From assembly GCA_965644265.1 (NCBI GenBank), contig OZ286475.1:31496001-31560000 (forward strand): 64,000 nt of DNA, given 5' to 3'. The first letter of the stretch is position 1; every line of letters starts with the position of its first letter. The position numbers and the translations under genes are program-made. Shown one piece after another: positions 1 through 64,000 of the stretch. The DNA is from Glycera tridactyla (taxonomy: Eukaryota). Under the pieces are notes generated by a model, which saw nothing but the letters and a program-made list of their open reading frames with translations, did not search any database and was not told where the DNA came from.

Positions 1-198
1 GTAATCACTCCATAATGCCCCGTCACCCTCACGATGTAGTCACCCTCAGATAATGTATACTCGCTGACGGTGCCATCCGTCCCTCCGTGTACATCACCCC
101 ACTCACTGCCGAAACGAAACTGTAAACTGTAAAAACATACCACAGGTTACTGATTGGGTGCTTGGATTGATTGGTTGGTTGGGTCTGACTTAACGTTA

Positions 199-865
199 AG
201 CCACCCTTACATAGGGCCTGCGACCGACGGCGACCAACGGCGATAATGAAATCGTCACGAATCGCCGACAATCGTCAGGGATCGCCATCCAATCGTGAAT
301 GGTCGCCATCGATCTCAAGCAATCTCCAAGCTTGGCGGAAGTTTTGAAATGTTCAAAATTTCCGCCATCGATCGCCGTCTGTAGAGAAAATCGTCACCAG
401 AGGTAAGTGGTCGTGGTGCTTTCGCCATCGATTGTAGCCAGTCGCCAGACGAAGTGGCCACGATCATCGGGGACTGCAAGTGACCTCAGGCGACCACAAG
501 CGACCACAGGCGACCACAGGTGACCACAAACGACTGCAGGCAATCACATAGGCGATCAAGGACGGTTATAATACACTCATCTGCGTTCTGCTGCGATCCA
601 TCACGATTCACTACACTCATCGTTTGTGGCCAGTCGCCAATGGAGGTTGCCGTCAGAGGCATGGCGATCACCAGGGACCACAGGCGACCACAGTCGACCA
701 AAGATGATCACAGGCGACCACAGGCGACCATAGATGACTGCAGGCGACCTCAGTTCGATCGCAGCGAATGCAGAAAAATTACTTTTTCGGCGATCGCCCA
801 CGATTTCACGTAAAAAGATGATCGCAGGCGGTCGCCGACAGGCGCGGCCCTATGTAAGGGTGGCT
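199..865. mobile_element. Non-autonomous PIF/Harbinger-like (Tourist-type) MITE
   Basis: TIR AGCCACCCTTACATAGGGCC at 199 is matched by GGCCCTATGTAAGGGTGGCT ending at 865. TTA flanks both sides (196-198, 866-868). The interior has GCGACCACAG 10-mer repeats and no coding capacity. Confidence 0.75.
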
Positions 866-893
866 TTACGTCAGCGCCATATCGCCCCTTGGT

Positions 894-1078
894 GATCAGA
901 AGGGTCTAAGCGCCAAGTGAATCGCGAAAACTGTGATTTGGTCATATCTCCTCTGATGACTATGAGCTTTCCTTCTAATTAAGACGGCATTATCTATCAG
1001 GTGCCAGCTGATTAATATCACGATCTATGTGAGAAGATGGGACAATACTTATCAATTGGCGCTTAGGCCCTTCTTATC
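894..1078. mobile_element. Small MITE-like element with ~23-bp imperfect TIRs
   Basis: GATCAGAAGGGTCTAAGCGCCAA is inverted relative to TTGGCGCTTAGGCCCTTCTTATC (2 mismatches). No clear TSD. Confidence 0.5.
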
Positions 1079-1435
1079 CTCGCCATATACATGAATTTTC
1101 AGTATCATCTATTTCTGGGGTAAAAGAGAAAATTCATTAACTGATTCTGCACTAGTCATAGTTCCAGCATGTGAGGTGTACAATTCGATTTTGCGACTTC
1201 AATAGTCGCATTTGACAGTGAGGATGCCACTGGATTGAATGTATCATATTGACTGCCAATAAGCACTCAGAATTATATCAGAAAATCAATGAGATTATCA
1301 TGGTAGAGATAGGAACAGGAAGTGGGATCCAGTGCACTGAGATCACCACCTTGTGTCAGGACACTGATATACACTGGTGGAAATTTTGGAACTAAATTTG
1401 GTTATCCTGTTAGACTGTATATATGAAAGTGATTG

Positions 1436-1642
1436 GCGGCGGCGGCGGCGTCGATGAAGACGGCTACGACGACGACGATGATGACTACGACGACGACGTG
1501 AGGAAGAGGAGGAGGAGGAGGAGGAGGAGGAGGAGGAGGAGGAGGAGGAGGAGGAGGAGGAGGAGGACGACAACGACGACGACGACGACGACATCAACAA
1601 CGGCGGTGACTACGGTGACGATGACTACGATGACGACGACGA
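1436..1642. repeat. Compound (GGC)/(GAC/GAT)/(GAG)n trinucleotide microsatellite
   Basis: Directly visible. It lies immediately 5' of the LTR-element insertion site. Confidence 0.95.
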
Positions 1643-1658
1643 AGTTTTTGTGCGCGTG

Positions 1659-4501
1659 TGTGGTGATAGAGGTGTCTATCACCTTTGTTCTTATAAGCAT
1701 AGGTAGAGTTTTATCTAAATTATGATAAAGCAATGAATCAACAATAGTTGCTTGCTTCAAAAATGTGGTGATAAAAGGGTCCATCACCTAGTTTGATATC
1801 ATTTCTTTCGAGACAGGTTTGATGAAATTTCTCTTAAGACAGGAATGGCTATACATGTGGTTGGAAGTAGGGACAGTATCCAGGCACCCCTAGAGGTAGT
1901 TCACAAATTCTCCAACAGATGTCAATTTAGGTCTTGGTAGAAGCTACTCTGTGTCGAGAGAGGGTGAGAGTGTGAGGGGATGAATGCATATGTATGAGTG
2001 TGAAGGGATAAATGAATATGTATAAGAGGGTGAATTGAGCCAACAAATGAACGTGCATGAAAGTGACCTGTGTAGGAGATGATTGGCTGGTGTATGAGTA
2101 GAGGAACAATGATGGCATGAAAGGCGTGTACATGTGGGAGAGAGTGAATTTTGTCTGAAGGAAGAGAGAGAAAGTTTGAGATTCGACTGGAACATCAACA
2201 GGACAGGACTGCCTGGAAATCTCCCGTGAATTCGGCGCCTGAAGGGGCTCAGAGGTCGAATTCATGTAAAAGGGCAGGATGAGTAGAAAGGATCATCGCA
2301 TTGGGATCATGAAGTGACCACATTCAACATATATATAGATATATCATAAGGATTGGACTATTATCTTGTCTATTTGGATGAAGGTGAGATTATCATGATG
2401 GGATTATTGAGATGTGCATTTTAGCTACAGGTCTGACTAGAGTATAATGATGAAGTGAATTGTATTTTGGACCACAGGTCTGACTAGAGTTTTAATGATG
2501 AGGTGAAGTGTATTTTGGACCACAGGTTTGACTAGAGTTTTAATGATGAGGTGAAGTGTATTTTGGACCACAGATTTGACTGGAATCTTAGTGATGAGTT
2601 GGTGAACATGTATTAGGCATAATGGCTGAAGAATATGATGAATATGCATTGTTGGAAGAATTCTATCACAATGTTTCATCCCTTAGATGGAAGAATATGA
2701 GTTCAGTAGCTTTTGATTCTGACATTTATGCAGCCTGTGATGTCTGTGACAGGTGTATGATACCAAATTCCACAGAGATCAATCGGGAGGATGACTGTGA
2801 ATGTCCCCTCTGTAAGCTGATTGAGCTGTATTGTTGTGAAGTGCTTAAAGAATCCCTGAAAAAGTAGGGTCTCCTCCTTTGTTGTTGGGTGTGCCTTCAA
2901 TTCTGATTATTCCCTTTGTCATATTTGGCTGTGAGCTTTTGAAGGGTTCTTCCTGAATCTGTAATGCTGATATGTTGACTTTGAGTAGTCAGGAAGGTTC
3001 AATTTCCTGGTTTATTGTTCATTCATGAGCTATTCCATATTATGATCACATCTTGGTCATTTCTTCAATATTGAGGTCTCTGAAAATATGACAATGCCTA
3101 AATGAAGGGTATGAAATTGTTGAATTGAAGGACAGCACAATTATCTCGGAGAGAGTTTGATATTCCAGATCCCAATGACATGATCCTAATTCAAGTGTGG
3201 CTATAGTATTGAAAGAGTTAATATTTCATCAGTTTCTTGCAATCTTCAAGTGTCAAACTCAGCTGATTATAAGCAGAACATGACTTTCTTCACTCGATCA
3301 ACCTGGCTTTGCTTTGTGCTACAATATATATATATATATATAATTACTACTAACTTGGTGTTGTTTACTCCTCCTGTGTCTATGGGCACTCTTTACTTGC
3401 ATTCACTCATATTTTCTATAACATAAGAGCGGCGCCGGTGTGAGAGAATGACTCCTTTTCACTGAACATATCACATAAACACATGCCTGCACAGGGTTTA
3501 CATGATTGACCATTTGTGTTGCGCGAGTTTGAGAGCTGATGCTGATCCCAGCTGATATTTGATGCAGCAGGTAATTCTTGACTGATTGTCTAAAGAGGCC
3601 TTGTAGTTGGTCACGAGTTTCATCCAAATTGGATATGGTCCCAGTTGATATTTAAGATATATCAGACTGTGTAATCTCATCCAAGAGAAGAGGATATGGT
3701 CCCAGTTGATATTTAAGATATATCAGACTGCGTAATCTCATCCAAGAGAAGAGGATATTGACCCGGTCGATATTTAATATATATACAACCGTGTATTTTC
3801 ATAAAAGAAACAATTATTCCCCAAAGATCTAAATCCCATGAGACATTTAGTTATAGTTGAACCTGTCCACAATCTCATGTGAAGTTGAATATTAGGTTGA
3901 TATCCCATGAGACATTTAGTTATAGTTGAACCTGTCCACAGTCTCATGTGAAGTTTATTATTGGGTTGGTATCCCATGAGATCTTTAGACGCAGTCAAAC
4001 CTGCCTATAATCTCATATAAAAATAGATATTGAGCTGCTATCCCACGAGTCTTAGAATAGGAAAGTCAAGTCATATTTTGGTGTTTAATGTTGGATTAGT
4101 ATTGAGATTAGGTTATTGAGAGATCCCTAGAACCTGTCATTCAGGTCAGCATAGTCAATTTAAGTCGCAAGCCCTCTCACATTAACCCTTGGGTCCCCAC
4201 TTGGAGTTTAATCCCCATGAGTAGTCTGCAAAAGGTTTGGATCTGGACAACTCATGCTATCCCCCATTTCATCTGGTTGTCCATGATCAACTATAGTCAA
4301 ACCTGTATATCTGTCCACCTAGGTGGATGCATAGAAATACTGTATTAAATGTGGAGAACATTCATGGTACTTGTATAGTACAACCTGTTGCAAGTCAGAG
4401 TATAGTGAAACCAGTCACTTAAGGTGACTCATACTTCAATATAGAGCAGACCTTACGGCTAGTGACCCCGTAGGACCCCGAGGAACCCCCTTATTGCGTC
4501 A
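1659..4501 (+). repeat. 5' LTR (2843 bp)
   Basis: TGTGGTGATA...TTGCGTCA. Matches the 3' copy except for four substitutions found by eye (1743, 2298, 2365, 4328). Contains internal 48-, 61- and 69-bp tandem repeats. Confidence 0.97.
2622..2867 (+). CDS. LTR-encoded 81-aa acidic, Cys-rich putative accessory protein (CxxCxxC / CxCxxC / CC; LxCxE motif)
   Basis: Sense-strand ATG in good context (ATAATGG), protein-like composition, 8 Cys in clusters, and the motif ELYCCEVL. An identical copy lies in the 3' LTR. Confidence 0.45.
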   Translation: MAEEYDEYALLEEFYHNVSSLRWKNMSSVAFDSDIYAACDVCDRCMIPNSTEINREDDCECPLCKLIELYCCEVLKESLKK

Positions 4502-4520
4502 TGGTAGAGAATCCGGGTAT
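4502..4520 (+). promoter_or_regulatory. Primer binding site, probably tRNA-Ala
   Basis: TGGTAGAGAATCCGGGTAT directly follows the LTR CA. It is complementary (about one mismatch) to the 3' end of metazoan tRNA-Ala(AGC)-type sequences (...AUACCCGGAUUCUCCACCA), recalled from memory. Confidence 0.7.
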
Positions 4521-4589
4521 TCGCTTGTTTGGATAGCTGAAGAAATAGTTATCCACTCAGAATAGATAGATCTCAGTCCGGAGTGACAT

Positions 4590-6485
4590 ATGCTGCCTGG
4601 AAGACAGGGGAGAAAGAAACAGTTGGAGGATATTTTGAGAGGAGTAGTAGGTACACCAGACACACCAGTCAGAGAGTTTAATTTGGCAGAGGCTAGGAGA
4701 CAGTTTAAAACATTGCTTAAAGAATTTAAGACAAAAGAGAAGGAGAAAGTATCTCTAGCAGAAGACAAGCTGGCGACCTTCAAGGAACCATTATATGATA
4801 GTCATGAAATAGACAGTGATTCATTGTTAGGTGCCACTGGGGGAGACCCCAAACAACCATGTACATCTGATCATGAGGATTTGCTTTCTGGTGGAGAGGA
4901 AGTAGAAGTACCTGAGACAGGTTTACCCACAGGAGAACCAGGGAACCATTCAGATAATCTTTTTAGGAAAGCAAGCATTCAAGCAAATGAACAGATCCAG
5001 TTGTTAGAAAGTGAAATCAGAAAATTAGAGCAAGAAAAGGTAGCATTGAAAGTTAGAAGTGAATATGCATTGAGATATAAGGACAAACAGCAGCACATAG
5101 AGCTCATTGAAATTGAGGGACGTGTGGCAAATAAGATAGATGAATTAGAATACGAGTTTGAGAAGTTGGCTAGAAGACGAGTACAGAGTTTGGCTCAAGC
5201 AAAACAAGAGATTAGGCAGTGTCAGGCCCACTTGCAAGCTTCAGATGATGTAATAGAGGTGGCACAGAGGTTAGATACAGTGTTAAAGGTGTTAGACGAG
5301 GAGGTGGGTGTAGATAATAGGGCTGCAGTACCTGCTTATTTGCTTGAGGATCCAGGATTACAACGAATTGAAGAAAAAGATAGTGAAACTAGTAGTGACC
5401 TTGAGAATAGAGAGGATAGTGTTCTTGGTGAGGATATTGACAATATGGCATATAAAAGGTCACTCAAACCCCCAACCTTCTTTGGTGTTGACTCTGAAGA
5501 TGGGGTGGTATTTCTACAGAGCTTTGAGGATTACATTAGCCTTGAAGGTCCAAGAGAGGATCAAGCAAAAGCCACTTTGTTCAGAATGCTGCAGCAAGGT
5601 TTGGCAGGTTACTGGATTAGATCAATAGATCCAAATAAGGATAAGACATATGATGAGCTGAGGGCTGAGTTTACAGATAGATATATCACCCCATACATTA
5701 CAGGTACCAGGTTAGTGGAAGAGACAAAGATGAGAAACAGGAAATTGAACACTGGGGAGACAGTACAGGACCTTTATACTGATATAGTACTCCAGGGTTC
5801 CAAGATGGGTAAGAGTGACAGGGATATGTTGATGATATTCATAGGTGCCCTCCCTAAAGAATATCAAACTATGGTCATGACATCTGAACCTGATAGTTTG
5901 GTGAAAGCACTGAGAGTAGCACAGTCAGCAGAGTCTTTGTATGGTGAGCATTTCCGAAAAACAGGCAGGACCACCCTGGCTGTCATGACAGAAAAAGAGG
6001 AAAGTAGCTCAGAGCCGATATTGGCATCCTTAAAAGAGATAACCACACGTTTGAACAGAATGGAGCAGAAAAGTAAGTCAGCTCATGTGAAGACCCCAGA
6101 CCTTCAAAAAGCAGTTCAGCCTAGTGAGACCTATGGGAAAGCCCAGTATGATGTCAGACACATAAAGTGTTATAACTGCAACAGATATGGCCATTATGCC
6201 AGTGAGTGTGGAAATCTGAATCCGGACAGACAAATAGTTTGTTGGTATTGTGGAAAGACTGGCCATGTACAACGGGAGTGCTATAGCAGGCAGAGAGATC
6301 AGAGCAGAAGGGGCAGAGGAGATTATAGAGGCCGTGGAGGTTATAGAGGTCGTGGAGGCTATCAAAATTTCAACAGGAGCAACGATTATGGACAACATAG
6401 AGAATACTCAGGCAATAGGCTAGCGATAGAGGCTCCACCGCCATCAAATTATCAATCAAACTATCCATCAAATTCATCAAACTAG
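4590..6485 (+). CDS. gag: Gag polyprotein (631 aa): N-terminal coiled coil, capsid-like domain, two CCHC zinc knuckles, RGG tail
   Basis: LKPPTFFG...FLQSFEDY retrotransposon capsid signature; CYNCNRYGHYASEC and CWYCGKTGHVQREC knuckles; RGRGDYRGRGGYRGRGG. Confidence 0.95.
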   Translation: MLPGRQGRKKQLEDILRGVVGTPDTPVREFNLAEARRQFKTLLKEFKTKEKEKVSLAEDKLATFKEPLYDSHEIDSDSLLGATGGDPKQPCTSDHEDLLSGGEEVEVPETGLPTGEPGNHSDNLFRKASIQANEQIQLLESEIRKLEQEKVALKVRSEYALRYKDKQQHIELIEIEGRVANKIDELEYEFEKLARRRVQSLAQAKQEIRQCQAHLQASDDVIEVAQRLDTVLKVLDEEVGVDNRAAVPAYLLEDPGLQRIEEKDSETSSDLENREDSVLGEDIDNMAYKRSLKPPTFFGVDSEDGVVFLQSFEDYISLEGPREDQAKATLFRMLQQGLAGYWIRSIDPNKDKTYDELRAEFTDRYITPYITGTRLVEETKMRNRKLNTGETVQDLYTDIVLQGSKMGKSDRDMLMIFIGALPKEYQTMVMTSEPDSLVKALRVAQSAESLYGEHFRKTGRTTLAVMTEKEESSSEPILASLKEITTRLNRMEQKSKSAHVKTPDLQKAVQPSETYGKAQYDVRHIKCYNCNRYGHYASECGNLNPDRQIVCWYCGKTGHVQRECYSRQRDQSRRGRGDYRGRGGYRGRGGYQNFNRSNDYGQHREYSGNRLAIEAPPPSNYQSNYPSNSSN

Positions 6486-6526
6486 AGACTGGCACTTCAG
6501 TCAGGGCCCAAATTGGGAGTGTCAGT
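6476..6526 (+). promoter_or_regulatory. Putative -1 ribosomal frameshift signal (A_UCA_AAC + 5-nt spacer + 9-bp stem-loop)
   Basis: The pol frame is -1 to gag and open from 6419. The heptamer ends at the gag stop. ACTGGCACT (6488-6496) pairs with AGTGTCAGT (6518-6526). Confidence 0.6.
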
Positions 6527-6667
6527 AAAATATCAGGGGGGCCAACATGTGGCAAAGAACAGATTACCTCCGCTTGTCCAGAATATTCCCATAACTTCGA
6601 GCATGCATATGATGATTATGAAATAAAGCAAGAACCCGCCTGTGTTGATGGCCTGACAAATAAACAT

Positions 6668-9600
6668 ATGCTGTCCTGTGTTGAACCCCCGAAAAACAAT
6701 TCTGTCTCTGTTGTGCAATGTGCCGAATCGCGAGTTTTTGAGAATGACGTCACACCTGCGGTCACCGGAGAGGTAACAAATTCGTTAGATGAACCCGACA
6801 CACCTGTCCCAGAATATATGGAGAATGAATGTGAGAATGGACAAATAACTGATACAGTTATACCGAAACAAGACTGCGATTATGATATTGTACCAGTATT
6901 CAGAAAGAAAACATTGAATATTCATTTGGGGAGCCTTGATGATCCAGAATATGAAGAACCATTACATATTGAAGCCACTGTAGGGAGGTCTACTATTTGC
7001 AGAGCCATGTTGGATTCAGGGGCTGCTGCTAATTACATGTCTTATAAAGTTTATGAGGCAGTTAGATATTGTGATGAGCTAGTGCAGGAAAATTTTGAGT
7101 CACCCACCTACGGACAGCTTGGTAATGGTACATCTTTTGAAATACTAGGGTATGTTTTATGTGAGATACAGGTCAGAAACCAACAATACTTAGTGGAGTT
7201 TGGGGTGGTAAATGAGCTGACTTCTGAAGTGATATTTGGTATGCCATTCATGAATGAGACTGTTCATAGCATAAATTTTGCTCGTGGTGAGGTGCAGATT
7301 GAACCTTCCAGGGTAGTTAGGGCTGCAAGAAAACTGAAAATGCATTCAGACACACGTCAACCTGTAGAGGGATACATAGGGAGTGACATTCCTGATGACA
7401 CGACAGGAATTTTCACTCCTTCATCTAGTCTGACAGACCATTGGATGGCAATGCCCAATGCTTTGGTGAAGGTACTTCAAGGGGTGATAGTTTGTGAGAT
7501 CATGTATCTTGGTCCCATGGATAATGTCTTACCTGAGGGTGAGATCTTGGGAACATTCCAGCCATTGATGGATGAACATGAGGTTATATATTTGAGGGCC
7601 CCTGCTGAACAGCAAGCCACACCATCTGGTGAGGTATTCCATCCTTCTGTGCTGAATGCCATGAAGGGGGTAAGCAGTTCAAAAGAGATGGGAGATAGAA
7701 TATCCTTGGAGGATCTGAGTGAGAATGATAGGGAATTCATAGAATCCTTTGACTGGAGCAATAGTATCCTTTCTGAGCATGAAAAACAGAGGATATATGT
7801 ACTGTTGCTCAAATACAAGCCGGCCTTTGTGTGTGAGGAATACCCCAAAGTTGGATGTACTGATTTGGTCAGGTATAGGATTGAGTTGAAAGAGGATGCA
7901 AAACCTTTCACAAGTAGACCATATAGATTAGATCCAGAGAAGACGAAGGCATTGAAGGCCCAGTTAGACAGACTTTTGGAAGATGATATCATTGAAGTGG
8001 CACGCAGTGAATATTCCTCACCTGTACTTTTGATTAGGAAACCTGCTGATAAGGTCAAAGGTTGTAGTGATCTGTATTCACAGTATAGATTCACAGTTGA
8101 TTTTCGCTTCTTGAATAAGCAGATAAAAGGTGATGTCTATCACTTACCTGATATAAGAACCCTGCAGGATTCTCTAGGAGCGATGTCCACCCCGAGAATC
8201 ATCTCCAGCTTTGATGCAGATAGGGCATTTTATCAGATCAAACTAGAGAAGGAAAGTCGCCCAGTCACTGCATTTACTACTCCTTTGGGTGATATGCAGT
8301 TCAAGAGGTTACCTATGGGATTGTCAGTAGCCCCCTCAGTTTGGAGCAGACTTATTGGGCTTGTGTTGGCTGGACTGGATCCCTTGCATATTTCTTGCTA
8401 TGTGGATGATATAATAATTGCAACAGAGACAATCGAAGATCATTTAGTAAAGATGGAACAGGTACTGCAGAGATTGAGTGATGCCAGGATCAAATTGAAA
8501 CCTAGTAAAGCTGAAATTGGTGTGGAAAAACTCAAATACCTGGGTTATGAGGTATCTAAGGATGGGATGACCATATCCTTGGATAGAAGACAAGCGATAG
8601 CAAGATTGAAAAGACCTACAACTAGGAAGATGGTCAAAAGCCAGTTAGGCATGTTCGGCTTTTTCAGGAGATTTGTCTCAAAATTTTCACAGATTGCTAG
8701 ACCCTTATATGAGTTAACAAAGGAGAGTGTCAAATTTGAATGGGATGAGACGGCTGAGGAGGCATGGCAGACTTTGAAGGATAAGCTATTGAACCCACCT
8801 GTACTGGCCTATCCTGTAATAGGCTGGCTCTATCGGTTACACACAGATGCCTGTTATGAAGGTACTAGCTATATGTTGACCCAGGTGATGCCTGAAGAGG
8901 AGTGGCATAATAGAAACCCAAATGCCACTAAAAACCCCACTATTCGTGATAGGGAACATCCTGTGCTTTATGGATCAGGTTCATTACATGGGTATCAGAA
9001 GAACTATACAGTAACTGAGTTAGAGATGTTGGCGGTGATTAGAGGAGTTGAGTGCAATGAATACTATCTGCGTCCACCTGTTGAGTTTGAGATGGTGACT
9101 GATCACAGTGCTTTGACCTATATGTTCAATATGAAAGTCCCACCTCCGAGAATAGCTAGATGGGTTGCATATTTGCAGAACTTTAATTTCAAAGTGGTGC
9201 ATGTGCCTGGAAGAGAGAATGTAGTTCCGGATGTACTGTCCAGAATGACCAATACAGATGAGAGAACTCAGAGTCCAGCATTGGAGGACCCATGTTTCCC
9301 ATATGAACAAGAAGTTGTGGGTAGAAACAATGTTCCAAAGTTGAATACCCTAATTAATATGATGTCCGTAGATCAAGAAGAGAGGGAACCAGTGAGACTT
9401 AAGTCAGAGATGTTCATGCAAATATCACCTGTTGAGATAGCTGAGTTGAATACATTGGAGACACTGACAGTAGATCAGAAAAAGAGGGAACCAGTGAGGT
9501 ATAGGTCAGAGATGTTTATGCAAATATTTCCTGTTGAGACTGCTGAGGGTGAACTGGACAATGGTGATGTTAGCTTGAGTAAGGACATTCTGTTGGCACC

Positions 9601-11593
9601 CCCTGTATATGATGACATAAGTAAAACTGAGTTGGTACAGGAGGTGTATGATAGTGTTCCATGTCCTCATGATTATAACATATCAAAGTGTGCTCAGGAG
9701 TGGTATCAACCAGTAAGTGTGGATAATAATATCAATCCAGAAGCAGTATTTGGTAAGATGGTAACTAGGGCTCAGAATAAACAGTCTGATGAGCAAACTC
9801 AGGTGAATTTCAATTCAGAGAATTTGCCTGATCAGGCAGGTGCTGAACAGATATGTTTGAAACCAGAGGTTCGGACAGGTTCTGTATATGATATAGTTGA
9901 GGATGAAGTCCCAAACATACATCTGCTGAGCTGTGAAGTTGATAATGAAAAGTTGATATCTGAGGGGCAACAGAAAAATATGCAAATACAGCCTATATGG
10001 GCTTATCTCAGTGATGGTTCTTTGCCAACTGATGAGAATTTAGCACGAGCTGTGGTTTTGGAAGCCCAAACCTGTGAAATGTTCAATGGTGTGCTCTATA
10101 AGACAGGGAGTATGAAGACCAAGAGACCAAAACAGTATGTTCCCCCATTGAGATTGTGGCTCCCACATCAAATGCAGGATGAACTATTGAAAAGGTACCA
10201 TGATAGTGCCACATCAGGACATATGTCCACAGCCAAAATGTATGAAAGTATCAAAGACAAGTATTACATGCCAAAATTGTTTCAGGTTTGTGATGAATAC
10301 AGAAAAACTTGTACAGTCTGTCAAAAACTTAAAAGAACAATCCAAGAAAAACAGGTGCAGAGACCACGAGAAGTACCCCAATATCCTTTTGATTCTATCA
10401 GTTTGGATTTCTTTGGCCCAATTATGACTTCTTATTTGGGGAATGAATACATTTTGGTTGTAATTGATGAACTGACCAAATTTGTGATATTACGGCCAGT
10501 GAGCACCCCTGAGGCAGTACAGACAGCTGATGTTTTGGTGAGAGACATAATTGCCACCTTTGGGATACCTAGATATATTTTCACAGATCAAGGGGCAGCT
10601 TTCACTAGTAAGTTATTGACTAGACTTTGTACAGCTTTGGCCATAAAGCAGACCTATGCTCCAGTTGGTCACCATTCGTCCACCGGACTGGTGGAGAGAG
10701 CAGGTCAAACAGTCATGCAGATGTTATTAGCCCTGGTAAAAGATACCAAAAGAGATTGGGAAGACCTCTTACCAGCTGTTCAAATTGCCTTCAATACCAC
10801 TCCAAATCTGACTTCATACCTGACCCCATATAGTTGTGTGTATGGGAGATTGCCCTATCAGTTAGAGGAACAAATGGTGACAGCATTGATGGAAGGAGAT
10901 GATGGCAATGAGGCTAATGTGTATTTGACAAGATTAGGACATCAGATAGGGACCATTTTGGATACACAAAAGGCAAGATTGGATGAACATAGGAGGATAG
11001 TCATGAAGGGAAACAATGAGGATTTTGTTGCACTTCACTATGAGATAGGTAGCCTGGTATATGCAAGAAACATGAGAAAAACAAGAAAAAGTGAGGAAAA
11101 TTGGGTGGGTCCACTGGAAATAGTGGCCAAACCCTCCAATCAGATTGTGAAGTTGGTGTGGCCAGAAACAAAGAAATCTTACCACACTAAATTTGTACAT
11201 GTGGATGACCTAAAACCCCAGTATACAAGAGTATTGAAGGTGACTGAAGCTGATGAGATAGATAAGAGTGACAAGGTTGTTGTAGATAGAGTAGATGAAC
11301 AAGAAGCATTAGAATCTCCCAAAATGTGCCTGCAAGATAGAAACAAGATTAGAGCTCCACAGTTATATGGAGAACCAGTTGCTACACTGGAGAGTGATGA
11401 AACAGATGATCCAGAAAGTAAATATCAGAAAGTCAAGAAAATCCTAGGCAGACGGATAGATGAACATGGCAAAATGATGTATAAAGTGCAGTTTTTGGGG
11501 TATGGACCACAAGAGGCTTTGTGGTTGCCTACCCAGTGTTTGAATGAAATGGCAATTAAGATAGGTGAGAATACTCCTTATTTGTTACAGTAG
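6668..11593 (+). CDS. pol: Pol polyprotein: aspartic protease, dUTPase-like segment, RT, RNase H, integrase, C-terminal chromodomain (frame open from 6419; probably expressed as Gag-Pol)
   Basis: MLDSGA protease (7013); YRFTVDFRFLN / FKRLPMGL / YVDD (8399) RT; LHTDAC...TELEMLAV...VTDHSAL RNase H; H-H-CTVC zinc finger and SLDF...TDQG...GLVER DDE integrase; WVGPLEI GPY/F motif; YQKVKKILGRR...YKVQFLGYGPQEALWLP chromodomain. Confidence 0.97.
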   Translation: MLSCVEPPKNNSVSVVQCAESRVFENDVTPAVTGEVTNSLDEPDTPVPEYMENECENGQITDTVIPKQDCDYDIVPVFRKKTLNIHLGSLDDPEYEEPLHIEATVGRSTICRAMLDSGAAANYMSYKVYEAVRYCDELVQENFESPTYGQLGNGTSFEILGYVLCEIQVRNQQYLVEFGVVNELTSEVIFGMPFMNETVHSINFARGEVQIEPSRVVRAARKLKMHSDTRQPVEGYIGSDIPDDTTGIFTPSSSLTDHWMAMPNALVKVLQGVIVCEIMYLGPMDNVLPEGEILGTFQPLMDEHEVIYLRAPAEQQATPSGEVFHPSVLNAMKGVSSSKEMGDRISLEDLSENDREFIESFDWSNSILSEHEKQRIYVLLLKYKPAFVCEEYPKVGCTDLVRYRIELKEDAKPFTSRPYRLDPEKTKALKAQLDRLLEDDIIEVARSEYSSPVLLIRKPADKVKGCSDLYSQYRFTVDFRFLNKQIKGDVYHLPDIRTLQDSLGAMSTPRIISSFDADRAFYQIKLEKESRPVTAFTTPLGDMQFKRLPMGLSVAPSVWSRLIGLVLAGLDPLHISCYVDDIIIATETIEDHLVKMEQVLQRLSDARIKLKPSKAEIGVEKLKYLGYEVSKDGMTISLDRRQAIARLKRPTTRKMVKSQLGMFGFFRRFVSKFSQIARPLYELTKESVKFEWDETAEEAWQTLKDKLLNPPVLAYPVIGWLYRLHTDACYEGTSYMLTQVMPEEEWHNRNPNATKNPTIRDREHPVLYGSGSLHGYQKNYTVTELEMLAVIRGVECNEYYLRPPVEFEMVTDHSALTYMFNMKVPPPRIARWVAYLQNFNFKVVHVPGRENVVPDVLSRMTNTDERTQSPALEDPCFPYEQEVVGRNNVPKLNTLINMMSVDQEEREPVRLKSEMFMQISPVEIAELNTLETLTVDQKKREPVRYRSEMFMQIFPVETAEGELDNGDVSLSKDILLAPPVYDDISKTELVQEVYDSVPCPHDYNISKCAQEWYQPVSVDNNINPEAVFGKMVTRAQNKQSDEQTQVNFNSENLPDQAGAEQICLKPEVRTGSVYDIVEDEVPNIHLLSCEVDNEKLISEGQQKNMQIQPIWAYLSDGSLPTDENLARAVVLEAQTCEMFNGVLYKTGSMKTKRPKQYVPPLRLWLPHQMQDELLKRYHDSATSGHMSTAKMYESIKDKYYMPKLFQVCDEYRKTCTVCQKLKRTIQEKQVQRPREVPQYPFDSISLDFFGPIMTSYLGNEYILVVIDELTKFVILRPVSTPEAVQTADVLVRDIIATFGIPRYIFTDQGAAFTSKLLTRLCTALAIKQTYAPVGHHSSTGLVERAGQTVMQMLLALVKDTKRDWEDLLPAVQIAFNTTPNLTSYLTPYSCVYGRLPYQLEEQMVTALMEGDDGNEANVYLTRLGHQIGTILDTQKARLDEHRRIVMKGNNEDFVALHYEIGSLVYARNMRKTRKSEENWVGPLEIVAKPSNQIVKLVWPETKKSYHTKFVHVDDLKPQYTRVLKVTEADEIDKSDKVVVDRVDEQEALESPKMCLQDRNKIRAPQLYGEPVATLESDETDDPESKYQKVKKILGRRIDEHGKMMYKVQFLGYGPQEALWLPTQCLNEMAIKIGENTPYLLQ

Positions 11594-12640
11594 CAATCTT
11601 GTGAAGATCATGAGATTAGGCTCTAATTTCCATGATCATGATTTGCACAGTGGTTGTGGTAGGATTGATTTGGTGGTAGTTGTGAATGAGGCTCCAGATG
11701 TGATTGATACAGCAGAGGAAATCTGCTGACCTCAATGATTGGGTTGTGGAAGAATATCCTGGTACTTTGAGATCCTATAGACCTAAGTTAAGAGGTCCCC
11801 CTGAAATGTATTGGGCTGGCTTATATTAACATCGATCAAACAGTACAAGTATTGAGTCAAGTGCTAGCTGTTTAGTATGTGGAGGGAAATGAGGTGATTT
11901 TGAACAGGTTTTACTGGAAATTTAGTGATTCTGTACAGATTTACTAAATGAGGTGATTCTGTGCAGGTTTTACTGGAATGAGGTGATTATGTGCAGGATG
12001 CACTAGAGTGAATGGGGAGTGGCCCCACATGCATATGTGTTCAACTAAGGAAACTCTGAGAAAAGGCCTGATATGGCTACTGTGATTGTTTGCATGAGAT
12101 GAACAGAAATGTAGCCTGTGAAAGGATTATTACTCTACCCTATAGCAAAGTTTGAAAATGGAATTATGTGATGAACATAAAATGCCCTGAAATCCTGGTC
12201 TGAATAAAGTGTGTTGTTAGTGGTGTGTGAGCTCAGTCACGTAGCTCAAGAAAAGGGAGGAATGTTAATCGAGAATAATGTGATGCGAGGCAATGTGATG
12301 TGAGGAACCCCAAAGTGAAGTGACAGTACCATGGCGCCAGTTGGCACTGTATGTCAAGTGCCTGGAAGGATAGCCTTACTGGAGACGTCTAGCAATTACT
12401 CCTAACATGAAACATGCAGGGTCACAAACATTTAAATAACACCCATGTGTCAGGGTTCAGATTTTATAGATCATGCAGAAGTAAAAAACAGACCATGGAT
12501 ACAAGACCCTGGATGGGCAAAGGAACAAGTTAGGGTAGAATCTGCTCCTGCTGGGGTGACCTGGTTAGTTGTAGCAGACGATGAAGCATGGAAAAAATGA
12601 TAGTGCAGGAAGGCAAGACAAGTGAGAGTTCAGTGTAAGA

Positions 12641-12900
12641 AGTGAAGATAGGTGAGAAAATAGATAAGAAATGTGAAACAAGTGAAGATAGGTGAGAAAA
12701 TAGATAAGAAATGTGAAACAAGTGAAGATAGGTGAGAAAATAGATAAGAAATGTGAAACAAGTGAAGATAGGTGAGAAAATAGATAAGACATGTGAGACA
12801 AGTGAAGATAAGTGAGAAAATAGAGAAGGCATGTGAGACAAGTGAAGATAAGTGAGTAAAAAGAGAAGATGAGTAGGACCAGTGAAGATAAGCAAGAATA
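12641..12900. repeat. Purine-rich 40-bp tandem array inside the LTR element
   Basis: AGTGAAGATAGGTGAGAAAATAGATAAGAAATGTGAAACA repeated with period 40 (starts 12641, 12681, 12721, 12761, 12801, then degenerate copies). Confidence 0.9.
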
Positions 12901-13299
12901 GTGGAGATAAGTGAAGATAGTGAAGAGAATATTGAAGATAAGAGAGAATGAAGAAAAGAAGTAAGAACAATGAAGAAAAGTGAGAATGGTCAAAAGTGAG
13001 AAGAGACATATGAGGAAAGTGAGATGAGACATGTGAGACAAGTCAGAAAAGACATGGGAGACTAGTGAGAATTATGAGAAATTATGTTATTTACAACACA
13101 ACAAACAGGTTATAGCAGACATTGCACTGGCAGGTGGTTTCCAATCTCCATGGATTGTTGAATGGTTGAATACTTGTGCATGATATTCCGAAATTGAATT
13201 CCAGGGTTGTCAACTGGAATAGAATTAATCTTGATAGGCTAGTCACTTCATAAGGTCAGAGGGAATGAACAGGAAGGGGTTCACCCAGAAGGGGGTGAA

Positions 13300-13665
13300 A
13301 TGGAATCGAGATGGTGCCCAGACAGAGGTCAAGAGTCAGGTTTAATGGTTGAGCAGGGTGTGTGCTTGCCAGATATGAGGGTGAGTTACCCTTTCTTTAG
13401 GCATCTGGTAGCTGGAGACATCGGATTTTTTTTATGGACTGAGGTGTTCTTGGTGGGATTATTACTGCTACTACTACTACTACTACTACTACTGAGACTA
13501 TCATTATTGCTACTACTACTACTACTACTACACCTATTACTGCTACTGCTGTTGATACTGCTGCTGCTATTACTACTATTGTCACCAGTGGGGATATTAT
13601 TCTTCTTATATTTCTTATATATCCATTTTAATCGGATTAGGTTACATGATGCAGAAACAGGATGA
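13300..13665 (+). CDS. Possible 121-aa poly-leucine membrane protein
   Basis: ATG-initiated ORF with 37 Leu in 41 codons (13459-13581). Most departures from CTA are synonymous Leu codons. Overlaps the start of the next ORF. Confidence 0.35.
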   Translation: MESRWCPDRGQESGLMVEQGVCLPDMRVSYPFFRHLVAGDIGFFLWTEVFLVGLLLLLLLLLLLLRLSLLLLLLLLLHLLLLLLLILLLLLLLLSPVGILFFLYFLYIHFNRIRLHDAETG

Positions 13666-14350
13666 CAAGGTAGGGCCCCGCATTGCCATATATGTGGCTA
13701 ATGATTACAAAATGAAACTCTTAACCACATACTTTAAACAGGTGGAACAGAGGAGGGCAACCCCAACAGATTTGGCCGAATGGTTGCAACCTGTACCAGA
13801 GATGATGGGAGGTAAATGCTGTAGGGATAGACATGACATGTTATACATGGTGACTGTGGAGAGAATTGAGGAAATGTACCAAAAAATAGATAATTTTGTG
13901 AAAGATATAGAAATTGTTCATGGGGAACTGGGAAGTCTGACTCTCCTGATTGATGTAGGAGATAGTGAAGTTGAAGAGTTAACGATGGCAAACAAAGATA
14001 TGGCATTCAAAATAGCCGATGAACTACTCCAGGATTGTTTATGTCTGTACTACGGAATGGCAGACAAGGTTTGTATTGTGGGCGGAGGGCCCAGTAGAAC
14101 TGAGAATGCTCAGGTGGAGTCGAGGAATATGGCCAACTTTAATGCGAGATTAGAATGGTCACTTGGCCAGCTACAGATGGATAAGATAGTGTTCAATCCA
14201 GTGAGGCCATTGTGGGAGAAGCATGAAAGTGAGCCATGGGAATGGACCGACGATGGCCGAACACTTTCGCTCAAAAAGTCTTTTTGGATATACAATCCGG
14301 CCTATGAGTATTTCAAATTGGTCCTGCAAATGTTGCTGAATGGGAACTAA
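13646..14350 (+). CDS. Accessory ORF (234 aa), SGNH/GDSL hydrolase-like fold with degenerate catalytic residues
   Basis: Motif order matches SGNH blocks: RIAIYVAND (block I GDS position), LTLLIDVGDSE (block III GxND), KVCIVGGGPSR, ANFNARL, IVFNPVRPLW, WTDDGRTLS (block V DGxH with H>T). Intact sense ORF between pol and env. Confidence 0.65.
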   Translation: MMQKQDDKVGPRIAIYVANDYKMKLLTTYFKQVEQRRATPTDLAEWLQPVPEMMGGKCCRDRHDMLYMVTVERIEEMYQKIDNFVKDIEIVHGELGSLTLLIDVGDSEVEELTMANKDMAFKIADELLQDCLCLYYGMADKVCIVGGGPSRTENAQVESRNMANFNARLEWSLGQLQMDKIVFNPVRPLWEKHESEPWEWTDDGRTLSLKKSFWIYNPAYEYFKLVLQMLLNGN

Positions 14351-16517
14351 GGATGGGTACAGGTCCCTTTTGAGTCAGACATCTTACAACATTATAGCTT
14401 GCATGCATAATTATTAGTAAATTTTGAATTTTTCCTTTGTGCTGGGCACATTTCACTATTGTGTCATGCACAATTCACTATTCTGTCATGTACATTTCAC
14501 AATTGCCTAGAGCATCTTTCACTATTGTGTCATGCACATTTCTCTACTGTGGTATCGAATTGTGCAAACTCCAACATTGCAGTTGTCGCTGTTGAATAAT
14601 CTACAGCAGATTTTGTTTGGAGGTTTGTGTTCTGATTTTGTAGTTGCATCCAGGGGGTAGTGGGGTGACAAACACATCGATATATCAAAGGACAAGATTT
14701 TCTGAGTACCACATAAAAACAAAATAACAATGAATAATGGGATGGTAGTGAAGCAAAACATGGTGACCTGAAATGTGGAATGAACTGGGAATGGTTAGAA
14801 CAATTTACAACAACATCTTAGAAAAAAAGAAGAAGAGCATAGTGCCAAGTAAGACACGATGACATGCCACAAAACAGATGAACCACTCTTGTAGCCCCAT
14901 GTAAATTTGTTCATAAAACAATTCACAGTTCATTTTCTTTACTTGCAAATTTATTACAATGACTTTATTTGACAGCAGCATGACTTGAGACACTGGAACA
15001 ATGATGAACTGGATCATAGATATGGTATTAATGATGTGTTGCTTTGGGCTGAATATGGACTGCAGTCGTATTATGCATGTATGTTTTATAAATTGATTGA
15101 TTAATGCATGTTAGTTAAGTTTTGAGATAGGATGACCCGATATGAGCTGACAGATTGCTATTGGAACATGGATAGTTGAATATACTGGTTCCCATCTGAA
15201 TGTGAGTGCAGATGGACTATTTGCATGAAGAATATGAGGTTTGGTACCCTACCTTAGATTGGATGGGTTGAGATGTAAAGGAACTGCATGATACTATCAT
15301 GTTTGATATACCAGTGGCCCATTTGGAAGTAAGTGTCAATTGGGCTATTGACTGCCATGATAGCATGAACCAAGTAGATTCATTGAATTTTACAACAGCA
15401 GTGGTATGCATGAATATATGATATTCGCTGTTGTTCATTGTCTTGTGTTTTTGGTTTGTGGGGGTGGTGCCTGCAAGGGAGAAACAATCTATGTCATCAC
15501 ACTTCCACAGATCTCACAAGAAAGTCTACCCTTGGTAGGTTTGGATGAAGGAGTCAGAGGGTCATTGCATGGAAACACATATAGTCAAGGGTGAGTTAAG
15601 GAACAAGTTGCATGAGTTGCATGGAAGTATATACGCGCTAATATATATCTGTCCCGCTGCATTATAGACCTTGGTGGTGGATGTGAATGAAGCCTGAATA
15701 GAACACCAATCATCTAATAGTGAAGCATTTTGAAGTTCTATTTGCATGCATTCTGAGCAGAGGGGTGAGTCCTGCTCAGTAATGGTTTGTGCATGGTCTA
15801 TGATTATGAAGTAAGGTCATTTTGATTGTATACAGCACTGAGTATCCATAAATGTTCACATATACTTCACAATTAATTGGTTAAATTTGGTGATGATTCA
15901 ATTGATTCCGGGTTGATAGCATTTTATGGAGTAGTTTGGCTGCCTGACAGGGCTAGTGAACCTGGAAAGATGTGTGGGGTTCCCAGTTGGATACAGAACC
16001 AATTGGAATGTGGTGTCCCACATATGCTATTCTTGTTGCGCAGAAGACAAAAGAAAAAAAAAGTTTCATATGAATCATTGGGGTGTGCCAGCTACCCCCT
16101 AGATGGCACAAGGGTATGGTTGACTCCTGAAACTTAATCCAGTAGAGGGGGCTGTTCAGACTATTGTAATGTAACATTGATTTTATCCATTAGAGGGGTT
16201 GTTAGAAGGCTTTGATGAGCACACTATGACAGTTGAAGTGGGATTCTGATTAAAGGACTTGATATTTTATTGATTAATTTGCATTTGATATATGAGTTTT
16301 GTTATAAATGGTAAGATTTACAGATGCTGAACCTGAAGAGAAAGAAACCGCGGTGGGTAAGCTATGGTGTGCCATTGGTGCACTGGTTAACTACATAAAA
16401 CATTTAGGTACGTATGGGTATTGTAAGTGCGCATTCTTCCTGCTGGCGTGAGCTTATAAGTTGAAACTTTGTAATCACTCCTGCCAAATCTTTGGTAATC
16501 AAGGGCATGAGAAGATC

Positions 16518-19295
16518 ATGGCTTGCCATATTGGACTTTGGCAGTGTCTGCTGTTCTCGGCCTTACTTGTGGCCATCAATGGTCGTGGCAATCGACAGGA
16601 TGATGCAAATCGACAAGAATTCCGGAAATTCTATCCCAATCTTGGAGTTACTGTTGTCAAGCTGGGACAGATGTCTCTGACTGATAATCACTGGATACAC
16701 ACTTATCGGATGCGGCCTTTGTCCTTCAGGAATAATCTGAATCAATATCTGGCGCGATTTGAATGTGATAATCGATCAAATAGTACCTACCGTGTTCGTG
16801 CCAATCTTGGCTACCTGTGTGTTTGGCTTAACAGTTTGAAAGCTTCTGACCGCCATCATGAGGCTACATTACGGCGACGTTTGGACGGTTTAAGACGTGA
16901 TATTAATCATATGGTACCGGCAGTGTCCAATCCGAGTCAATGGGCCCGACAGTATGCGAAAAGAGACAGACGATTCCTTGGTGCGTTGACGAGCATAGCC
17001 TCGATTGCACTCAGTGCATTTGATTCCTATGAGAAGTATGTCATGAAACAACATATATCCGGTTTGATGAGAGACATTCGACAGGTAGCCAAAGTGAACC
17101 ATAGACTTGCGGCTCAGTTTGGTAGTTTTGTTAATATTTCTGAAATTCGGTGGACCACTGTTCACGATGCTTTGGAAAGACATTATGATACTTTAGTAAG
17201 CTTACATGATGAGGTTAATCAATCAAGGACAGATATTGTGGAATTACGAAAGCTCATCCAAGCTGTTGTCATATTCATTAAAGCAGTGCATTTGAATGAT
17301 GCGATTCATTCCAGGCGGTATGCCATTGTTGATAGACAAATATCAATCAGGAGGCATGCCATACAAAGACTTCTTAATGGCTATTTGGACACGAATTTGA
17401 TCCGTCCTGAAACGTTGAAAACTTCGTTGGACAATATCCAACACCACCTTTCCGGTATGGGTTTGGGGGTGGTCTTGGCCTTTAGTCACTTGGACTATTA
17501 TTACAGATCAAGGATTGTACATGTGTCAAGGCATGGTGATGACTTGATGGTACATTTGGTGATTCCCCTTTCATCTTTTGAAGGGATGTTTGACCTGTAT
17601 CATTTCTCCGGTATTCCTTTACCGATTGACCAGTCTGAAAAAACAAATGCATCCACCATGATTTCAAATCTTACGCCATATTTGGCTCTTTCTGACTATC
17701 ATTTTATGGAAATTTCAAGAGGGGAGATGGATCTGTGTACTGAAACTACGAATTTATATCAGTGTGAGATTTCCGTACCTATGAGTGAGGGCATAGAAAG
17801 CTGTGCTTTATCCATTTATCGGGAAGATACGAGACGTATCAGGTCTCTCTGTGAGTTTGAAGTACATCCCTACATGGAGGATGATGATATTATTCAGGAA
17901 ATAATACCAGGTCGATATTTGATCTCTACTTTCCCACAGACTTGGGTGAAGCGATGTTATAATAAGCAACGTACATATACTGACACTGATATTGTGAGCT
18001 GTCGGCTGTGTATAGTGAATGTAGACTGTGGGTGTATCTTGCAAACTTGGAAATTTGTCATTGTCTCTTCAGTAGACAGCTGTTACACATTTCATGATAC
18101 TGAAGTTTTGTCCAACGATCCACATGATTTGAGGGGAGGAATTGCACAAAATTGGGCATATCTTTATTTAGCAGATCCTGGGGATGATTCAAATTTGACC
18201 CTGCAGTCAATTTCAAGTGTTCCTTTTGATGCCCAGTTAGAGAAGTTGAAGATATTTCATGATGAGAATATGTCCAATCTGAAGGTGAAATTTGATATCT
18301 CTGATGTCAGGGATGCTCTGGAGTCTGATATGGTGATTGGTACTCCAGATGTCATAATTCTACAGAACTGGGTGAATGACATAATAATGCCTGTATCATT
18401 GGGTGTTGGTGTGGTAGGACTGATGTGTGTGGCAATACTGTGGTGTGTATTCTGTAAGGCTGGACTTAAGTATAGAGCCCTGCTAGTTAAAGCAGGATTG
18501 GTTTCTAAGATTCCTGAGGTCGTAGCATCCTCAGGAAAGGGTGACATTTCTAATACATTACATAAGGTATATATGATTGGATGCAGTATGCTTGTGATTG
18601 GACTGGCTGCATTTATTGGTTATCTGTTCTACAAGATGTACCAGTATTGTATCCGATATCCCCATAATTCGGGTATTTCAGCCAGACTTGCTGCGATTGT
18701 TTTAAGGCGTAATACCACAGAGATTAATTTGGAAGTGTATACCAAGTCCCGGTATATGAGCATCAATTTGCTTATGTTGCCAATTGAACCAATTAGACTT
18801 CGAGTACTGTATGATCCTCTGCATTTGAATTTGAGTGTAGTACAGAAATTATGCTTTCCGGTAATGATTCTTGAATTTGAGGATCGACCTATAATTGTGA
18901 TTGACGATGAACCAACTGTGTTCACTTTGCCCACGACTGTGAATCTGACCATGTCACAAGGTAGCGCATTACGACAAATGCTGGGTGACGTTGAAGTCGT
19001 GTACAGATTGATGGTTTCTAGTGGGACAAGTGTCCATAAAGAATGTGTGGTCTTCAAGATAAAAGATGCGACTCTTGATCGCAGAAACAGGCAGAGGATC
19101 ATGCATCGTATGTTGAAGAGGGTAGCTGCTACCTATCATGATAGTGACTTCCATACTCCATCTGCATTGCAGCAAGATGATGATGAGGATTCTGATTTGA
19201 CTCATAGTTGTGATGTTCGTGGTGCATGTGGTGTGCGTGGAGAAGATGGTGTGAGAGATCCAAGAATAGGGGCTGTAGCTACAACACAATTGTGA
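16518..19295 (+). CDS. env: Envelope / class I viral fusion glycoprotein (baculovirus-F/errantivirus-like architecture) with second TM and long C-terminal extension
   Basis: Signal peptide from ATG 16518 (MACHIGLWQCLLFSALLVAING); GQMSLTDNHWIHTY N-terminal motif; furin site KRDRR (to 16973) followed by fusion peptide FLGALTSIASIALSAF; heptad repeat; NGYLDTNLIRPETL motif; Cys-rich region; N-glycosylation sequons; TM at 18381-18455 and 18567-18632. Confidence 0.9.
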   Translation: MACHIGLWQCLLFSALLVAINGRGNRQDDANRQEFRKFYPNLGVTVVKLGQMSLTDNHWIHTYRMRPLSFRNNLNQYLARFECDNRSNSTYRVRANLGYLCVWLNSLKASDRHHEATLRRRLDGLRRDINHMVPAVSNPSQWARQYAKRDRRFLGALTSIASIALSAFDSYEKYVMKQHISGLMRDIRQVAKVNHRLAAQFGSFVNISEIRWTTVHDALERHYDTLVSLHDEVNQSRTDIVELRKLIQAVVIFIKAVHLNDAIHSRRYAIVDRQISIRRHAIQRLLNGYLDTNLIRPETLKTSLDNIQHHLSGMGLGVVLAFSHLDYYYRSRIVHVSRHGDDLMVHLVIPLSSFEGMFDLYHFSGIPLPIDQSEKTNASTMISNLTPYLALSDYHFMEISRGEMDLCTETTNLYQCEISVPMSEGIESCALSIYREDTRRIRSLCEFEVHPYMEDDDIIQEIIPGRYLISTFPQTWVKRCYNKQRTYTDTDIVSCRLCIVNVDCGCILQTWKFVIVSSVDSCYTFHDTEVLSNDPHDLRGGIAQNWAYLYLADPGDDSNLTLQSISSVPFDAQLEKLKIFHDENMSNLKVKFDISDVRDALESDMVIGTPDVIILQNWVNDIIMPVSLGVGVVGLMCVAILWCVFCKAGLKYRALLVKAGLVSKIPEVVASSGKGDISNTLHKVYMIGCSMLVIGLAAFIGYLFYKMYQYCIRYPHNSGISARLAAIVLRRNTTEINLEVYTKSRYMSINLLMLPIEPIRLRVLYDPLHLNLSVVQKLCFPVMILEFEDRPIIVIDDEPTVFTLPTTVNLTMSQGSALRQMLGDVEVVYRLMVSSGTSVHKECVVFKIKDATLDRRNRQRIMHRMLKRVAATYHDSDFHTPSALQQDDDEDSDLTHSCDVRGACGVRGEDGVRDPRIGAVATTQL

Positions 19296-20473
19296 ATATC
19301 AAACTGTCCAGATTATCTTTATGTTGCAGAACCTGTGTAATTGTAACTGCCCCACCTAGTGAGTTGCTGCCCTATGCTATCTCTAATTCTTCAACCTGGA
19401 GCCGGAGTTGATGTTTCGTGATGAGCGGATTCGCCTTTTTGCTGAGCTTCGTCGAGATATGCCATTGTTGATGATGAACTGATCCACGTGATGTGTTTGT
19501 ACTGCACGTCGCGTCCTTTACTTACCTCCTTGAGTACTTGATGCTGGAGATATTCTGGTGCACAGGAGTTGTCGTGGCGACATGGAATGATGTTTGATCC
19601 CTGGATTGACTTGCTGGTTATGGCCGGAAGATTGACTTTCGTATTCTTGACACTTGGCTATGGTCAGATGCATATTGATGATGGTTGCCAGATCATTTGC
19701 CAGTACAGTGTTTGTGAAGCATTCGTCAGGAATGATTTGGACAAAATATCCATTTGCCTTCTCTTACAAGGCATCCGGTGTTTGAGGTGATTGCGTGAGA
19801 CAGCAGACATCCTATTCATTTCAAGGATCACAGTATGTGCGCAAGAGGCAGATGATATATTTGCCATGGATTCTTCTCGTTGGCCGGACTGACTGTGTCC
19901 GGGTTGGTGTTCTTTCGTGACATTCGAACATTTGATGAGTTTCCCCACAGGAATGCAAAAATGACTTATTCTGTGCGGAACTAGAGAGTTGATGATGAGG
20001 AGACCGATTCCTGATATGCACATTCTGTATGATTGGTGATCCACGGTGATGAGTCAACATGGCATATGAACTGATCCGGATACGTTCGTCGTTGGACAAG
20101 AGATCCAGTTTTCAAGAGGTGCAGCAATGAGATAGCATGAACTTTCAGATATTCAAATCATACTAGGGCCTAGAGGACATTTAACAATATGATGATATTT
20201 TAGCAACCTTTGGTGGGCAGAGGATTTTTTTTTCAGGTACCCTGATGTTATTGATAATACACAACATATACATATATATCAACATTTTAATATAATGGTG
20301 AGAGTTATCAACTACATGTATAGTTTTGGCTCACATTTTGGCTGTGTCGCCTGAATTAGTGGTTATTTGATCACATTTCTAAATGTGACCCAGATGACGA
20401 TGATAAATGATTTTCCAATTCATGATAAAGCAACGACTCAACTATTGAGGACAATAGTTGCTTGTGTCATGCA

Positions 20474-23316
20474 TGTGGTGATAGAGGTGTCTATCACCTT
20501 TGTTCTTATAAGCATAGGTAGAGTTTTATCTAAATTATGATAAAGCAATGAATCAACTATAGTTGCTTGCTTCAAAAATGTGGTGATAAAAGGGTCCATC
20601 ACCTAGTTTGATATCATTTCTTTCGAGACAGGTTTGATGAAATTTCTCTTAAGACAGGAATGGCTATACATGTGGTTGGAAGTAGGGACAGTATCCAGGC
20701 ACCCCTAGAGGTAGTTCACAAATTCTCCAACAGATGTCAATTTAGGTCTTGGTAGAAGCTACTCTGTGTCGAGAGAGGGTGAGAGTGTGAGGGGATGAAT
20801 GCATATGTATGAGTGTGAAGGGATAAATGAATATGTATAAGAGGGTGAATTGAGCCAACAAATGAACGTGCATGAAAGTGACCTGTGTAGGAGATGATTG
20901 GCTGGTGTATGAGTAGAGGAACAATGATGGCATGAAAGGCGTGTACATGTGGGAGAGAGTGAATTTTGTCTGAAGGAAGAGAGAGAAAGTTTGAGATTCG
21001 ACTGGAACATCAACAGGACAGGACTGCCTGGAAATCTCCCGTGAATTCGGCGCCTGAAGGGGCTCAGAGGTCGAATTCATGTAAAAGGGCAGGATGAGTA
21101 GAAAGGATCATCACATTGGGATCATGAAGTGACCACATTCAACATATATATAGATATATCATAAGGATTGGACTATTATTTTGTCTATTTGGATGAAGGT
21201 GAGATTATCATGATGGGATTATTGAGATGTGCATTTTAGCTACAGGTCTGACTAGAGTATAATGATGAAGTGAATTGTATTTTGGACCACAGGTCTGACT
21301 AGAGTTTTAATGATGAGGTGAAGTGTATTTTGGACCACAGGTTTGACTAGAGTTTTAATGATGAGGTGAAGTGTATTTTGGACCACAGATTTGACTGGAA
21401 TCTTAGTGATGAGTTGGTGAACATGTATTAGGCATAATGGCTGAAGAATATGATGAATATGCATTGTTGGAAGAATTCTATCACAATGTTTCATCCCTTA
21501 GATGGAAGAATATGAGTTCAGTAGCTTTTGATTCTGACATTTATGCAGCCTGTGATGTCTGTGACAGGTGTATGATACCAAATTCCACAGAGATCAATCG
21601 GGAGGATGACTGTGAATGTCCCCTCTGTAAGCTGATTGAGCTGTATTGTTGTGAAGTGCTTAAAGAATCCCTGAAAAAGTAGGGTCTCCTCCTTTGTTGT
21701 TGGGTGTGCCTTCAATTCTGATTATTCCCTTTGTCATATTTGGCTGTGAGCTTTTGAAGGGTTCTTCCTGAATCTGTAATGCTGATATGTTGACTTTGAG
21801 TAGTCAGGAAGGTTCAATTTCCTGGTTTATTGTTCATTCATGAGCTATTCCATATTATGATCACATCTTGGTCATTTCTTCAATATTGAGGTCTCTGAAA
21901 ATATGACAATGCCTAAATGAAGGGTATGAAATTGTTGAATTGAAGGACAGCACAATTATCTCGGAGAGAGTTTGATATTCCAGATCCCAATGACATGATC
22001 CTAATTCAAGTGTGGCTATAGTATTGAAAGAGTTAATATTTCATCAGTTTCTTGCAATCTTCAAGTGTCAAACTCAGCTGATTATAAGCAGAACATGACT
22101 TTCTTCACTCGATCAACCTGGCTTTGCTTTGTGCTACAATATATATATATATATATAATTACTACTAACTTGGTGTTGTTTACTCCTCCTGTGTCTATGG
22201 GCACTCTTTACTTGCATTCACTCATATTTTCTATAACATAAGAGCGGCGCCGGTGTGAGAGAATGACTCCTTTTCACTGAACATATCACATAAACACATG
22301 CCTGCACAGGGTTTACATGATTGACCATTTGTGTTGCGCGAGTTTGAGAGCTGATGCTGATCCCAGCTGATATTTGATGCAGCAGGTAATTCTTGACTGA
22401 TTGTCTAAAGAGGCCTTGTAGTTGGTCACGAGTTTCATCCAAATTGGATATGGTCCCAGTTGATATTTAAGATATATCAGACTGTGTAATCTCATCCAAG
22501 AGAAGAGGATATGGTCCCAGTTGATATTTAAGATATATCAGACTGCGTAATCTCATCCAAGAGAAGAGGATATTGACCCGGTCGATATTTAATATATATA
22601 CAACCGTGTATTTTCATAAAAGAAACAATTATTCCCCAAAGATCTAAATCCCATGAGACATTTAGTTATAGTTGAACCTGTCCACAATCTCATGTGAAGT
22701 TGAATATTAGGTTGATATCCCATGAGACATTTAGTTATAGTTGAACCTGTCCACAGTCTCATGTGAAGTTTATTATTGGGTTGGTATCCCATGAGATCTT
22801 TAGACGCAGTCAAACCTGCCTATAATCTCATATAAAAATAGATATTGAGCTGCTATCCCACGAGTCTTAGAATAGGAAAGTCAAGTCATATTTTGGTGTT
22901 TAATGTTGGATTAGTATTGAGATTAGGTTATTGAGAGATCCCTAGAACCTGTCATTCAGGTCAGCATAGTCAATTTAAGTCGCAAGCCCTCTCACATTAA
23001 CCCTTGGGTCCCCACTTGGAGTTTAATCCCCATGAGTAGTCTGCAAAAGGTTTGGATCTGGACAACTCATGCTATCCCCCATTTCATCTGGTTGTCCATG
23101 ATCAACTATAGTCAAACCTGTATATCTGTCCACCTAGGTGGAAGCATAGAAATACTGTATTAAATGTGGAGAACATTCATGGTACTTGTATAGTACAACC
23201 TGTTGCAAGTCAGAGTATAGTGAAACCAGTCACTTAAGGTGACTCATACTTCAATATAGAGCAGACCTTACGGCTAGTGACCCCGTAGGACCCCGAGGAA
23301 CCCCCTTATTGCGTCA
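20474..23316 (+). repeat. 3' LTR (2843 bp)
   Basis: Copy of 1659-4501; ends GCGTCA followed by the TSD GCGTG. Confidence 0.97.
21437..21682 (+). CDS. 3' LTR copy of the 81-aa Cys-rich LxCxE ORF
   Basis: Identical translation to 2622-2867. In this position it could be included in element transcripts. Confidence 0.45.
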   Translation: MAEEYDEYALLEEFYHNVSSLRWKNMSSVAFDSDIYAACDVCDRCMIPNSTEINREDDCECPLCKLIELYCCEVLKESLKK

Positions 23317-24986
23317 GCGTGCTTGTGTTGAAGTAGTCGGAGAAAGGGGGAGGGGGTGAAATGTCAAACCCTAGGCATAGTGAGAGCGTGAAGAGAGAAG
23401 AGAAAAAACACACATTACTGTGTTGACATCAAATTTGTACTCCAAAGGATTGCTGAAAGTAATTTTGCAATACGATTTAATATTGATAAATCCAATGAAA
23501 ATAAATCGAAATGATGTCGAAGAATGTATAGATACCCAGAAGATTCATAACCTTAGTCACATTCATTTGTGATGAAATGAGGGAGAACGGTCAATCCTGT
23601 CTTGAGAGAACTCATGATGACGATGCTCTCATTCCTATCTTACATTGCCTGTTTGACCGAGGAGTTCCTGATATTCTCAACAAGGACATTGTGATTAGTC
23701 TCGTCAGAAATCAAACGTCCATGCTAAAATACATGGCTGCCTTTGAAGTGATGTATCTGGGCCACCCTGCTCATCCCTCCCGCTAACAGTCACTCGTCAT
23801 TTCTTTTTAATTATATTTTTCAACCACTGTATACCACCATGGATTGCGTATAGTACATTTGATCCAAATATTCATAAGTGAGGAATGGTACTTCTTCGAC
23901 AGGGAACTCAGATAGCTGATTTGCCAACAAATTGAGGAGCAGGGTTTCGGAATATAACGACGAAGACAACAACGATGACACTTTCCAGATTCGGGCACAT
24001 ACAACCTTGGGGCCCCCTCATGAAATTGTAGATATCAAAGATAGCAATTTCATTCTCTCCAGTTTAATTTTCTGTCATGAAACTCATGTTCATAAAAATG
24101 GCGCTAAGACCCTTCCAATCGCCAAAGGAATGTGGAAATTCATTAAATTCATCGACACTTGAGGTGTCATGATTGTTCTCATAGAAGCCAGTAGCGCGTA
24201 TCAGCAAACAGGGCTTTATGTACGTAGATAGTCCATTTGATCACCTTCAATGATGGATAGAATTATTTTAGCGGGGCACCCCCTGGGAGCGCTGGCAGTG
24301 TATTGCCGTCAGTGGCTGCCTTATTCATAGGTCGTGCGTTCAACCCCCATAAGAAACCTTGAAATTGGACATGGGCAGTTGACACATCTCATGGATTTGT
24401 TGACTGTGCATCATGTCAGTAACATGAAATTGATATATAAAAATGTGTGTGTGTATGTGTGTGTGCGTGCATGTGTGTGTGCGTGCGCGCGCGCGTGTGT
24501 GTGGAATCAGGATAATTATGGAAGTCAAACCCACGTCGAACGTCTCGGCTGTTAATGATCATGACTGTGATGGCCCCCTCCTTGTTTACACCATGCTAGA
24601 TCTCTCGGTGATTCATTTTATGCGTCAGTAGATCGACCAAGGGTGCATGTATGTAGCACACACCAAGAGTTCTCCTCAGTCAAATATATCTGTCAAATGT
24701 AATTCAACTCCATGCTAGCGAACTTATACTGGTCGTCAAAACTTCCTGCCATTGTCATTATTACTATTGTTCTTGTACTCAATTGTGTAAAAATGAAGTT
24801 ACAGACACGTTCTCCATATATCTTCGCCATGTCGATACCCTGTATGAAGGGCAGATGTGTTGTATCCTAATATACTTCCTACAATAAAATACCGATGAGG
24901 CCTTTATTTATGAGTATTTAAGAGTTTAACATGTATGGACGGGGGGGGGGGGCATGAAGGAGTTTTCTAACGTTGAAGCTACTCAC

Positions 24987-25244
24987 CCTGTGTAGAATAT
25001 GTAGTTGATCCAACCTCTCACAGCTGTGATCGCTCCATATCGCGACCACAGATCATAATCAGACCACCCATCCACTGCATCGTTGTCCGAGCCATAAGGT
25101 CCTTGTGCACAGACTTGCTGGTCCGTCCTGGCACTATAGGCGACCTGCCACACATAAACACGCTCGTACTCACGCCTAGCATCCGAGCCACTCTTTGAAA
25201 ACTTCATAATGGCTTCAGGCTTCATCAAGACTTCACAAACGTGT
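24987..25244 (-). CDS. Putative host exon containing the start of a jacalin-like lectin domain
   Basis: Open frame HVCEVL...QGPYGSDNDAVDGWSDYDLWSRYGAITAVRGW resembles jacalin/ZG16 GPYG..FSD...GPITAIRV. Flanked by a pyrimidine-rich AG acceptor and a GTGAGT donor on the minus strand. Confidence 0.45.
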
Positions 25245-25309
25245 CTAATATTTCATGAATGGAGATGAGAAAGGACATCACATTCTCATCCCATTGTGGA
25301 ACAAAAGGA

Positions 25310-25487
25310 CGGTCGGAACTGTCTATAAAGACCACATTCAGTCGCATCGAAAAGTGCTCTTTATAGGCAGGTATTTTCTATAGAGAGGTGATTCTCTGTT
25401 GAAAATGCTATCATGGTAGCACTTAGGGGTGTTCTTCATAGGCAGGCGGTATTTAGAGAGAAGTGTTTTCTCAAGCAGGTTCGACTG
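25310..25487. mobile_element. pogo/Tc1-mariner-type MITE, diverged copy of 34910-35086
   Basis: Ends CAGGTTCGACTG|TA; the left end is degenerate (CGGTCGGAACTGTCTATAAAGACC); interior similar to the 34910 copy. Confidence 0.65.
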
Positions 25488-25589
25488 TATGGTGATTCAC
25501 ATGAACAAATCAGCACTCAGACACACGGCATTGAACAAGTGAATGCACCGCAGCTACATTGATATATCACTATTGACAGATCGTTTGTT

Positions 25590-25775
25590 TCAGTCCAAAA
25601 TGTTTTCAATCTTCTGGGGTCATACTTGGCTGAAAATGCCGAAGAAAACAAGCGCCACAGCCAGGGTCGGTCCCCTACTTTTTGCAAAAGACAGCAGTCG
25701 TTCTTTTGTATTCATACAGCAAAAGCGTCCCATACTACAGCCGGCCTTCGATACCCCATTATGCATGCACTGGGT
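25590..25775. repeat. Interspersed repeat (SINE-like core), related to 37515-37695
   Basis: Shared TTTGCAAAAGACAGCA...CATACA...CCCATAC...CATGC.CTGGG with the second copy. Resembles conserved-core invertebrate SINEs (from memory). Confidence 0.35.
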
Positions 25776-27061
25776 TCAATCCAATGCAATTCAATCCAAA
25801 TAACTTCATTTGAACCCATATATGAAAACCTATATGCTCTCCGTATTCAATCAACAAGAGCGTATTACAGCGGGCACGAGTGAATTAGTGATAACAAACA
25901 AGGGTTTGTTAGTAATGCACATGGTAAAGTGTCTAAAATTACATAATTCATATTCACATGAACAGGGCACAAAAACATAGAATGGAATTTACAATATCAA
26001 ATAATGACACATTTTTTACAACCAACACATTAGATGTGTTGAAACTGTCATTAGCCTCTGGATATTAGGATGAGGAGAAAAAGGATGATTAGAGCAGAGA
26101 GGGTGAAGAAGCAAAATGTAGAATCCAAGAGTATAATGGATAGGATCGAGGATTAGAAAGGCTTGTAGATGTGAGAGACAGAGTGGAGATTGGTGGTAGG
26201 AATCATCACTGGTGAGTCTGTCGTATCATGTAGTATAGTATATTCAAGGGGTCGTATAGGTAGTGGGTTAATCAAATTCCAGACTCCGCCACTATCACCA
26301 GTTACATCACCGGCTAGTATGTACATTATCAATATTCGTCTAATATTCCCGACTCGTGCAGATAAACAATAATGTTTGTTGGATCAATTTCATTGACAAG
26401 TTGTGTCATAGTTCCTACATTGTACTACTTTTCTCTGATGTGTGACAGTCACCTGAAATCATACGATGAATGTTTGACAGTGAGATGACATCCACATACG
26501 AAACAATCAGGTTAGCCTTTTTTAGGAAAGATGTGAATCATGAAGAATGCCCTCGTGCCGGGTACGTTGAGAGCGTACACACCTAGTGTGCGCTCTTCAC
26601 GTACCCGGCACGAGGGGCATACTGAATTTATCATCCAATATTACTCGTAAAACAAACAAGAAATGAAGTTTGCAAGCCTACGAAGTTTGAAAATCCCGCC
26701 GAGAATTACGAATTCTACATCGTCTTTATCGTCGGCACGTTGCTTTGAACGCTGTCATGCTACTAGTTATGCGATCACCATGTAAAAATCGCCGAAAACA
26801 CTCTGCGATTTCTCCGTGACCTCTGGACCAATCTCCTTTATATTACATACCTACATCGGGTACTATGTCAGCTTCAATTTTCGTTTTTAGTGTGTATATA
26901 TCTGAGCGGCGGTTGTGGAGTTTGACGGAATTCCCTAAAAGCATTTTTCCTAACTATTGCCGCGACGCAAACAAATCGAATGTGCGACACTGCCAGTTGA
27001 CCCTTGACCTCAAACAGGTAGATGGTGCTTCCCACACGCTAGACTCGATATTGGATGATAA

Positions 27062-27467
27062 ATGTGTGTCCTATCATCAGACAGGAAATATGTGAATGGG
27101 TGTGATATGTGTGTCCTATCATTAGACAGGAAAGATATGAATGGGTGTGATATGTGTGTCCTATCATTAGACAGGGAAGATATGAATGGGTGTGATATGT
27201 GTGTCCTATCATTAGACGGGAAAGATATGAATGGGTGTGATATGCGTGTCCTATCATTAGACAGGAAAGATATGAATGGGTGTGATATGTTTGTCCTATC
27301 ATCAGACAGGGAAGATATGAATGGGTGTGATATGTGTGTCCTATCATCAGACAGGGAAGATATGAATGGGTGTGATATGTGTGTCCTATCATTAGACAGG
27401 AAAGATATGAATGGGTGTGATATGCGTGTCCTATCATTAGACAGGAAAGATATGAATGGGTGTGATA
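27062..27467. repeat. 45-bp minisatellite (~9 copies)
   Basis: ATATGAATGGGTGTGATATGTGTGTCCTATCATTAGACAGGAAAG repeated; 15-aa periodicity in the ORF track. Confidence 0.95.
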
Positions 27468-28036
27468 TCCTGTCAATACGTCTGAATAGGGACGGGTTGG
27501 TGGTCTTCTATGCCAACTGGCTCAATTCCAGGTTTATTGGCTGTATGTCACAGGTCCAGTCTGCCATATGAGCAGGGTCCAGGTGTGATACCGGGAGTTT
27601 GTTGAACTCACAACCTCCAAAATGTCTTTCAAACCTCATCCCGAGAGGAAAAATGAGATTTTTCTTGGATGTTCTGTATACATTCTGGCCTTAGGACACG
27701 CTGATATGTTGAATTGGCTGGGTTAGAATCTATTTTGAAAGAGTCATACCAAATGCCCAAATGGGTAATGGGGGGGGGGGGTGACCATATTCACCGAAAG
27801 CTACCAATATGTGTGATTTTCTTACGGTACATCTTTGCATGAACAAAATGAAGACTGTCTGCTGTGATGCAGCCTTTTTTAACAACCAAAACTCTACCCG
27901 TATCTTCATTTATAGATGGGAGGCCACTATGTGTTCTCTTACCTTTTGATCTATAGTTTCTTATGACTGTATTCGATCTTTCTACCTTCGATTGACCCCC
28001 AGATAAAGTCTTTGTCAGTGGTCCCTCGGCAACTAC

Positions 28037-28527
28037 NNNNNNNNNNNNNNNNNNNNNNNNNNNNNNNNNNNNNNNNNNNNNNNNNNNNNNNNNNNNNNNN
28101 NNNNNNNNNNNNNNNNNNNNNNNNNNNNNNNNNNNNNNNNNNNNNNNNNNNNNNNNNNNNNNNNNNNNNNNNNNNNNNNNNNNNNNNNNNNNNNNNNNNN
28201 NNNNNNNNNNNNNNNNNNNNNNNNNNNNNNNNNNNNNNNNNNNNNNNNNNNNNNNNNNNNNNNNNNNNNNNNNNNNNNNNNNNNNNNNNNNNNNNNNNNN
28301 NNNNNNNNNNNNNNNNNNNNNNNNNNNNNNNNNNNNNNNNNNNNNNNNNNNNNNNNNNNNNNNNNNNNNNNNNNNNNNNNNNNNNNNNNNNNNNNNNNNN
28401 NNNNNNNNNNNNNNNNNNNNNNNNNNNNNNNNNNNNNNNNNNNNNNNNNNNNNNNNNNNNNNNNNNNNNNNNNNNNNNNNNNNNNNNNNNNNNNNNNNNN
28501 NNNNNNNNNNNNNNNNNNNNNNNNNNN
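28037..28527. other. Assembly gap (N run)
   Basis: Run of N. Confidence 1.
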
Positions 28528-28939
28528 CAGAATAATTTGTGGGAATCTATCTATTATGATTATCTTTCAAATGCAGAGTTGATTGATTGCGTGATGCTAA
28601 ACGTCTCTTCAGCCCTGCCTTGAGTATATGAGATTGAAGGATGGGCCAGTCCTCAGAGTCATTTCGAGACAATGCTGATGGACTGGGAACAAATCTATCA
28701 CACATGTATCACATGGCTACCCATTTAGGTGTTGAAACAAGTACTATTGACAGGAGAGGAGGGCATCCATTGGGGACTCCACCTATTGTTTGCAAAAATT
28801 GAAAAGTGGATCTTATGCGTGCTTCCAAGATAGACTCTAGCACTGCCAGCCTCTGACACACCGCTCAGCAGAACGGCACAAACCTTTTCCTATATAACCC
28901 GATCACAGATGCTATCCAAGCTATCTACCTGGTACTTAC

Positions 28940-28994
28940 CGGAAACAGCTTTATTTATGTGCTGAACATTGCCATTGTAATGACATTTCTTCAG
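28940..28994 (-). CDS. Host gene coding exon 3 (end of PAN/Apple domain)
   Basis: CAG acceptor, 55 nt LKKCHYNGNVQHINKAVS, GTAAGT donor. The phase-0 start matches exon 2 and supplies the terminal PAN cysteine. Confidence 0.6.
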
Positions 28995-29427
28995 CTGATT
29001 GCATGATATAGAGTGCTATACTTTTATGAGAACAACCTGACAAGCCATGACAGTACGATGCGTCTCTAAAACTTGTATCTTGTTCACATGATCCTTGTAT
29101 TTACCGGGCAAAACTCATGTATGAGTCGATCGATTGGTCAAGAATTCAGAGGAGTGCCCATCTTGGATCTGAAATCAACATTCGAGGTTAACAGTGGTGC
29201 TATAAGGGACTACAAACCATCTACACTGATACCCTCCTCAGTATATGTGCAAGTCCAAGCACAAGAGAAGAGGGCTCAGAATTCAATTGCAATTGATCAA
29301 AGAATAGTTAACAGCAGCACTGGGAGGATCAGAAACATCAGGCTCTGACATTGATGTTGGGCTGAGATACGTCGGAAGAGTCAAACAAACAAACAAACAA
29401 ACAAACAAACAAATGAATGCCACTTAC

Positions 29428-29549
29428 GATTAATGTGGTTCCAGGTGAGTGCACAGTGAGCAGATCCTTGGCGGAGAGCATGTGTACACATGTTTGTGAT
29501 GCGTCATCATAATATGCTGAGTCACACTTGTTCTCTGATTTGCAGGTGA
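29428..29549 (-). CDS. Host gene coding exon 2 (PAN/Apple domain core)
   Basis: TTTCCAG acceptor and GTAAGT donor. 122 nt, phase 1 to phase 0, encoding TCKSENKCDSAYYDDASQTCVHMLSAKDLLTVHSPGTTLI. Confidence 0.8.
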
Positions 29550-29979
29550 CTGGAAAGTAATGGTTGCAACATGTATTCTTGACTAGGTTTGAATGATGGG
29601 CTCTTCGGACAGTACTGGCATGTACTAAGTATGCCATGTTGAATAATATAAGTCTCCCCAGAGAATTGTGTCCATGGGGTAATTGATGAAATATTCTCCT
29701 GTGATCTACAGCTGAATAAGATATGGTTGGTTGCTTCTGGTTTAACGTCAGGTCAGCAATACATGTGCTACATTGTGACATCAATGCGATGGGCATGGTT
29801 CAGATCATTCAAGACTCCTGATCCCGGGTCTCAAACGCAAGGTGAAGGTTCATGACATTTGCAGAAACTCAAGGCATTTTTTTTTCAGGTGTTCTAGTAG
29901 GTGTCAATTTTTGGAGTTTGAATCTAACCCTCACACACATTGTCACCGGGGGGGGGGGGGGGGTCGATCATCTATTTAC

Positions 29980-30148
29980 CTGCACATTGTGTGGCACTCC
30001 GTAGTACGGAGGAACTCAAGACTATGTTGCAACAACTGGTGAACATGGTGTCTTGATAGACATCGAATACTTCCGCGTCAGCCGTCGATTCAGAGTAGAA
30101 AGTAAGGAAAACTAGTACAGAGAAATGCCAGGTAGCGAGGGCGTACAT
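29980..30148 (-). CDS. Host gene coding exon 1: signal peptide + start of PAN/Apple domain
   Basis: ATG 30148: MYALATWHFSVLVFLTFYSESTA-DAEVF...RSATQCA, then G|GTAAAT donor. Phase 1 joins exon 2 in frame (QCAVTC). Confidence 0.75.
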
Positions 30149-30253
30149 CTTGTATCTGGATGACGACTGCAAGCAACATACGAAGATAGCTCATACATCA
30201 GTTCAATGAATGGATCATCAGAGACCCAAAATCAGAGTCGGTTCAATCTCGAG

Positions 30254-31021
30254 CAATATTCATTATCACCACTAGATACTCCCTCTACTAGGCATGTTTG
30301 AATGTATGGCAATATTCATTATCATCACTAGATACTCCCTCTACTAGGCATGTTTGAATGTATGGCAATATTCATTATCACCACTAGATACTCCCTCTAC
30401 TAGGCATGTTTGAATGTATGGCAATATTCATTATCACCACTAGATACTCCCTCTACTAGGCATGTTTGAATGTATGGCAATATTCATTATCACCACTAGA
30501 TACTCCCTCTACTAGGCATGTTTGAATGTATGGTGATATTCATTATCACCACTAGATACTCCCTCTACTAGGCATGTTTGAATGTATGGCAATATTCATT
30601 ATCACCACTAGATACTCCCTCTACTAGGCATGTTTGAATGTATGGCAATATTCATTATCACCACTAGATACTCCCTCTACTAGGCATATTTGAATGTATG
30701 GCAATATTCATTATCACCACTAGATACTCCCTCTACTAGGCATGTTTGAATGTATGGCAATATTCATTATCACCACTAGATACTCCCTCTACTAGGCATG
30801 TTTGAATGTATGGCAATATTCATTATCACCACTCGATACTCCCTCTACTAGGCATATTTGAATGTATGGCAATATTCATTATCACCACTCGATACTCCCT
30901 CTACTAGGCATGTTTGAATGTATGGCAATATTCATTATCACCACTCGATACTCCCTCTACTAGGCATGTTTGAATGTATGGCAATATTCATTATCACCAC
31001 TAGATACTCCCTCTACTAGGC
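30254..31021. repeat. 56-bp tandem repeat (~13.7 near-identical copies)
   Basis: CAATATTCATTATCACCACTAGATACTCCCTCTACTAGGCATGTTTGAATGTATGG, period 56. Confidence 0.97.
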
Positions 31022-31953
31022 ACCACTAGATATGTTTGAATATATGTGTCAATATAAATGACAGCCGTCAGTTTCACTCATGTCAGATGGAATGCATCGG
31101 TCATTGATGTATAAGGTAAATATGGTGACTGTACACACTTGGGAAACCCATGCCTGATCTTAGTTGTGAATGTAGAACCCTCATTTTGACATAGTCTGTC
31201 AGTACATGAAATATTAACGTACGTGTAACGGAGAGCGGGGACTACAGTTACATCACGATTTTCAGATATTTTGGATGTCACTACTCTAAATCTCATTGTG
31301 GTATCACTTCTTGTGTTGTGGCAAACATCTAGGAAATGATTTGAAAATGAGATGTATCAGCATTTCGCCTACCCACTGCTACTGACAGCCTAGATCATGA
31401 TGATTTTGATTTGACGCCGAAGATGAAAGATTTCACGATGATTCTCTCTGGTCTTTGAGAGACCTCTGGTTACATGGCCGACAACTGATCGATTGATTGA
31501 TTGATTGATTGATTGATTCAATGCAGCGTAGGTAGATAGAAGAAAAACGTGATCAAACATGGCGACCCTGTTATCTGACGAACGTAACACGTGATGACAC
31601 GGACTTCTCGCTGAAAATTATCTCTGTCAAATATGATGTTATCTAGAACTGTCAGGTGGCGGAAGATTTTGATATTGGGGAGAGACTGACTACCCCTTAC
31701 CTTATAGCTAGGTGTGGGATGTTTCTAGGATGCTGTGTGACGAGCCAGCAGCAGGAGGCGGGCTGGCAAGTATCGCAGTCTGAGCCGACTGCCAGGCAGC
31801 TCCTGACGTATATCCCGCAATCGATGTATTTCCGGTTCCTCATTGCCTTATTTGTCGAGGTATGTGCACAAATGTCCTCTATAATGGTCCTTAATAATGC
31901 GGTGAAGGTGGGAGGGGGCAATTTATTTGCACAAATATATATATATATATATA

Positions 31954-33130
31954 GCAGCAAGATGCAGACGTTGATGGCAAGACCTGTGGAGTACTCTTCA
32001 TGGACCTCTCGAAGGCATTTGATACTGTTGACCATATCATCCTTGAATCAAAATTAAAATCAATTAGCTGTAAAGAAAGCACCGTCTCATGGTTTAGATC
32101 GTACCTCGGAGAGCGGACTCAAAAGACGCTAGTAAACAATACAGCCTCTCACACCAAACCAATCAACTATGGTGTCCCTCAGGGGTCCATTTTAGGGCCC
32201 CTTCTATTTTCGATTTATATTAATGACCTAGTATTACATGTCCCATCTGCTACCCCTTTCCTCTACGCTGACGATACCGCGATCTTAAGCATGGACGAAA
32301 ATCCTGAAGTGATTATAGAAACTCTACGCCATGTGTAACTTGCGAAAATGGTTTAACACAAATAAATTGACTCTGAACGTCGCCAAGAGCAAATTTATGT
32401 TTTTCCGTACCCAGTCAAAAGTAGCACATACTAAAAATATCGAACTCGTAATTGACAACACCGCCATGGATAAAGTGTCTACCTTCAAATATCTTGGTCT
32501 ACACCTCGACCCACACCTAAACTTCAAAGGTCATATCACATCTCTTGTCGGCAAAGTGAACTATAACTCCAGTGTATTATGGCGACTTCGACCCTTTATT
32601 AGCAAGGCATTTGCACTCAAACTTTATAAAGCGCTCATTGCCCCACTTTTTGAATACGTGGACTATGTTTATGATGGAGCGTGCAAAACCGATAAGGCAC
32701 GACTCCAAATAGCTCAGATGAAGGCATTAAAATGTGTATTACATGCGAACCGCCACACCTCCAGCATCCACGTACATAAAGCAACGAATGTACTGTATCT
32801 ACAATACCTCCGTGATGTTCGCAGTACTGTAAAGATACACAAAGTCATGCTAGCCGCCGCCCACCACTTGTTGAAAATAGGATCAAAATTCACTCACGTA
32901 CAGGAATCCCAACTAGGCAAACCCACCGAAAAATGATTGACATAAGGAGAACAAAACTGGAGCTATGTAAAATAGAAAGACTATCGGCAACCCCAAGAGG
33001 CTCAAACATATTCTTATGGAAGAATGCAAACAAAACCTACAGAGTCCTTGATCTTTCTCACCAAGTTGATCTGCCCAATCTGCGCATTATCAAACCTATG
33101 AAAATATGTTTATTATACTTCAAATAGTGC
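31954..33130 (+). pseudogene. 5'-truncated, frameshifted CR1/L2-clade LINE ORF2 (reverse transcriptase and C-terminus)
   Basis: DLSKAFDTVDH, GVPQGSILGPLLFSIYINDL, YADDT, WFNTNKLTLN, FKYLGLHLD motifs; frameshift near 32335; bounded 5' by a (TA)n tract. Confidence 0.9.
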
Positions 33131-33454
33131 TGTCAATAATCATTGATGACCAGTACGTGTGTCCATTGATCATGATGCATCATTTCTCCTTGTATATATT
33201 GTATATTTGTGTATATAATGTACACTCTTAAAATAGCGTTCGAAATTAAGCTTGTTTAGTTCGAGAAACGTTTAGGTTTGTGTTTCTTGTCTAAGCTCCC
33301 GATGTTACGACATGTTTATTATCGGAGAAGCTTAGGAAAACAACCTGATCCTAAACCTTTCTTTTTCCTAAACTTCGAAAATACAAACATTTCCTGATAC
33401 TCAACATATTTTTGCGTGAGCAAATCTGGAGTTTAGAAATGAGACATACAAATC

Positions 33455-33457
<3 letters not shown>

Positions 33458-33527
<70 letters not shown>

Positions 33528-33551
33528 TCGACCACCTTCGATCACATCCTA

Positions 33552-33632
<81 letters not shown>
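33458..33632. repeat. (TC)n and (TG)n microsatellites
   Basis: Directly visible. Confidence 0.98.
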
Positions 33633-33636
<4 letters not shown>

Positions 33637-33934
33637 CAGTCTGTCTGTCTCTCTTCTCTTTCTCTCGGAGATATCTCGACGCACTCGAGCACTTTTGTTA
33701 TTCAATTCTGGTTATAGTGCCCCATTCAACAGGGCTTGTTGATTGGGGGGGGGGGGGGTACTGTGTACCCCCTCATGTAGGGTGAGTGGATGAAGCATGT
33801 CAGTGTGATGTTTGTATTGGGTGGGGGGGGGGGTTAGCAGGATGGGGACATGGGGATTGAGAGTTGTGTCAAAACAATGTTGGCATGCCAGCTCACCCTG
33901 CATTACTCGTCATTGCCCTTAATGTCCATGAGGT

Positions 33935-34386
33935 NNNNNNNNNNNNNNNNNNNNNNNNNNNNNNNNNNNNNNNNNNNNNNNNNNNNNNNNNNNNNNNNNN
34001 NNNNNNNNNNNNNNNNNNNNNNNNNNNNNNNNNNNNNNNNNNNNNNNNNNNNNNNNNNNNNNNNNNNNNNNNNNNNNNNNNNNNNNNNNNNNNNNNNNNN
34101 NNNNAGCTCACCCTGCATTACTCATCATTGCCCTCGATGTCCATGANNNNNNNNNNNNNNNNNNNNNNNNNNNNNNNNNNNNNNNNNNNNNNNNNNNNNN
34201 NNNNNNNNNNNNNNNNNNNNNNNNNNNNNNNNNNNNNNNNNNNNNNNNNNNNNNNNNNNNNNNNNNNNNNNNNNNNNNNNNNNNNNNNNNNNNNNNNNNN
34301 NNNNNNNNNNNNNNNNNNNNNNNNNNNNNNNNNNNNNNNNNNNNNNNNNNNNNNNNNNNNNNNNNNNNNNNNNNNNNNNNNNNNNN
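33935..34386. other. Two assembly gaps (33935-34104, 34147-34386) within a tandem repeat
   Basis: N runs; AGCTCACCCTGCATTACTC units flank and separate them. Confidence 0.95.
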
Positions 34387-34909
34387 GAGCTGGCATCCTG
34401 ACACATGCTGGGAACTGAACATATGGGCCATCATAGAACGTGGATTGAAAAGATTTGAGATTTATGTGAATAAATACATGATTCAATAAATTATGTCATC
34501 TTCAGCCTCGGTTTCATGTTGCTAATTGCATGTATCCCAGAATGGATATTCATACACAGATACAGACCTGAAAAGTGTTGAAATCCTAAACTCAGGATGG
34601 GACAAGTTGCTCAAAGAAGCTTAGATTCTAAACAAGTTTAGATTCAAGACGTTTAGACAGTTTTATGCTTGGTTCTATCAAGTTTAGAAAGTAAACTTGT
34701 TTAGTGAGAAAACGCTTAGAGAATAAACTCGTTTAGAAACTTGGCATCTCCAAAGTGAAGACAAGAATTATGTTTAGGATTGTATTTGAAAACTAAACGT
34801 ATTTTTTAGCGTGTATATATGCCCTTGTTGTTTTGTTCTCATTGGTCCCGAATGTATCTACTTTTCAGATATGGGACACGTTGTGAGAGTAAATAAAGAA
34901 ATACAAATA

Positions 34910-35086
34910 CAGTCGAACCTGTCTATAAAGACCGCCTTCGGTCGCGTCAAAATGCGGTCTTTATTGGCAGGTTGTCTCTATAGAGAGGTCATTTACTGTT
35001 GAAAATACTACCACGGTCGCAGCTCAGGTGGTCTTTATAGAGAGGTGGTCTTTATAGAGAGGTGGTCTTTAGAGCAGGTGCGACTG
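34910..35086. mobile_element. pogo/Tc1-mariner-type MITE (177 bp)
   Basis: TA|CAGTCGAACCTG ... CAGGTGCGACTG|TA; internal GAGAGGTGGTCTTTATA repeats. Confidence 0.8.
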
Positions 35087-37514
35087 TACAAATACAAATT
35101 TTCTAGAGGCGGTGAGATGTTGGGTTCGGCATAGGAGAGATACTTTGACACAGTGGCTAATGATAACCGATCTAGTAGAAACCTTGTGAATCAATCCCGT
35201 GAGCGCAGGGTAAGATCATGGTCAACATATTTCATAAGTTCCACCCTTCTTTTGTGGACCCAGACGGATGAGTCTTGAATGGGCAACACAATATAGCGCA
35301 AACCGAGCTGACATGACGACACACCGATGGGCTAAGATCGTGCCCGACGGTCTGGTGCATTTTGACCATTCCTTTAAAGGTGCTCAGCATTTCAAAAACA
35401 TCCTACCTCATTTCACAGTTCTCAAATCAATATGAAAATGAATTGATCAATCTTATCTATTTATATATTCATCCATTCACTCATTTATTCATTCATTCAT
35501 TTTGTAGTCGTTCATCCATTTATCCATATACTCATTTATAGATGAATTGAAGAATCCATTGATTACACAGAGAGAATGGCGCCTAATATGAATGCAGGTA
35601 GAGCCTGATGACACAATCTCAGTTCACGGCACAGATCAATTACTGACTAACTTTCTTTGCATACTGATATGTGTGACATATAGAGGGTCAGGAGTTTAGC
35701 ATAATCATAGAACACAAAACACCCGCCATCGAAAATATGCATCAGATATTAGTAAATTAGCACAATTCTGATATTTTCCACAAAACAAACATGTTTAAAT
35801 TGGAGCCCTATTTTTAGGGGGTCATGCAAGTCCCAGGCACATAAGTTGTGAGTCTCCATGATTGGTTAGTTGGTTGTGACTTTTACCAGGCTCACGCGAG
35901 AGTGTGATGATATTGAACTGCAAGTGCAGCACACACATTATTGTGGAGTTAGTTCCAAGTTAACAGATCATGAAGTATCCTCCAAATCTGATGCCTTTTC
36001 TCCATTCAAGTATTACAGTGTGCACAAAGTGTAAGCATTGCCATCGGGTGCGGGTGCCAGCTTCGGCCCATCCATATTATCAGAAATGCCATCATATTCA
36101 TACCATGCATGAAGTGGAGTGTTTGAATTGTCAACTTCTTCCACTCGACACCCTTTCTTGTTCACTATCAACTTGTGTTCAGGGTTCGTGAGATTAAAGC
36201 CTACAGGAGCCATAGCATGCACCTTTCATAGACCAGGTACAAACGGCATGCGTAATTTTTGCATCGATACACGCCATTAAACCCTAACTGACCGAATTAC
36301 CTACATTCGTGAAACATTCCCCAAACCGATGTCAAATAGGGTCTCAGATGTATATCCTTAATTCTATAGCTGTTATTCTACACAGATTTGAGCGGGATGC
36401 CGTCTGATATACACGTTGTCGACCTGTTATTGATATATATATATGGCTGGGTGAAATGCTCCATCCATTTCACGGGTAGAGTGCCTTTCAAGGTGGTCAC
36501 TGGTGAATAGACTTATGATTCTTGCAGATCTGTTCTGACTTACAAGTATTAGTTCAACACCATAGCAAGTATGAAGGCTGGTAGCTTCTGATCTTCTCCA
36601 TGGTGCTGTGAACTTTTCTCGGTGAGTGTTGAATTTGGACAACCGAACATTGTACATATGTTTTGGGGAAGAAGAATAAAGTTTCTATACCAATATTTCA
36701 TCTAGAGGTATACTTTTCCGATCATCAAATGTTGAATCCTGCTCGTTTGTGCTCCAACATGTATGAACATGCGTATGCTGAGGTATGTATTTCTGCTGGC
36801 TGTTGGTTGGTAGGCACTTCCTTTCATACCATCACTAACCCGGGACCCGTATTTTCCGATCGAACATTCAGTCTTCACGAAACACTTTATTCAGCCACTC
36901 TCCCATCGGGGATAGGAGATCGGAATAATCACTCGCCCGGAAATGAATTCTCAAAATCTATGTTTTCCTGATGTTACTTATTCAGATGCAAAGCTTACTC
37001 AAAGGGCCTAGGGATTGTTACTGATGCAATCAAGATTGCAGTTTTCTGTCATCACAGAAAATCCACCACTCTCTCACCAAGTGAAATATGTACACTCTCC
37101 CGTCGGGAGACTGAGCTTGGAATTGTCACTCTCCTGAAATAAATTCGAAGACTGAACATTATCCCCCAATATCATATGTCGTCCATACACACAAGCAAGC
37201 TCAGCCGAGTACCTAGTAGGCCCGAGGCATTTCGCCCCCTAGTTTCATTCTGGGTAGGTCTCTCTTAATTCCGTATTCAGTGGTGGTGTCTCAGATGAGA
37301 TTAAGTTGTCAAATGTATTTCTGCCTTTCCGGCCTGATATGACTCCATGTACCAAACAAACCTTCTACTGATCATTTTTCCCATGTCTTACAGATAAGCT
37401 AGTGCTTGCTATAAGTGTGTAGCTCACATAATCAGATGGATCCTCACCTGATATTGCTGATGACATTTTTTTGTTTGTTTGAATTTAAGGACCTGTCAAC
37501 CTTTTTGGGTAATT

Positions 37515-37695
37515 TCAGACTGAAACACTGAAAATGTTGGAGAAGATTGAATATTCTGAAGAAATGAGGCACCGCTGGCGGGGGCCATCCCTGCTGTTTG
37601 CAAAAGACAGCAGGGGCTCTTCTACGTGCATACAAGGAACAGACTCCCATACACATGGCTGGTCTTTGAAATCCCAGTCGACATGCGCTGGGGTG
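37515..37695. repeat. Interspersed repeat (SINE-like core), related to 25590-25775
   Basis: See the partner copy. Confidence 0.35.
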
Positions 37696-40600
37696 GTGAT
37701 GGATTCTGTTCATTTCTAGGGGAGGTATCCGGTCTCCTCTATCTAGTTATAGATACAATTACCAGTTCGAATGAGCAGACTATAGGTTGTATTGGTTTTG
37801 GTGATTGGTTGGTGGATGAATGTCGAGTGAGTTTGATATATTCTGGGGCTGAGTAATCACATGAGAATGGCATTTCGGATGGTGACTTTGTGGTGCTAGG
37901 GGATTCTTGTATTATGTTTCATTATCGTTGGGTGTGATGAATTCATGTCTGACACAACGTTTCACCTACCTAGCTACTCACTGCTCAGACGTGTCCTACT
38001 TGTGTGAGTTCCAGTAACGTTACTTTTAGTGTTTCAGTTGCAACTGATAGCTTTATATAACTAGGCTTGTATGCCGTAAAAAGGATGCCTGGTAACACAC
38101 GTCTCCTCTGCTGGTGAGTGTGAGAGAAATCAATTTGAATTTCCACATTCATCCAGTTCACCAGCTGCTGACTGTGTCGAAATGGCCGGCATGGAGATAT
38201 CTTAGTCTCAAAACCCAATAATTAAACATGTGAATTTCACTCATGAATCACTAATTCATACAATCAAACATTTTAATGCCTCCCAAGATTGAAAGCTTCA
38301 ACGTATACCCATAATGCGCAATGAAACATTAGTTTAAAATGAACAGAAAATGGTAGAGAGTATTCATATCATTAGCGGTGTCAAACCTGATGGAGAGCCA
38401 AGATCGATCATGAGCTGGCCCAAAATTTCTAGAATTAGGACCCATTTTCATGGAAGATAGACTCGTAAACAGCTATCCATGGAAATCGGTGCCGTCTATC
38501 ATTTTCAATCAGCTACCTCAAAAAACAATTAAAACATGTGCCATTTTTTTGTCATCTAAACTGCAGTCCCAACAAGAGTGGTAAGAAGAAGGATGCCTGC
38601 AAGACAGGCATTTTTAAAACAGGTCGAAGCTCGATGAGAGAATAGGCTGCCAAAGGTGTTTCATATTCCATCGCTCCAGGAGATATGAATAACATAAAGT
38701 TCTGAGACGGGAAATCACCGTATATATATATATCAGTCAATTAATTGTGATCAAAATTCCCTGAATTTCGGAAGAATTGACGTCTTTATCGCCACATCAT
38801 CCATGCTCGTTTGTTATATCCAGGTTGAATATGAAAGAGTCTTCCCAACTGCTCTTCAAGAGAATAGCACCATGAAAATTTGGTGCCAGGCACAAGCACA
38901 TAATTCACCCATCCTCACCCAGAAGACGAAGGGATTAATTATGGATATTGACATGGGTCCCGCTTCGGAACCTCACATAATAGAGATGATAATACGCCTT
39001 TCGACAAAAATATCTCAAGTAGTGCATTCTCTTAGTCGGCATAATGGGATCAAGGCCAGCAGGTCTACTGATGAATCAGCCAGCTTTCTTTAACCAAATC
39101 AAATTTCTCTGCGATAACCACCCAACTGCAACGAGTACCCGTATATCGGAATATACATCAGGCATTAATTGGAATGTATATGTTTTATCAAAACAATGGA
39201 TTGGGTGTCATCACTATGTAACGCTGACCACACAACGCCAGTACAGGGCACTTTATCAAGCCATTTGAAAGTTAGTCGGTTGTTGCTTCCGTGTCTCATT
39301 AGCACCATCAAGGCTATATTGAGATGCCAATGCAACGAGCATGGGCATGAATAGGATCATCCACCATGAGCGAGTGGAAGACGTATCAGTAGCGATCAGA
39401 CACAGACACCAACTCCTATTCCTCTACTTAACCACGAGCTACGCCCGGAATATGTAGCCGAAAGACAGCAGCCCGTCGCTAGACGGTCAGCGTTGAGACC
39501 AAGCCACACCCCGGTGTCGATTGAGCTGCTAATGTGTTGTCAAATGTTGCGCGGCTGAGTAAACATGCTGCTTGTATGATCATAATGTAAGCAAGCCAAC
39601 ACTTGCAGTGGGTATATAGGTTCAGCCCTGTATTGCCCGCGGACTCATACTAGTCATTTGTCTTCGCAGGATAAGGACATTGGAACCATAATTCTCAGCT
39701 CAGGTGGATGCTGATTTAGTGGGTACACCACTTGCTATATGCAGAGATATATGCCTAAGTAAAAATAAAGTTGAAGATAAAGAACGTTTTCGTTGCATCA
39801 GGTTTCGGATATGTACAAGCAAAGACAAACAAAATGTTAACGATAAAATGGAATTAAATGATGACAATTGGTAAAACAGAAGAAAAAAACAATTTGAATG
39901 ATGAGTACATGAACAACCCGGGGGGTCATATTATCTGCTTGTGCAAGCCAAATCAATACCTACAATATATCATACACCTAAGTAGTCAATTAATTGATAC
40001 AGAAATTATCACAAGTAAACACATAGGGTACAGCAATATTGAATCAAGGCATCCAATCTATACATGAAAGTACTAAATTGATGCAAGTGAGCAAATGGGG
40101 AATTGCAAAATAAAATATTGACCCCAGTAATCAATAAATGGATATAGAACTCATACGTTGATACAAGCGTAGGGAACAGCAATACCAAATTAAGTAATTG
40201 AATAGCACGACGTCGTGTTATCAGACGGTTCAGGAACGTCGAGTGGGCGACAGGTTGTTAGCTGGGTGAGAACACACACAAACCCTGAAGCCCGATTTCC
40301 ATACGTGTCCAACTTCTGGTTCAGATTCAGAAGCAGGTGTCTTGAATGGTTCCACTCATGTCCATGGTATGGAAGTCTCAATATAACCCTGATGGTGCTG
40401 TCGGCAGTCAACCATCTCGTCATCGACATGCGAGAATAGCTATTCCACGTACAGTAAAACTTGTGCTAAGTAGCCACTGTATCCAACAACCACCTGCCTC
40501 ACTGAACAATTGTCTGATATCCCACCAGAGCGCTCCCCCCCCCCCCCCCCTATAATTTGCCTGTATTGAACAACTGCCTGCCTTGCGCAACCACTTTTTC

Positions 40601-40866
40601 ATTTTCCGAGAGTGGTTGATCAATGCAGGTTCTACTGTTTGTTACACTGACAGCCCGATCGATGACGTAAGGGGCTGCCAGATAGCCAGAATGGAGGGAG
40701 CGTCATAATGATATAAATGAAGGTCGAACGTATGTTTATAGCCAGGGGATCGTGTAAAGACAAGCGTGCGGCGACTGAGTAGGTAGCAATGTGAGCTGGA
40801 GGGAGGAGGATGGAGCTATGATAGACAATAACGAGCCGTCTGGGAGCGTCAGATATGATAAAAGTG

Positions 40867-43800
40867 ACAGCTGCAACATGTGCAGAATAAACACCCATCT
40901 CACCTCCCCATCTCCAGAGACCAGCTGTAACATGTGCTGAATGGACACCAATCTCCTCTCCCCATCTCCGGAGACCAGCTGTAACATGTGCTGAATGAAC
41001 ACCCATCTCCTCTCCCCATCTCCGGACACCAGCTGTAACATGTGCTGAATGAACACCCATCTCCACTCCCCACCTCGAGAGACCATCTGTAACATGTGCT
41101 GAATAAACACCCATTTCCTCTCCCCACCTCCGGAGACCAGCTGTAACATGTGCTGAATGAACACCCATCTCCTCTCCCCACCTCCACAGACCAGCTGTGA
41201 CATGTGCTGAATGAACACCCATCTCCCCTCCCAACCTCCGGAGACCAGCTGTAACATGTGCTGAATGAACACCCATCTCCACTCCCCACCTCCAGAGACC
41301 AGCTGGAACATGTGCTGAATGAACACCCATTTCTCCTCCCCACCTCCAGAGACCAGCTGTAACATGTGCTGAATGAACACCCATCTCCTCTCCCCATCTC
41401 CGGAGACCAGCTGTAACATGTGCTGAATGAACACCCATCTCCACTCCCCACCTCCAGAGACCAGCTGTAACATGTGCTGAATAAACACCCATCTCATCTC
41501 CCCACCTCCAAGGACCAGCTGTAACATGTGCTGAATGAACACCCATCTCCCCTCCCCATCTCCGGAGACCAGCTGTAACATGTGCTGAATGAACACCCAT
41601 CTCCCCTCCCCATCTCCAGAGACCAGCTGTAACATGTGCTGAATGAACACCCATCTCCTCTCCCTACCTCCACAGACCAGCTGTAACATGTGCTGAATAA
41701 ACACCCATCTCTTCTCCCCACCTCAAGAGACAGGCTGTAACATGTGCTGAATGAACACACATCTCCACTCCCCACCTTCAGAGACCAGCTGTAACATGTG
41801 CTGAATGAACACCCACCTCCTCTGCCCACCTCCAGAGACCAGCTGTAACATTTGCTGAATAAACACCCATATCCACTCCCCACCTCCACAGACCAGCTGT
41901 AACACGTGCTGAATGAACACCCATCTCCCCTCCCAACCTCCAGAGACCAGCTGTAACATGTGCTGAATAAACACCCATCTCTCCTCCCAACCTCCGGAGA
42001 CCAGCTCTAACATGTGCTGAATGAACACCCATCTCTTCTCCCTACCTCCACAGACCAGCTGTAACATGTGCTGAATAAACACCCATCTCTTCTCCCCACC
42101 TCAAGAGACAGGCTGTAACATGTGCTGAATGAACACACATCTCCACTCCCCACCTTCAGAGACCAGCTGTAACATGTGCTGAATGAACACCCACCTCCTC
42201 TCCCCACCTCCAGAGACCAGCTGTAACATTTGCTGAATAAACACCCATATCCACTCCCCACCTCCACAGACCAGCTGTAACATGTGCTGAATGAACACCC
42301 ATCTCCCCTCCCAACCTCAAGAGACCAGCTGTAACATGTGCTGAATAAACACCCATCTCCTCTCCCAACCTCCGGAGACCAGCTCTAACATGTGCTGAAA
42401 AAACACCCATCTCCTCTCCCTACCTCCACAGACCAGCTGTAACATGTGCTGAATAAACACCCATCTCTTCTCCCCACCTCAAGAGACAGGCTGTAACATG
42501 TGCTGAATGAACACACATCACCACTCCCCACCTTCAGAGACCAGCTGTAACATGTGATGAATGAACACCCACCTCCTCTCCCCACCTCCAGAGACCAGCT
42601 GTAACATCTGCTGAATAAACACCCATATCCACTCCCCACCTCCACAGACCAGCTGTAACATGTGCTGAATGAACACCCATCTCCCCTCCCAACCTCCAGA
42701 GACCAGCTGTAACATGTGCTGAATAAACACCCATCTCTCCTCCCAACCTCCGGAGACCAGCTCTAACATGTGCTGAAAAAACACCCATCTCCCCTCCCCA
42801 CCTCCACAGACCAGCTGTAACATGTGCTGAAAAAACACCCATCTCCCCTCCCCACCTCCGGAGACCAGCTGTAACATGTGCTGAAAAAACACCCATCTCC
42901 CCTCCCCACCTCCGGAGACCAGCTAGAACATGTGCTGAATGAACACCCATCTCTCCTCCCAATCTCCGGAGACCAGCTGTAACATGTGCTGAATGAACTA
43001 ACATCTCCACTCCCCACCTCCAGAGACCAGCTGGAACATGTGCTGAATAAACACCCATCTCTCCTCCCACCTCCAGAGACCAGCTGTAACATGTGCTGAA
43101 TAAACACCCATCTCCTCTCCCCACCTCCAGAGACCAGCTGCAACATGTGCTGAATAAACACCCATCTCCTCTCCCACCTCCTCAGACCAGCTGTAACATG
43201 TGCTGAACAAACACCCATCTCCTCTCCCCACCTCCAGAGACCAGCTGTAACATCTGCTGAATAAACACCCATATCCACTCCCCACCTCCACAGACCAGCT
43301 GTAATATGTGCTGAATGAACACCCATCTCCCCTCCCAACCTCCAGAGACCAGCTGTAACATGTGCTGAATAAACACCCATCTCTCCTCCCAACCTCCGGA
43401 GACCAGCTCCAACATGTGCTGAAAAAACACCCATCTCCCCTCCCAACCTCCACAGACCAGCTGTAACATGTGCTGAATGAACACTCATCTCCCCTCCCCA
43501 CCTCAGGAGACCAGCTGTAACATGTGCTGAATGAACACCCATTTCCTCTCCCCACCTCCGGAGACCAGCTGTAACATGTGCTGAATGAACACCCATCTCC
43601 TCTCCCCACCTCCACAGACCAGCTGTGACATGTGCTGAATGAACACCCATCTCCCCTCCCAACCTCCGGAGACCAGCTGTAACATGTGCTGAATGAACAC
43701 CCATCTCCACTCCCCACCTCCAGAGACCAGCTGGAACATGTGCTGAATGAACACCCATTTCTCCTCCCCACCTCCAGAGACCAGCTGTAACATGTGCTGA

Positions 43801-46572
43801 ATGAACACCCATCTCCTCTCCCCATCTCCGGAGACCAGCTGTAACATGTGCTGAATGAACACCCATCTCCACTCCCCACCTCCAGAGACCAGCTGTAACA
43901 TGTGCTGAATAAACACCCATCTCATCTCCCCACCTCCAAGGACCAGCTGTAACATGTGCTGAATGAACACCCATCTCCCCTCCCCATCTCCGGAGACCAG
44001 CTGTAACATGTGCTGAATGAACACCCATCTCCCCTCCCCATCTCCAGAGACCAGCTGTAACATGTGCTGAATGAACACCCATCTCCTCTCCCTACCTCCA
44101 CAGACCAGCTGTAACATGTGCTGAATAAAGACCCATCTCTTCTCCCCACCTCAAGAGACAGGCTGTAACATGTGCTGAATGAACACACATCTCCACTCCC
44201 CACCTTCAGAGACCAGCTGTAACATGTGCTGAATGAACACCCACCTCCTCTGCCCACCTCCAGAGACCAGCTGTAACATTTGCTGAATAAACACCCATAT
44301 CCACTCCCCACCTCCACAGACCAGCTGTAACACGTGCTGAATGAACACCCATCTCCCCTCCCAACCTCCAGAGACCAGCTGTAACATGTGCTGAATAAAC
44401 ACCCATCTCTCCTCCCAACCTCCGGAGACCAGCTCTAACATGTGCTGAATGAACACCCATCTCTTCTCCCTACCTCCACAGACCAGCTGTAACATGTGCT
44501 GAATAAACACCCATCTCTTCTCCCCACCTCAAGAGACAGGCTGTAACATGTGCTGAATGAACACACATCTCCACTCCCCACCTTCAGAGACCAGCTGTAA
44601 CATGTGCTGAATGAACACCCACCTCCTCTCCCCACCTCCAGAGACCAGCTGTAACATTTGCTGAATAAACACCCATATCCACTCCCCACCTCCACAGACC
44701 AGCTGTAACATGTGCTGAATGAACACCCATCTCCCCTCCCAACCTCCAGAGACCAGCTGTAACATGTGCTGAATAAACACCCATCTCCTCTCCCAACCTC
44801 CGGAGACCAGCTCTAACATGTGCTGAAAAAACACCCATCTCCTCTCCCTACCTCCACAGACCAGCTGTAACATGTGCTGAATAAACACCCATCTCTTCTC
44901 CCCACCTCAAGAGACAGGCTGTAACATGTGCTGAATGAACACACATCACCACTCCCCACCTTCAGAGACCAGCTGTAACATGTGATGAATGAACACCCAC
45001 CTCCTCTCCCCACCTCCAGAGACCAGCTGTAACATCTGCTGAATAAACACCCATATCCACTCCCCACCTCCACAGACCAGCTGTAACATGTGCTGAATGA
45101 ACACCCATCTCCCCTCCCAACCTCCAGAGACCAGCTGTAACATGTGCTGAATAAACACCCATCTCTCCTCCCAACCTCCGGAGACCAGCTCTAACATGTG
45201 CTGAAAAAACACCCATCTCCCCTCCCCACCTCCACAGACCAGCTGTAACATGTGCTGAAAAAACACCCATCTCCCCTCCCCACCTCCGGAGACCAGCTGT
45301 AACATGTGCTGAAAAAACACCCATCTCCCCTCCCCACCTCCGGAGACCAGCTAGAACATGTGCTGAATGAACACCCATCTCTCCTCCCAATCTCCGGAGA
45401 CCAGCTGTAACATGTGCTGAATGAACTAACATCTCCACTCCCCACCTCCAGAGACCAGCTGGAACATGTGCTGAATAAACACCCATCTCTCCTCCCACCT
45501 CCAGAGACCAGCTGTAACATGTGCTGAATAAACACCCATATCCACTCCCCACCTCCAGAGACCAGCTGTAACATGTGCTGAATAAACACCCATCTCCTCT
45601 CCCACCTCCTCAGACCAGCTGTAACATGTGCTGAACAAACACCCATCTCCTCTCCCCACCTCCAGAGACCAGCTGTAACATCTGCTGAATAAACACCCAT
45701 ATCCACTCCCCACCTCCACAGACCAGCTGTAATATGTGCTGAATGAACACCCATCTCCCCTCCCAACCTCCAGAGACCAGCTGTAACATGTGCTGAATAA
45801 ACACCCATCTCTCCTCCCAACCTCCGGAGACCAGCTCTAACATGTGCTGAAAAAACACCCATCTCCCCTCCCAACCTCCACAGACCAGCTGTAACATGTG
45901 CTGAATGAACACTCATCTCCCCTCCCCACCTCAGGAGACCAGCTGTAACATGTGCTGAATGAACACCCATCTCCACTCCCGACCTCCAGAGACCAGCTAG
46001 AACATGTGCTGAATGAACACCCATCTCTCCTCCCAATCTACGGAGACCAGCTGTAACATGTGCTGAATGAACACACATCTCCACTCCCCACCTCCAGAGA
46101 CAAGCTGGAACATGTGCTGAATAAACACCAATCTCTCCTCCCACCTCCAGAGACCAGCTGTAACATGTGCTGAATGAACACCCATCTCCTCTCCCCACCT
46201 CCAGAGACCAGCTGTAACATGTGCTGAATAAACACCCATCTCCTCTCCCACCTCCTCAGACCAGCTGTAACATGTGCTGAACAAACACCCATATCCACTC
46301 CCCACCTCCACAGACCTGCTGTAACATGTGCTGAATGAACACCAATCTCCTCTCCCCACCTCCAGAGACCAGCTGTAACATGTGTTGAATAAACACCCAT
46401 CTCCCCTCCCCACCTCCGGAGACCAGCTGGAACATGTGCTGAATGAACACCCATCTCCCCTTCCATCTCTGGAGACCAGCTGTAACATGTGCTGAATGGA
46501 CACCCATCTGCTTTCCCCACCTCCGGAAACCAGCTGTAACATGTGCTGAACAAACATCCACCCTCAGAGACA
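40867..46572. repeat. 54-bp minisatellite (~105 monomers) with 378-bp and 2428-bp higher-order periods
   Basis: GAGACCAGCTGTAACATGTGCTGAATGAACACCCATCTCCCCTCCCCACCTCCG monomer. Variant monomers recur at offsets 378 and 2428 (ORFs 41778/44206, 42518/44946, 43182/45610). Confidence 0.97.
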
Positions 46573-47330
46573 ACCCTGCACATCAACAACAACACTCAAT
46601 CTATTTTCCCAACATTTCAGCACAATTTGTTGGACTTCTTGTGAACACCACGCCGAAGAAAGTAATGAAAGTGTGTTCATGGGCGCGTTCATGCTCAGAG
46701 CAGGTGGTTTATAATGATCAAGAATGCGAAGGCGTGTACTGGAAATCGATGCCTAAATATCATGCATAGAATGAGCTTTAGCTTGAATCTGAATGTAATA
46801 AATGGTGAGATGTTCCAAGTATGCATGCCTACAGAAAAAAATTAAGGAACACTTAGATAGTTTTCTCATTGTGCAATTATGTGGTTGTTATACATAGTTA
46901 TACATCTATACTTGGAGAGAGGTATTTCTATTTCTACCTTTGTTCTTCCCTGTCTCGTTATCATTGTTTCTTTGGAACAGTGATTATCCAATGTCCACTA
47001 CATAGTAAAAGTGAAAGATGTGTACTAATTGCATGAATAATTATCATACCTGAGTGGGTTAGGCTAGATATATACATGTAACACGGTCACAAACACGGGT
47101 CATCATTTCATTCATTCATTTCACTTCTTGCTCACAGAGTATCAGAATATCGTATTGCATAAGTAATATGATTACATTGATACTATCATAAAGTTTCGAA
47201 TGTCACCGGTTATGTATGCATTTGGTTACTTATGCAATTCGTATTTGTCGTTATGGAAACGCGCCCGCTTGGAAGCATAATTCCATGGAAAGCCATCAAT
47301 GTCAAATTAGGATGCGTACTATGCTAATAC

Positions 47331-47625
47331 GTTAGCATGCTAACGGAGGAGAATGCTGACAAGTTAGCATGCTAACGCGGGAGAATGCTGACAAGTTAGC
47401 ATGCTAACGGAGGAGAATGCTGACAAGTTAGCATGCTAACGGAGGAGAATGCTGACAAGTTAGCATGCTAACGGAGGAGAATGCTGACAAGTTAGCATGC
47501 TAACGGAGGAGAATGCTGACAAGTTAGCATTCTAACACGTAGGAATTCTCACGCGTTAGAATTCTAACTTGTGAGCATTCTAACACGTAGGAATTCTCAC
47601 GCGTTAGAATTCTAACTTGTGAGCA
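47331..47625. repeat. 32-bp tandem repeat built on a GTTAGCATGCTAAC palindrome
   Basis: GTTAGCATGCTAACGGAGGAGAATGCTGACAA x6, then related GTTAGAATTCTAAC units. Confidence 0.9.
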
Positions 47626-49870
47626 CTCATATATTGCTATCGCCTGACAATTCTACAATATCACAAAATTACCCTGTGAAGAGGCCTCTTCCTCCCAAGC
47701 TTATATGCTTCTTGGATCAATCACATAGGAGCCGAGGCGATTTATCTTATCCCAAGATGCTCGAAATTACCGCTATGCCGGTGCCGGCATCTAATTCGGA
47801 TTAACTGGAATGAGCTTTGAAATACTTGTATCTAGTTTGGTATATCAAGTCAGTGTCACCTACCAGCAACACAGGTTAATAGCAGCCATCAATCGTTCGT
47901 CCTCATCACTTTCACGGCGCTTTGGCGCCATTGTTCTACGTCGTAAATCTGAAATCGTCTGGCATTCGGGTCTTAACTGATATCGCTCACGAAGCTAATT
48001 GGGCGAAGTGTTGACTCTAACTGAATGATCTTGAGAAACTTTGGTCAAAATTCTGAAGTTTAGAGTGTATTTGCATGCGTTGGTCTCCAATTTCGGTTGG
48101 AAGCTCGGTACTACAGAATCTCGAAATCATCAACCTTGATAGATTCAATGGTTGGTATTGTTTCACTCGGGCAATCTCAGACAATATCTAATACATTTAT
48201 CACTCAAATGAACACGTTAAATTCCAAACAACTGACATGATTATGTGATGGACACGGCGACTTCCATCACCTCGATTGATCTCAGTTTCTGAGAGGAGGT
48301 GTGAGCAGGCGGACTGATACAAGGGAGGGACGGTGATTTGTCCTGTGTGCTCATCACGTTAACTCCATCAGCAATCAGACGGGATCAGGCTTCACACAAG
48401 GATAATCTCATAAACCTCGTGCAGCAACCCACCTCAGTTTGATTCATGAACCCGGGTTTACTCATGTTTGGGTAGCTTCCAGCTCGTCCTCAAGATCAAT
48501 GCTTTTCGAAACATTTATAAAGCAAGCTCTTGGCCACACTGGCTGTGTCTGCTTGGGTCTACTTGGAGACAGCAATTTCATCTCTCCCTCTGATATTGCA
48601 ATGAATTCAAGTTCTTTGAATAATATCCAAGTGTGATCAATCTTTATCTCCGCTCAAACTAAACTATCTTGGTGAAAATTGAGAATGGTGTGCTCACACC
48701 ATTAAAACCACGAATGTACGTAACAAATTGTATGAACTTGGCAATGAGTTGTATGATGTGAATTTAAACGAACTTACCGAGTGTAGGTTTAGATACATTA
48801 TTAAAGCACTTCTCAGTTCGATAGAGCTAATATGAATAGAAGTCGGCGCATGTGCGAGTCACATTTGGAAGCTGTAGGCGGCACTTGTGCAGACAGGAGA
48901 AGAGATAATATCCCGGGTGGGCAGCTTGAGCGGAGTGAGGATATTAACTCTATCCCCTATCAAACTGAGAGATGCTTTACTGTCGCATAATGTATCTCAA
49001 CCTACACTAGATAGCACTTCTCAGTTTGTACGATCTAGTATGAATGTTGGAAGCTACCCACAAGTGCTGACTGAAAATCGTCATGTCATGTGGGCTGGTG
49101 GTGTATGACCAATCTTTTGTTCCTTCCATCCCACCCCCATCACTTGATGAGCTCTGGTCTTACTCATGCACCCTAGGTCTCGAGGTTATCCTCCTGTCAT
49201 GGTCCTCGAGAGGTGTATGTTCCTCATTTGCTGCGCCATCCTTTAGATGAATTAGACGTTCGCCAAATGCCCTTTAGAGTCTCATTTCCAACATGAAAAT
49301 CGCAGAGACTTCCTCACATAAACAAGACTGGTACATGTGGGAGGTATGTCTTCTACTACCAGTTCTGACAGCAATCCGTCCTCCCTTCACAACATATTTT
49401 AGAACCTTCTCAGTTATATCAATTATACTGTTATTGTTAATTCTGACATTATTCCTATTATTAATATAGATTGATCCATTACTATGTAATGTCGGCTATT
49501 ATTCTCAGGGAGTTGGTCAGAAGTTGTTGCAATAAACGAGTCCGCCAACGGCGTTGATTAGACACAGCATTTTGAGTGTTGTGTTCTGTCTGATTTCCAC
49601 TGGTACGTGGTAGAACAATTTTTGCGAGTTACATCCGTTGAAATCTTTCAAAAAGGCCATGCAAATCTGAAAACATTTTTGTGTATTGTTTCTATCAAAA
49701 ACAACCGATTTCTAAAGAATATCCCAGTGTCCCTCAACTTATTAGATGAACACTGTTTATATCGTTTCTGGGTTATATTTGGTGACGTAATCATCAGCCA
49801 ACCGACTGTGGTACTTGTTGCGTTGTTCATGAACATCCTGTACAGTTCGGTAACGGGTCGAGTTACACTT

Positions 49871-51110
49871 AAAAAGGCGATCAAGGCATCAGGCTCATGC
49901 CAGCTGTTGGCTATAGCGCCCTAGCTGAAAAAGTCATCAGGGCATTAGGCTCATACCAGCTGTTGGCTATAGCGCCCTAGCTGAAAAAGCAATCAGGGAT
50001 TCAGGCTCATATCAGCTGTTGGCTATAGCACCCTAGCTGAAAAAGTGATCAGGGCATTAGGCTCATACCAGCTGTTGGCTATAGCGCCCTAGCTGAAAAA
50101 AACGATCAGGGCATCAGGCTCATACCAGGTGTTGGCTATAGCGCCCTAGCTGAAAAAGCGATCAAGGCATCAGGCTCATCCCAGCTGTTGGCTATAGCGC
50201 CCTAGCTGAAAAAGCGATCAGGGCATCAGGCTCATACCAGGTGTTGGCTATAGCGCCCTAGCTGAAAAAGAGATCAGGGCATCAGGCTTATACCAGGTGT
50301 TGGCTATAGCGCCCTAGCTGAAAAAGAGATCAGGGCATCAGGCTCATACCAGGTGTTGGCTATAGCGCCCTAGCTGAAAAAGAGGTCAGGCCATCAGGCT
50401 CATACCAGCTGTTGGCTATAGCGCCCTAGCTGAAAAAGTGATCAGGGCATTAGGCTCATACCAGCTGTTGGCTATAGCGCCCTAGCTGAAAAAGCGATCA
50501 GGGCATTAGGCTCATACCAGCTGTTGGCTATAGCGCCCTAGCTGAAAAAGTGATCAGGGCATTAGGCTCATACCAGCTGTTGGCTATAGCGCCCTAGCTG
50601 AAAAAGCGATCAGGGCATCAGGCTCATACCAGCTGTTGGCTATAGCGCCCTAGCTGAAAAAGCAATCAGGGCATCAGGCTCATACCAGCTGTTGGCTATA
50701 GCGCCCTAGCTGAAAAAGAGATCAGGGCATCAGGCTCATACCACCTGTTGGCTATAGCGCCCTAGCTGAAAAAGCGATCAGGGCATCAGGCTCATACCAG
50801 CTGTTGGCTATAGCGCCCTAGCTGAAAAAGCGATCAGGGCATCAGGCTCATACCAGCTGTTGGCTATAGCGCCCTAGCTGAAAAAGCGATCAGGGCATCA
50901 GGCTCATACCAGGTGTTGGCTATAGCGCCCTAGCTGAAAAAAAGATCAGGGCATCAGGCTCATACCACCTGTTGGCTATAGCGCCCTAGCTGAAAAAAAG
51001 ATCAGGGCATCAGGCTCATACCAGGTGTTGGCTATAGCGCCCTAGCTGAAAAAGCGATCAGGGCATCAGGCTCATACCAGCTGTTGGCTATAGCGCCCTA
51101 GCTGAAAAAG
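49871..51110. repeat. 56-bp tandem repeat (~22 copies)
   Basis: GCATCAGGCTCATACCAGCTGTTGGCTATAGCGCCCTAGCTGAAAAAGCGATCAGG; degenerate copies continue to ~51230. Confidence 0.95.
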
Positions 51111-52298
51111 AGCTCATGACATCCGACTCATACCAGGAGTCGTCTATAGCACCTTAGACTAAAAAGAGTGATCACGACATTGGACTCATGTAGGGTGTCA
51201 CCTGTGACACCTTAAATGAAAAGAGAAATTGCGTAAACGACACCCAGATCATGCAATATGTCTTCTGCAACTCCTTAATAGGAATCCGTGCAAACATCAC
51301 TGATTATGGTACTAGTCATGTTGATCAGATAAGACTGCGTAAACATCACCGCCTATGGTACTTGTCGCATTGATTATCAATGTCCTGTACAGCTCGGCAC
51401 TAGTTCTAGTAACAACTAACATAAATCTCCATATTGAATCATGTGAATTATTCTAATGGACTACCCGACGCATCAATTAATGTTTCTCCATGCTGTTCCA
51501 TGGGGACAGAGATTCCTCCGGTACTCCCCTTCAGTATCATTAGTATCTATGGCTCGGTGCTCAACTATTGACAGAGCACGCTTATCAATCAGTTATGGTC
51601 AACTTCCTGTTTCATCATCCAATTATCATGTTCCCCAACGTATCCGTGATCCGTTAAAGTAACGGAATTCCCACAGGAAATCCCGGCTCCGGTATCCTGA
51701 GCCCGACAATCGCCAGAATCATACACAGTTCCTCAGTCACATCTCTTCATTTCTGTCTGTCCTTTCCATCTATTTATCGCCTTGGCACTGCCCTCGAGTC
51801 AGTGAAATGTCAGTCATCGGCATTAGGCCCTCTGTCGTATACACATCCACCATTTCACCTGGAAACGGATAGCAAAATTCATTACTACCATTATTTCCAA
51901 ACAGCAGTGACAAAGCTTGCGTGTTCTTACACCTCCTTCTGATAGAATTTTCTGAACGCATCTTCTTTGCTCCAGTCTGCAGCCTTCATCACAAGTTCTA
52001 CTGCGAGGGAATTTACTGCCTTGGATGTAGCTGCCGCCCTGTGGAGTGTGCAGTAAAGATCCAGGTATCTATACCCGCCCATTTTAGGCCCTTCTTGATC
52101 CATCTGCTCACAGTGGCGCCCTTTGCTGCCCTGTAAGGGGGGTGGATGTGATAAACAAGGAGTTAGACTTCCTAAGGCTGGCTGTGGCCTTCAGATATGC
52201 TAAAACAGTTTATCTGACGCAAATGCGCTTGTCCACAGATGCCGCTAAATGCAGTGTCGGTGTGGCTTTGCCCTGCTTTGTTTGTTTGAGTTTGCTGT

Positions 52299-52988
52299 CT
52301 ATTTGACAACAGATAAGTTTTCCTTGATAGACATATATGAAATATCTAAGGCCGTAATCGTTTGAACCCGCTGGCTTGAGGCAAGTGCAATTAACAATGC
52401 TGTTTTATGACTAAGTTGTATGCGTGACAATTCCTCATTCCGAGCCCCATTTTTCAAGTATTCTAATACTACAGATGGATCCCAGATGCTCTCTGTTTTT
52501 AATTTGGTGGGCGTGGACTGCGCAACTGCCTTCATGAATTTCTCAATTCTCGGTCCTGCTAACTTAGTATCACCTGCCAATTCTATTAGATTTGTGACCG
52601 CAGCCCTCGCAGTGAGTACTGTGCTGAATGACTTATTCATCGTCGCGAACGTGCCCCAAAAATTGATCACTGATTCCGTCGAGGGGTTCAATGGCTCTTC
52701 CCCTGTCTCAGCCACAAAACTGAACCACTTCCACAGGTAAGTCACGTATTGTCTCTGGGTACTAGGTAACCAAGCTTTACAAATCAAGTCTTGGACATCT
52801 TGGGAGAGGCCAGACTGTTGGAAGGCTTTGCCGATATAAGATTGGAAAGGAGGCAGAGGTTCTGCCACAGAGGATGTATGAGGGTGGGATCTCCCGGCAT
52901 TGTGAGCGTGTACCTGGAGTACTGGAAGCAGAACGGCTGTGCGATCCGCATTCTCGTCACCTTCGCAATCCAAGTTGATGTTGACCAC
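52299..52988 (-). pseudogene. DIRS tyrosine recombinase, N-terminal part (continues frameshifted to ~51930)
   Basis: STQRQYVTYLWKWF, IWDPSVVLEYL, KTALLIALASSQRVQTI. Confidence 0.85.
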
Positions 52989-55233
52989 TCTGGTGTCACC
53001 AGGATGACAGTGATCTGCTCCTGCTCCTTCTTCTGCAGGACGGCTGGGATGACACTGAAAGGACAGAAAACATAGGGTAAGTCAAACTCTTTCCAAGAAT
53101 GATTCAGGGCATTGATAGCTATCGCCCCTTGGTCAAAATGGTAGGACATAAATTTGTCCAGCTGTTTGTTCACAATAGTCGCAAATAAATCAACATCCGG
53201 TTCAACACCCATAGCCCGGCACATTTCACGAAATTGACCTCTATCAAGCATCCACTCCAGTCGATCATCTGTTTCCCTACTCAGTGCATCTGCAGTTGTG
53301 TTTTCTAGGCCTGGGATATGTTCCGCCGTCAACCATATATTTCTCCCCATGGCCCAGTCCCAGATTTCATGTGCAATCCTGCAGCATATTTGTGACTCGG
53401 TCCCCCCCCCCCATTTTATCAATGTAGGAGACTGCCGTAGTATTGTCCAGTTGGAGCATGATATGGGCCTCCTGTTCATCAGACAGTAAGGCCAGCAATT
53501 CTTTCAATACACCCCACATTTCTTTCGCATTAATGTGCGCTACTGCCTCACCCTGTGACCATTAGTTCTTAGTGCACCACCCCACTTTAGTGTCGTGTTT
53601 CAAGATGGTGGCTCCCATCCTGCGTCTGATGCATCAGATTGCATGTATATTGAAATAGGGGCCACCGCTAACAGTCTGGGGTTGTGTTGCGCCCTGTGCA
53701 GCCACCAGTTAATTTCCTGGAAGGCCCCTGGTGAGAGTGTACATTTCTTGTTCAATTTCCCTGCATTGAGCGCCAGTGCTCGGTTCTTGTCCCCCTATTT
53801 ATGCAAATAGGCTGAATTAACGCCCGCCCTACATGATTCGATTGTGCCAGTGAATGTCATAACTTGCTTCATCGAGGGATTTGTGTACAGTGGCTGAGCC
53901 CTGTTAACCAGTTTCTCTCTGTTATGGCTGCAGTCATGTTCCTCATATCTATCCTGAAACCTAAATGTTCTAATACCTGTGTGGGTTCTGTCTGCGATTT
54001 GCCCAATTTAGATAGTAGGTCCACTTTGTCCTGAACTGCCCGTCTACAGTCCCGCAGTGAGGAGGCCGTAATAAACAAGTCTTCCAGGTATGGGCTCACA
54101 GTGTGTCCCTTGTTCTGCAGTTGTGAAATACCTGGTTTCATCACTTTCCTGAACAATCTAGGACCCATACTGAGTCCCATTGGGAGCATTACAAATTTGT
54201 ACATTCCCCCCCCCCCATGAATTTCAGGAATTCTGGGGCAATTCCTATCGTAATGTAGGCATCTTGCAAATCCAGTGCTGCCATGTATCCCCCACTATTC
54301 ACTTGTTGCATACAAGTGATGACTGTCGCCATCTTAAATCTACGGTAGACAATAAATTGTTTGATAGCTTTCAAGTTAATGATCATCCTATATTTCCCTT
54401 CCTCTTCCTTCTCACGCAAGAAGACAGTCGAGAAATAATCACCCTGTTCCTTTATTGTGGGTACAATGATCCCTTTAGAAATGAATTTCTCAATCTCCTT
54501 CACCAATTGAGGGGCCAGATCAGCCTTAACATTGGTTTCCACTATTTTGGTTTGTTTAGGAATTTCAATGAACTCAATTTCAATGCCGTTATGGATAGAA
54601 TCGTTTGGTCCGTAGTAATTTTCTCCCATTCTTCCACACACATCTTGGTTCCCCCTGCCACAAAAGATTGCCCCTTATTTGCGCGGGAAACCTCCTCGCT
54701 ACCTGTACTGCGATTGTCCTTGGGGAAAATGTTGGTATGACTGGTATTGTTGTTGTTGGTACGGCTGATATTCTTCTCTCGGCTGGAAGTGGGGAGGCCT
54801 CGGTGCACAGGACTGGGAGGTTGAACTTCGTTGGGACCCCCCCCCTACTGATTTTGAGTGCCAGTCGGGGTCCCCGGCCGACGCTGAGGCCCTAAAGAAG
54901 ACTGCGGAGCCCCCATCAGATCTTTAAGGACAGAATTTTCGAAAATCTTATCCAATTCGGGATCTGGATTGTCCCCTAGCAGCATCTTCCCAATTTTGTA
55001 GCATTCGTCTGTCAAAGGCTTGTAACCTTTCTCTATCGAGTCCCTTGTCAGTGCCCGTCTACCATGGGACCTCCTGGCGTTTGCCATACCCAAGAACATG
55101 AGGCTTTGGATGATCTTTTCCATCAGGACATCCCTATCCGGTAGTCTATACTGTCTCAACTCAGACGCCAGGTAGGCCAGGGGATCCAGGGCCTTGACTA
55201 ACGGCTGCTGAATCCGTTCTTTTGTCTGTTTTC

Positions 55234-56138
55234 TACGGTGGCTGGGAAGGGACATGGGTAAGAATAATTTTATCACGTTCCCACGTAATACTATCACGTT
55301 CCCACTCGATAACTATCATGTTCCCACTTGATAACTATCACGTTCCCACTTGATAACTATCACGTTCCCACTTGATGCTATCATTTGATATGGAGATTAG
55401 TTTGTGATTGAGTAGAGGAGTGTCCAGACGTAATCAACACAGTCATAATGAATGGCTTCAGAATGGCTGTATATGTCTTACACAATACAGGTACGAACAA
55501 CTGAAGCTCGTCAGATACGGAAAAGCTGACCTAATAATGAAGGCAAAGCCAAGAGATGTGTCGTTCATTTCAGGTGTTACACAATACAGACAGAGCTAAT
55601 GGGACAAAATATGGCAAAAACTGCATGCATCATTCTGTGAATGTCTGGTGAAAATTGCATGTAAAATAAATGAGTAGTTGTGCAGCCAATAACTCACATG
55701 TAAAATTTTAAAAAAGCCCAATAATATCCAAAAAAATAATCTCATCTTGAAACTCTGACAATATGCACTGCAGAATGTGAAGAGGATCATTCTGTGAAAG
55801 ATTGGTGAAAATCCCATGTGAAACGAAGAAAGTGTGACGGACAGACTGATGTACTGATGGAGTTTGGGTGTGTGTGCATTTGGGGGGCGCAGGTGGGTAT
55901 GGGTGGGGGATAGGGGTTGGGTATGTGTGTGTGTGGGGGGGGGTAGTGGAAGTCCCTATTGTGTTCCATGCTAATCTACATATCAAATGATAGCATCAAG
56001 TGGGAACGTAACAGTTATCAAGTGGGAACGTGATAATTACCAAGTGGGAACGTGATAGTTATCAAGTGGGAACATGATAGTTATTACGTGTGAACGTGAT
56101 AAAAATATTTTTACTCATGTCCCTCCCCAGCCACCATA
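55234..56138. mobile_element. Non-autonomous DNA transposon, IS3EU-like (TAC...ATA termini, 6-bp TSD), with ~165-bp TIRs
   Basis: TACGGTGGCTGGG... / ...CCCAGCCACCATA. GTTTTC is duplicated at 55228-55233 and 56139-56144. The TIRs contain 22-bp ATCACGTTCCCACTTGATAACT repeats. Confidence 0.75.
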
Positions 56139-57519
56139 GTTTTCTTGGCCCGAGCGTCCAAATATTTGGTCACTTGTTGCTTTAATATGGGTACCCTCAT
56201 GTTATCAACGTTCTTGGGGGCATGCAAGGGTTTCATGAGATCATTAATGGTGTGATCTAGAGTTTCCTTAACCTGTAAATTATCTAATGCTTCTGCAAGC
56301 TCTTTCTCAATATCGTCCCCTCATGCCTCGTCTGGTTTGCTTTTTGCGCCCAATTTGGCGAAAAACGGGCTTTCGGCAGAGGACATGGAAGTAGTGGTGT
56401 CAGAGGCGGACACAGTGAAGTGTTAGTAGCCATAGTACCGTGACAGCCACAGTGGCTGGCGGCGTTGTAGGAGTTCCGGTTACCGCGGTCATAGTGGTCG
56501 CCCCTCCCGTAGAGCTCTGCCCCGCAGCCGTGACTGTTGACGACCCGGAGCTAGTGGTACATGCTGTTGTGACCTGAACCGGGACTGGGCCCTGCACCGT
56601 CACACCTACGTTACCTACCCCTGTCATGCTCTACATGATTGGGCCAAGTAACCCCAAGGGCGTAAGTGCTGTGTTTTGCCCTAGTAACCCTGGTAGGTTC
56701 GGTTGTAGATGGGCCAGGATATTCGGCCATCCCATCCAAATCACCCCTCCAGGCCATTGGCCCAAGACCGCCGCTGGCTGTTTGCCTGCCACTACCCGTG
56801 AAGCGCTTGTCAGTGTGGTGGGAGGAGTGCAGGTGACTATGCTCACACTACTATCCTGTGTGGGGCCACTGTAGGACCCTGGGCAACTTTTAATTTCCCC
56901 TTTGAATTCGCAATGATTCCCCTGAATGCAGCCGCCCCATCGTCCCCTGACGAGGATATTTCTCCCTCTTCAATCTGGTGTCCTCCTCCGAGGCTTTCTA
57001 CCCTTGAAGCTTGACCCATCATCGGACTCTCCAAAAGCATCAGTTTCTGAATCTGAAGACCAAGGGTTGGGCCTAGGACCCTTCCTAATCCCTTTGCCAT
57101 GTAAATGTGGACTCCCTGGTGGTCCCATGACTTTTTTGCCCCCTGAAGCCCCCTTGTGCTTCTTGGCAGTCAACCCTCTAGTTGGTGAGGCACGTCGTTG
57201 GTGGCTCTGTTTATGTCTGTTGGAATCAGTCCCTGATCCAGAACCCCTAGACTTGCCCCCCGAAGCCTTGGCTTTGTGGGCTCCACTACTCTTCCCTGAG
57301 TCCCACCTAGAACGTCTAGCCCTGTCTTGACCTAGCGGAGCTGGGTGACCTACTCCTGCGCAACTTGACCTGCGAAGTACAAGTTGTCACCCCCCCCCCC
57401 CCCCCGATGCGCCCCCGAGGTCACAGAGGTCCCAGGTTTGGAACTCAAAATGGTACAAATATTTGTGCCTGGCACCGTGGGTGCTACTAGAATTGTGGTA
57501 GGGGTCCTGTCGTCGCTGG

Positions 57520-60500
57520 CACCGAGGGTGTCACTAGAATCGGAATAAACAATCTTTTTCGTCCTGCCCTAATCAGAGCTACTCTCCTCAAATATGACTC
57601 CAGGGCTCTAACTGGACAGAGTATGGTACTAACTGTACCATCATGGTCTGGAATAGCCGGAATTCGGTGACTAGGCATTTCCATAACAGATTTTTGGCAA
57701 GAAAAAGGAAGTGATATAAGCTGAACACTAGACATATCTCTCAAGAATCTTATGGCTTCAGGCATTCCTGACAAAGATTGGAGCTCGCTAAGTCTCCTTC
57801 CAGATGCGAGAGCAAGATGAAACACTGTCTTAAGTGTTAAATCTTCTAAAGATACCTCTTCAAGATTACTGAAATGATGGCTATTCAAAAAAGATGATAC
57901 AAGAGGAAGGTTCCGAGCTGGAACTAGTTTCTTTTGAATAGGCCTCTCAAGGGCAAGATTCTTGAACATCCTTCTGAGGTCATAAGAATCAAGGATATCA
58001 TTGGCATAGACTGAAAAGACAGAAATCATCGCTGATTTATAACCTTTGAGGGTTTCCAGAGATTAACCCTGGTCCCAGAGTCTAGGGAAAAAATTAAAGA
58101 TACTGGCCAGAGGTGCAGAGACTGGATCATGCCAATGGTTCCTACACCACTGCGCCCATACTTCCCATCTGGCATCATAGTCTCTATTGGTGGACTCCCT
58201 GGTGGGTGCAGCAATTCTGTGGACTGCTTCAGCCGAGTAGCTCTTGGCGACAAGGGCTTCCCTGATAATCACCAGGCGTGAAGGTTGAGGACCTGAGGCT
58301 TGAAATGGTTCAGCCTCTTCCCCTTCACTACCTAGGTTCACAGGTTCCTCGACGCTGGCAGCTCCACTGGGTTGGTCACCGACAACTCCAGCAGATTGGG
58401 GAACCATGCTTGGTTGAGCCACCAGGGAGCCACGCATATAACTGTGATGTCCAGGTCGCGTATCCTGTTCAGGGAATATCTGACTAAAGAGGTTGGCGGG
58501 AAGACATACGCGGTCTGGAATTGAAACCAGTCGACGGAGAGAGTGTCCACTGCAAAGGCTGTCGGATCTGATACAGGACACAAGAATACGGGGAGCTTGT
58601 GATTGCCATAAGTGGCCATCAGATCCACCAACAGAGGATGAAGGAGAATTTCCTGGAAAATCTGAGTGTCCAGTTCCCATTCGGTCTGTATTGGTTTTGC
58701 TCTGGAAAGAGTGTCCGCCAATGCTTTCCTTTTCCCCGGTATATGGTTGATCCGAAGAAGGGCATTCCTTCTCCGGGCAAATGATCAAATCTGCCAGGCG
58801 AGGCCGCACAGAGGAGCGCTCTGCGTACCTCCCTGATTCTTCACATAAGCCACGGCTGTGGCATTGTCTGATAAAATCAGAACAATGACTTGGTGAAAAG
58901 GCCCTAGAGCTAAAAGGATGGCTTCTAGTTCTAGTGAGTTGATTGACCTGTCTAAATATTGTGACGGTCAATCCCCCGACACCTGGTCTCTCATGTTCTG
59001 ATCCACTAGATGCGCTCCCCAACCGGACAAAGACGCGTCTGTGGTAATCATTACCTCTGGAATTGGTTCTACTAGAGGAACCTCTGATAGTGAATTCTGC
59101 CTGTCCTTCCACCAATGAAGCATATACAGAACCTCTTGTGGAAGATCGATCATCATCTATAAACTGTCCTGATGAGGTCTCCACCTTGCCAGAAGGTACA
59201 GTTGTATTGGACGCATGTAAAGTCTTCCTGTCAAAACAAAGTCTGACAGGCTCACCATGTGACCCAATAACCGAAGCACTGCCCTTGCTGGCTGACAGGG
59301 TCTTCTGATGAATAGACGAAGGCACCCTTCAAGTTTCTGAATACGCTTCAGAGTCAGACGGACTAGACAAGACTGAGTGTCGAAGTCGACTCCTAGGTAG
59401 GTGAATTGTCAACGAGAAGTCAGCTCTGACTTCTCTTCGTTGACAATCCACCCAAAATCTTTGACTGTCTGAAGGACATACTCCATCTGAGATAAAAGTG
59501 TTGATTGGCATTGATGACGAATCAGCCAATAGTCTGAATATATAGATGCACTTTTATCCCCTGAGAGTGCAGATTTTGCGCCAGCCCTCTCAGGATCATC
59601 GTGAAGATTCTCTGTGCTGAGGCAAGACCAAAAGGAAGCGCCTGAAACTGGAACGCTGCTTGCCTCGACACCGCAAAACGAAGAAACTTCTGATGATCCT
59701 GTTGAATGGGGACATGGAAGTAGGCGTCCCGGAGGTCTATAGAAATTGACCAGTCTCCGGGAAGCACTGCTTTGACAACTGACCTCACTGTCTCCATCCT
59801 TAATCGTTGATTGTACAGCAACCTGTTCAATGGCTTTAAATTGATGACAGGGCGAGAACCTCCTGATGCCTTGGTCACCAAGAACAGGTTGCTGTAAAAG
59901 CCTGGATTGCAATCTGGAGGCAATTGGACCATGGCTCTCTTGTTTAACATCTTCTGAATTTCCTCCTCCAAAGCCAGGGCCTTCTAAGAACCTCGCTTGG
60001 GACCCCTGAACGGACAAAATACTTGAGACAGGGGAGGAGGCTGATTAAAGACTAAGGTCAATCCTTTCTGCACTATGTTCAATATGAACCTGTTTGTTGT
60101 TAACTTCTTCCATGCTGGTACAAAATTGGCTCTCTCTTTGCCTTCCCTACTGGTCTATCATAAGGTCTAGAGGTGTCTTTTGACTGACTGCCTGATGGAA
60201 TAGGCGCCATATACCCCATCTTAAAGTCATAATTCATGTTCCTCGGTTTCTTGGAGCGAGCCATGGATTCATCTGATGCCTTCTTGAGCCTTCCTCCAAA
60301 GAGGAAACTCTGGCCCAGAGGCAGCGACCAGAGCTGAGCTTTCGCTTGCTCGTCAACGTTAAGCGTTTTAAGTGCCACGGTTTGTCTATTCAATCCCATG
60401 TTTGCCGCTATCTTCGTGATCATGTATGTAGTGTGCTCTAAGGCTTTGGAGCCAATATCTAAACATAACTGTGCCTTTTCAGCAACTCCCGGGGTATCTT

Positions 60501-61311
60501 TCACGTCAGGATGTGTAGCACTGATACCCGCCGCTAGGGCGACATCTGCGTAAGACAAAATCTTTAATGTCTCTTCGAGCATAACTTCCTCCTGTGACGG
60601 TTTGAGTTCTGCTTTGGACACCTTTCCCCAGTTGGAATAATTGTTGTCTAACTCAGGTGTTGAAACCAAATGACCTTCTGTATGTCCTGTTGGTGGTTGG
60701 ATCCTGTAAACACGTGGATTACAGCCATACACAACTGGAAAGTTTGGCTTAGAAACCCTCTTCAGAGCTTCTGAGCTACCTTCCATCCCAGCTACGAATT
60801 CTTCCAAGGGTGCATCAATCTTGACAGAGAGCTGATTCTTAACCCTCCCCTGGAGATGCCGATCCAAAAACTTCAGAATATTGGGTATAAGAGGTGAAAT
60901 GGGCAAAGTCGTATCTGACAATTTTTCTCTCTCCTTCGATGCATTTTCCTTCTCATAGGCTGAATCTAATGCACTCTTTGTCATTCCCTGAAAATCCACT
61001 GTCTCTGTTTCAGGCTCTCCTACATAATGAGGGAGCATCTCTGCTGCAAACCTTCTAAAGCTCTGCATGCGACGCACGTGAGCTGGTCTTTCAGTCTCCC
61101 CTTCCACTACCTCTACTGATTTCTGATCTTTATTTCTGACCTCTTCTCTAAGGTCGATAATCTCTTGCCTAAGGCTACAGATCAGTGTTTGTGTGGACTT
61201 CTTTCCAACACTATCATCTGGATTTCCCCTCACATTATCCATGTCTGGACCAGTATTAACAACTGTTAATGGTGGTTCACCACCAGTATCAGTTGACCTC
61301 AACTTTTTCAT
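57520..61311 (-). mobile_element. Decayed DIRS1-like retrotransposon B (gag, RT, RNase H, MT, overlapping YR ORF), 3'-truncated
   Basis: gag 60100-61311; RT GFYSNLFLV / RPVINLKPLN / SIDLRDAYFHVPI / ALPFGL; TTDASLSGWGA RNase H; VDLMAT...YVFPPT MT; YR STNRDYDARW, LKTVFHLALASGRRLSEL and LCPVRAL. Long overlapping ORF 58063-59325, typical of DIRS. Confidence 0.9.
60100..61311 (-). CDS. DIRS ORF1 / Gag-like protein (403 aa)
   Basis: Long ORF directly upstream of the DIRS RT, with LPISPLIP and QLWSLPLGQSFLFGG motifs typical of DIRS ORF1. Confidence 0.7.
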   Translation of the reverse strand: MKKLRSTDTGGEPPLTVVNTGPDMDNVRGNPDDSVGKKSTQTLICSLRQEIIDLREEVRNKDQKSVEVVEGETERPAHVRRMQSFRRFAAEMLPHYVGEPETETVDFQGMTKSALDSAYEKENASKEREKLSDTTLPISPLIPNILKFLDRHLQGRVKNQLSVKIDAPLEEFVAGMEGSSEALKRVSKPNFPVVYGCNPRVYRIQPPTGHTEGHLVSTPELDNNYSNWGKVSKAELKPSQEEVMLEETLKILSYADVALAAGISATHPDVKDTPGVAEKAQLCLDIGSKALEHTTYMITKIAANMGLNRQTVALKTLNVDEQAKAQLWSLPLGQSFLFGGRLKKASDESMARSKKPRNMNYDFKMGYMAPIPSGSQSKDTSRPYDRPVGKAKREPILYQHGRS

Positions 61312-62464
61312 TTTAGACCACCAGTCTGGTGCTCTCTTGACCCTTTTTAGTGTCGATGTGGTTGACCTGGCATCATGTAGTCACCCACATACTCACACAT
61401 ACACGCACACTTGTTAAGCATCATTGCTTCATATGCTGCCGTCAATTGTTCAGGCTGCCCTTGTTGTGGTGATTTTGGTAGGTAGCTTCAGCTTTGTAGC
61501 ACCAGAACGGGCGAGGGTACGTTTGCTAACTACTACATAGAGGTACTTCACTCCAACTTGAAACGTAGGTCAGTATTGTAAGTTGACTTGTCCGTCAGTT
61601 TACCAGTCCAGACTCGGAGTCCTTTGTGCACTAACTTCCTTGGCAGCTGGACGACACGGAATCTCTCATGTTGCATTTGGCTCAGTATGTCGTGAAGTCG
61701 CCGACACGGTTTCGTCACGACACACAGTTGAGGCAATAACTTTGATGTCATTTGATGTCGCCGAAATGGTTCCGTCCTGACACGGGTCAACGCAGACAAA
61801 TTGTTCCCATGGATGATTTACCATGATGTTGCCAAGACGGATTTGACATGGTGCTGGTTGATGTGATAGTGGGGATCTTGACTCATTTCTGCGAGATGAG
61901 AGATCAATGATGTTACCGGGACGGTTCCGTCATGACACTCGACAGGAGAAATGATGGCAGTTGTCAATTATCTTTATGTTGCTGCGACTTCACTGATAAG
62001 ATCACGATAAGATGCTGTCAGTGCTGTGATTACGTCGGTGTTGACTGTTATTCACTGGATTAAGTGCAGAGATGTCACCGAGGCGGTTTTCTCTGAGCAC
62101 TTAACAGGAAGGAAGTGCAAGTCATCAATGGTTAGGAATATGTTGCTGTAGCTTCCCTGAAGGATTCAAGCAAGTGAAGCAGGCAACAATATGGTTACTA
62201 CCAAGTTGAACTACTCTCGTCGGGTCAAAGTGCACTGATGTCACCGAGACGGTTTTGTCATGGCAATCAACTGGCGACTTGATGCTGGTTTCTATCAGTA
62301 GCTCCACACTCTATAATTTTCAAGGTAATACTGGTCATGATACAGTCACCATGAGATTAACCGACTCCCTCCAGGCTCGGGCCTTCATATGGCTACTGCG
62401 ATGCTAATAGACTGCGAGGGTCATGCCATGATGTCACTGAGACGGTTTCGTCATGGCACGTTTT

Positions 62465-63071
62465 TTATTTAATATTGCTGGCAGAAGGCAATGTATGACT
62501 ATCACTGATATCCCCAATGTCATCGGCATTCCACCACTGTTGAAAGTGCAAATGTCGCCACGATGCCAACACGCGAGCATCATGGCACCACCATGATCTT
62601 GGCATGACAGGAATATAGCAGAGATGCTGGTCGCTAAAGCGACTTCGCAGAAAGGAGAGAAGATCAACATATTCCGGTTTGATTTGATCCCTCCATATTA
62701 CTATAGTCATCAGTTGTGTTCTGCTCTAGTAAATGGGTTAAGTAGCTATGGCAATCGTCGGCATCATTGGATTCGATTAGAAGGATTACGATATCTGGTA
62801 TGAATTTTCAGTTCTGGGATGCTGTCCAATGATCACCGAGCTCAGCTTGTTCAGCGGGATGCATGTCGAGTCCCATAAGATTCTGCCTAAGAGACCAAAT
62901 TTTGGACCCTCCTACGCCTAGATATTTCACATTTTCTTTAGTTAGGAATGCACTTGGAGGATCAGATTCCTTCATGTTTGACATGTGGCGTCGCAGTCTT
63001 ACTGCGTGTGAGTCCCCTATGAATAGAATGTTCGGCGATGATTGTCTGTAGCCGCTGTCGTTTGGTAGCAC
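62465..63071 (-). pseudogene. Disrupted SGNH/GDSL hydrolase fragment
   Basis: ILFIGDSH (block I), YLGVGG (block II); after an in-frame TGA, PDIVILLIESND (block III); after a frameshift, LRSRFSDQHLCYIPVMPR. Confidence 0.7.
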
Positions 63072-63074
63072 GTT

Positions 63075-64000
63075 TGTCAGGGTCTAATATGGGCAGTGAA
63101 CCCTAACTGGATGCGCTGCCCATATAAGGCCAAGTCCCATATAAGACCCTTACCGGTCAGGGTCCGATGTGGGCAGTAGCTGTTAACTGGAATCGCTGCC
63201 CACATAACGATCACTACCCATATAAGACCCTGACTGGTCAGGGTCTAATATGGGCAGTAGGCCTAACATGGGACTAGCCTATTTCCCAACCAAACATAGA
63301 ACTTTTAGCCCTATAAACCAACCTATCAGGTCACTCTGATTGACTATGCATGTTCATGTCTACATTGCATATAATAAGCTAGCCGAAATTGACCATTCCC
63401 CATGTCAGAACACCAGTCAGGATCTAATATGGGTAGTAGGCCTAATATGGGACTAGCCTATTTCCCGATCAAACATACAACTTTTAGCCCTATAAACCAA
63501 CCTATTAGGTCACTCTGATAGACCATGCATGTTCATGTCCACATTGCATATCATAAGCTAGCCGAAATTGACCATTTCCCATATGAGAACACCAGTCAGG
63601 GTCAAATATGGGTAGTAGGCCTAATATGGGACTAGCCTATTTCCCGACCAAACATACAACTTTTAGCCCTATAAACCAACCTATTAGGTCACTCTGATTG
63701 ACCATGCATGTTCATGTCCACATTGCATATCATAAGCTAGCCGAAATTGACCGTTTCCAATATAAGGACACCAGTCAGGGTCTAATATGGGTAGTAGACC
63801 TAATATGGGACAAGCCTATTTCCCGACCAAACATACTACTTTTAGCCCTATAGACCAACCTATCAGGTCACTCTGATTGACCATGCATGTTCATGTCCAC
63901 ATTGCATATCATAAGCTAGCCGAAATTGACAATTTCCCATATAAGAACACCAGTCAGGGTCTAATATGGGTAGTAGGCCTAATATGGGACTAGCCGATTT
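63075..64000. repeat. 179-bp tandem satellite (from ~63235) preceded by ~80-bp related units containing inverted repeats
   Basis: GGTCTAATA-like anchor at 63242, 63421, 63600, 63779, 63958 (period 179). GTCAGGGTCTAATATGGG is inverted relative to CCCATATAAGACCCTGAC at the start. Confidence 0.92.

Follow-up and report, generated by a model that had tools for sequence, protein, structure and literature searches.

A predicted cysteine-rich accessory gene with an LxCxE motif in two env-bearing Ty3/Gypsy families

The 81-residue open reading frame (ORF) described here is, with a probability of about 0.93, a real accessory gene. Comparative analysis indicates that it belongs to two env-bearing Ty3/Gypsy families, is conserved in both and is held under purifying selection. 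Ty3/Gypsy elements are known to carry small accessory genes, such as sORF1 and sORF2, for most of which no host target has been named.

The element and its open reading frames

The window, that is, the whole 64,000-nucleotide stretch of DNA analysed, comes from an animal genome assembly of 2.04 Gb and holds a Ty3/Gypsy element of 21.7 kb that includes gag, pol and an env-like gene. Its features, in window positions, are as follows.

1654..1658 and 23317..23321, unstranded: left and right copies of a 5-bp target-site duplication
1659..4501, plus strand: 5′ long terminal repeat (LTR), 2,843 bp, TG...CA
2408..2598, plus strand: tandem repeats of about 48 bp, immediately upstream of the 81-aa ORF
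2622..2867, plus strand: predicted 81-aa accessory ORF, 5′ LTR copy
4502..4519, plus strand: primer-binding site (PBS), tRNA-Ala(AGC) type
4590..6485, plus strand: gag, 631 aa, two CCHC knuckles
6668..11593, plus strand: pol, 1,641 aa from the first ATG, PR-RT-RNase H-IN with a chromodomain-like C-terminus (below the Pfam cut-off)
13646..14350, plus strand: 234-aa ORF without a Pfam family, in the pol–env interval
16518..19295, plus strand: env-like ORF, 925 aa, with a hydrophobic leader, a basic cleavage-like site and hydrophobic anchor-like segments
20474..23316, plus strand: 3′ LTR, 2,843 bp, four mismatches to the 5′ LTR
21437..21682, plus strand: identical copy of the 81-aa ORF in the 3′ LTR

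The LTRs, the tRNA-type PBS and the PR-RT-RNase H-IN order of pol are those of Ty3/Gypsy elements. Given that the two LTRs differ at only four positions, none of them within the 81-aa ORF, and that the 5-bp target-site duplication flanks the element, the insertion is recent. The tRNA-Ala(AGC) primer type is common to many LTR families of this genome, and at about 79.6–79.9 Mb of G000:C40 (L096) tRNA genes, tRNA-Ala(AGC) among them, are clustered in tandem, repeating about every 3.4 kb.

The env-like ORF gave no Pfam match. The 234-aa ORF is open and 90% identical in a second element of the same family (family A below) on C47, with broken partial copies nearby, and is a candidate second accessory gene. 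Purine-rich 40-bp tandem repeats occupy 12633–12987, inside the 4.9-kb stretch between pol and env. Elsewhere in the window are a 54-bp repeat arrayed in about 98 copies (40745–46600) and, on the minus strand at about 52300–61400, two sets of ORFs resembling tyrosine-recombinase (DIRS-type) retrotransposons, with RT, RNase H and recombinase-like frames labelled by eye.

The 81-residue ORF

A first-pass annotation made from the letters alone had described a sense ORF in both LTRs with an acidic N-terminus, CDVCDRC and CECPLC clusters and ELYCCEVL near the C-terminus, all of which translation confirmed. Its caveat that the acidic patch downstream of the motif is absent also held, the net charge after the motif being +2. 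Three stretches of the ORF are of particular concern.

2652..2666, plus strand: L11-x-E13-[FL]14-Y15, a relaxed look-alike of the E1A CR1/E2F-mimic motif; the strict pattern fails here
2736..2813, plus strand: cysteine cluster CxxCxxC...CxCxxC (C39–C64), predicted to bind metal
2826..2840, plus strand: LxCxE core L69-Y70-C71-C72-E73 with Leu at +2, overlapping L66-x-x-L69-Y70

Among 12 aligned rows, C42, C45 and C61 are present in all, C39 and C59 in 11 and C64 in 10. Just upstream of the ORF lies a mini-ORF of three codons (Met-Ser-x-stop; window positions ~2594–2606, and the leader of L018), which is kept in families A and B and could affect reinitiation. In family B and in L011 the same stretch also reads as what we take to be an AP-1-like site.

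Copies in families A and B

Searched at the protein level, the genome returned at least 39 matches to the ORF (among 40 candidates), 9 of 39 containing stops. The best 30 of these at least 39 matches were examined as loci and split into two families. Family A comprises window-like LTRs with DNA identity down to about 67–81%. Family B elements run to about 14.7 kb and are arranged LTR-PBS-ORF-gag-pol-env-LTR; their LTRs measure about 950 bp, and those of the C40 copy are 99.7% identical. In family B the ORF sits outside the LTR, in the PBS–gag interval, its ATG 35 nt past the LTR end and its stop about 250 nt ahead of the gag frame, and it is absent from every 3′ LTR stretch of the four elements with both LTRs in the examined DNA. 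Outside the ORF, the window LTR and family B have essentially no DNA similarity. Eight further LTR matches, examined among the 30 from a DNA search, comprised five with internal deletions spanning the ORF and three fragments. The family B ORF occurs three times in tandem behind a single PBS at L048 (G000:C32, ~64.661 Mb); these copies are frameshifted and spaced at about 190 bp.

Family C (RT 55–58% identical to the window element) has a 493-bp LTR and a short leader, in which no homologue of the ORF was detected; none was found either in 17 examined stretches of other gag-related elements (families C–G), or in the examined stretches of 35 loci sharing the PBS. Two short ORFs (38–56 aa) occupy the PBS–gag interval in each of families D and F (L071, reverse strand, 4210 and 4374; L080, reverse strand, 4476 and 4689), and three of these are strongly hydrophobic (19-residue hydropathy 2.7–3.0), reminiscent of sORF2-type membrane peptides. 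A third long, env-like ORF is common to families A–D (25–31% identity) and is a putative env of F or gB type.

Conservation and purifying selection

The codon alignment comprised 12 of the 30 loci, two of them without ATG, picked for stop-free frames, a choice that biases it towards intact copies. Across it, dN/dS (ω) was 0.32, and ω = 1 was rejected with 2ΔlnL of 44.9 on the 12 rows and 37.1 on 67 gap-free codons. In the two remaining sense frames, ω was 1.0 and 2.8, with 47 and 124 stops. An antisense frame with ω of 0.42 was considered as a gene and rejected, for it shares its third positions with the ORF and contains 28 stops. Pairwise dN/dS of the window copy against L010, L015 and L016 was 0.24, 0.32 and 0.48, respectively; some close pairs were without significant selection (e.g., L009–L011, 1.06). 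Indels among stop-free copies measure 3, 6, 12 and 12 nt, all multiples of three, and two decayed copies are frameshifted. Eighteen columns of the 12-row alignment are invariant, and the cysteine spacing is maintained.

Identity between families A and B is 53% for the ORF, compared with 47% for capsid, 49% for protease, 59% for RT, 67% for RNase H, 53% for integrase and 29% for env; the ORF is thus as conserved as integrase. Four-fold sites differ at 30 of 42 positions in RT and 33 of 48 in integrase, which is near saturation. The first-pass annotation had proposed an accessory gene and named a neutral or disrupted ORF in relatives as evidence against it; with the ω and likelihood ratio above, the proposal stands, and the L, C and E of the motif, whose conservation it had asked after, are retained across the families.

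Transcripts over the ORF

None of the listed sequence holders is registered as RNA. Three RNA runs (X1–X3), which are contig data from one study, contain spliced joints in a host pocket-protein gene, and hence represent RNA of the same or a very close species. Contigs of X1 and X2 span LTR positions 1659–3314, including the ORF, at a depth of 17–32, with a 9-nt in-frame insertion near the ORF start, and end at a TA run near 3315–3360 (cut at the repeat). Since these contigs start in a flank foreign to the window element, the RNA comes from another copy; the flank matched none of the 13 + 4 LTR flanks inspected, and the coverage possibly arose through read-through. X1–X3 are without cover over gag, pol and env; neither this nor the end of the contigs at the TA run was counted as evidence. 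The lack of any transcript over the ORF, which the first-pass annotation had listed against its proposal, is thereby contradicted by RNA contigs.

The LxCxE motif and possible docking on Rb-family proteins

The LxCxE motif occurs in 24 of the 30 loci (23 of 29 distinct places). Of the other six loci, two are truncated and four carry an altered motif. Its fourth residue varies (C, R, Q or H), and both ORF copies at C32:83.5 Mb (L011, L023) have Asp in place of the Glu. Tyr at the first wild-card position and Leu or Phe at +2 are present in 12 of 12 rows; an aromatic or bulky wild-card residue and a hydrophobic residue at +2 or +3 raise LxCxE affinity, according to bioRxiv 2022.06.10.495386. Glu or Asp stands directly before the motif, at −1, in 8 of 12 rows, with Ser or Thr in L016 and family B. 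After the motif the net charge is +1 to +3 across rows, and the CK2 pattern is found in none of the 12.

The earlier warning that short motifs arise by chance was well placed, as the bare LxCxE appeared in 10% of 100,000 residue shuffles of this protein, and in 2.8% with Asp, Glu or Asn in front. When columns were shuffled, LxCxE appeared in at least 11 of 12 rows in 279 of 20,000 trials, and together with the aromatic residue and the hydrophobic +2 residue in 1 of 20,000; this significance is overstated because the shuffles destroy helical periodicity, and it also ignores the many other motif types that one could have sought. The motif is not an island of conservation: none of the 12 rows departs from L66, I67 or Y70, and K65 and K76 are almost as constant.

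Section 8 of PMC8502044 defines 'Oncoid' genes by LxCxE, CR1 and paired cysteines, a definition that drew attention to L11-x-E-[FL]-Y. The strict CR1 pattern (DEN)(LIMV)xx(LM)(FY) occurs at the N-terminus of 0 of 12 rows and its core in one (L016); the Asp of LxDLFD is absent, and the core also matches L66–Y70 in all 12 rows. The relaxed E2F-mimic pattern, picked post hoc after inspection and present in 11% of shuffles, occurs in 10 of 12 rows, 49–55 residues upstream of LxCxE. Both motifs, in order and at that spacing, were found in 4 of 30,000 shuffles, and the 49–55-residue linker falls within the 41–75 range of the E1A linkers simulated in bioRxiv 2021.05.14.444182.

The host has two pocket-protein genes, one RB1-like and one p107/p130-like, whose exons keep YxxxK and FYN, presumably residues of the binding cleft. 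Through LxCxE the product may dock on these Rb-family proteins, a reading that we hold tentatively, at somewhat below even odds. It is the most specific of the mechanisms weighed here. On a transcript of the leader or LTR, the ORF would be the first long frame to be translated, giving an early product; its cysteines would bind metal, making it a small zinc-binding regulator. LxCxE would anchor in the cleft of pocket B. Competition for the E2F groove might come from the N-terminal L-x-E-[FL]-Y helix, as in adenovirus E1A. Freed E2F, or lifted Rb-dependent silencing of repeats, could then favour transcription, reverse transcription and integration; Rb–EZH2 silencing of repeats is described in PMC7600434. 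Rb binding, if true, would mean that a transposon interferes with the host cell cycle, or with the silencing of repeats through Rb, in the manner of DNA tumour viruses. The further version, in which an E1A-like Rb antagonist with two motifs (E2F-mimic helix and LxCxE, with a zinc cluster as spacer, in 81 residues) evolved independently in an LTR retrotransposon lineage and the move into the LTR in one family lets solo LTRs dispersed across the genome express a cell-cycle effector, is speculative and on balance unlikely. Docking is weakened by the lineage with Asp for Glu, the basic tail without a CK2 site, the low-confidence helix prediction and the conserved neighbours of the motif; family C, moreover, replicates without a detectable homologue.

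Predicted fold and a possible different partner

Helices are predicted at 7–23 and 62–80. Two AlphaFold2 models, both of low confidence, put a helix through the motif, at 62–80 (pLDDT 49) and 56–76 (pLDDT 54), and the motif segment is amphipathic (p < 0.05) in 8 of 12 rows; the invariant L69 faces the polar side of the predicted helix. LxCxE is known to bind in an extended form. C71 could be a seventh metal ligand, and the conservation of the motif could also be explained by helix packing or metal ligation.

It is possible, at odds barely lower than those of Rb docking, that the gene is real and encodes a regulator built as helix–zinc cluster–helix, sORF1-like or Tat-like (a transactivator or anti-silencing factor), that acts on another partner, LxCxE being a by-product of a Cys-rich amphipathic helix. 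The conservation of the entire KLIxLYC block, the predicted helices and their amphipathicity, the basic tail, the tolerance of Asp for Glu in one lineage and the family B position, which is that of Drosophila sORF1, all point this way, and the acidic-aromatic N-terminus resembles, as we take it, activation domains. On the other hand, neither the invariant L69 nor the near-invariant E73 falls on the hydrophobic face, the hydrophobic +2 residue and the Tyr in the first wild-card position suit an Rb motif, and neither a fold nor a partner match was found for another specific role.

Leader and LTR positions of the gene

In family A, the 30 nt ahead of the ORF resemble the 3′ half of the family B PBS and the leader that follows it.

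2583..2612, plus strand: stretch like the family B PBS 3′ half plus leader, likely a remnant of leader capture

This match beat every other stretch of the locus in three of six copies (L008, L011, L015), where 0–2 of 500 shuffles equalled it, and is weak in L001, L010 and L016, where other stretches were not beaten. The leader of family A itself has only 88 nt. Because the RT tree leaves families A–D unresolved, the direction of the move is read from the PBS-like remnant alone. The simplest reading is that family A likely acquired its LTR copy through capture of a B-like leader, and capture into the LTR would double the gene and leave it in solo LTRs. The first-pass view of an LTR-encoded accessory gene stood in so far as the ORF occupies both LTRs of the window element; it is not essentially an LTR gene in the manner of MMTV sag or HIV nef, since the sister family B has it as a leader ORF in the PBS–gag interval. 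Even without Rb binding, this unusual relocation between leader and LTR shows how LTR-encoded accessory genes can originate and then survive in solo LTRs.

Its leader position also raises the alternative that the ORF acts mainly in cis, as an upstream ORF tuning gag translation, RNA fate or early polyadenylation, with the peptide sequence only partly relevant. The placement of the family B frame between LTR end and gag, the three-codon mini-ORF ahead of the ORF in several copies and an ω that is only moderately low agree with this, but the retained cysteine spacing, the 18 invariant columns and the integrase-level identity speak for the peptide, and selection persisted once the ORF lay in the LTR, some 1.7 kb away from gag, as the pairwise ratios of the window copy indicate; we regard a mainly cis-acting ORF as improbable. 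That the ORF is a functionless chance frame in LTR DNA is hardly credible: the frequency of bare LxCxE in shuffles, the stops among genomic matches, the five of eight further LTR copies that lost the ORF by internal deletion and the choice of open frames for dN/dS lend it something, but the ω, likelihood ratio and frame controls, the restriction of A/B DNA similarity around the locus to the ORF and the in-frame indels of stop-free copies largely refute it.

Comparison with known systems

A word-index search with the single protein gave no candidate outside this genome, and with alignment A3 none of 610 candidates held. HMMER over 1.84 billion representatives returned one match, a tandem-repeat artefact without cysteines, which was rejected. 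Among metagenome contigs 0 of 165 held, and among viral contigs 0 of 114; Pfam matches fell below the cut-off, the best PDB match had E of 0.12 and the best ESM Atlas matches 0.85 and 0.88, and Foldseek against viral structures, with a low-confidence model as query, gave no match at E ≤ 0.001. The accessory gene we favour encodes a new protein family, restricted so far to this genome, that joins the small accessory ORFs already known from Gypsy elements. In the mostly open-access literature covered, with papers on retrotransposons judged by title or the opening of the abstract, we found neither an element-encoded LxCxE/Rb case for Metaviridae or retrotransposons nor a report of an ORF within the LTR for gypsy.

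MMTV sag and HIV nef are accessory ORFs in or over the LTR, located in U3 at the 3′ end of the RNA; in family B, by comparison, the ORF is a gene of the 5′ leader. HTLV-1 Tax is a much larger Retroviridae protein, encoded outside the LTR and made from spliced RNA. This retroviral regulator combines a zinc finger with an LXCXE-like motif for which Rb binding has been reported (PMC3393700); homology to the ORF product was not detected.

With adenovirus E1A (CR1/CR2), HPV E7, SV40 large T and the adintovirus Oncoid (PMC8502044), the ORF product shares LxCxE, the hydrophobic +2 residue, paired cysteines and possibly an E2F-mimic at E1A-like spacing. Those proteins come from DNA viruses and have acidic or CK2 sites after the motif and a disordered context, whereas here the tail is basic, a helix is predicted and the strict CR1 failed; no homology to E1A, E7, large T or Oncoid was detected.

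The element itself resembles the chromodomain 'ancient errantiviruses' (eLife RP108449, PMC13524379) in its gag-pol-env order, tRNA PBS and chromodomain-like pol end. The main text of that survey makes no mention of accessory, small, extra or unknown-function ORFs or of LxCxE, and its filters (LTR spacing of at most 14 kb and a short pol–env gap) would tend to miss a 21.7-kb element (PMC13524379).

Extra ORFs are known in Gypsy elements (PMC5408684). Among them, sORF1 of the Drosophila MDG1 group (412, mdg1, Stalker, blood) is, according to bioRxiv 2025.03.14.642691, a nuclear protein made from a short leader transcript. The family B ORF sits at the same leader position, compared by description, and is likewise under purifying selection. 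sORF1 differs in its length of about 110 aa, its predicted helix-turn-helix and its env-less elements, whereas the 81-aa ORF is Cys-rich, carries LxCxE, belongs to elements with an env-like gene and, in one family, is located in the LTR.

What the first reader, a model, noticed from the sequence alone, without database searches (positions are those of the whole stretch)
1659..23316. Intact 21.7-kb retrovirus-like Ty3/Gypsy element combining a chromodomain integrase, a fusion env and several accessory genes
Seen: 2843-bp near-identical LTRs, GCGTG TSD, PBS, unbroken gag/pol/env, and extra ORFs between pol and env and inside the LTR. Known: typical Ty3/Gypsy elements are 5-10 kb with short LTRs, and accessory genes are a feature of complex retroviruses and a few giant invertebrate elements. 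Inference: this is a recently active, possibly infectious, complex retrovirus-like lineage of an invertebrate with its own accessory gene set (SGNH-fold, poly-Leu, LxCxE/Cys-rich, pseudo-dUTPase). It is the best candidate for an undescribed system in this window.
Basis: partly seen in the sequence, partly recalled or inferred. Interest (0 to 1): 0.92.

Follow-up and report, generated by a model that had tools for sequence, protein, structure and literature searches.

The report
Intact giant env-carrying Ty3/gypsy retroelement
This is a real, recently inserted, unbroken 21.7-kb retrovirus-like Ty3/gypsy element with a paramyxovirus/baculovirus F-type envelope gene and a chromodomain integrase. 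That kind of element is already described in invertebrates, and most of the claimed accessory genes do not hold up.

Summary
There are two 2843-bp LTRs (4 differences, TG..CA), a 5-bp GCGTG target-site duplication, a TGG primer-binding site directly after the 5' LTR, and open gag, pol and env.

- **Pol:** Ty3-like, in the order PR-RT-RNaseH-IN, with a borderline but consistent C-terminal chromodomain.
- **Env:** an F-type class I fusion protein. The model matches pneumovirus and paramyxovirus F with Foldseek probability 1.0. Of 45 aligned family members, 14 hit Pfam Baculo_F. The arginine that ends the furin-type site is conserved in at least 90% of relatives.
- **Kind:** env-carrying Ty3/gypsy elements, including a chromodomain clade in Cnidaria, Mollusca and Annelida, were published by Chary & Hayashi (eLife 2026). 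The kind is therefore known.
- **What is unusual:** the size. The LTRs are long and repeat-rich, and a 4.9-kb pol-env spacer is mostly non-coding. That survey's filters would have missed such an element.
- **Accessory genes:** only the orphan 234-aa ORF looks coding. The poly-Leu "gene" is an (ACT)n microsatellite. The Cys-rich LTR ORF is of a length chance would give. No SGNH or dUTPase signal was found.
- **Best lead:** Env and most of its relatives examined carry a second hydrophobic helix and a conserved C-terminal beta domain whose predicted fold weakly resembles bornavirus matrix proteins.

The parts
1654..1658 (+). Left copy of the 5-bp target-site duplication (GCGTG)
1659..4501 (+). 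5' LTR, 2843 bp, TG..CA. It holds tandem-repeat blocks at 2427-2598 (48 bp x3.6), 3631-3784 (61 bp x2.5) and 3833-4016 (69 bp x2.7), and an 81-aa Cys-rich ORF at 2622-2867 that is probably chance.
4502..4520 (+). Primer-binding site, starting TGG directly after the LTR. The same motif with 1 mismatch lies upstream of gag in L001 and L004. The tRNA was not identified.
4590..6485 (+). gag, 631 aa: weak Ty3-capsid-like region and two CCHC zinc knuckles
6419..11593 (+). pol frame (first ATG 6668; 1641 aa from there), -1 relative to gag and overlapping it over 6419-6485. Domains: PR about 6998-7255; conserved linker of unknown fold 7256-7867; RT about 7868-8575; RNase H about 8741-9259; bridge of unknown fold 9260-10160; IN zinc domain 10163-10336; IN core 10397-10846.
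11429..11548 (+). Chromodomain at the C-terminus of pol (pol aa about 1588-1627)
   Evidence: Pfam Chromo E 1.5e-4, 22.1 bits, below the curated cut-off of 25.1. The PDB top hits are all chromodomains, E from 4e-3. The region is conserved in the closest pol, P0152.
11594..16517 (+). pol-env spacer, 4.9 kb, mostly non-coding. It holds tandem repeats (11888-11997, 12633-12869, 14446-14551) and an (ACT)n microsatellite at 13463-13547 that creates the 'poly-Leu' ORF 13300-13665.
13646..14350 (+). Orphan ORF, 234 aa (264 codons stop to stop). Its codon usage resembles the element's own genes. It has no homolog, no Pfam family and no known function.
16518..19295 (+). env, 925 aa, an F-type class I fusion glycoprotein. 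Features: signal peptide (about 16518-16583); furin-type site RDRR (16962-16973); hydrophobic fusion peptide (about 16974-17042); long helices and a Cys-rich head; first membrane helix (about 18381-18452); second hydrophobic helix (about 18567-18635).
18705..19067 (+). Conserved C-terminal beta-rich domain of Env (aa about 730-850), with a matrix-protein-like predicted fold (weak evidence)
19296..20473 (+). Non-coding stretch between env and the 3' LTR, with no clear polypurine tract at the LTR edge
20474..23316 (+). 3' LTR, 2843 bp, 4 differences from the 5' LTR
23317..23321 (+). Right copy of the target-site duplication (GCGTG)

Best explanation
This is a structurally intact, recently integrated LTR retroelement of the Ty3/gypsy group (Metaviridae). 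It belongs to the env-carrying, chromodomain-bearing kind now known from several invertebrate phyla.

Shown by the sequence: identical-length LTRs with a target-site duplication, a primer-binding site, gag with two zinc knuckles, and pol (PR-RT-RNaseH-IN-chromodomain) in the -1 frame.

Shown by homology and fold: env is an F-type class I fusion glycoprotein with a signal peptide, a furin-type site followed by a fusion peptide, a long helical stalk and a Cys-rich head.

Inferred life cycle:
- The full-length RNA is translated to Gag and, by a -1 shift, Gag-Pol.
- Env comes from a subgenomic, probably spliced, RNA.
- The chromodomain steers integration towards marked chromatin.
- Env would let particles enter neighbouring cells, as shown for insect gypsy.

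The large size comes mainly from non-coding sequence: 5.7 kb of repeat-rich LTRs, a 4.9-kb pol-env spacer and 1.2 kb after env. It does not come from a set of accessory genes, and at most one orphan 234-aa ORF is likely to be translated.

The Env tail (second hydrophobic helix plus a conserved beta domain) is shared by most of the relatives I aligned. I infer that it is an assembly or matrix-like module linking Env to the membrane or capsid.
For: - **LTRs, TSD, PBS:**
- **Open gag, pol, env and the -1 overlap:**
- **Pol domains:** Pfam. The best solved relative is Ty3 Gag-Pol 7q5b, E 8e-80.
- **Chromodomain:**
- **Env family:** 914 relatives at E<=1e-3 among 1.84 billion representatives. Of 45 aligned members, 14 hit Pfam Baculo_F, best E 3e-15. 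The family profile hits PDB 9w4d 'fusion protein' at 2.9e-17.
- **Env fold:** AF2 model, pLDDT 76.6. Its top Foldseek hits are RSV, hMPV and PIV3 F, E 2e-10, probability 1.0. R152 (end of RDRR), G166 and ten cysteines between positions 407 and 522 (twelve in all) are at least 90% conserved.
- **Spacer belongs to the element:** uniform GC content and positive GC skew across all 21.7 kb, falling to about 0 outside it.
- **ORF tests:** ORF234 scores 0.117 on codon usage, against 0.023-0.219 for held-out chunks of the element's genes and -0.11 to -0.38 for 11 antisense ORFs. The poly-Leu ORF scores -0.18.
- **Env tail:** two hydrophobic helices plus the C-terminal domain occur in most of the 72 aligned relatives. 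The domain model has pLDDT 82.8. It gives repeated hits to bornavirus M (probability 0.8-0.99, TM 0.41-0.48) and to chuvirus glycoproteins (probability 0.9-0.99).
- **The kind is published:** PMC13524379.
Against: - No canonical slippery heptamer was seen in the gag/pol overlap, and the downstream RNA fold is no better than shuffles.
- There is no obvious polypurine tract at the 3' LTR edge.
- The chromodomain scores below Pfam's curated cut-off.
- The window's own Env does not reach Baculo_F in Pfam, so membership rests on fold and on relatives.
- Foldseek E-values for the tail domain are weak (1e-2 to 1e-1), and there is no sequence-level match.
- With two membrane helices the tail would lie on the outer side, which does not fit a matrix-like role. 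The topology is unresolved.
- There are no other copies, no transcripts and no host identity, so activity is inferred only from intactness and 0.14% LTR divergence.
Confidence: 0.85

Rival explanations
1. One reading: a complex retrovirus-like lineage whose extra length encodes its own accessory gene set (SGNH-fold, poly-Leu, LxCxE/Cys-rich, pseudo-dUTPase).
For: - ORF234 is long (264 codons stop to stop) and has element-like codon usage.
- Relatives L001 and L002 carry 463-aa and 557-aa ORFs upstream of env.
- A dUTPase-like domain between PR and RT is known in other gypsy-like elements (PMC6431247). The PR-RT linker here is conserved among relatives.
Against: - No SGNH or dUTPase hit, even at E<=10, for single sequences or a 3-sequence profile.
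- The poly-Leu ORF is a microsatellite.
- The LTR ORF length is what chance gives (and my estimate).
- The spacer ORFs of the window, L001 and L002 share no similarity with each other.
- ORF234 has no relative among 5.8 billion proteins.
Confidence: 0.1
2. The pol-env spacer is functional RNA or regulatory sequence (an intron of the env mRNA, export or packaging elements, internal enhancer repeats), or the decayed remnant of a once larger accessory ORF like those in L001 and L002.
For: - Long stretches upstream of env without pol are also seen in relatives: at least 4.6 kb in L001 and at least 7.6 kb in L002.
- The spacer contains tandem repeats.
- Its strand composition matches the rest of the element.
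Against: There is no sequence conservation between the spacers and no Rfam family in the window. The gene order in L001 and L002 cannot be fixed from single contigs.
Confidence: 0.3
3. Assembly chimera: two different elements, or an element plus unrelated DNA, joined by mis-assembly across repeats.
For: The window contains N gaps elsewhere (28037-28527, 33935-34386), and the element is unusually long.
Against: There are no Ns inside the element. The LTR bounds are exact and flanked by a perfect 5-bp duplication. Composition and GC skew are uniform. The gag, pol, env and PBS are all related to the same lineage, L001.
Confidence: 0.03

Closest known systems
Env-carrying Ty3/gypsy elements of non-insect metazoans ('ancient errantiviruses'), especially the chromodomain-bearing clade from Cnidaria, Mollusca and Annelida (Chary & Hayashi, eLife 2026, PMC13524379)
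   Same: LTR-gag-pol-env-LTR order. F-type Env with a conserved furin site, fusion peptide and structured ectodomain. A chromodomain after the integrase. A young, intact copy.
   Different: - The pol-env gap is 4.9 kb; that survey accepted at most 1-3 kb.
- The LTRs are 18.8 kb apart start to start; that survey dropped pairs more than 14 kb apart.
- The LTRs are 2.8 kb each and the total length is 21.7 kb.
- The paper describes only the ectodomain, not the second hydrophobic helix and C-terminal domain seen here.
- Phylogenetic placement in their tree was not tested.
Insect errantiviruses (gypsy, ZAM, Idefix, 17.6) with a baculovirus-F-like Env
   Same: The same overall design and the same class of fusion protein. 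For these elements Env-mediated cell-to-cell infection is established (literature cited in PMC13524379 and PMC12992720).
   Different: By my own recollection, untested here, they are about 7-9 kb with LTRs of a few hundred bp, have no chromodomain and have a much shorter Env tail. Env identity to the Pfam Baculo_F model is too low for a direct hit.
Chromoviruses (chromodomain-containing Ty3/gypsy such as Tf1, Maggy, Sushi, CRM)
   Same: A Ty3-like pol with a C-terminal chromodomain.
   Different: Classical chromoviruses lack env and are 5-10 kb.
Giant gypsy-like elements (plant Ogre, planarian Burro; PMC6431247)
   Same: The size is over 20 kb. As in Ogre, long LTRs and extra internal sequence carrying ORFs of unknown function account for much of the length.
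   Different: Burro's length is a huge multi-domain polyprotein with env in frame between gag and pol. Here the excess is mostly non-coding. No relation beyond Ty3/gypsy membership was shown.
Paramyxovirus and pneumovirus F, and baculovirus F (Pfam PF12259)
   Same: The predicted fold (Foldseek probability 1.0), the cleavage site followed by a fusion peptide, and the heptad helices.
   Different: About 10% identity to the solved F proteins. Env here has a roughly 300-residue extension after the first membrane helix, including a conserved beta domain.

Membership tests
Ty3/gypsy (Metaviridae) LTR retroelement | Direct LTRs ending TG..CA, flanked by a short target-site duplication | tested here: met
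   2843-bp LTRs, 4 differences, 5-bp GCGTG duplication
Ty3/gypsy (Metaviridae) LTR retroelement | pol domain order PR-RT-RNaseH-IN, with integrase after RT | tested here: met
   Pfam positions along the 1641-aa pol. The best PDB match is Ty3 Gag-Pol, E 8e-80.
Ty3/gypsy (Metaviridae) LTR retroelement | PBS next to the 5' LTR and PPT next to the 3' LTR | tested here: inconclusive
   A TGG-initiated PBS is present and conserved in L001 and L004. No clear purine tract abuts the 3' LTR. The tRNA was not identified.
Ty3/gypsy (Metaviridae) LTR retroelement | RT/IN phylogenetic placement inside the group | not tested
Only similarity ranking was done.
Chromodomain-containing Ty3/gypsy (chromoviruses in the broad sense) | Chromodomain C-terminal to the integrase | tested here: met
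   Borderline. Pfam Chromo E 1.5e-4 but 22.1 bits against a cut-off of 25.1. The PDB top hits are exclusively chromodomains (CDY, MPP8, Clr4, HP1), E from 4e-3. The motif is conserved in P0152.
Env-carrying Ty3/gypsy ('errantiviruses' in the sense of Chary & Hayashi) | gag, pol and a viral-fusogen env between one pair of LTRs | tested here: met
Env-carrying Ty3/gypsy ('errantiviruses' in the sense of Chary & Hayashi) | Compact layout used to recognise them: pol-env gap of at most 1-3 kb and LTRs at most 14 kb apart | tested here: not met
   The gap is 4.9 kb and the LTRs are 18.8 kb apart. This is a search filter, not a biological definition.
F-type class I viral fusion glycoproteins (baculovirus F / paramyxovirus F) | Signal peptide, and a basic cleavage site directly followed by a hydrophobic fusion peptide and heptad helices | tested here: met
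   The sequence reads RDRR then FLGALTSIASIALSAF. R152 and G166 are at least 90% conserved in 72 relatives. Long helices are present in the model.
F-type class I viral fusion glycoproteins (baculovirus F / paramyxovirus F) | F-protein fold | tested here: met
   Foldseek against PDB: RSV, hMPV and PIV3 F fill the top 50, best E 2e-10, probability 1.0, TM 0.3-0.4 on the target.
F-type class I viral fusion glycoproteins (baculovirus F / paramyxovirus F) | Direct match to Pfam Baculo_F (PF12259) | tested here: not met
   The window's Env has no Pfam hit. 14 of 45 aligned relatives do hit, best E 3.2e-15, so the link is transitive.
Mononegavirus matrix (M) fold, for the Env C-terminal domain | Structural match to solved or predicted M proteins | tested here: inconclusive
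   Borna disease virus M (4hi6, 4hi5): probability 0.77-0.85, TM 0.41-0.45, E about 0.1. Predicted bornavirus M proteins: probability 0.98-0.99, TM 0.46-0.48, E 0.03-0.09. No sequence-level match.
dUTPase (claimed 'pseudo-dUTPase') | Match to the trimeric dUTPase family | tested here: not met
   No PF00692 hit and no PDB dUTPase hit at E<=10, for the PR-RT linker alone or as a 3-sequence profile.
SGNH/GDSL hydrolase (claimed 'SGNH-fold') | Match to the SGNH family, or a GDS(L) block | tested here: not met
   No Pfam hit in any ORF and no GDS[LIVMF] motif in any element ORF.
Complex retrovirus-like element with accessory genes | Extra ORFs conserved among copies or relatives | tested here: inconclusive
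   No other copy was available. The ORFs upstream of env in L001 and L002 are unrelated to the window's spacer and to each other. ORF234 has coding-like codon usage but no homolog.

The most novel reading that the evidence does not exclude
The Env of this element, and most of the relatives I aligned from a family of 914 representative proteins, is a fusion of an F-type fusogen with a C-terminal module of mononegavirus-matrix-like fold. A similar fold also occurs somewhere in chuvirus glycoproteins. This would be an undescribed 'fusogen plus built-in matrix' design that could explain how gypsy-like capsids recruit an envelope. Together with the shared PBS, the long LTRs and the multi-kilobase pol-env spacer, it would mark a distinct lineage of large env-carrying chromodomain elements that current surveys filter out.
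Probability: 0.3. Interest if true: 0.7.

Novelty: new member of a known kind. Interest (0 to 1): 0.4.

Why it matters
A complete, very young copy is a clean reference for a little-sampled lineage of env-carrying, chromodomain-bearing Ty3/gypsy elements. It also shows that size and gap filters in published surveys can hide large members.

The practical value lies in annotation. The element should be masked and classified as a single 21.7-kb unit, and its ORFs should not be called host genes.

The conserved Env tail domain is the one feature that could change how envelope acquisition and particle assembly in these elements are understood. It needs structural and topological confirmation first.

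Tried and rejected
**Env, direct searches.** The window's Env gave no hit in Pfam or in the PDB sequence search. The word-indexed protein search found only one relative. The exhaustive search was needed to reach the family.

**ORF234.** No homolog and no Pfam family.

**Exact-sequence look-up.** The gag, pol, env and small-ORF proteins are not in the collection, so the source genome and other copies could not be reached.

**dUTPase and SGNH.** All negative: Pfam at E<=1 and E<=10, PDB phmmer, and a 3-sequence profile against PDB.

**Window-wide scans.** Rfam and tRNA scans found nothing.

**Other copies in the window.** Blastn and tblastx of the element against the rest of the window found none.

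**Spacer comparisons.** Spacer-to-spacer and accessory-ORF comparisons with L001 and L002 found nothing. A search for nested-element signatures in the spacer found no inverted repeats.

**Frameshift signal.** No canonical heptamer was seen by eye, and the downstream fold has z = +0.69.

**Literature.** A search for PDB 9w4d and for the assembly accessions of L001, L002 and L004 found nothing useful. The supplements of PMC13524379 are not held.

**Tail-domain topology.** Cysteine, sequon and charge statistics were uninformative. A C-domain profile against PDB and Pfam gave nothing.

**Host organism.** It could not be determined.

- The alignment tool printed consensus lines by itself.
- I fetched four assembly contigs (L001-L004) by look-up of proteins that my own searches returned. 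They carry endogenous relatives of this element, not named viruses.
- I fetched no chuvirus, bornavirus or paramyxovirus sequence.
- In my reasoning I began to recall a tRNA 3' end from memory in order to name the PBS.

Full report
**1. Observation**

The repeat finder and a direct comparison show two 2843-bp direct repeats at 1659-4501 and 20474-23316. They differ at 4 ungapped positions (0.14%). Identity stops exactly at those bounds, and each repeat begins TG and ends CA.

The five bases GCGTG flank both ends. The base after the 5' LTR starts TGGTAGAGAATCCGGGTAT, a primer-binding-site-like motif.

Between the LTRs the + strand carries three long open frames:
- 4590-6485, 631 aa.
- A frame open from 6419 to 11593, with its first ATG at 6668 (1641 aa from there).
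- 16518-19295, 925 aa.

There are no Ns inside the element and no other copy or solo LTR in the window. The described features are real and far beyond chance.

**2. gag and pol**

Gag has two CCHC knuckles and a weak Ty3-capsid-like stretch.

The pol frame is -1 relative to gag and overlaps it by 67 nt. I saw no canonical slippery heptamer, and the downstream RNA folds no better than shuffles. The frameshift is therefore inferred from the layout only.

Pfam places the pol domains in this order: aspartic protease (weak), RVT_1, RT_RNaseH, Integrase_H2C2, rve and Chromo. The active-site motifs DSG and YxDD are present. The best solved relative is the Ty3 Gag-Pol polyprotein (7q5b, E 8e-80), followed by other Ty3, caulimovirus and retroviral RTs and by foamy-virus integrase.

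The chromodomain is borderline. It scores 22.1 bits against Pfam's cut-off of 25.1, E 1.5e-4 on the C-terminal fragment. However, the PDB hits of the last 72 residues are exclusively chromodomains (CDY, MPP8, Clr4, HP1). The motif is also conserved in the closest pol, P0152, which is 44% and 33% identical over its two halves and collinear to the end.

Two stretches of pol have no family assignment: aa about 197-400 between PR and RT, and aa about 860-1150 between RNase H and IN. The first is conserved in relatives. It gives no dUTPase signal by Pfam, PDB search or a small profile. The second gives nothing either.

**3. env**

The protein starts with a signal-peptide-like segment. RDRR is directly followed by a hydrophobic stretch (FLGALTSIASIALSAF). 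There are 11 N-glycosylation sequons, 23 cysteines and two hydrophobic helices near residues 622-645 and 684-706.

Neither Pfam nor the PDB sequence search recognises it directly, and the word-indexed search found one relative. The exhaustive search of 1.84 billion representatives found 914 relatives at E<=1e-3, of which 246 are at E<=1e-10; the 150 listed are mostly about 780-900 aa.

Several lines place it among F-type class I fusion proteins:
- In a 72-sequence alignment, R152 (the last residue of RDRR), G166 and twelve cysteines are at least 90% conserved.
- Of 45 aligned members, 14 match Pfam Baculo_F, best E 3.2e-15.
- The family profile hits the PDB 'fusion protein' 9w4d at 2.9e-17.
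- The AlphaFold model (pLDDT 76.6) matches pneumovirus and paramyxovirus F proteins throughout the top 50 Foldseek hits, best E 2e-10, probability 1.0.

This is the same class as the Env of insect gypsy and of the 'F-type' elements in PMC13524379.

**4. The Env tail**

Beyond the first membrane helix, Env continues for about 300 residues. There is a basic loop, a second hydrophobic helix and a beta-rich domain (aa about 730-850) modelled at pLDDT about 94.

Most of the 72 aligned relatives have both hydrophobic segments and fill the columns of this domain. It is therefore common in this Env family and not an oddity of this copy.

A separate model of the domain (pLDDT 82.8) has no strong structural neighbour. 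The recurring hits are:
- Solved Borna disease virus matrix protein: probability 0.77-0.85, TM 0.41-0.45.
- Predicted bornavirus M proteins: probability 0.98-0.99, TM 0.46-0.48.
- San Jacinto virus M.
- An unspecified part of several chuvirus glycoproteins of 1000-1230 aa: probability 0.9-0.99.

The E-values are only 1e-2 to 1e-1, and there is no sequence-level match. I read this as a probable matrix-like beta fold, with about 0.3 confidence that it reflects true relatedness and function.

Topology is a problem. Two membrane passes would put the domain on the outer side. Composition statistics did not settle this. PMC13524379 analyses ectodomains only and does not mention this tail.

**5. The extra ORFs**

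- **Poly-Leu ORF, 13300-13665.** It runs through an (ACT)n/(GCT)n microsatellite read in the CTA/CTG frame. Its codon-usage score is negative, like antisense ORFs. It is not a gene.
- **ORF 13646-14350, 234 aa.** It is 264 codons stop to stop, too long for chance at this base composition (my estimate). Its codon-usage score is 0.117. Held-out chunks of gag, pol and env score 0.023-0.219, and all 11 antisense control ORFs score -0.11 to -0.38. It is probably coding or was so recently. It has no Pfam family and no relative.
- **LTR ORF, 81 aa.** It has 8 Cys and one LxCxE. At 89 codons stop to stop, about one such ORF is expected by chance in a 2.8-kb LTR read in six frames (my estimate), and similar ORFs lie on the other strand.
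- **SGNH.** No such signal exists anywhere in the element.

The rest of the 4.9-kb spacer and the 1.2 kb after env show no coding signal. They share the GC content and the positive GC skew of the whole element, while the flanks have a skew near 0. The spacer has no inverted repeats or internal LTR pairs. It therefore looks like native element sequence and not a nested insertion.

**6. Relatives**

- **L001.** This is an ENA metagenome contig. It carries an Env 29% identical, then an LTR end (..CA), then the same PBS with one mismatch, then gag and pol (RT 64% identical). At least 4.6 kb upstream of its env lacks pol and holds an unrelated 463-aa ORF.
- **L002.** This is a contig of NCBI assembly GCA_029979705.1. 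It has an Env relative (BLAST pieces 23-43% identical) preceded by about 7.6 kb without recognisable pol, including an unrelated 557-aa ORF.
- **L004.** This is a contig of GCA_029980205.1. It holds the closest gag-pol, has the same PBS variant upstream of gag, and shows no env in the 1.6 kb after pol.

These loci define a lineage with a shared primer site, a chromodomain pol and this Env. They suggest, but do not prove, that long stretches upstream of env are typical for it. The extra ORFs are not conserved across these distant relatives.

**7. Comparison with what is known**

Chary & Hayashi (PMC13524379) report 1512 env-carrying Ty3/gypsy elements across metazoan phyla, with F-type or gB-type Env. 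They include a clade from Cnidaria, Mollusca and Annelida that carries a chromodomain.

Their pipeline accepted only pol-env gaps of up to 1-3 kb, regions of up to 10 kb, and LTR pairs at most 14 kb apart. An element like this one, with a 4.9-kb gap and LTRs 18.8 kb apart, would have been missed.

Large gypsy-like elements such as Ogre and Burro, and the capture of extra ORFs between pol and env, are also documented (PMC6431247; PMC5408684).

**8. Verdict**

This is an intact, young member of a known kind with an inflated, mostly non-coding architecture.

With 4 LTR differences in 2843 bp, and assuming 1-5e-9 substitutions per site per year (an assumption, since the host is unknown), the insertion would be roughly 0.1-0.7 million years old.

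The host phylum, activity and infectivity were not testable. The assemblies of the relatives could not be named.

Noticed in passing
window 40600-46600, - strand: A long satellite with a roughly 63-bp (21-codon) unit that stays open in several overlapping frames. It gives spurious ORFs of 180-440 aa (for example 42766-44091) and has no Pfam family.
   Followed up: partly
window 52300-53500 and 57490-61380, - strand: A run of collinear ORFs of 190-426 aa without Pfam families. Next to it are two overlapping ORFs with weak hits to Phage_int_SAM_1 (E 0.019) and Dam-like methyltransferase (E 0.062). Tyrosine recombinase plus methyltransferase is the combination seen in DIRS-like retroelements, so this may be a second, unrelated mobile element.
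   Followed up: partly
window 31647-32933, + strand, next to the N gaps at 33935-34386: An ORF with a weak match to the end of the RVT_1 model (E 0.027). It may be a fragment of another reverse-transcriptase-bearing element beside an assembly gap. The Ns were left untouched.
   Followed up: no
window 27062-27468: A 45-bp tandem repeat, 9 copies, 95% matches, just downstream of the element. It creates a 169-aa ORF.
   Followed up: no
window 1466-1642: An (ACG)n microsatellite of about 59 units directly upstream of the insertion site. The element sits 16 bp from its end.
   Followed up: no
L001 1304-2695 and L002 276-1949: Relatives of the element carry sizeable ORFs (463 and 557 aa) upstream of env. 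They have no Pfam family and no similarity to each other or to the window's spacer. L004 has an unusually long gag (1142 aa).
   Followed up: partly
window 4502-4520; L001 9468-9483; L004 2464-2479: The window copy's primer-binding site differs by one base (A for G at its fifth position) from the motif shared by the two relatives. This may reflect a host tRNA variant or a mismatch with the primer.
   Followed up: partly
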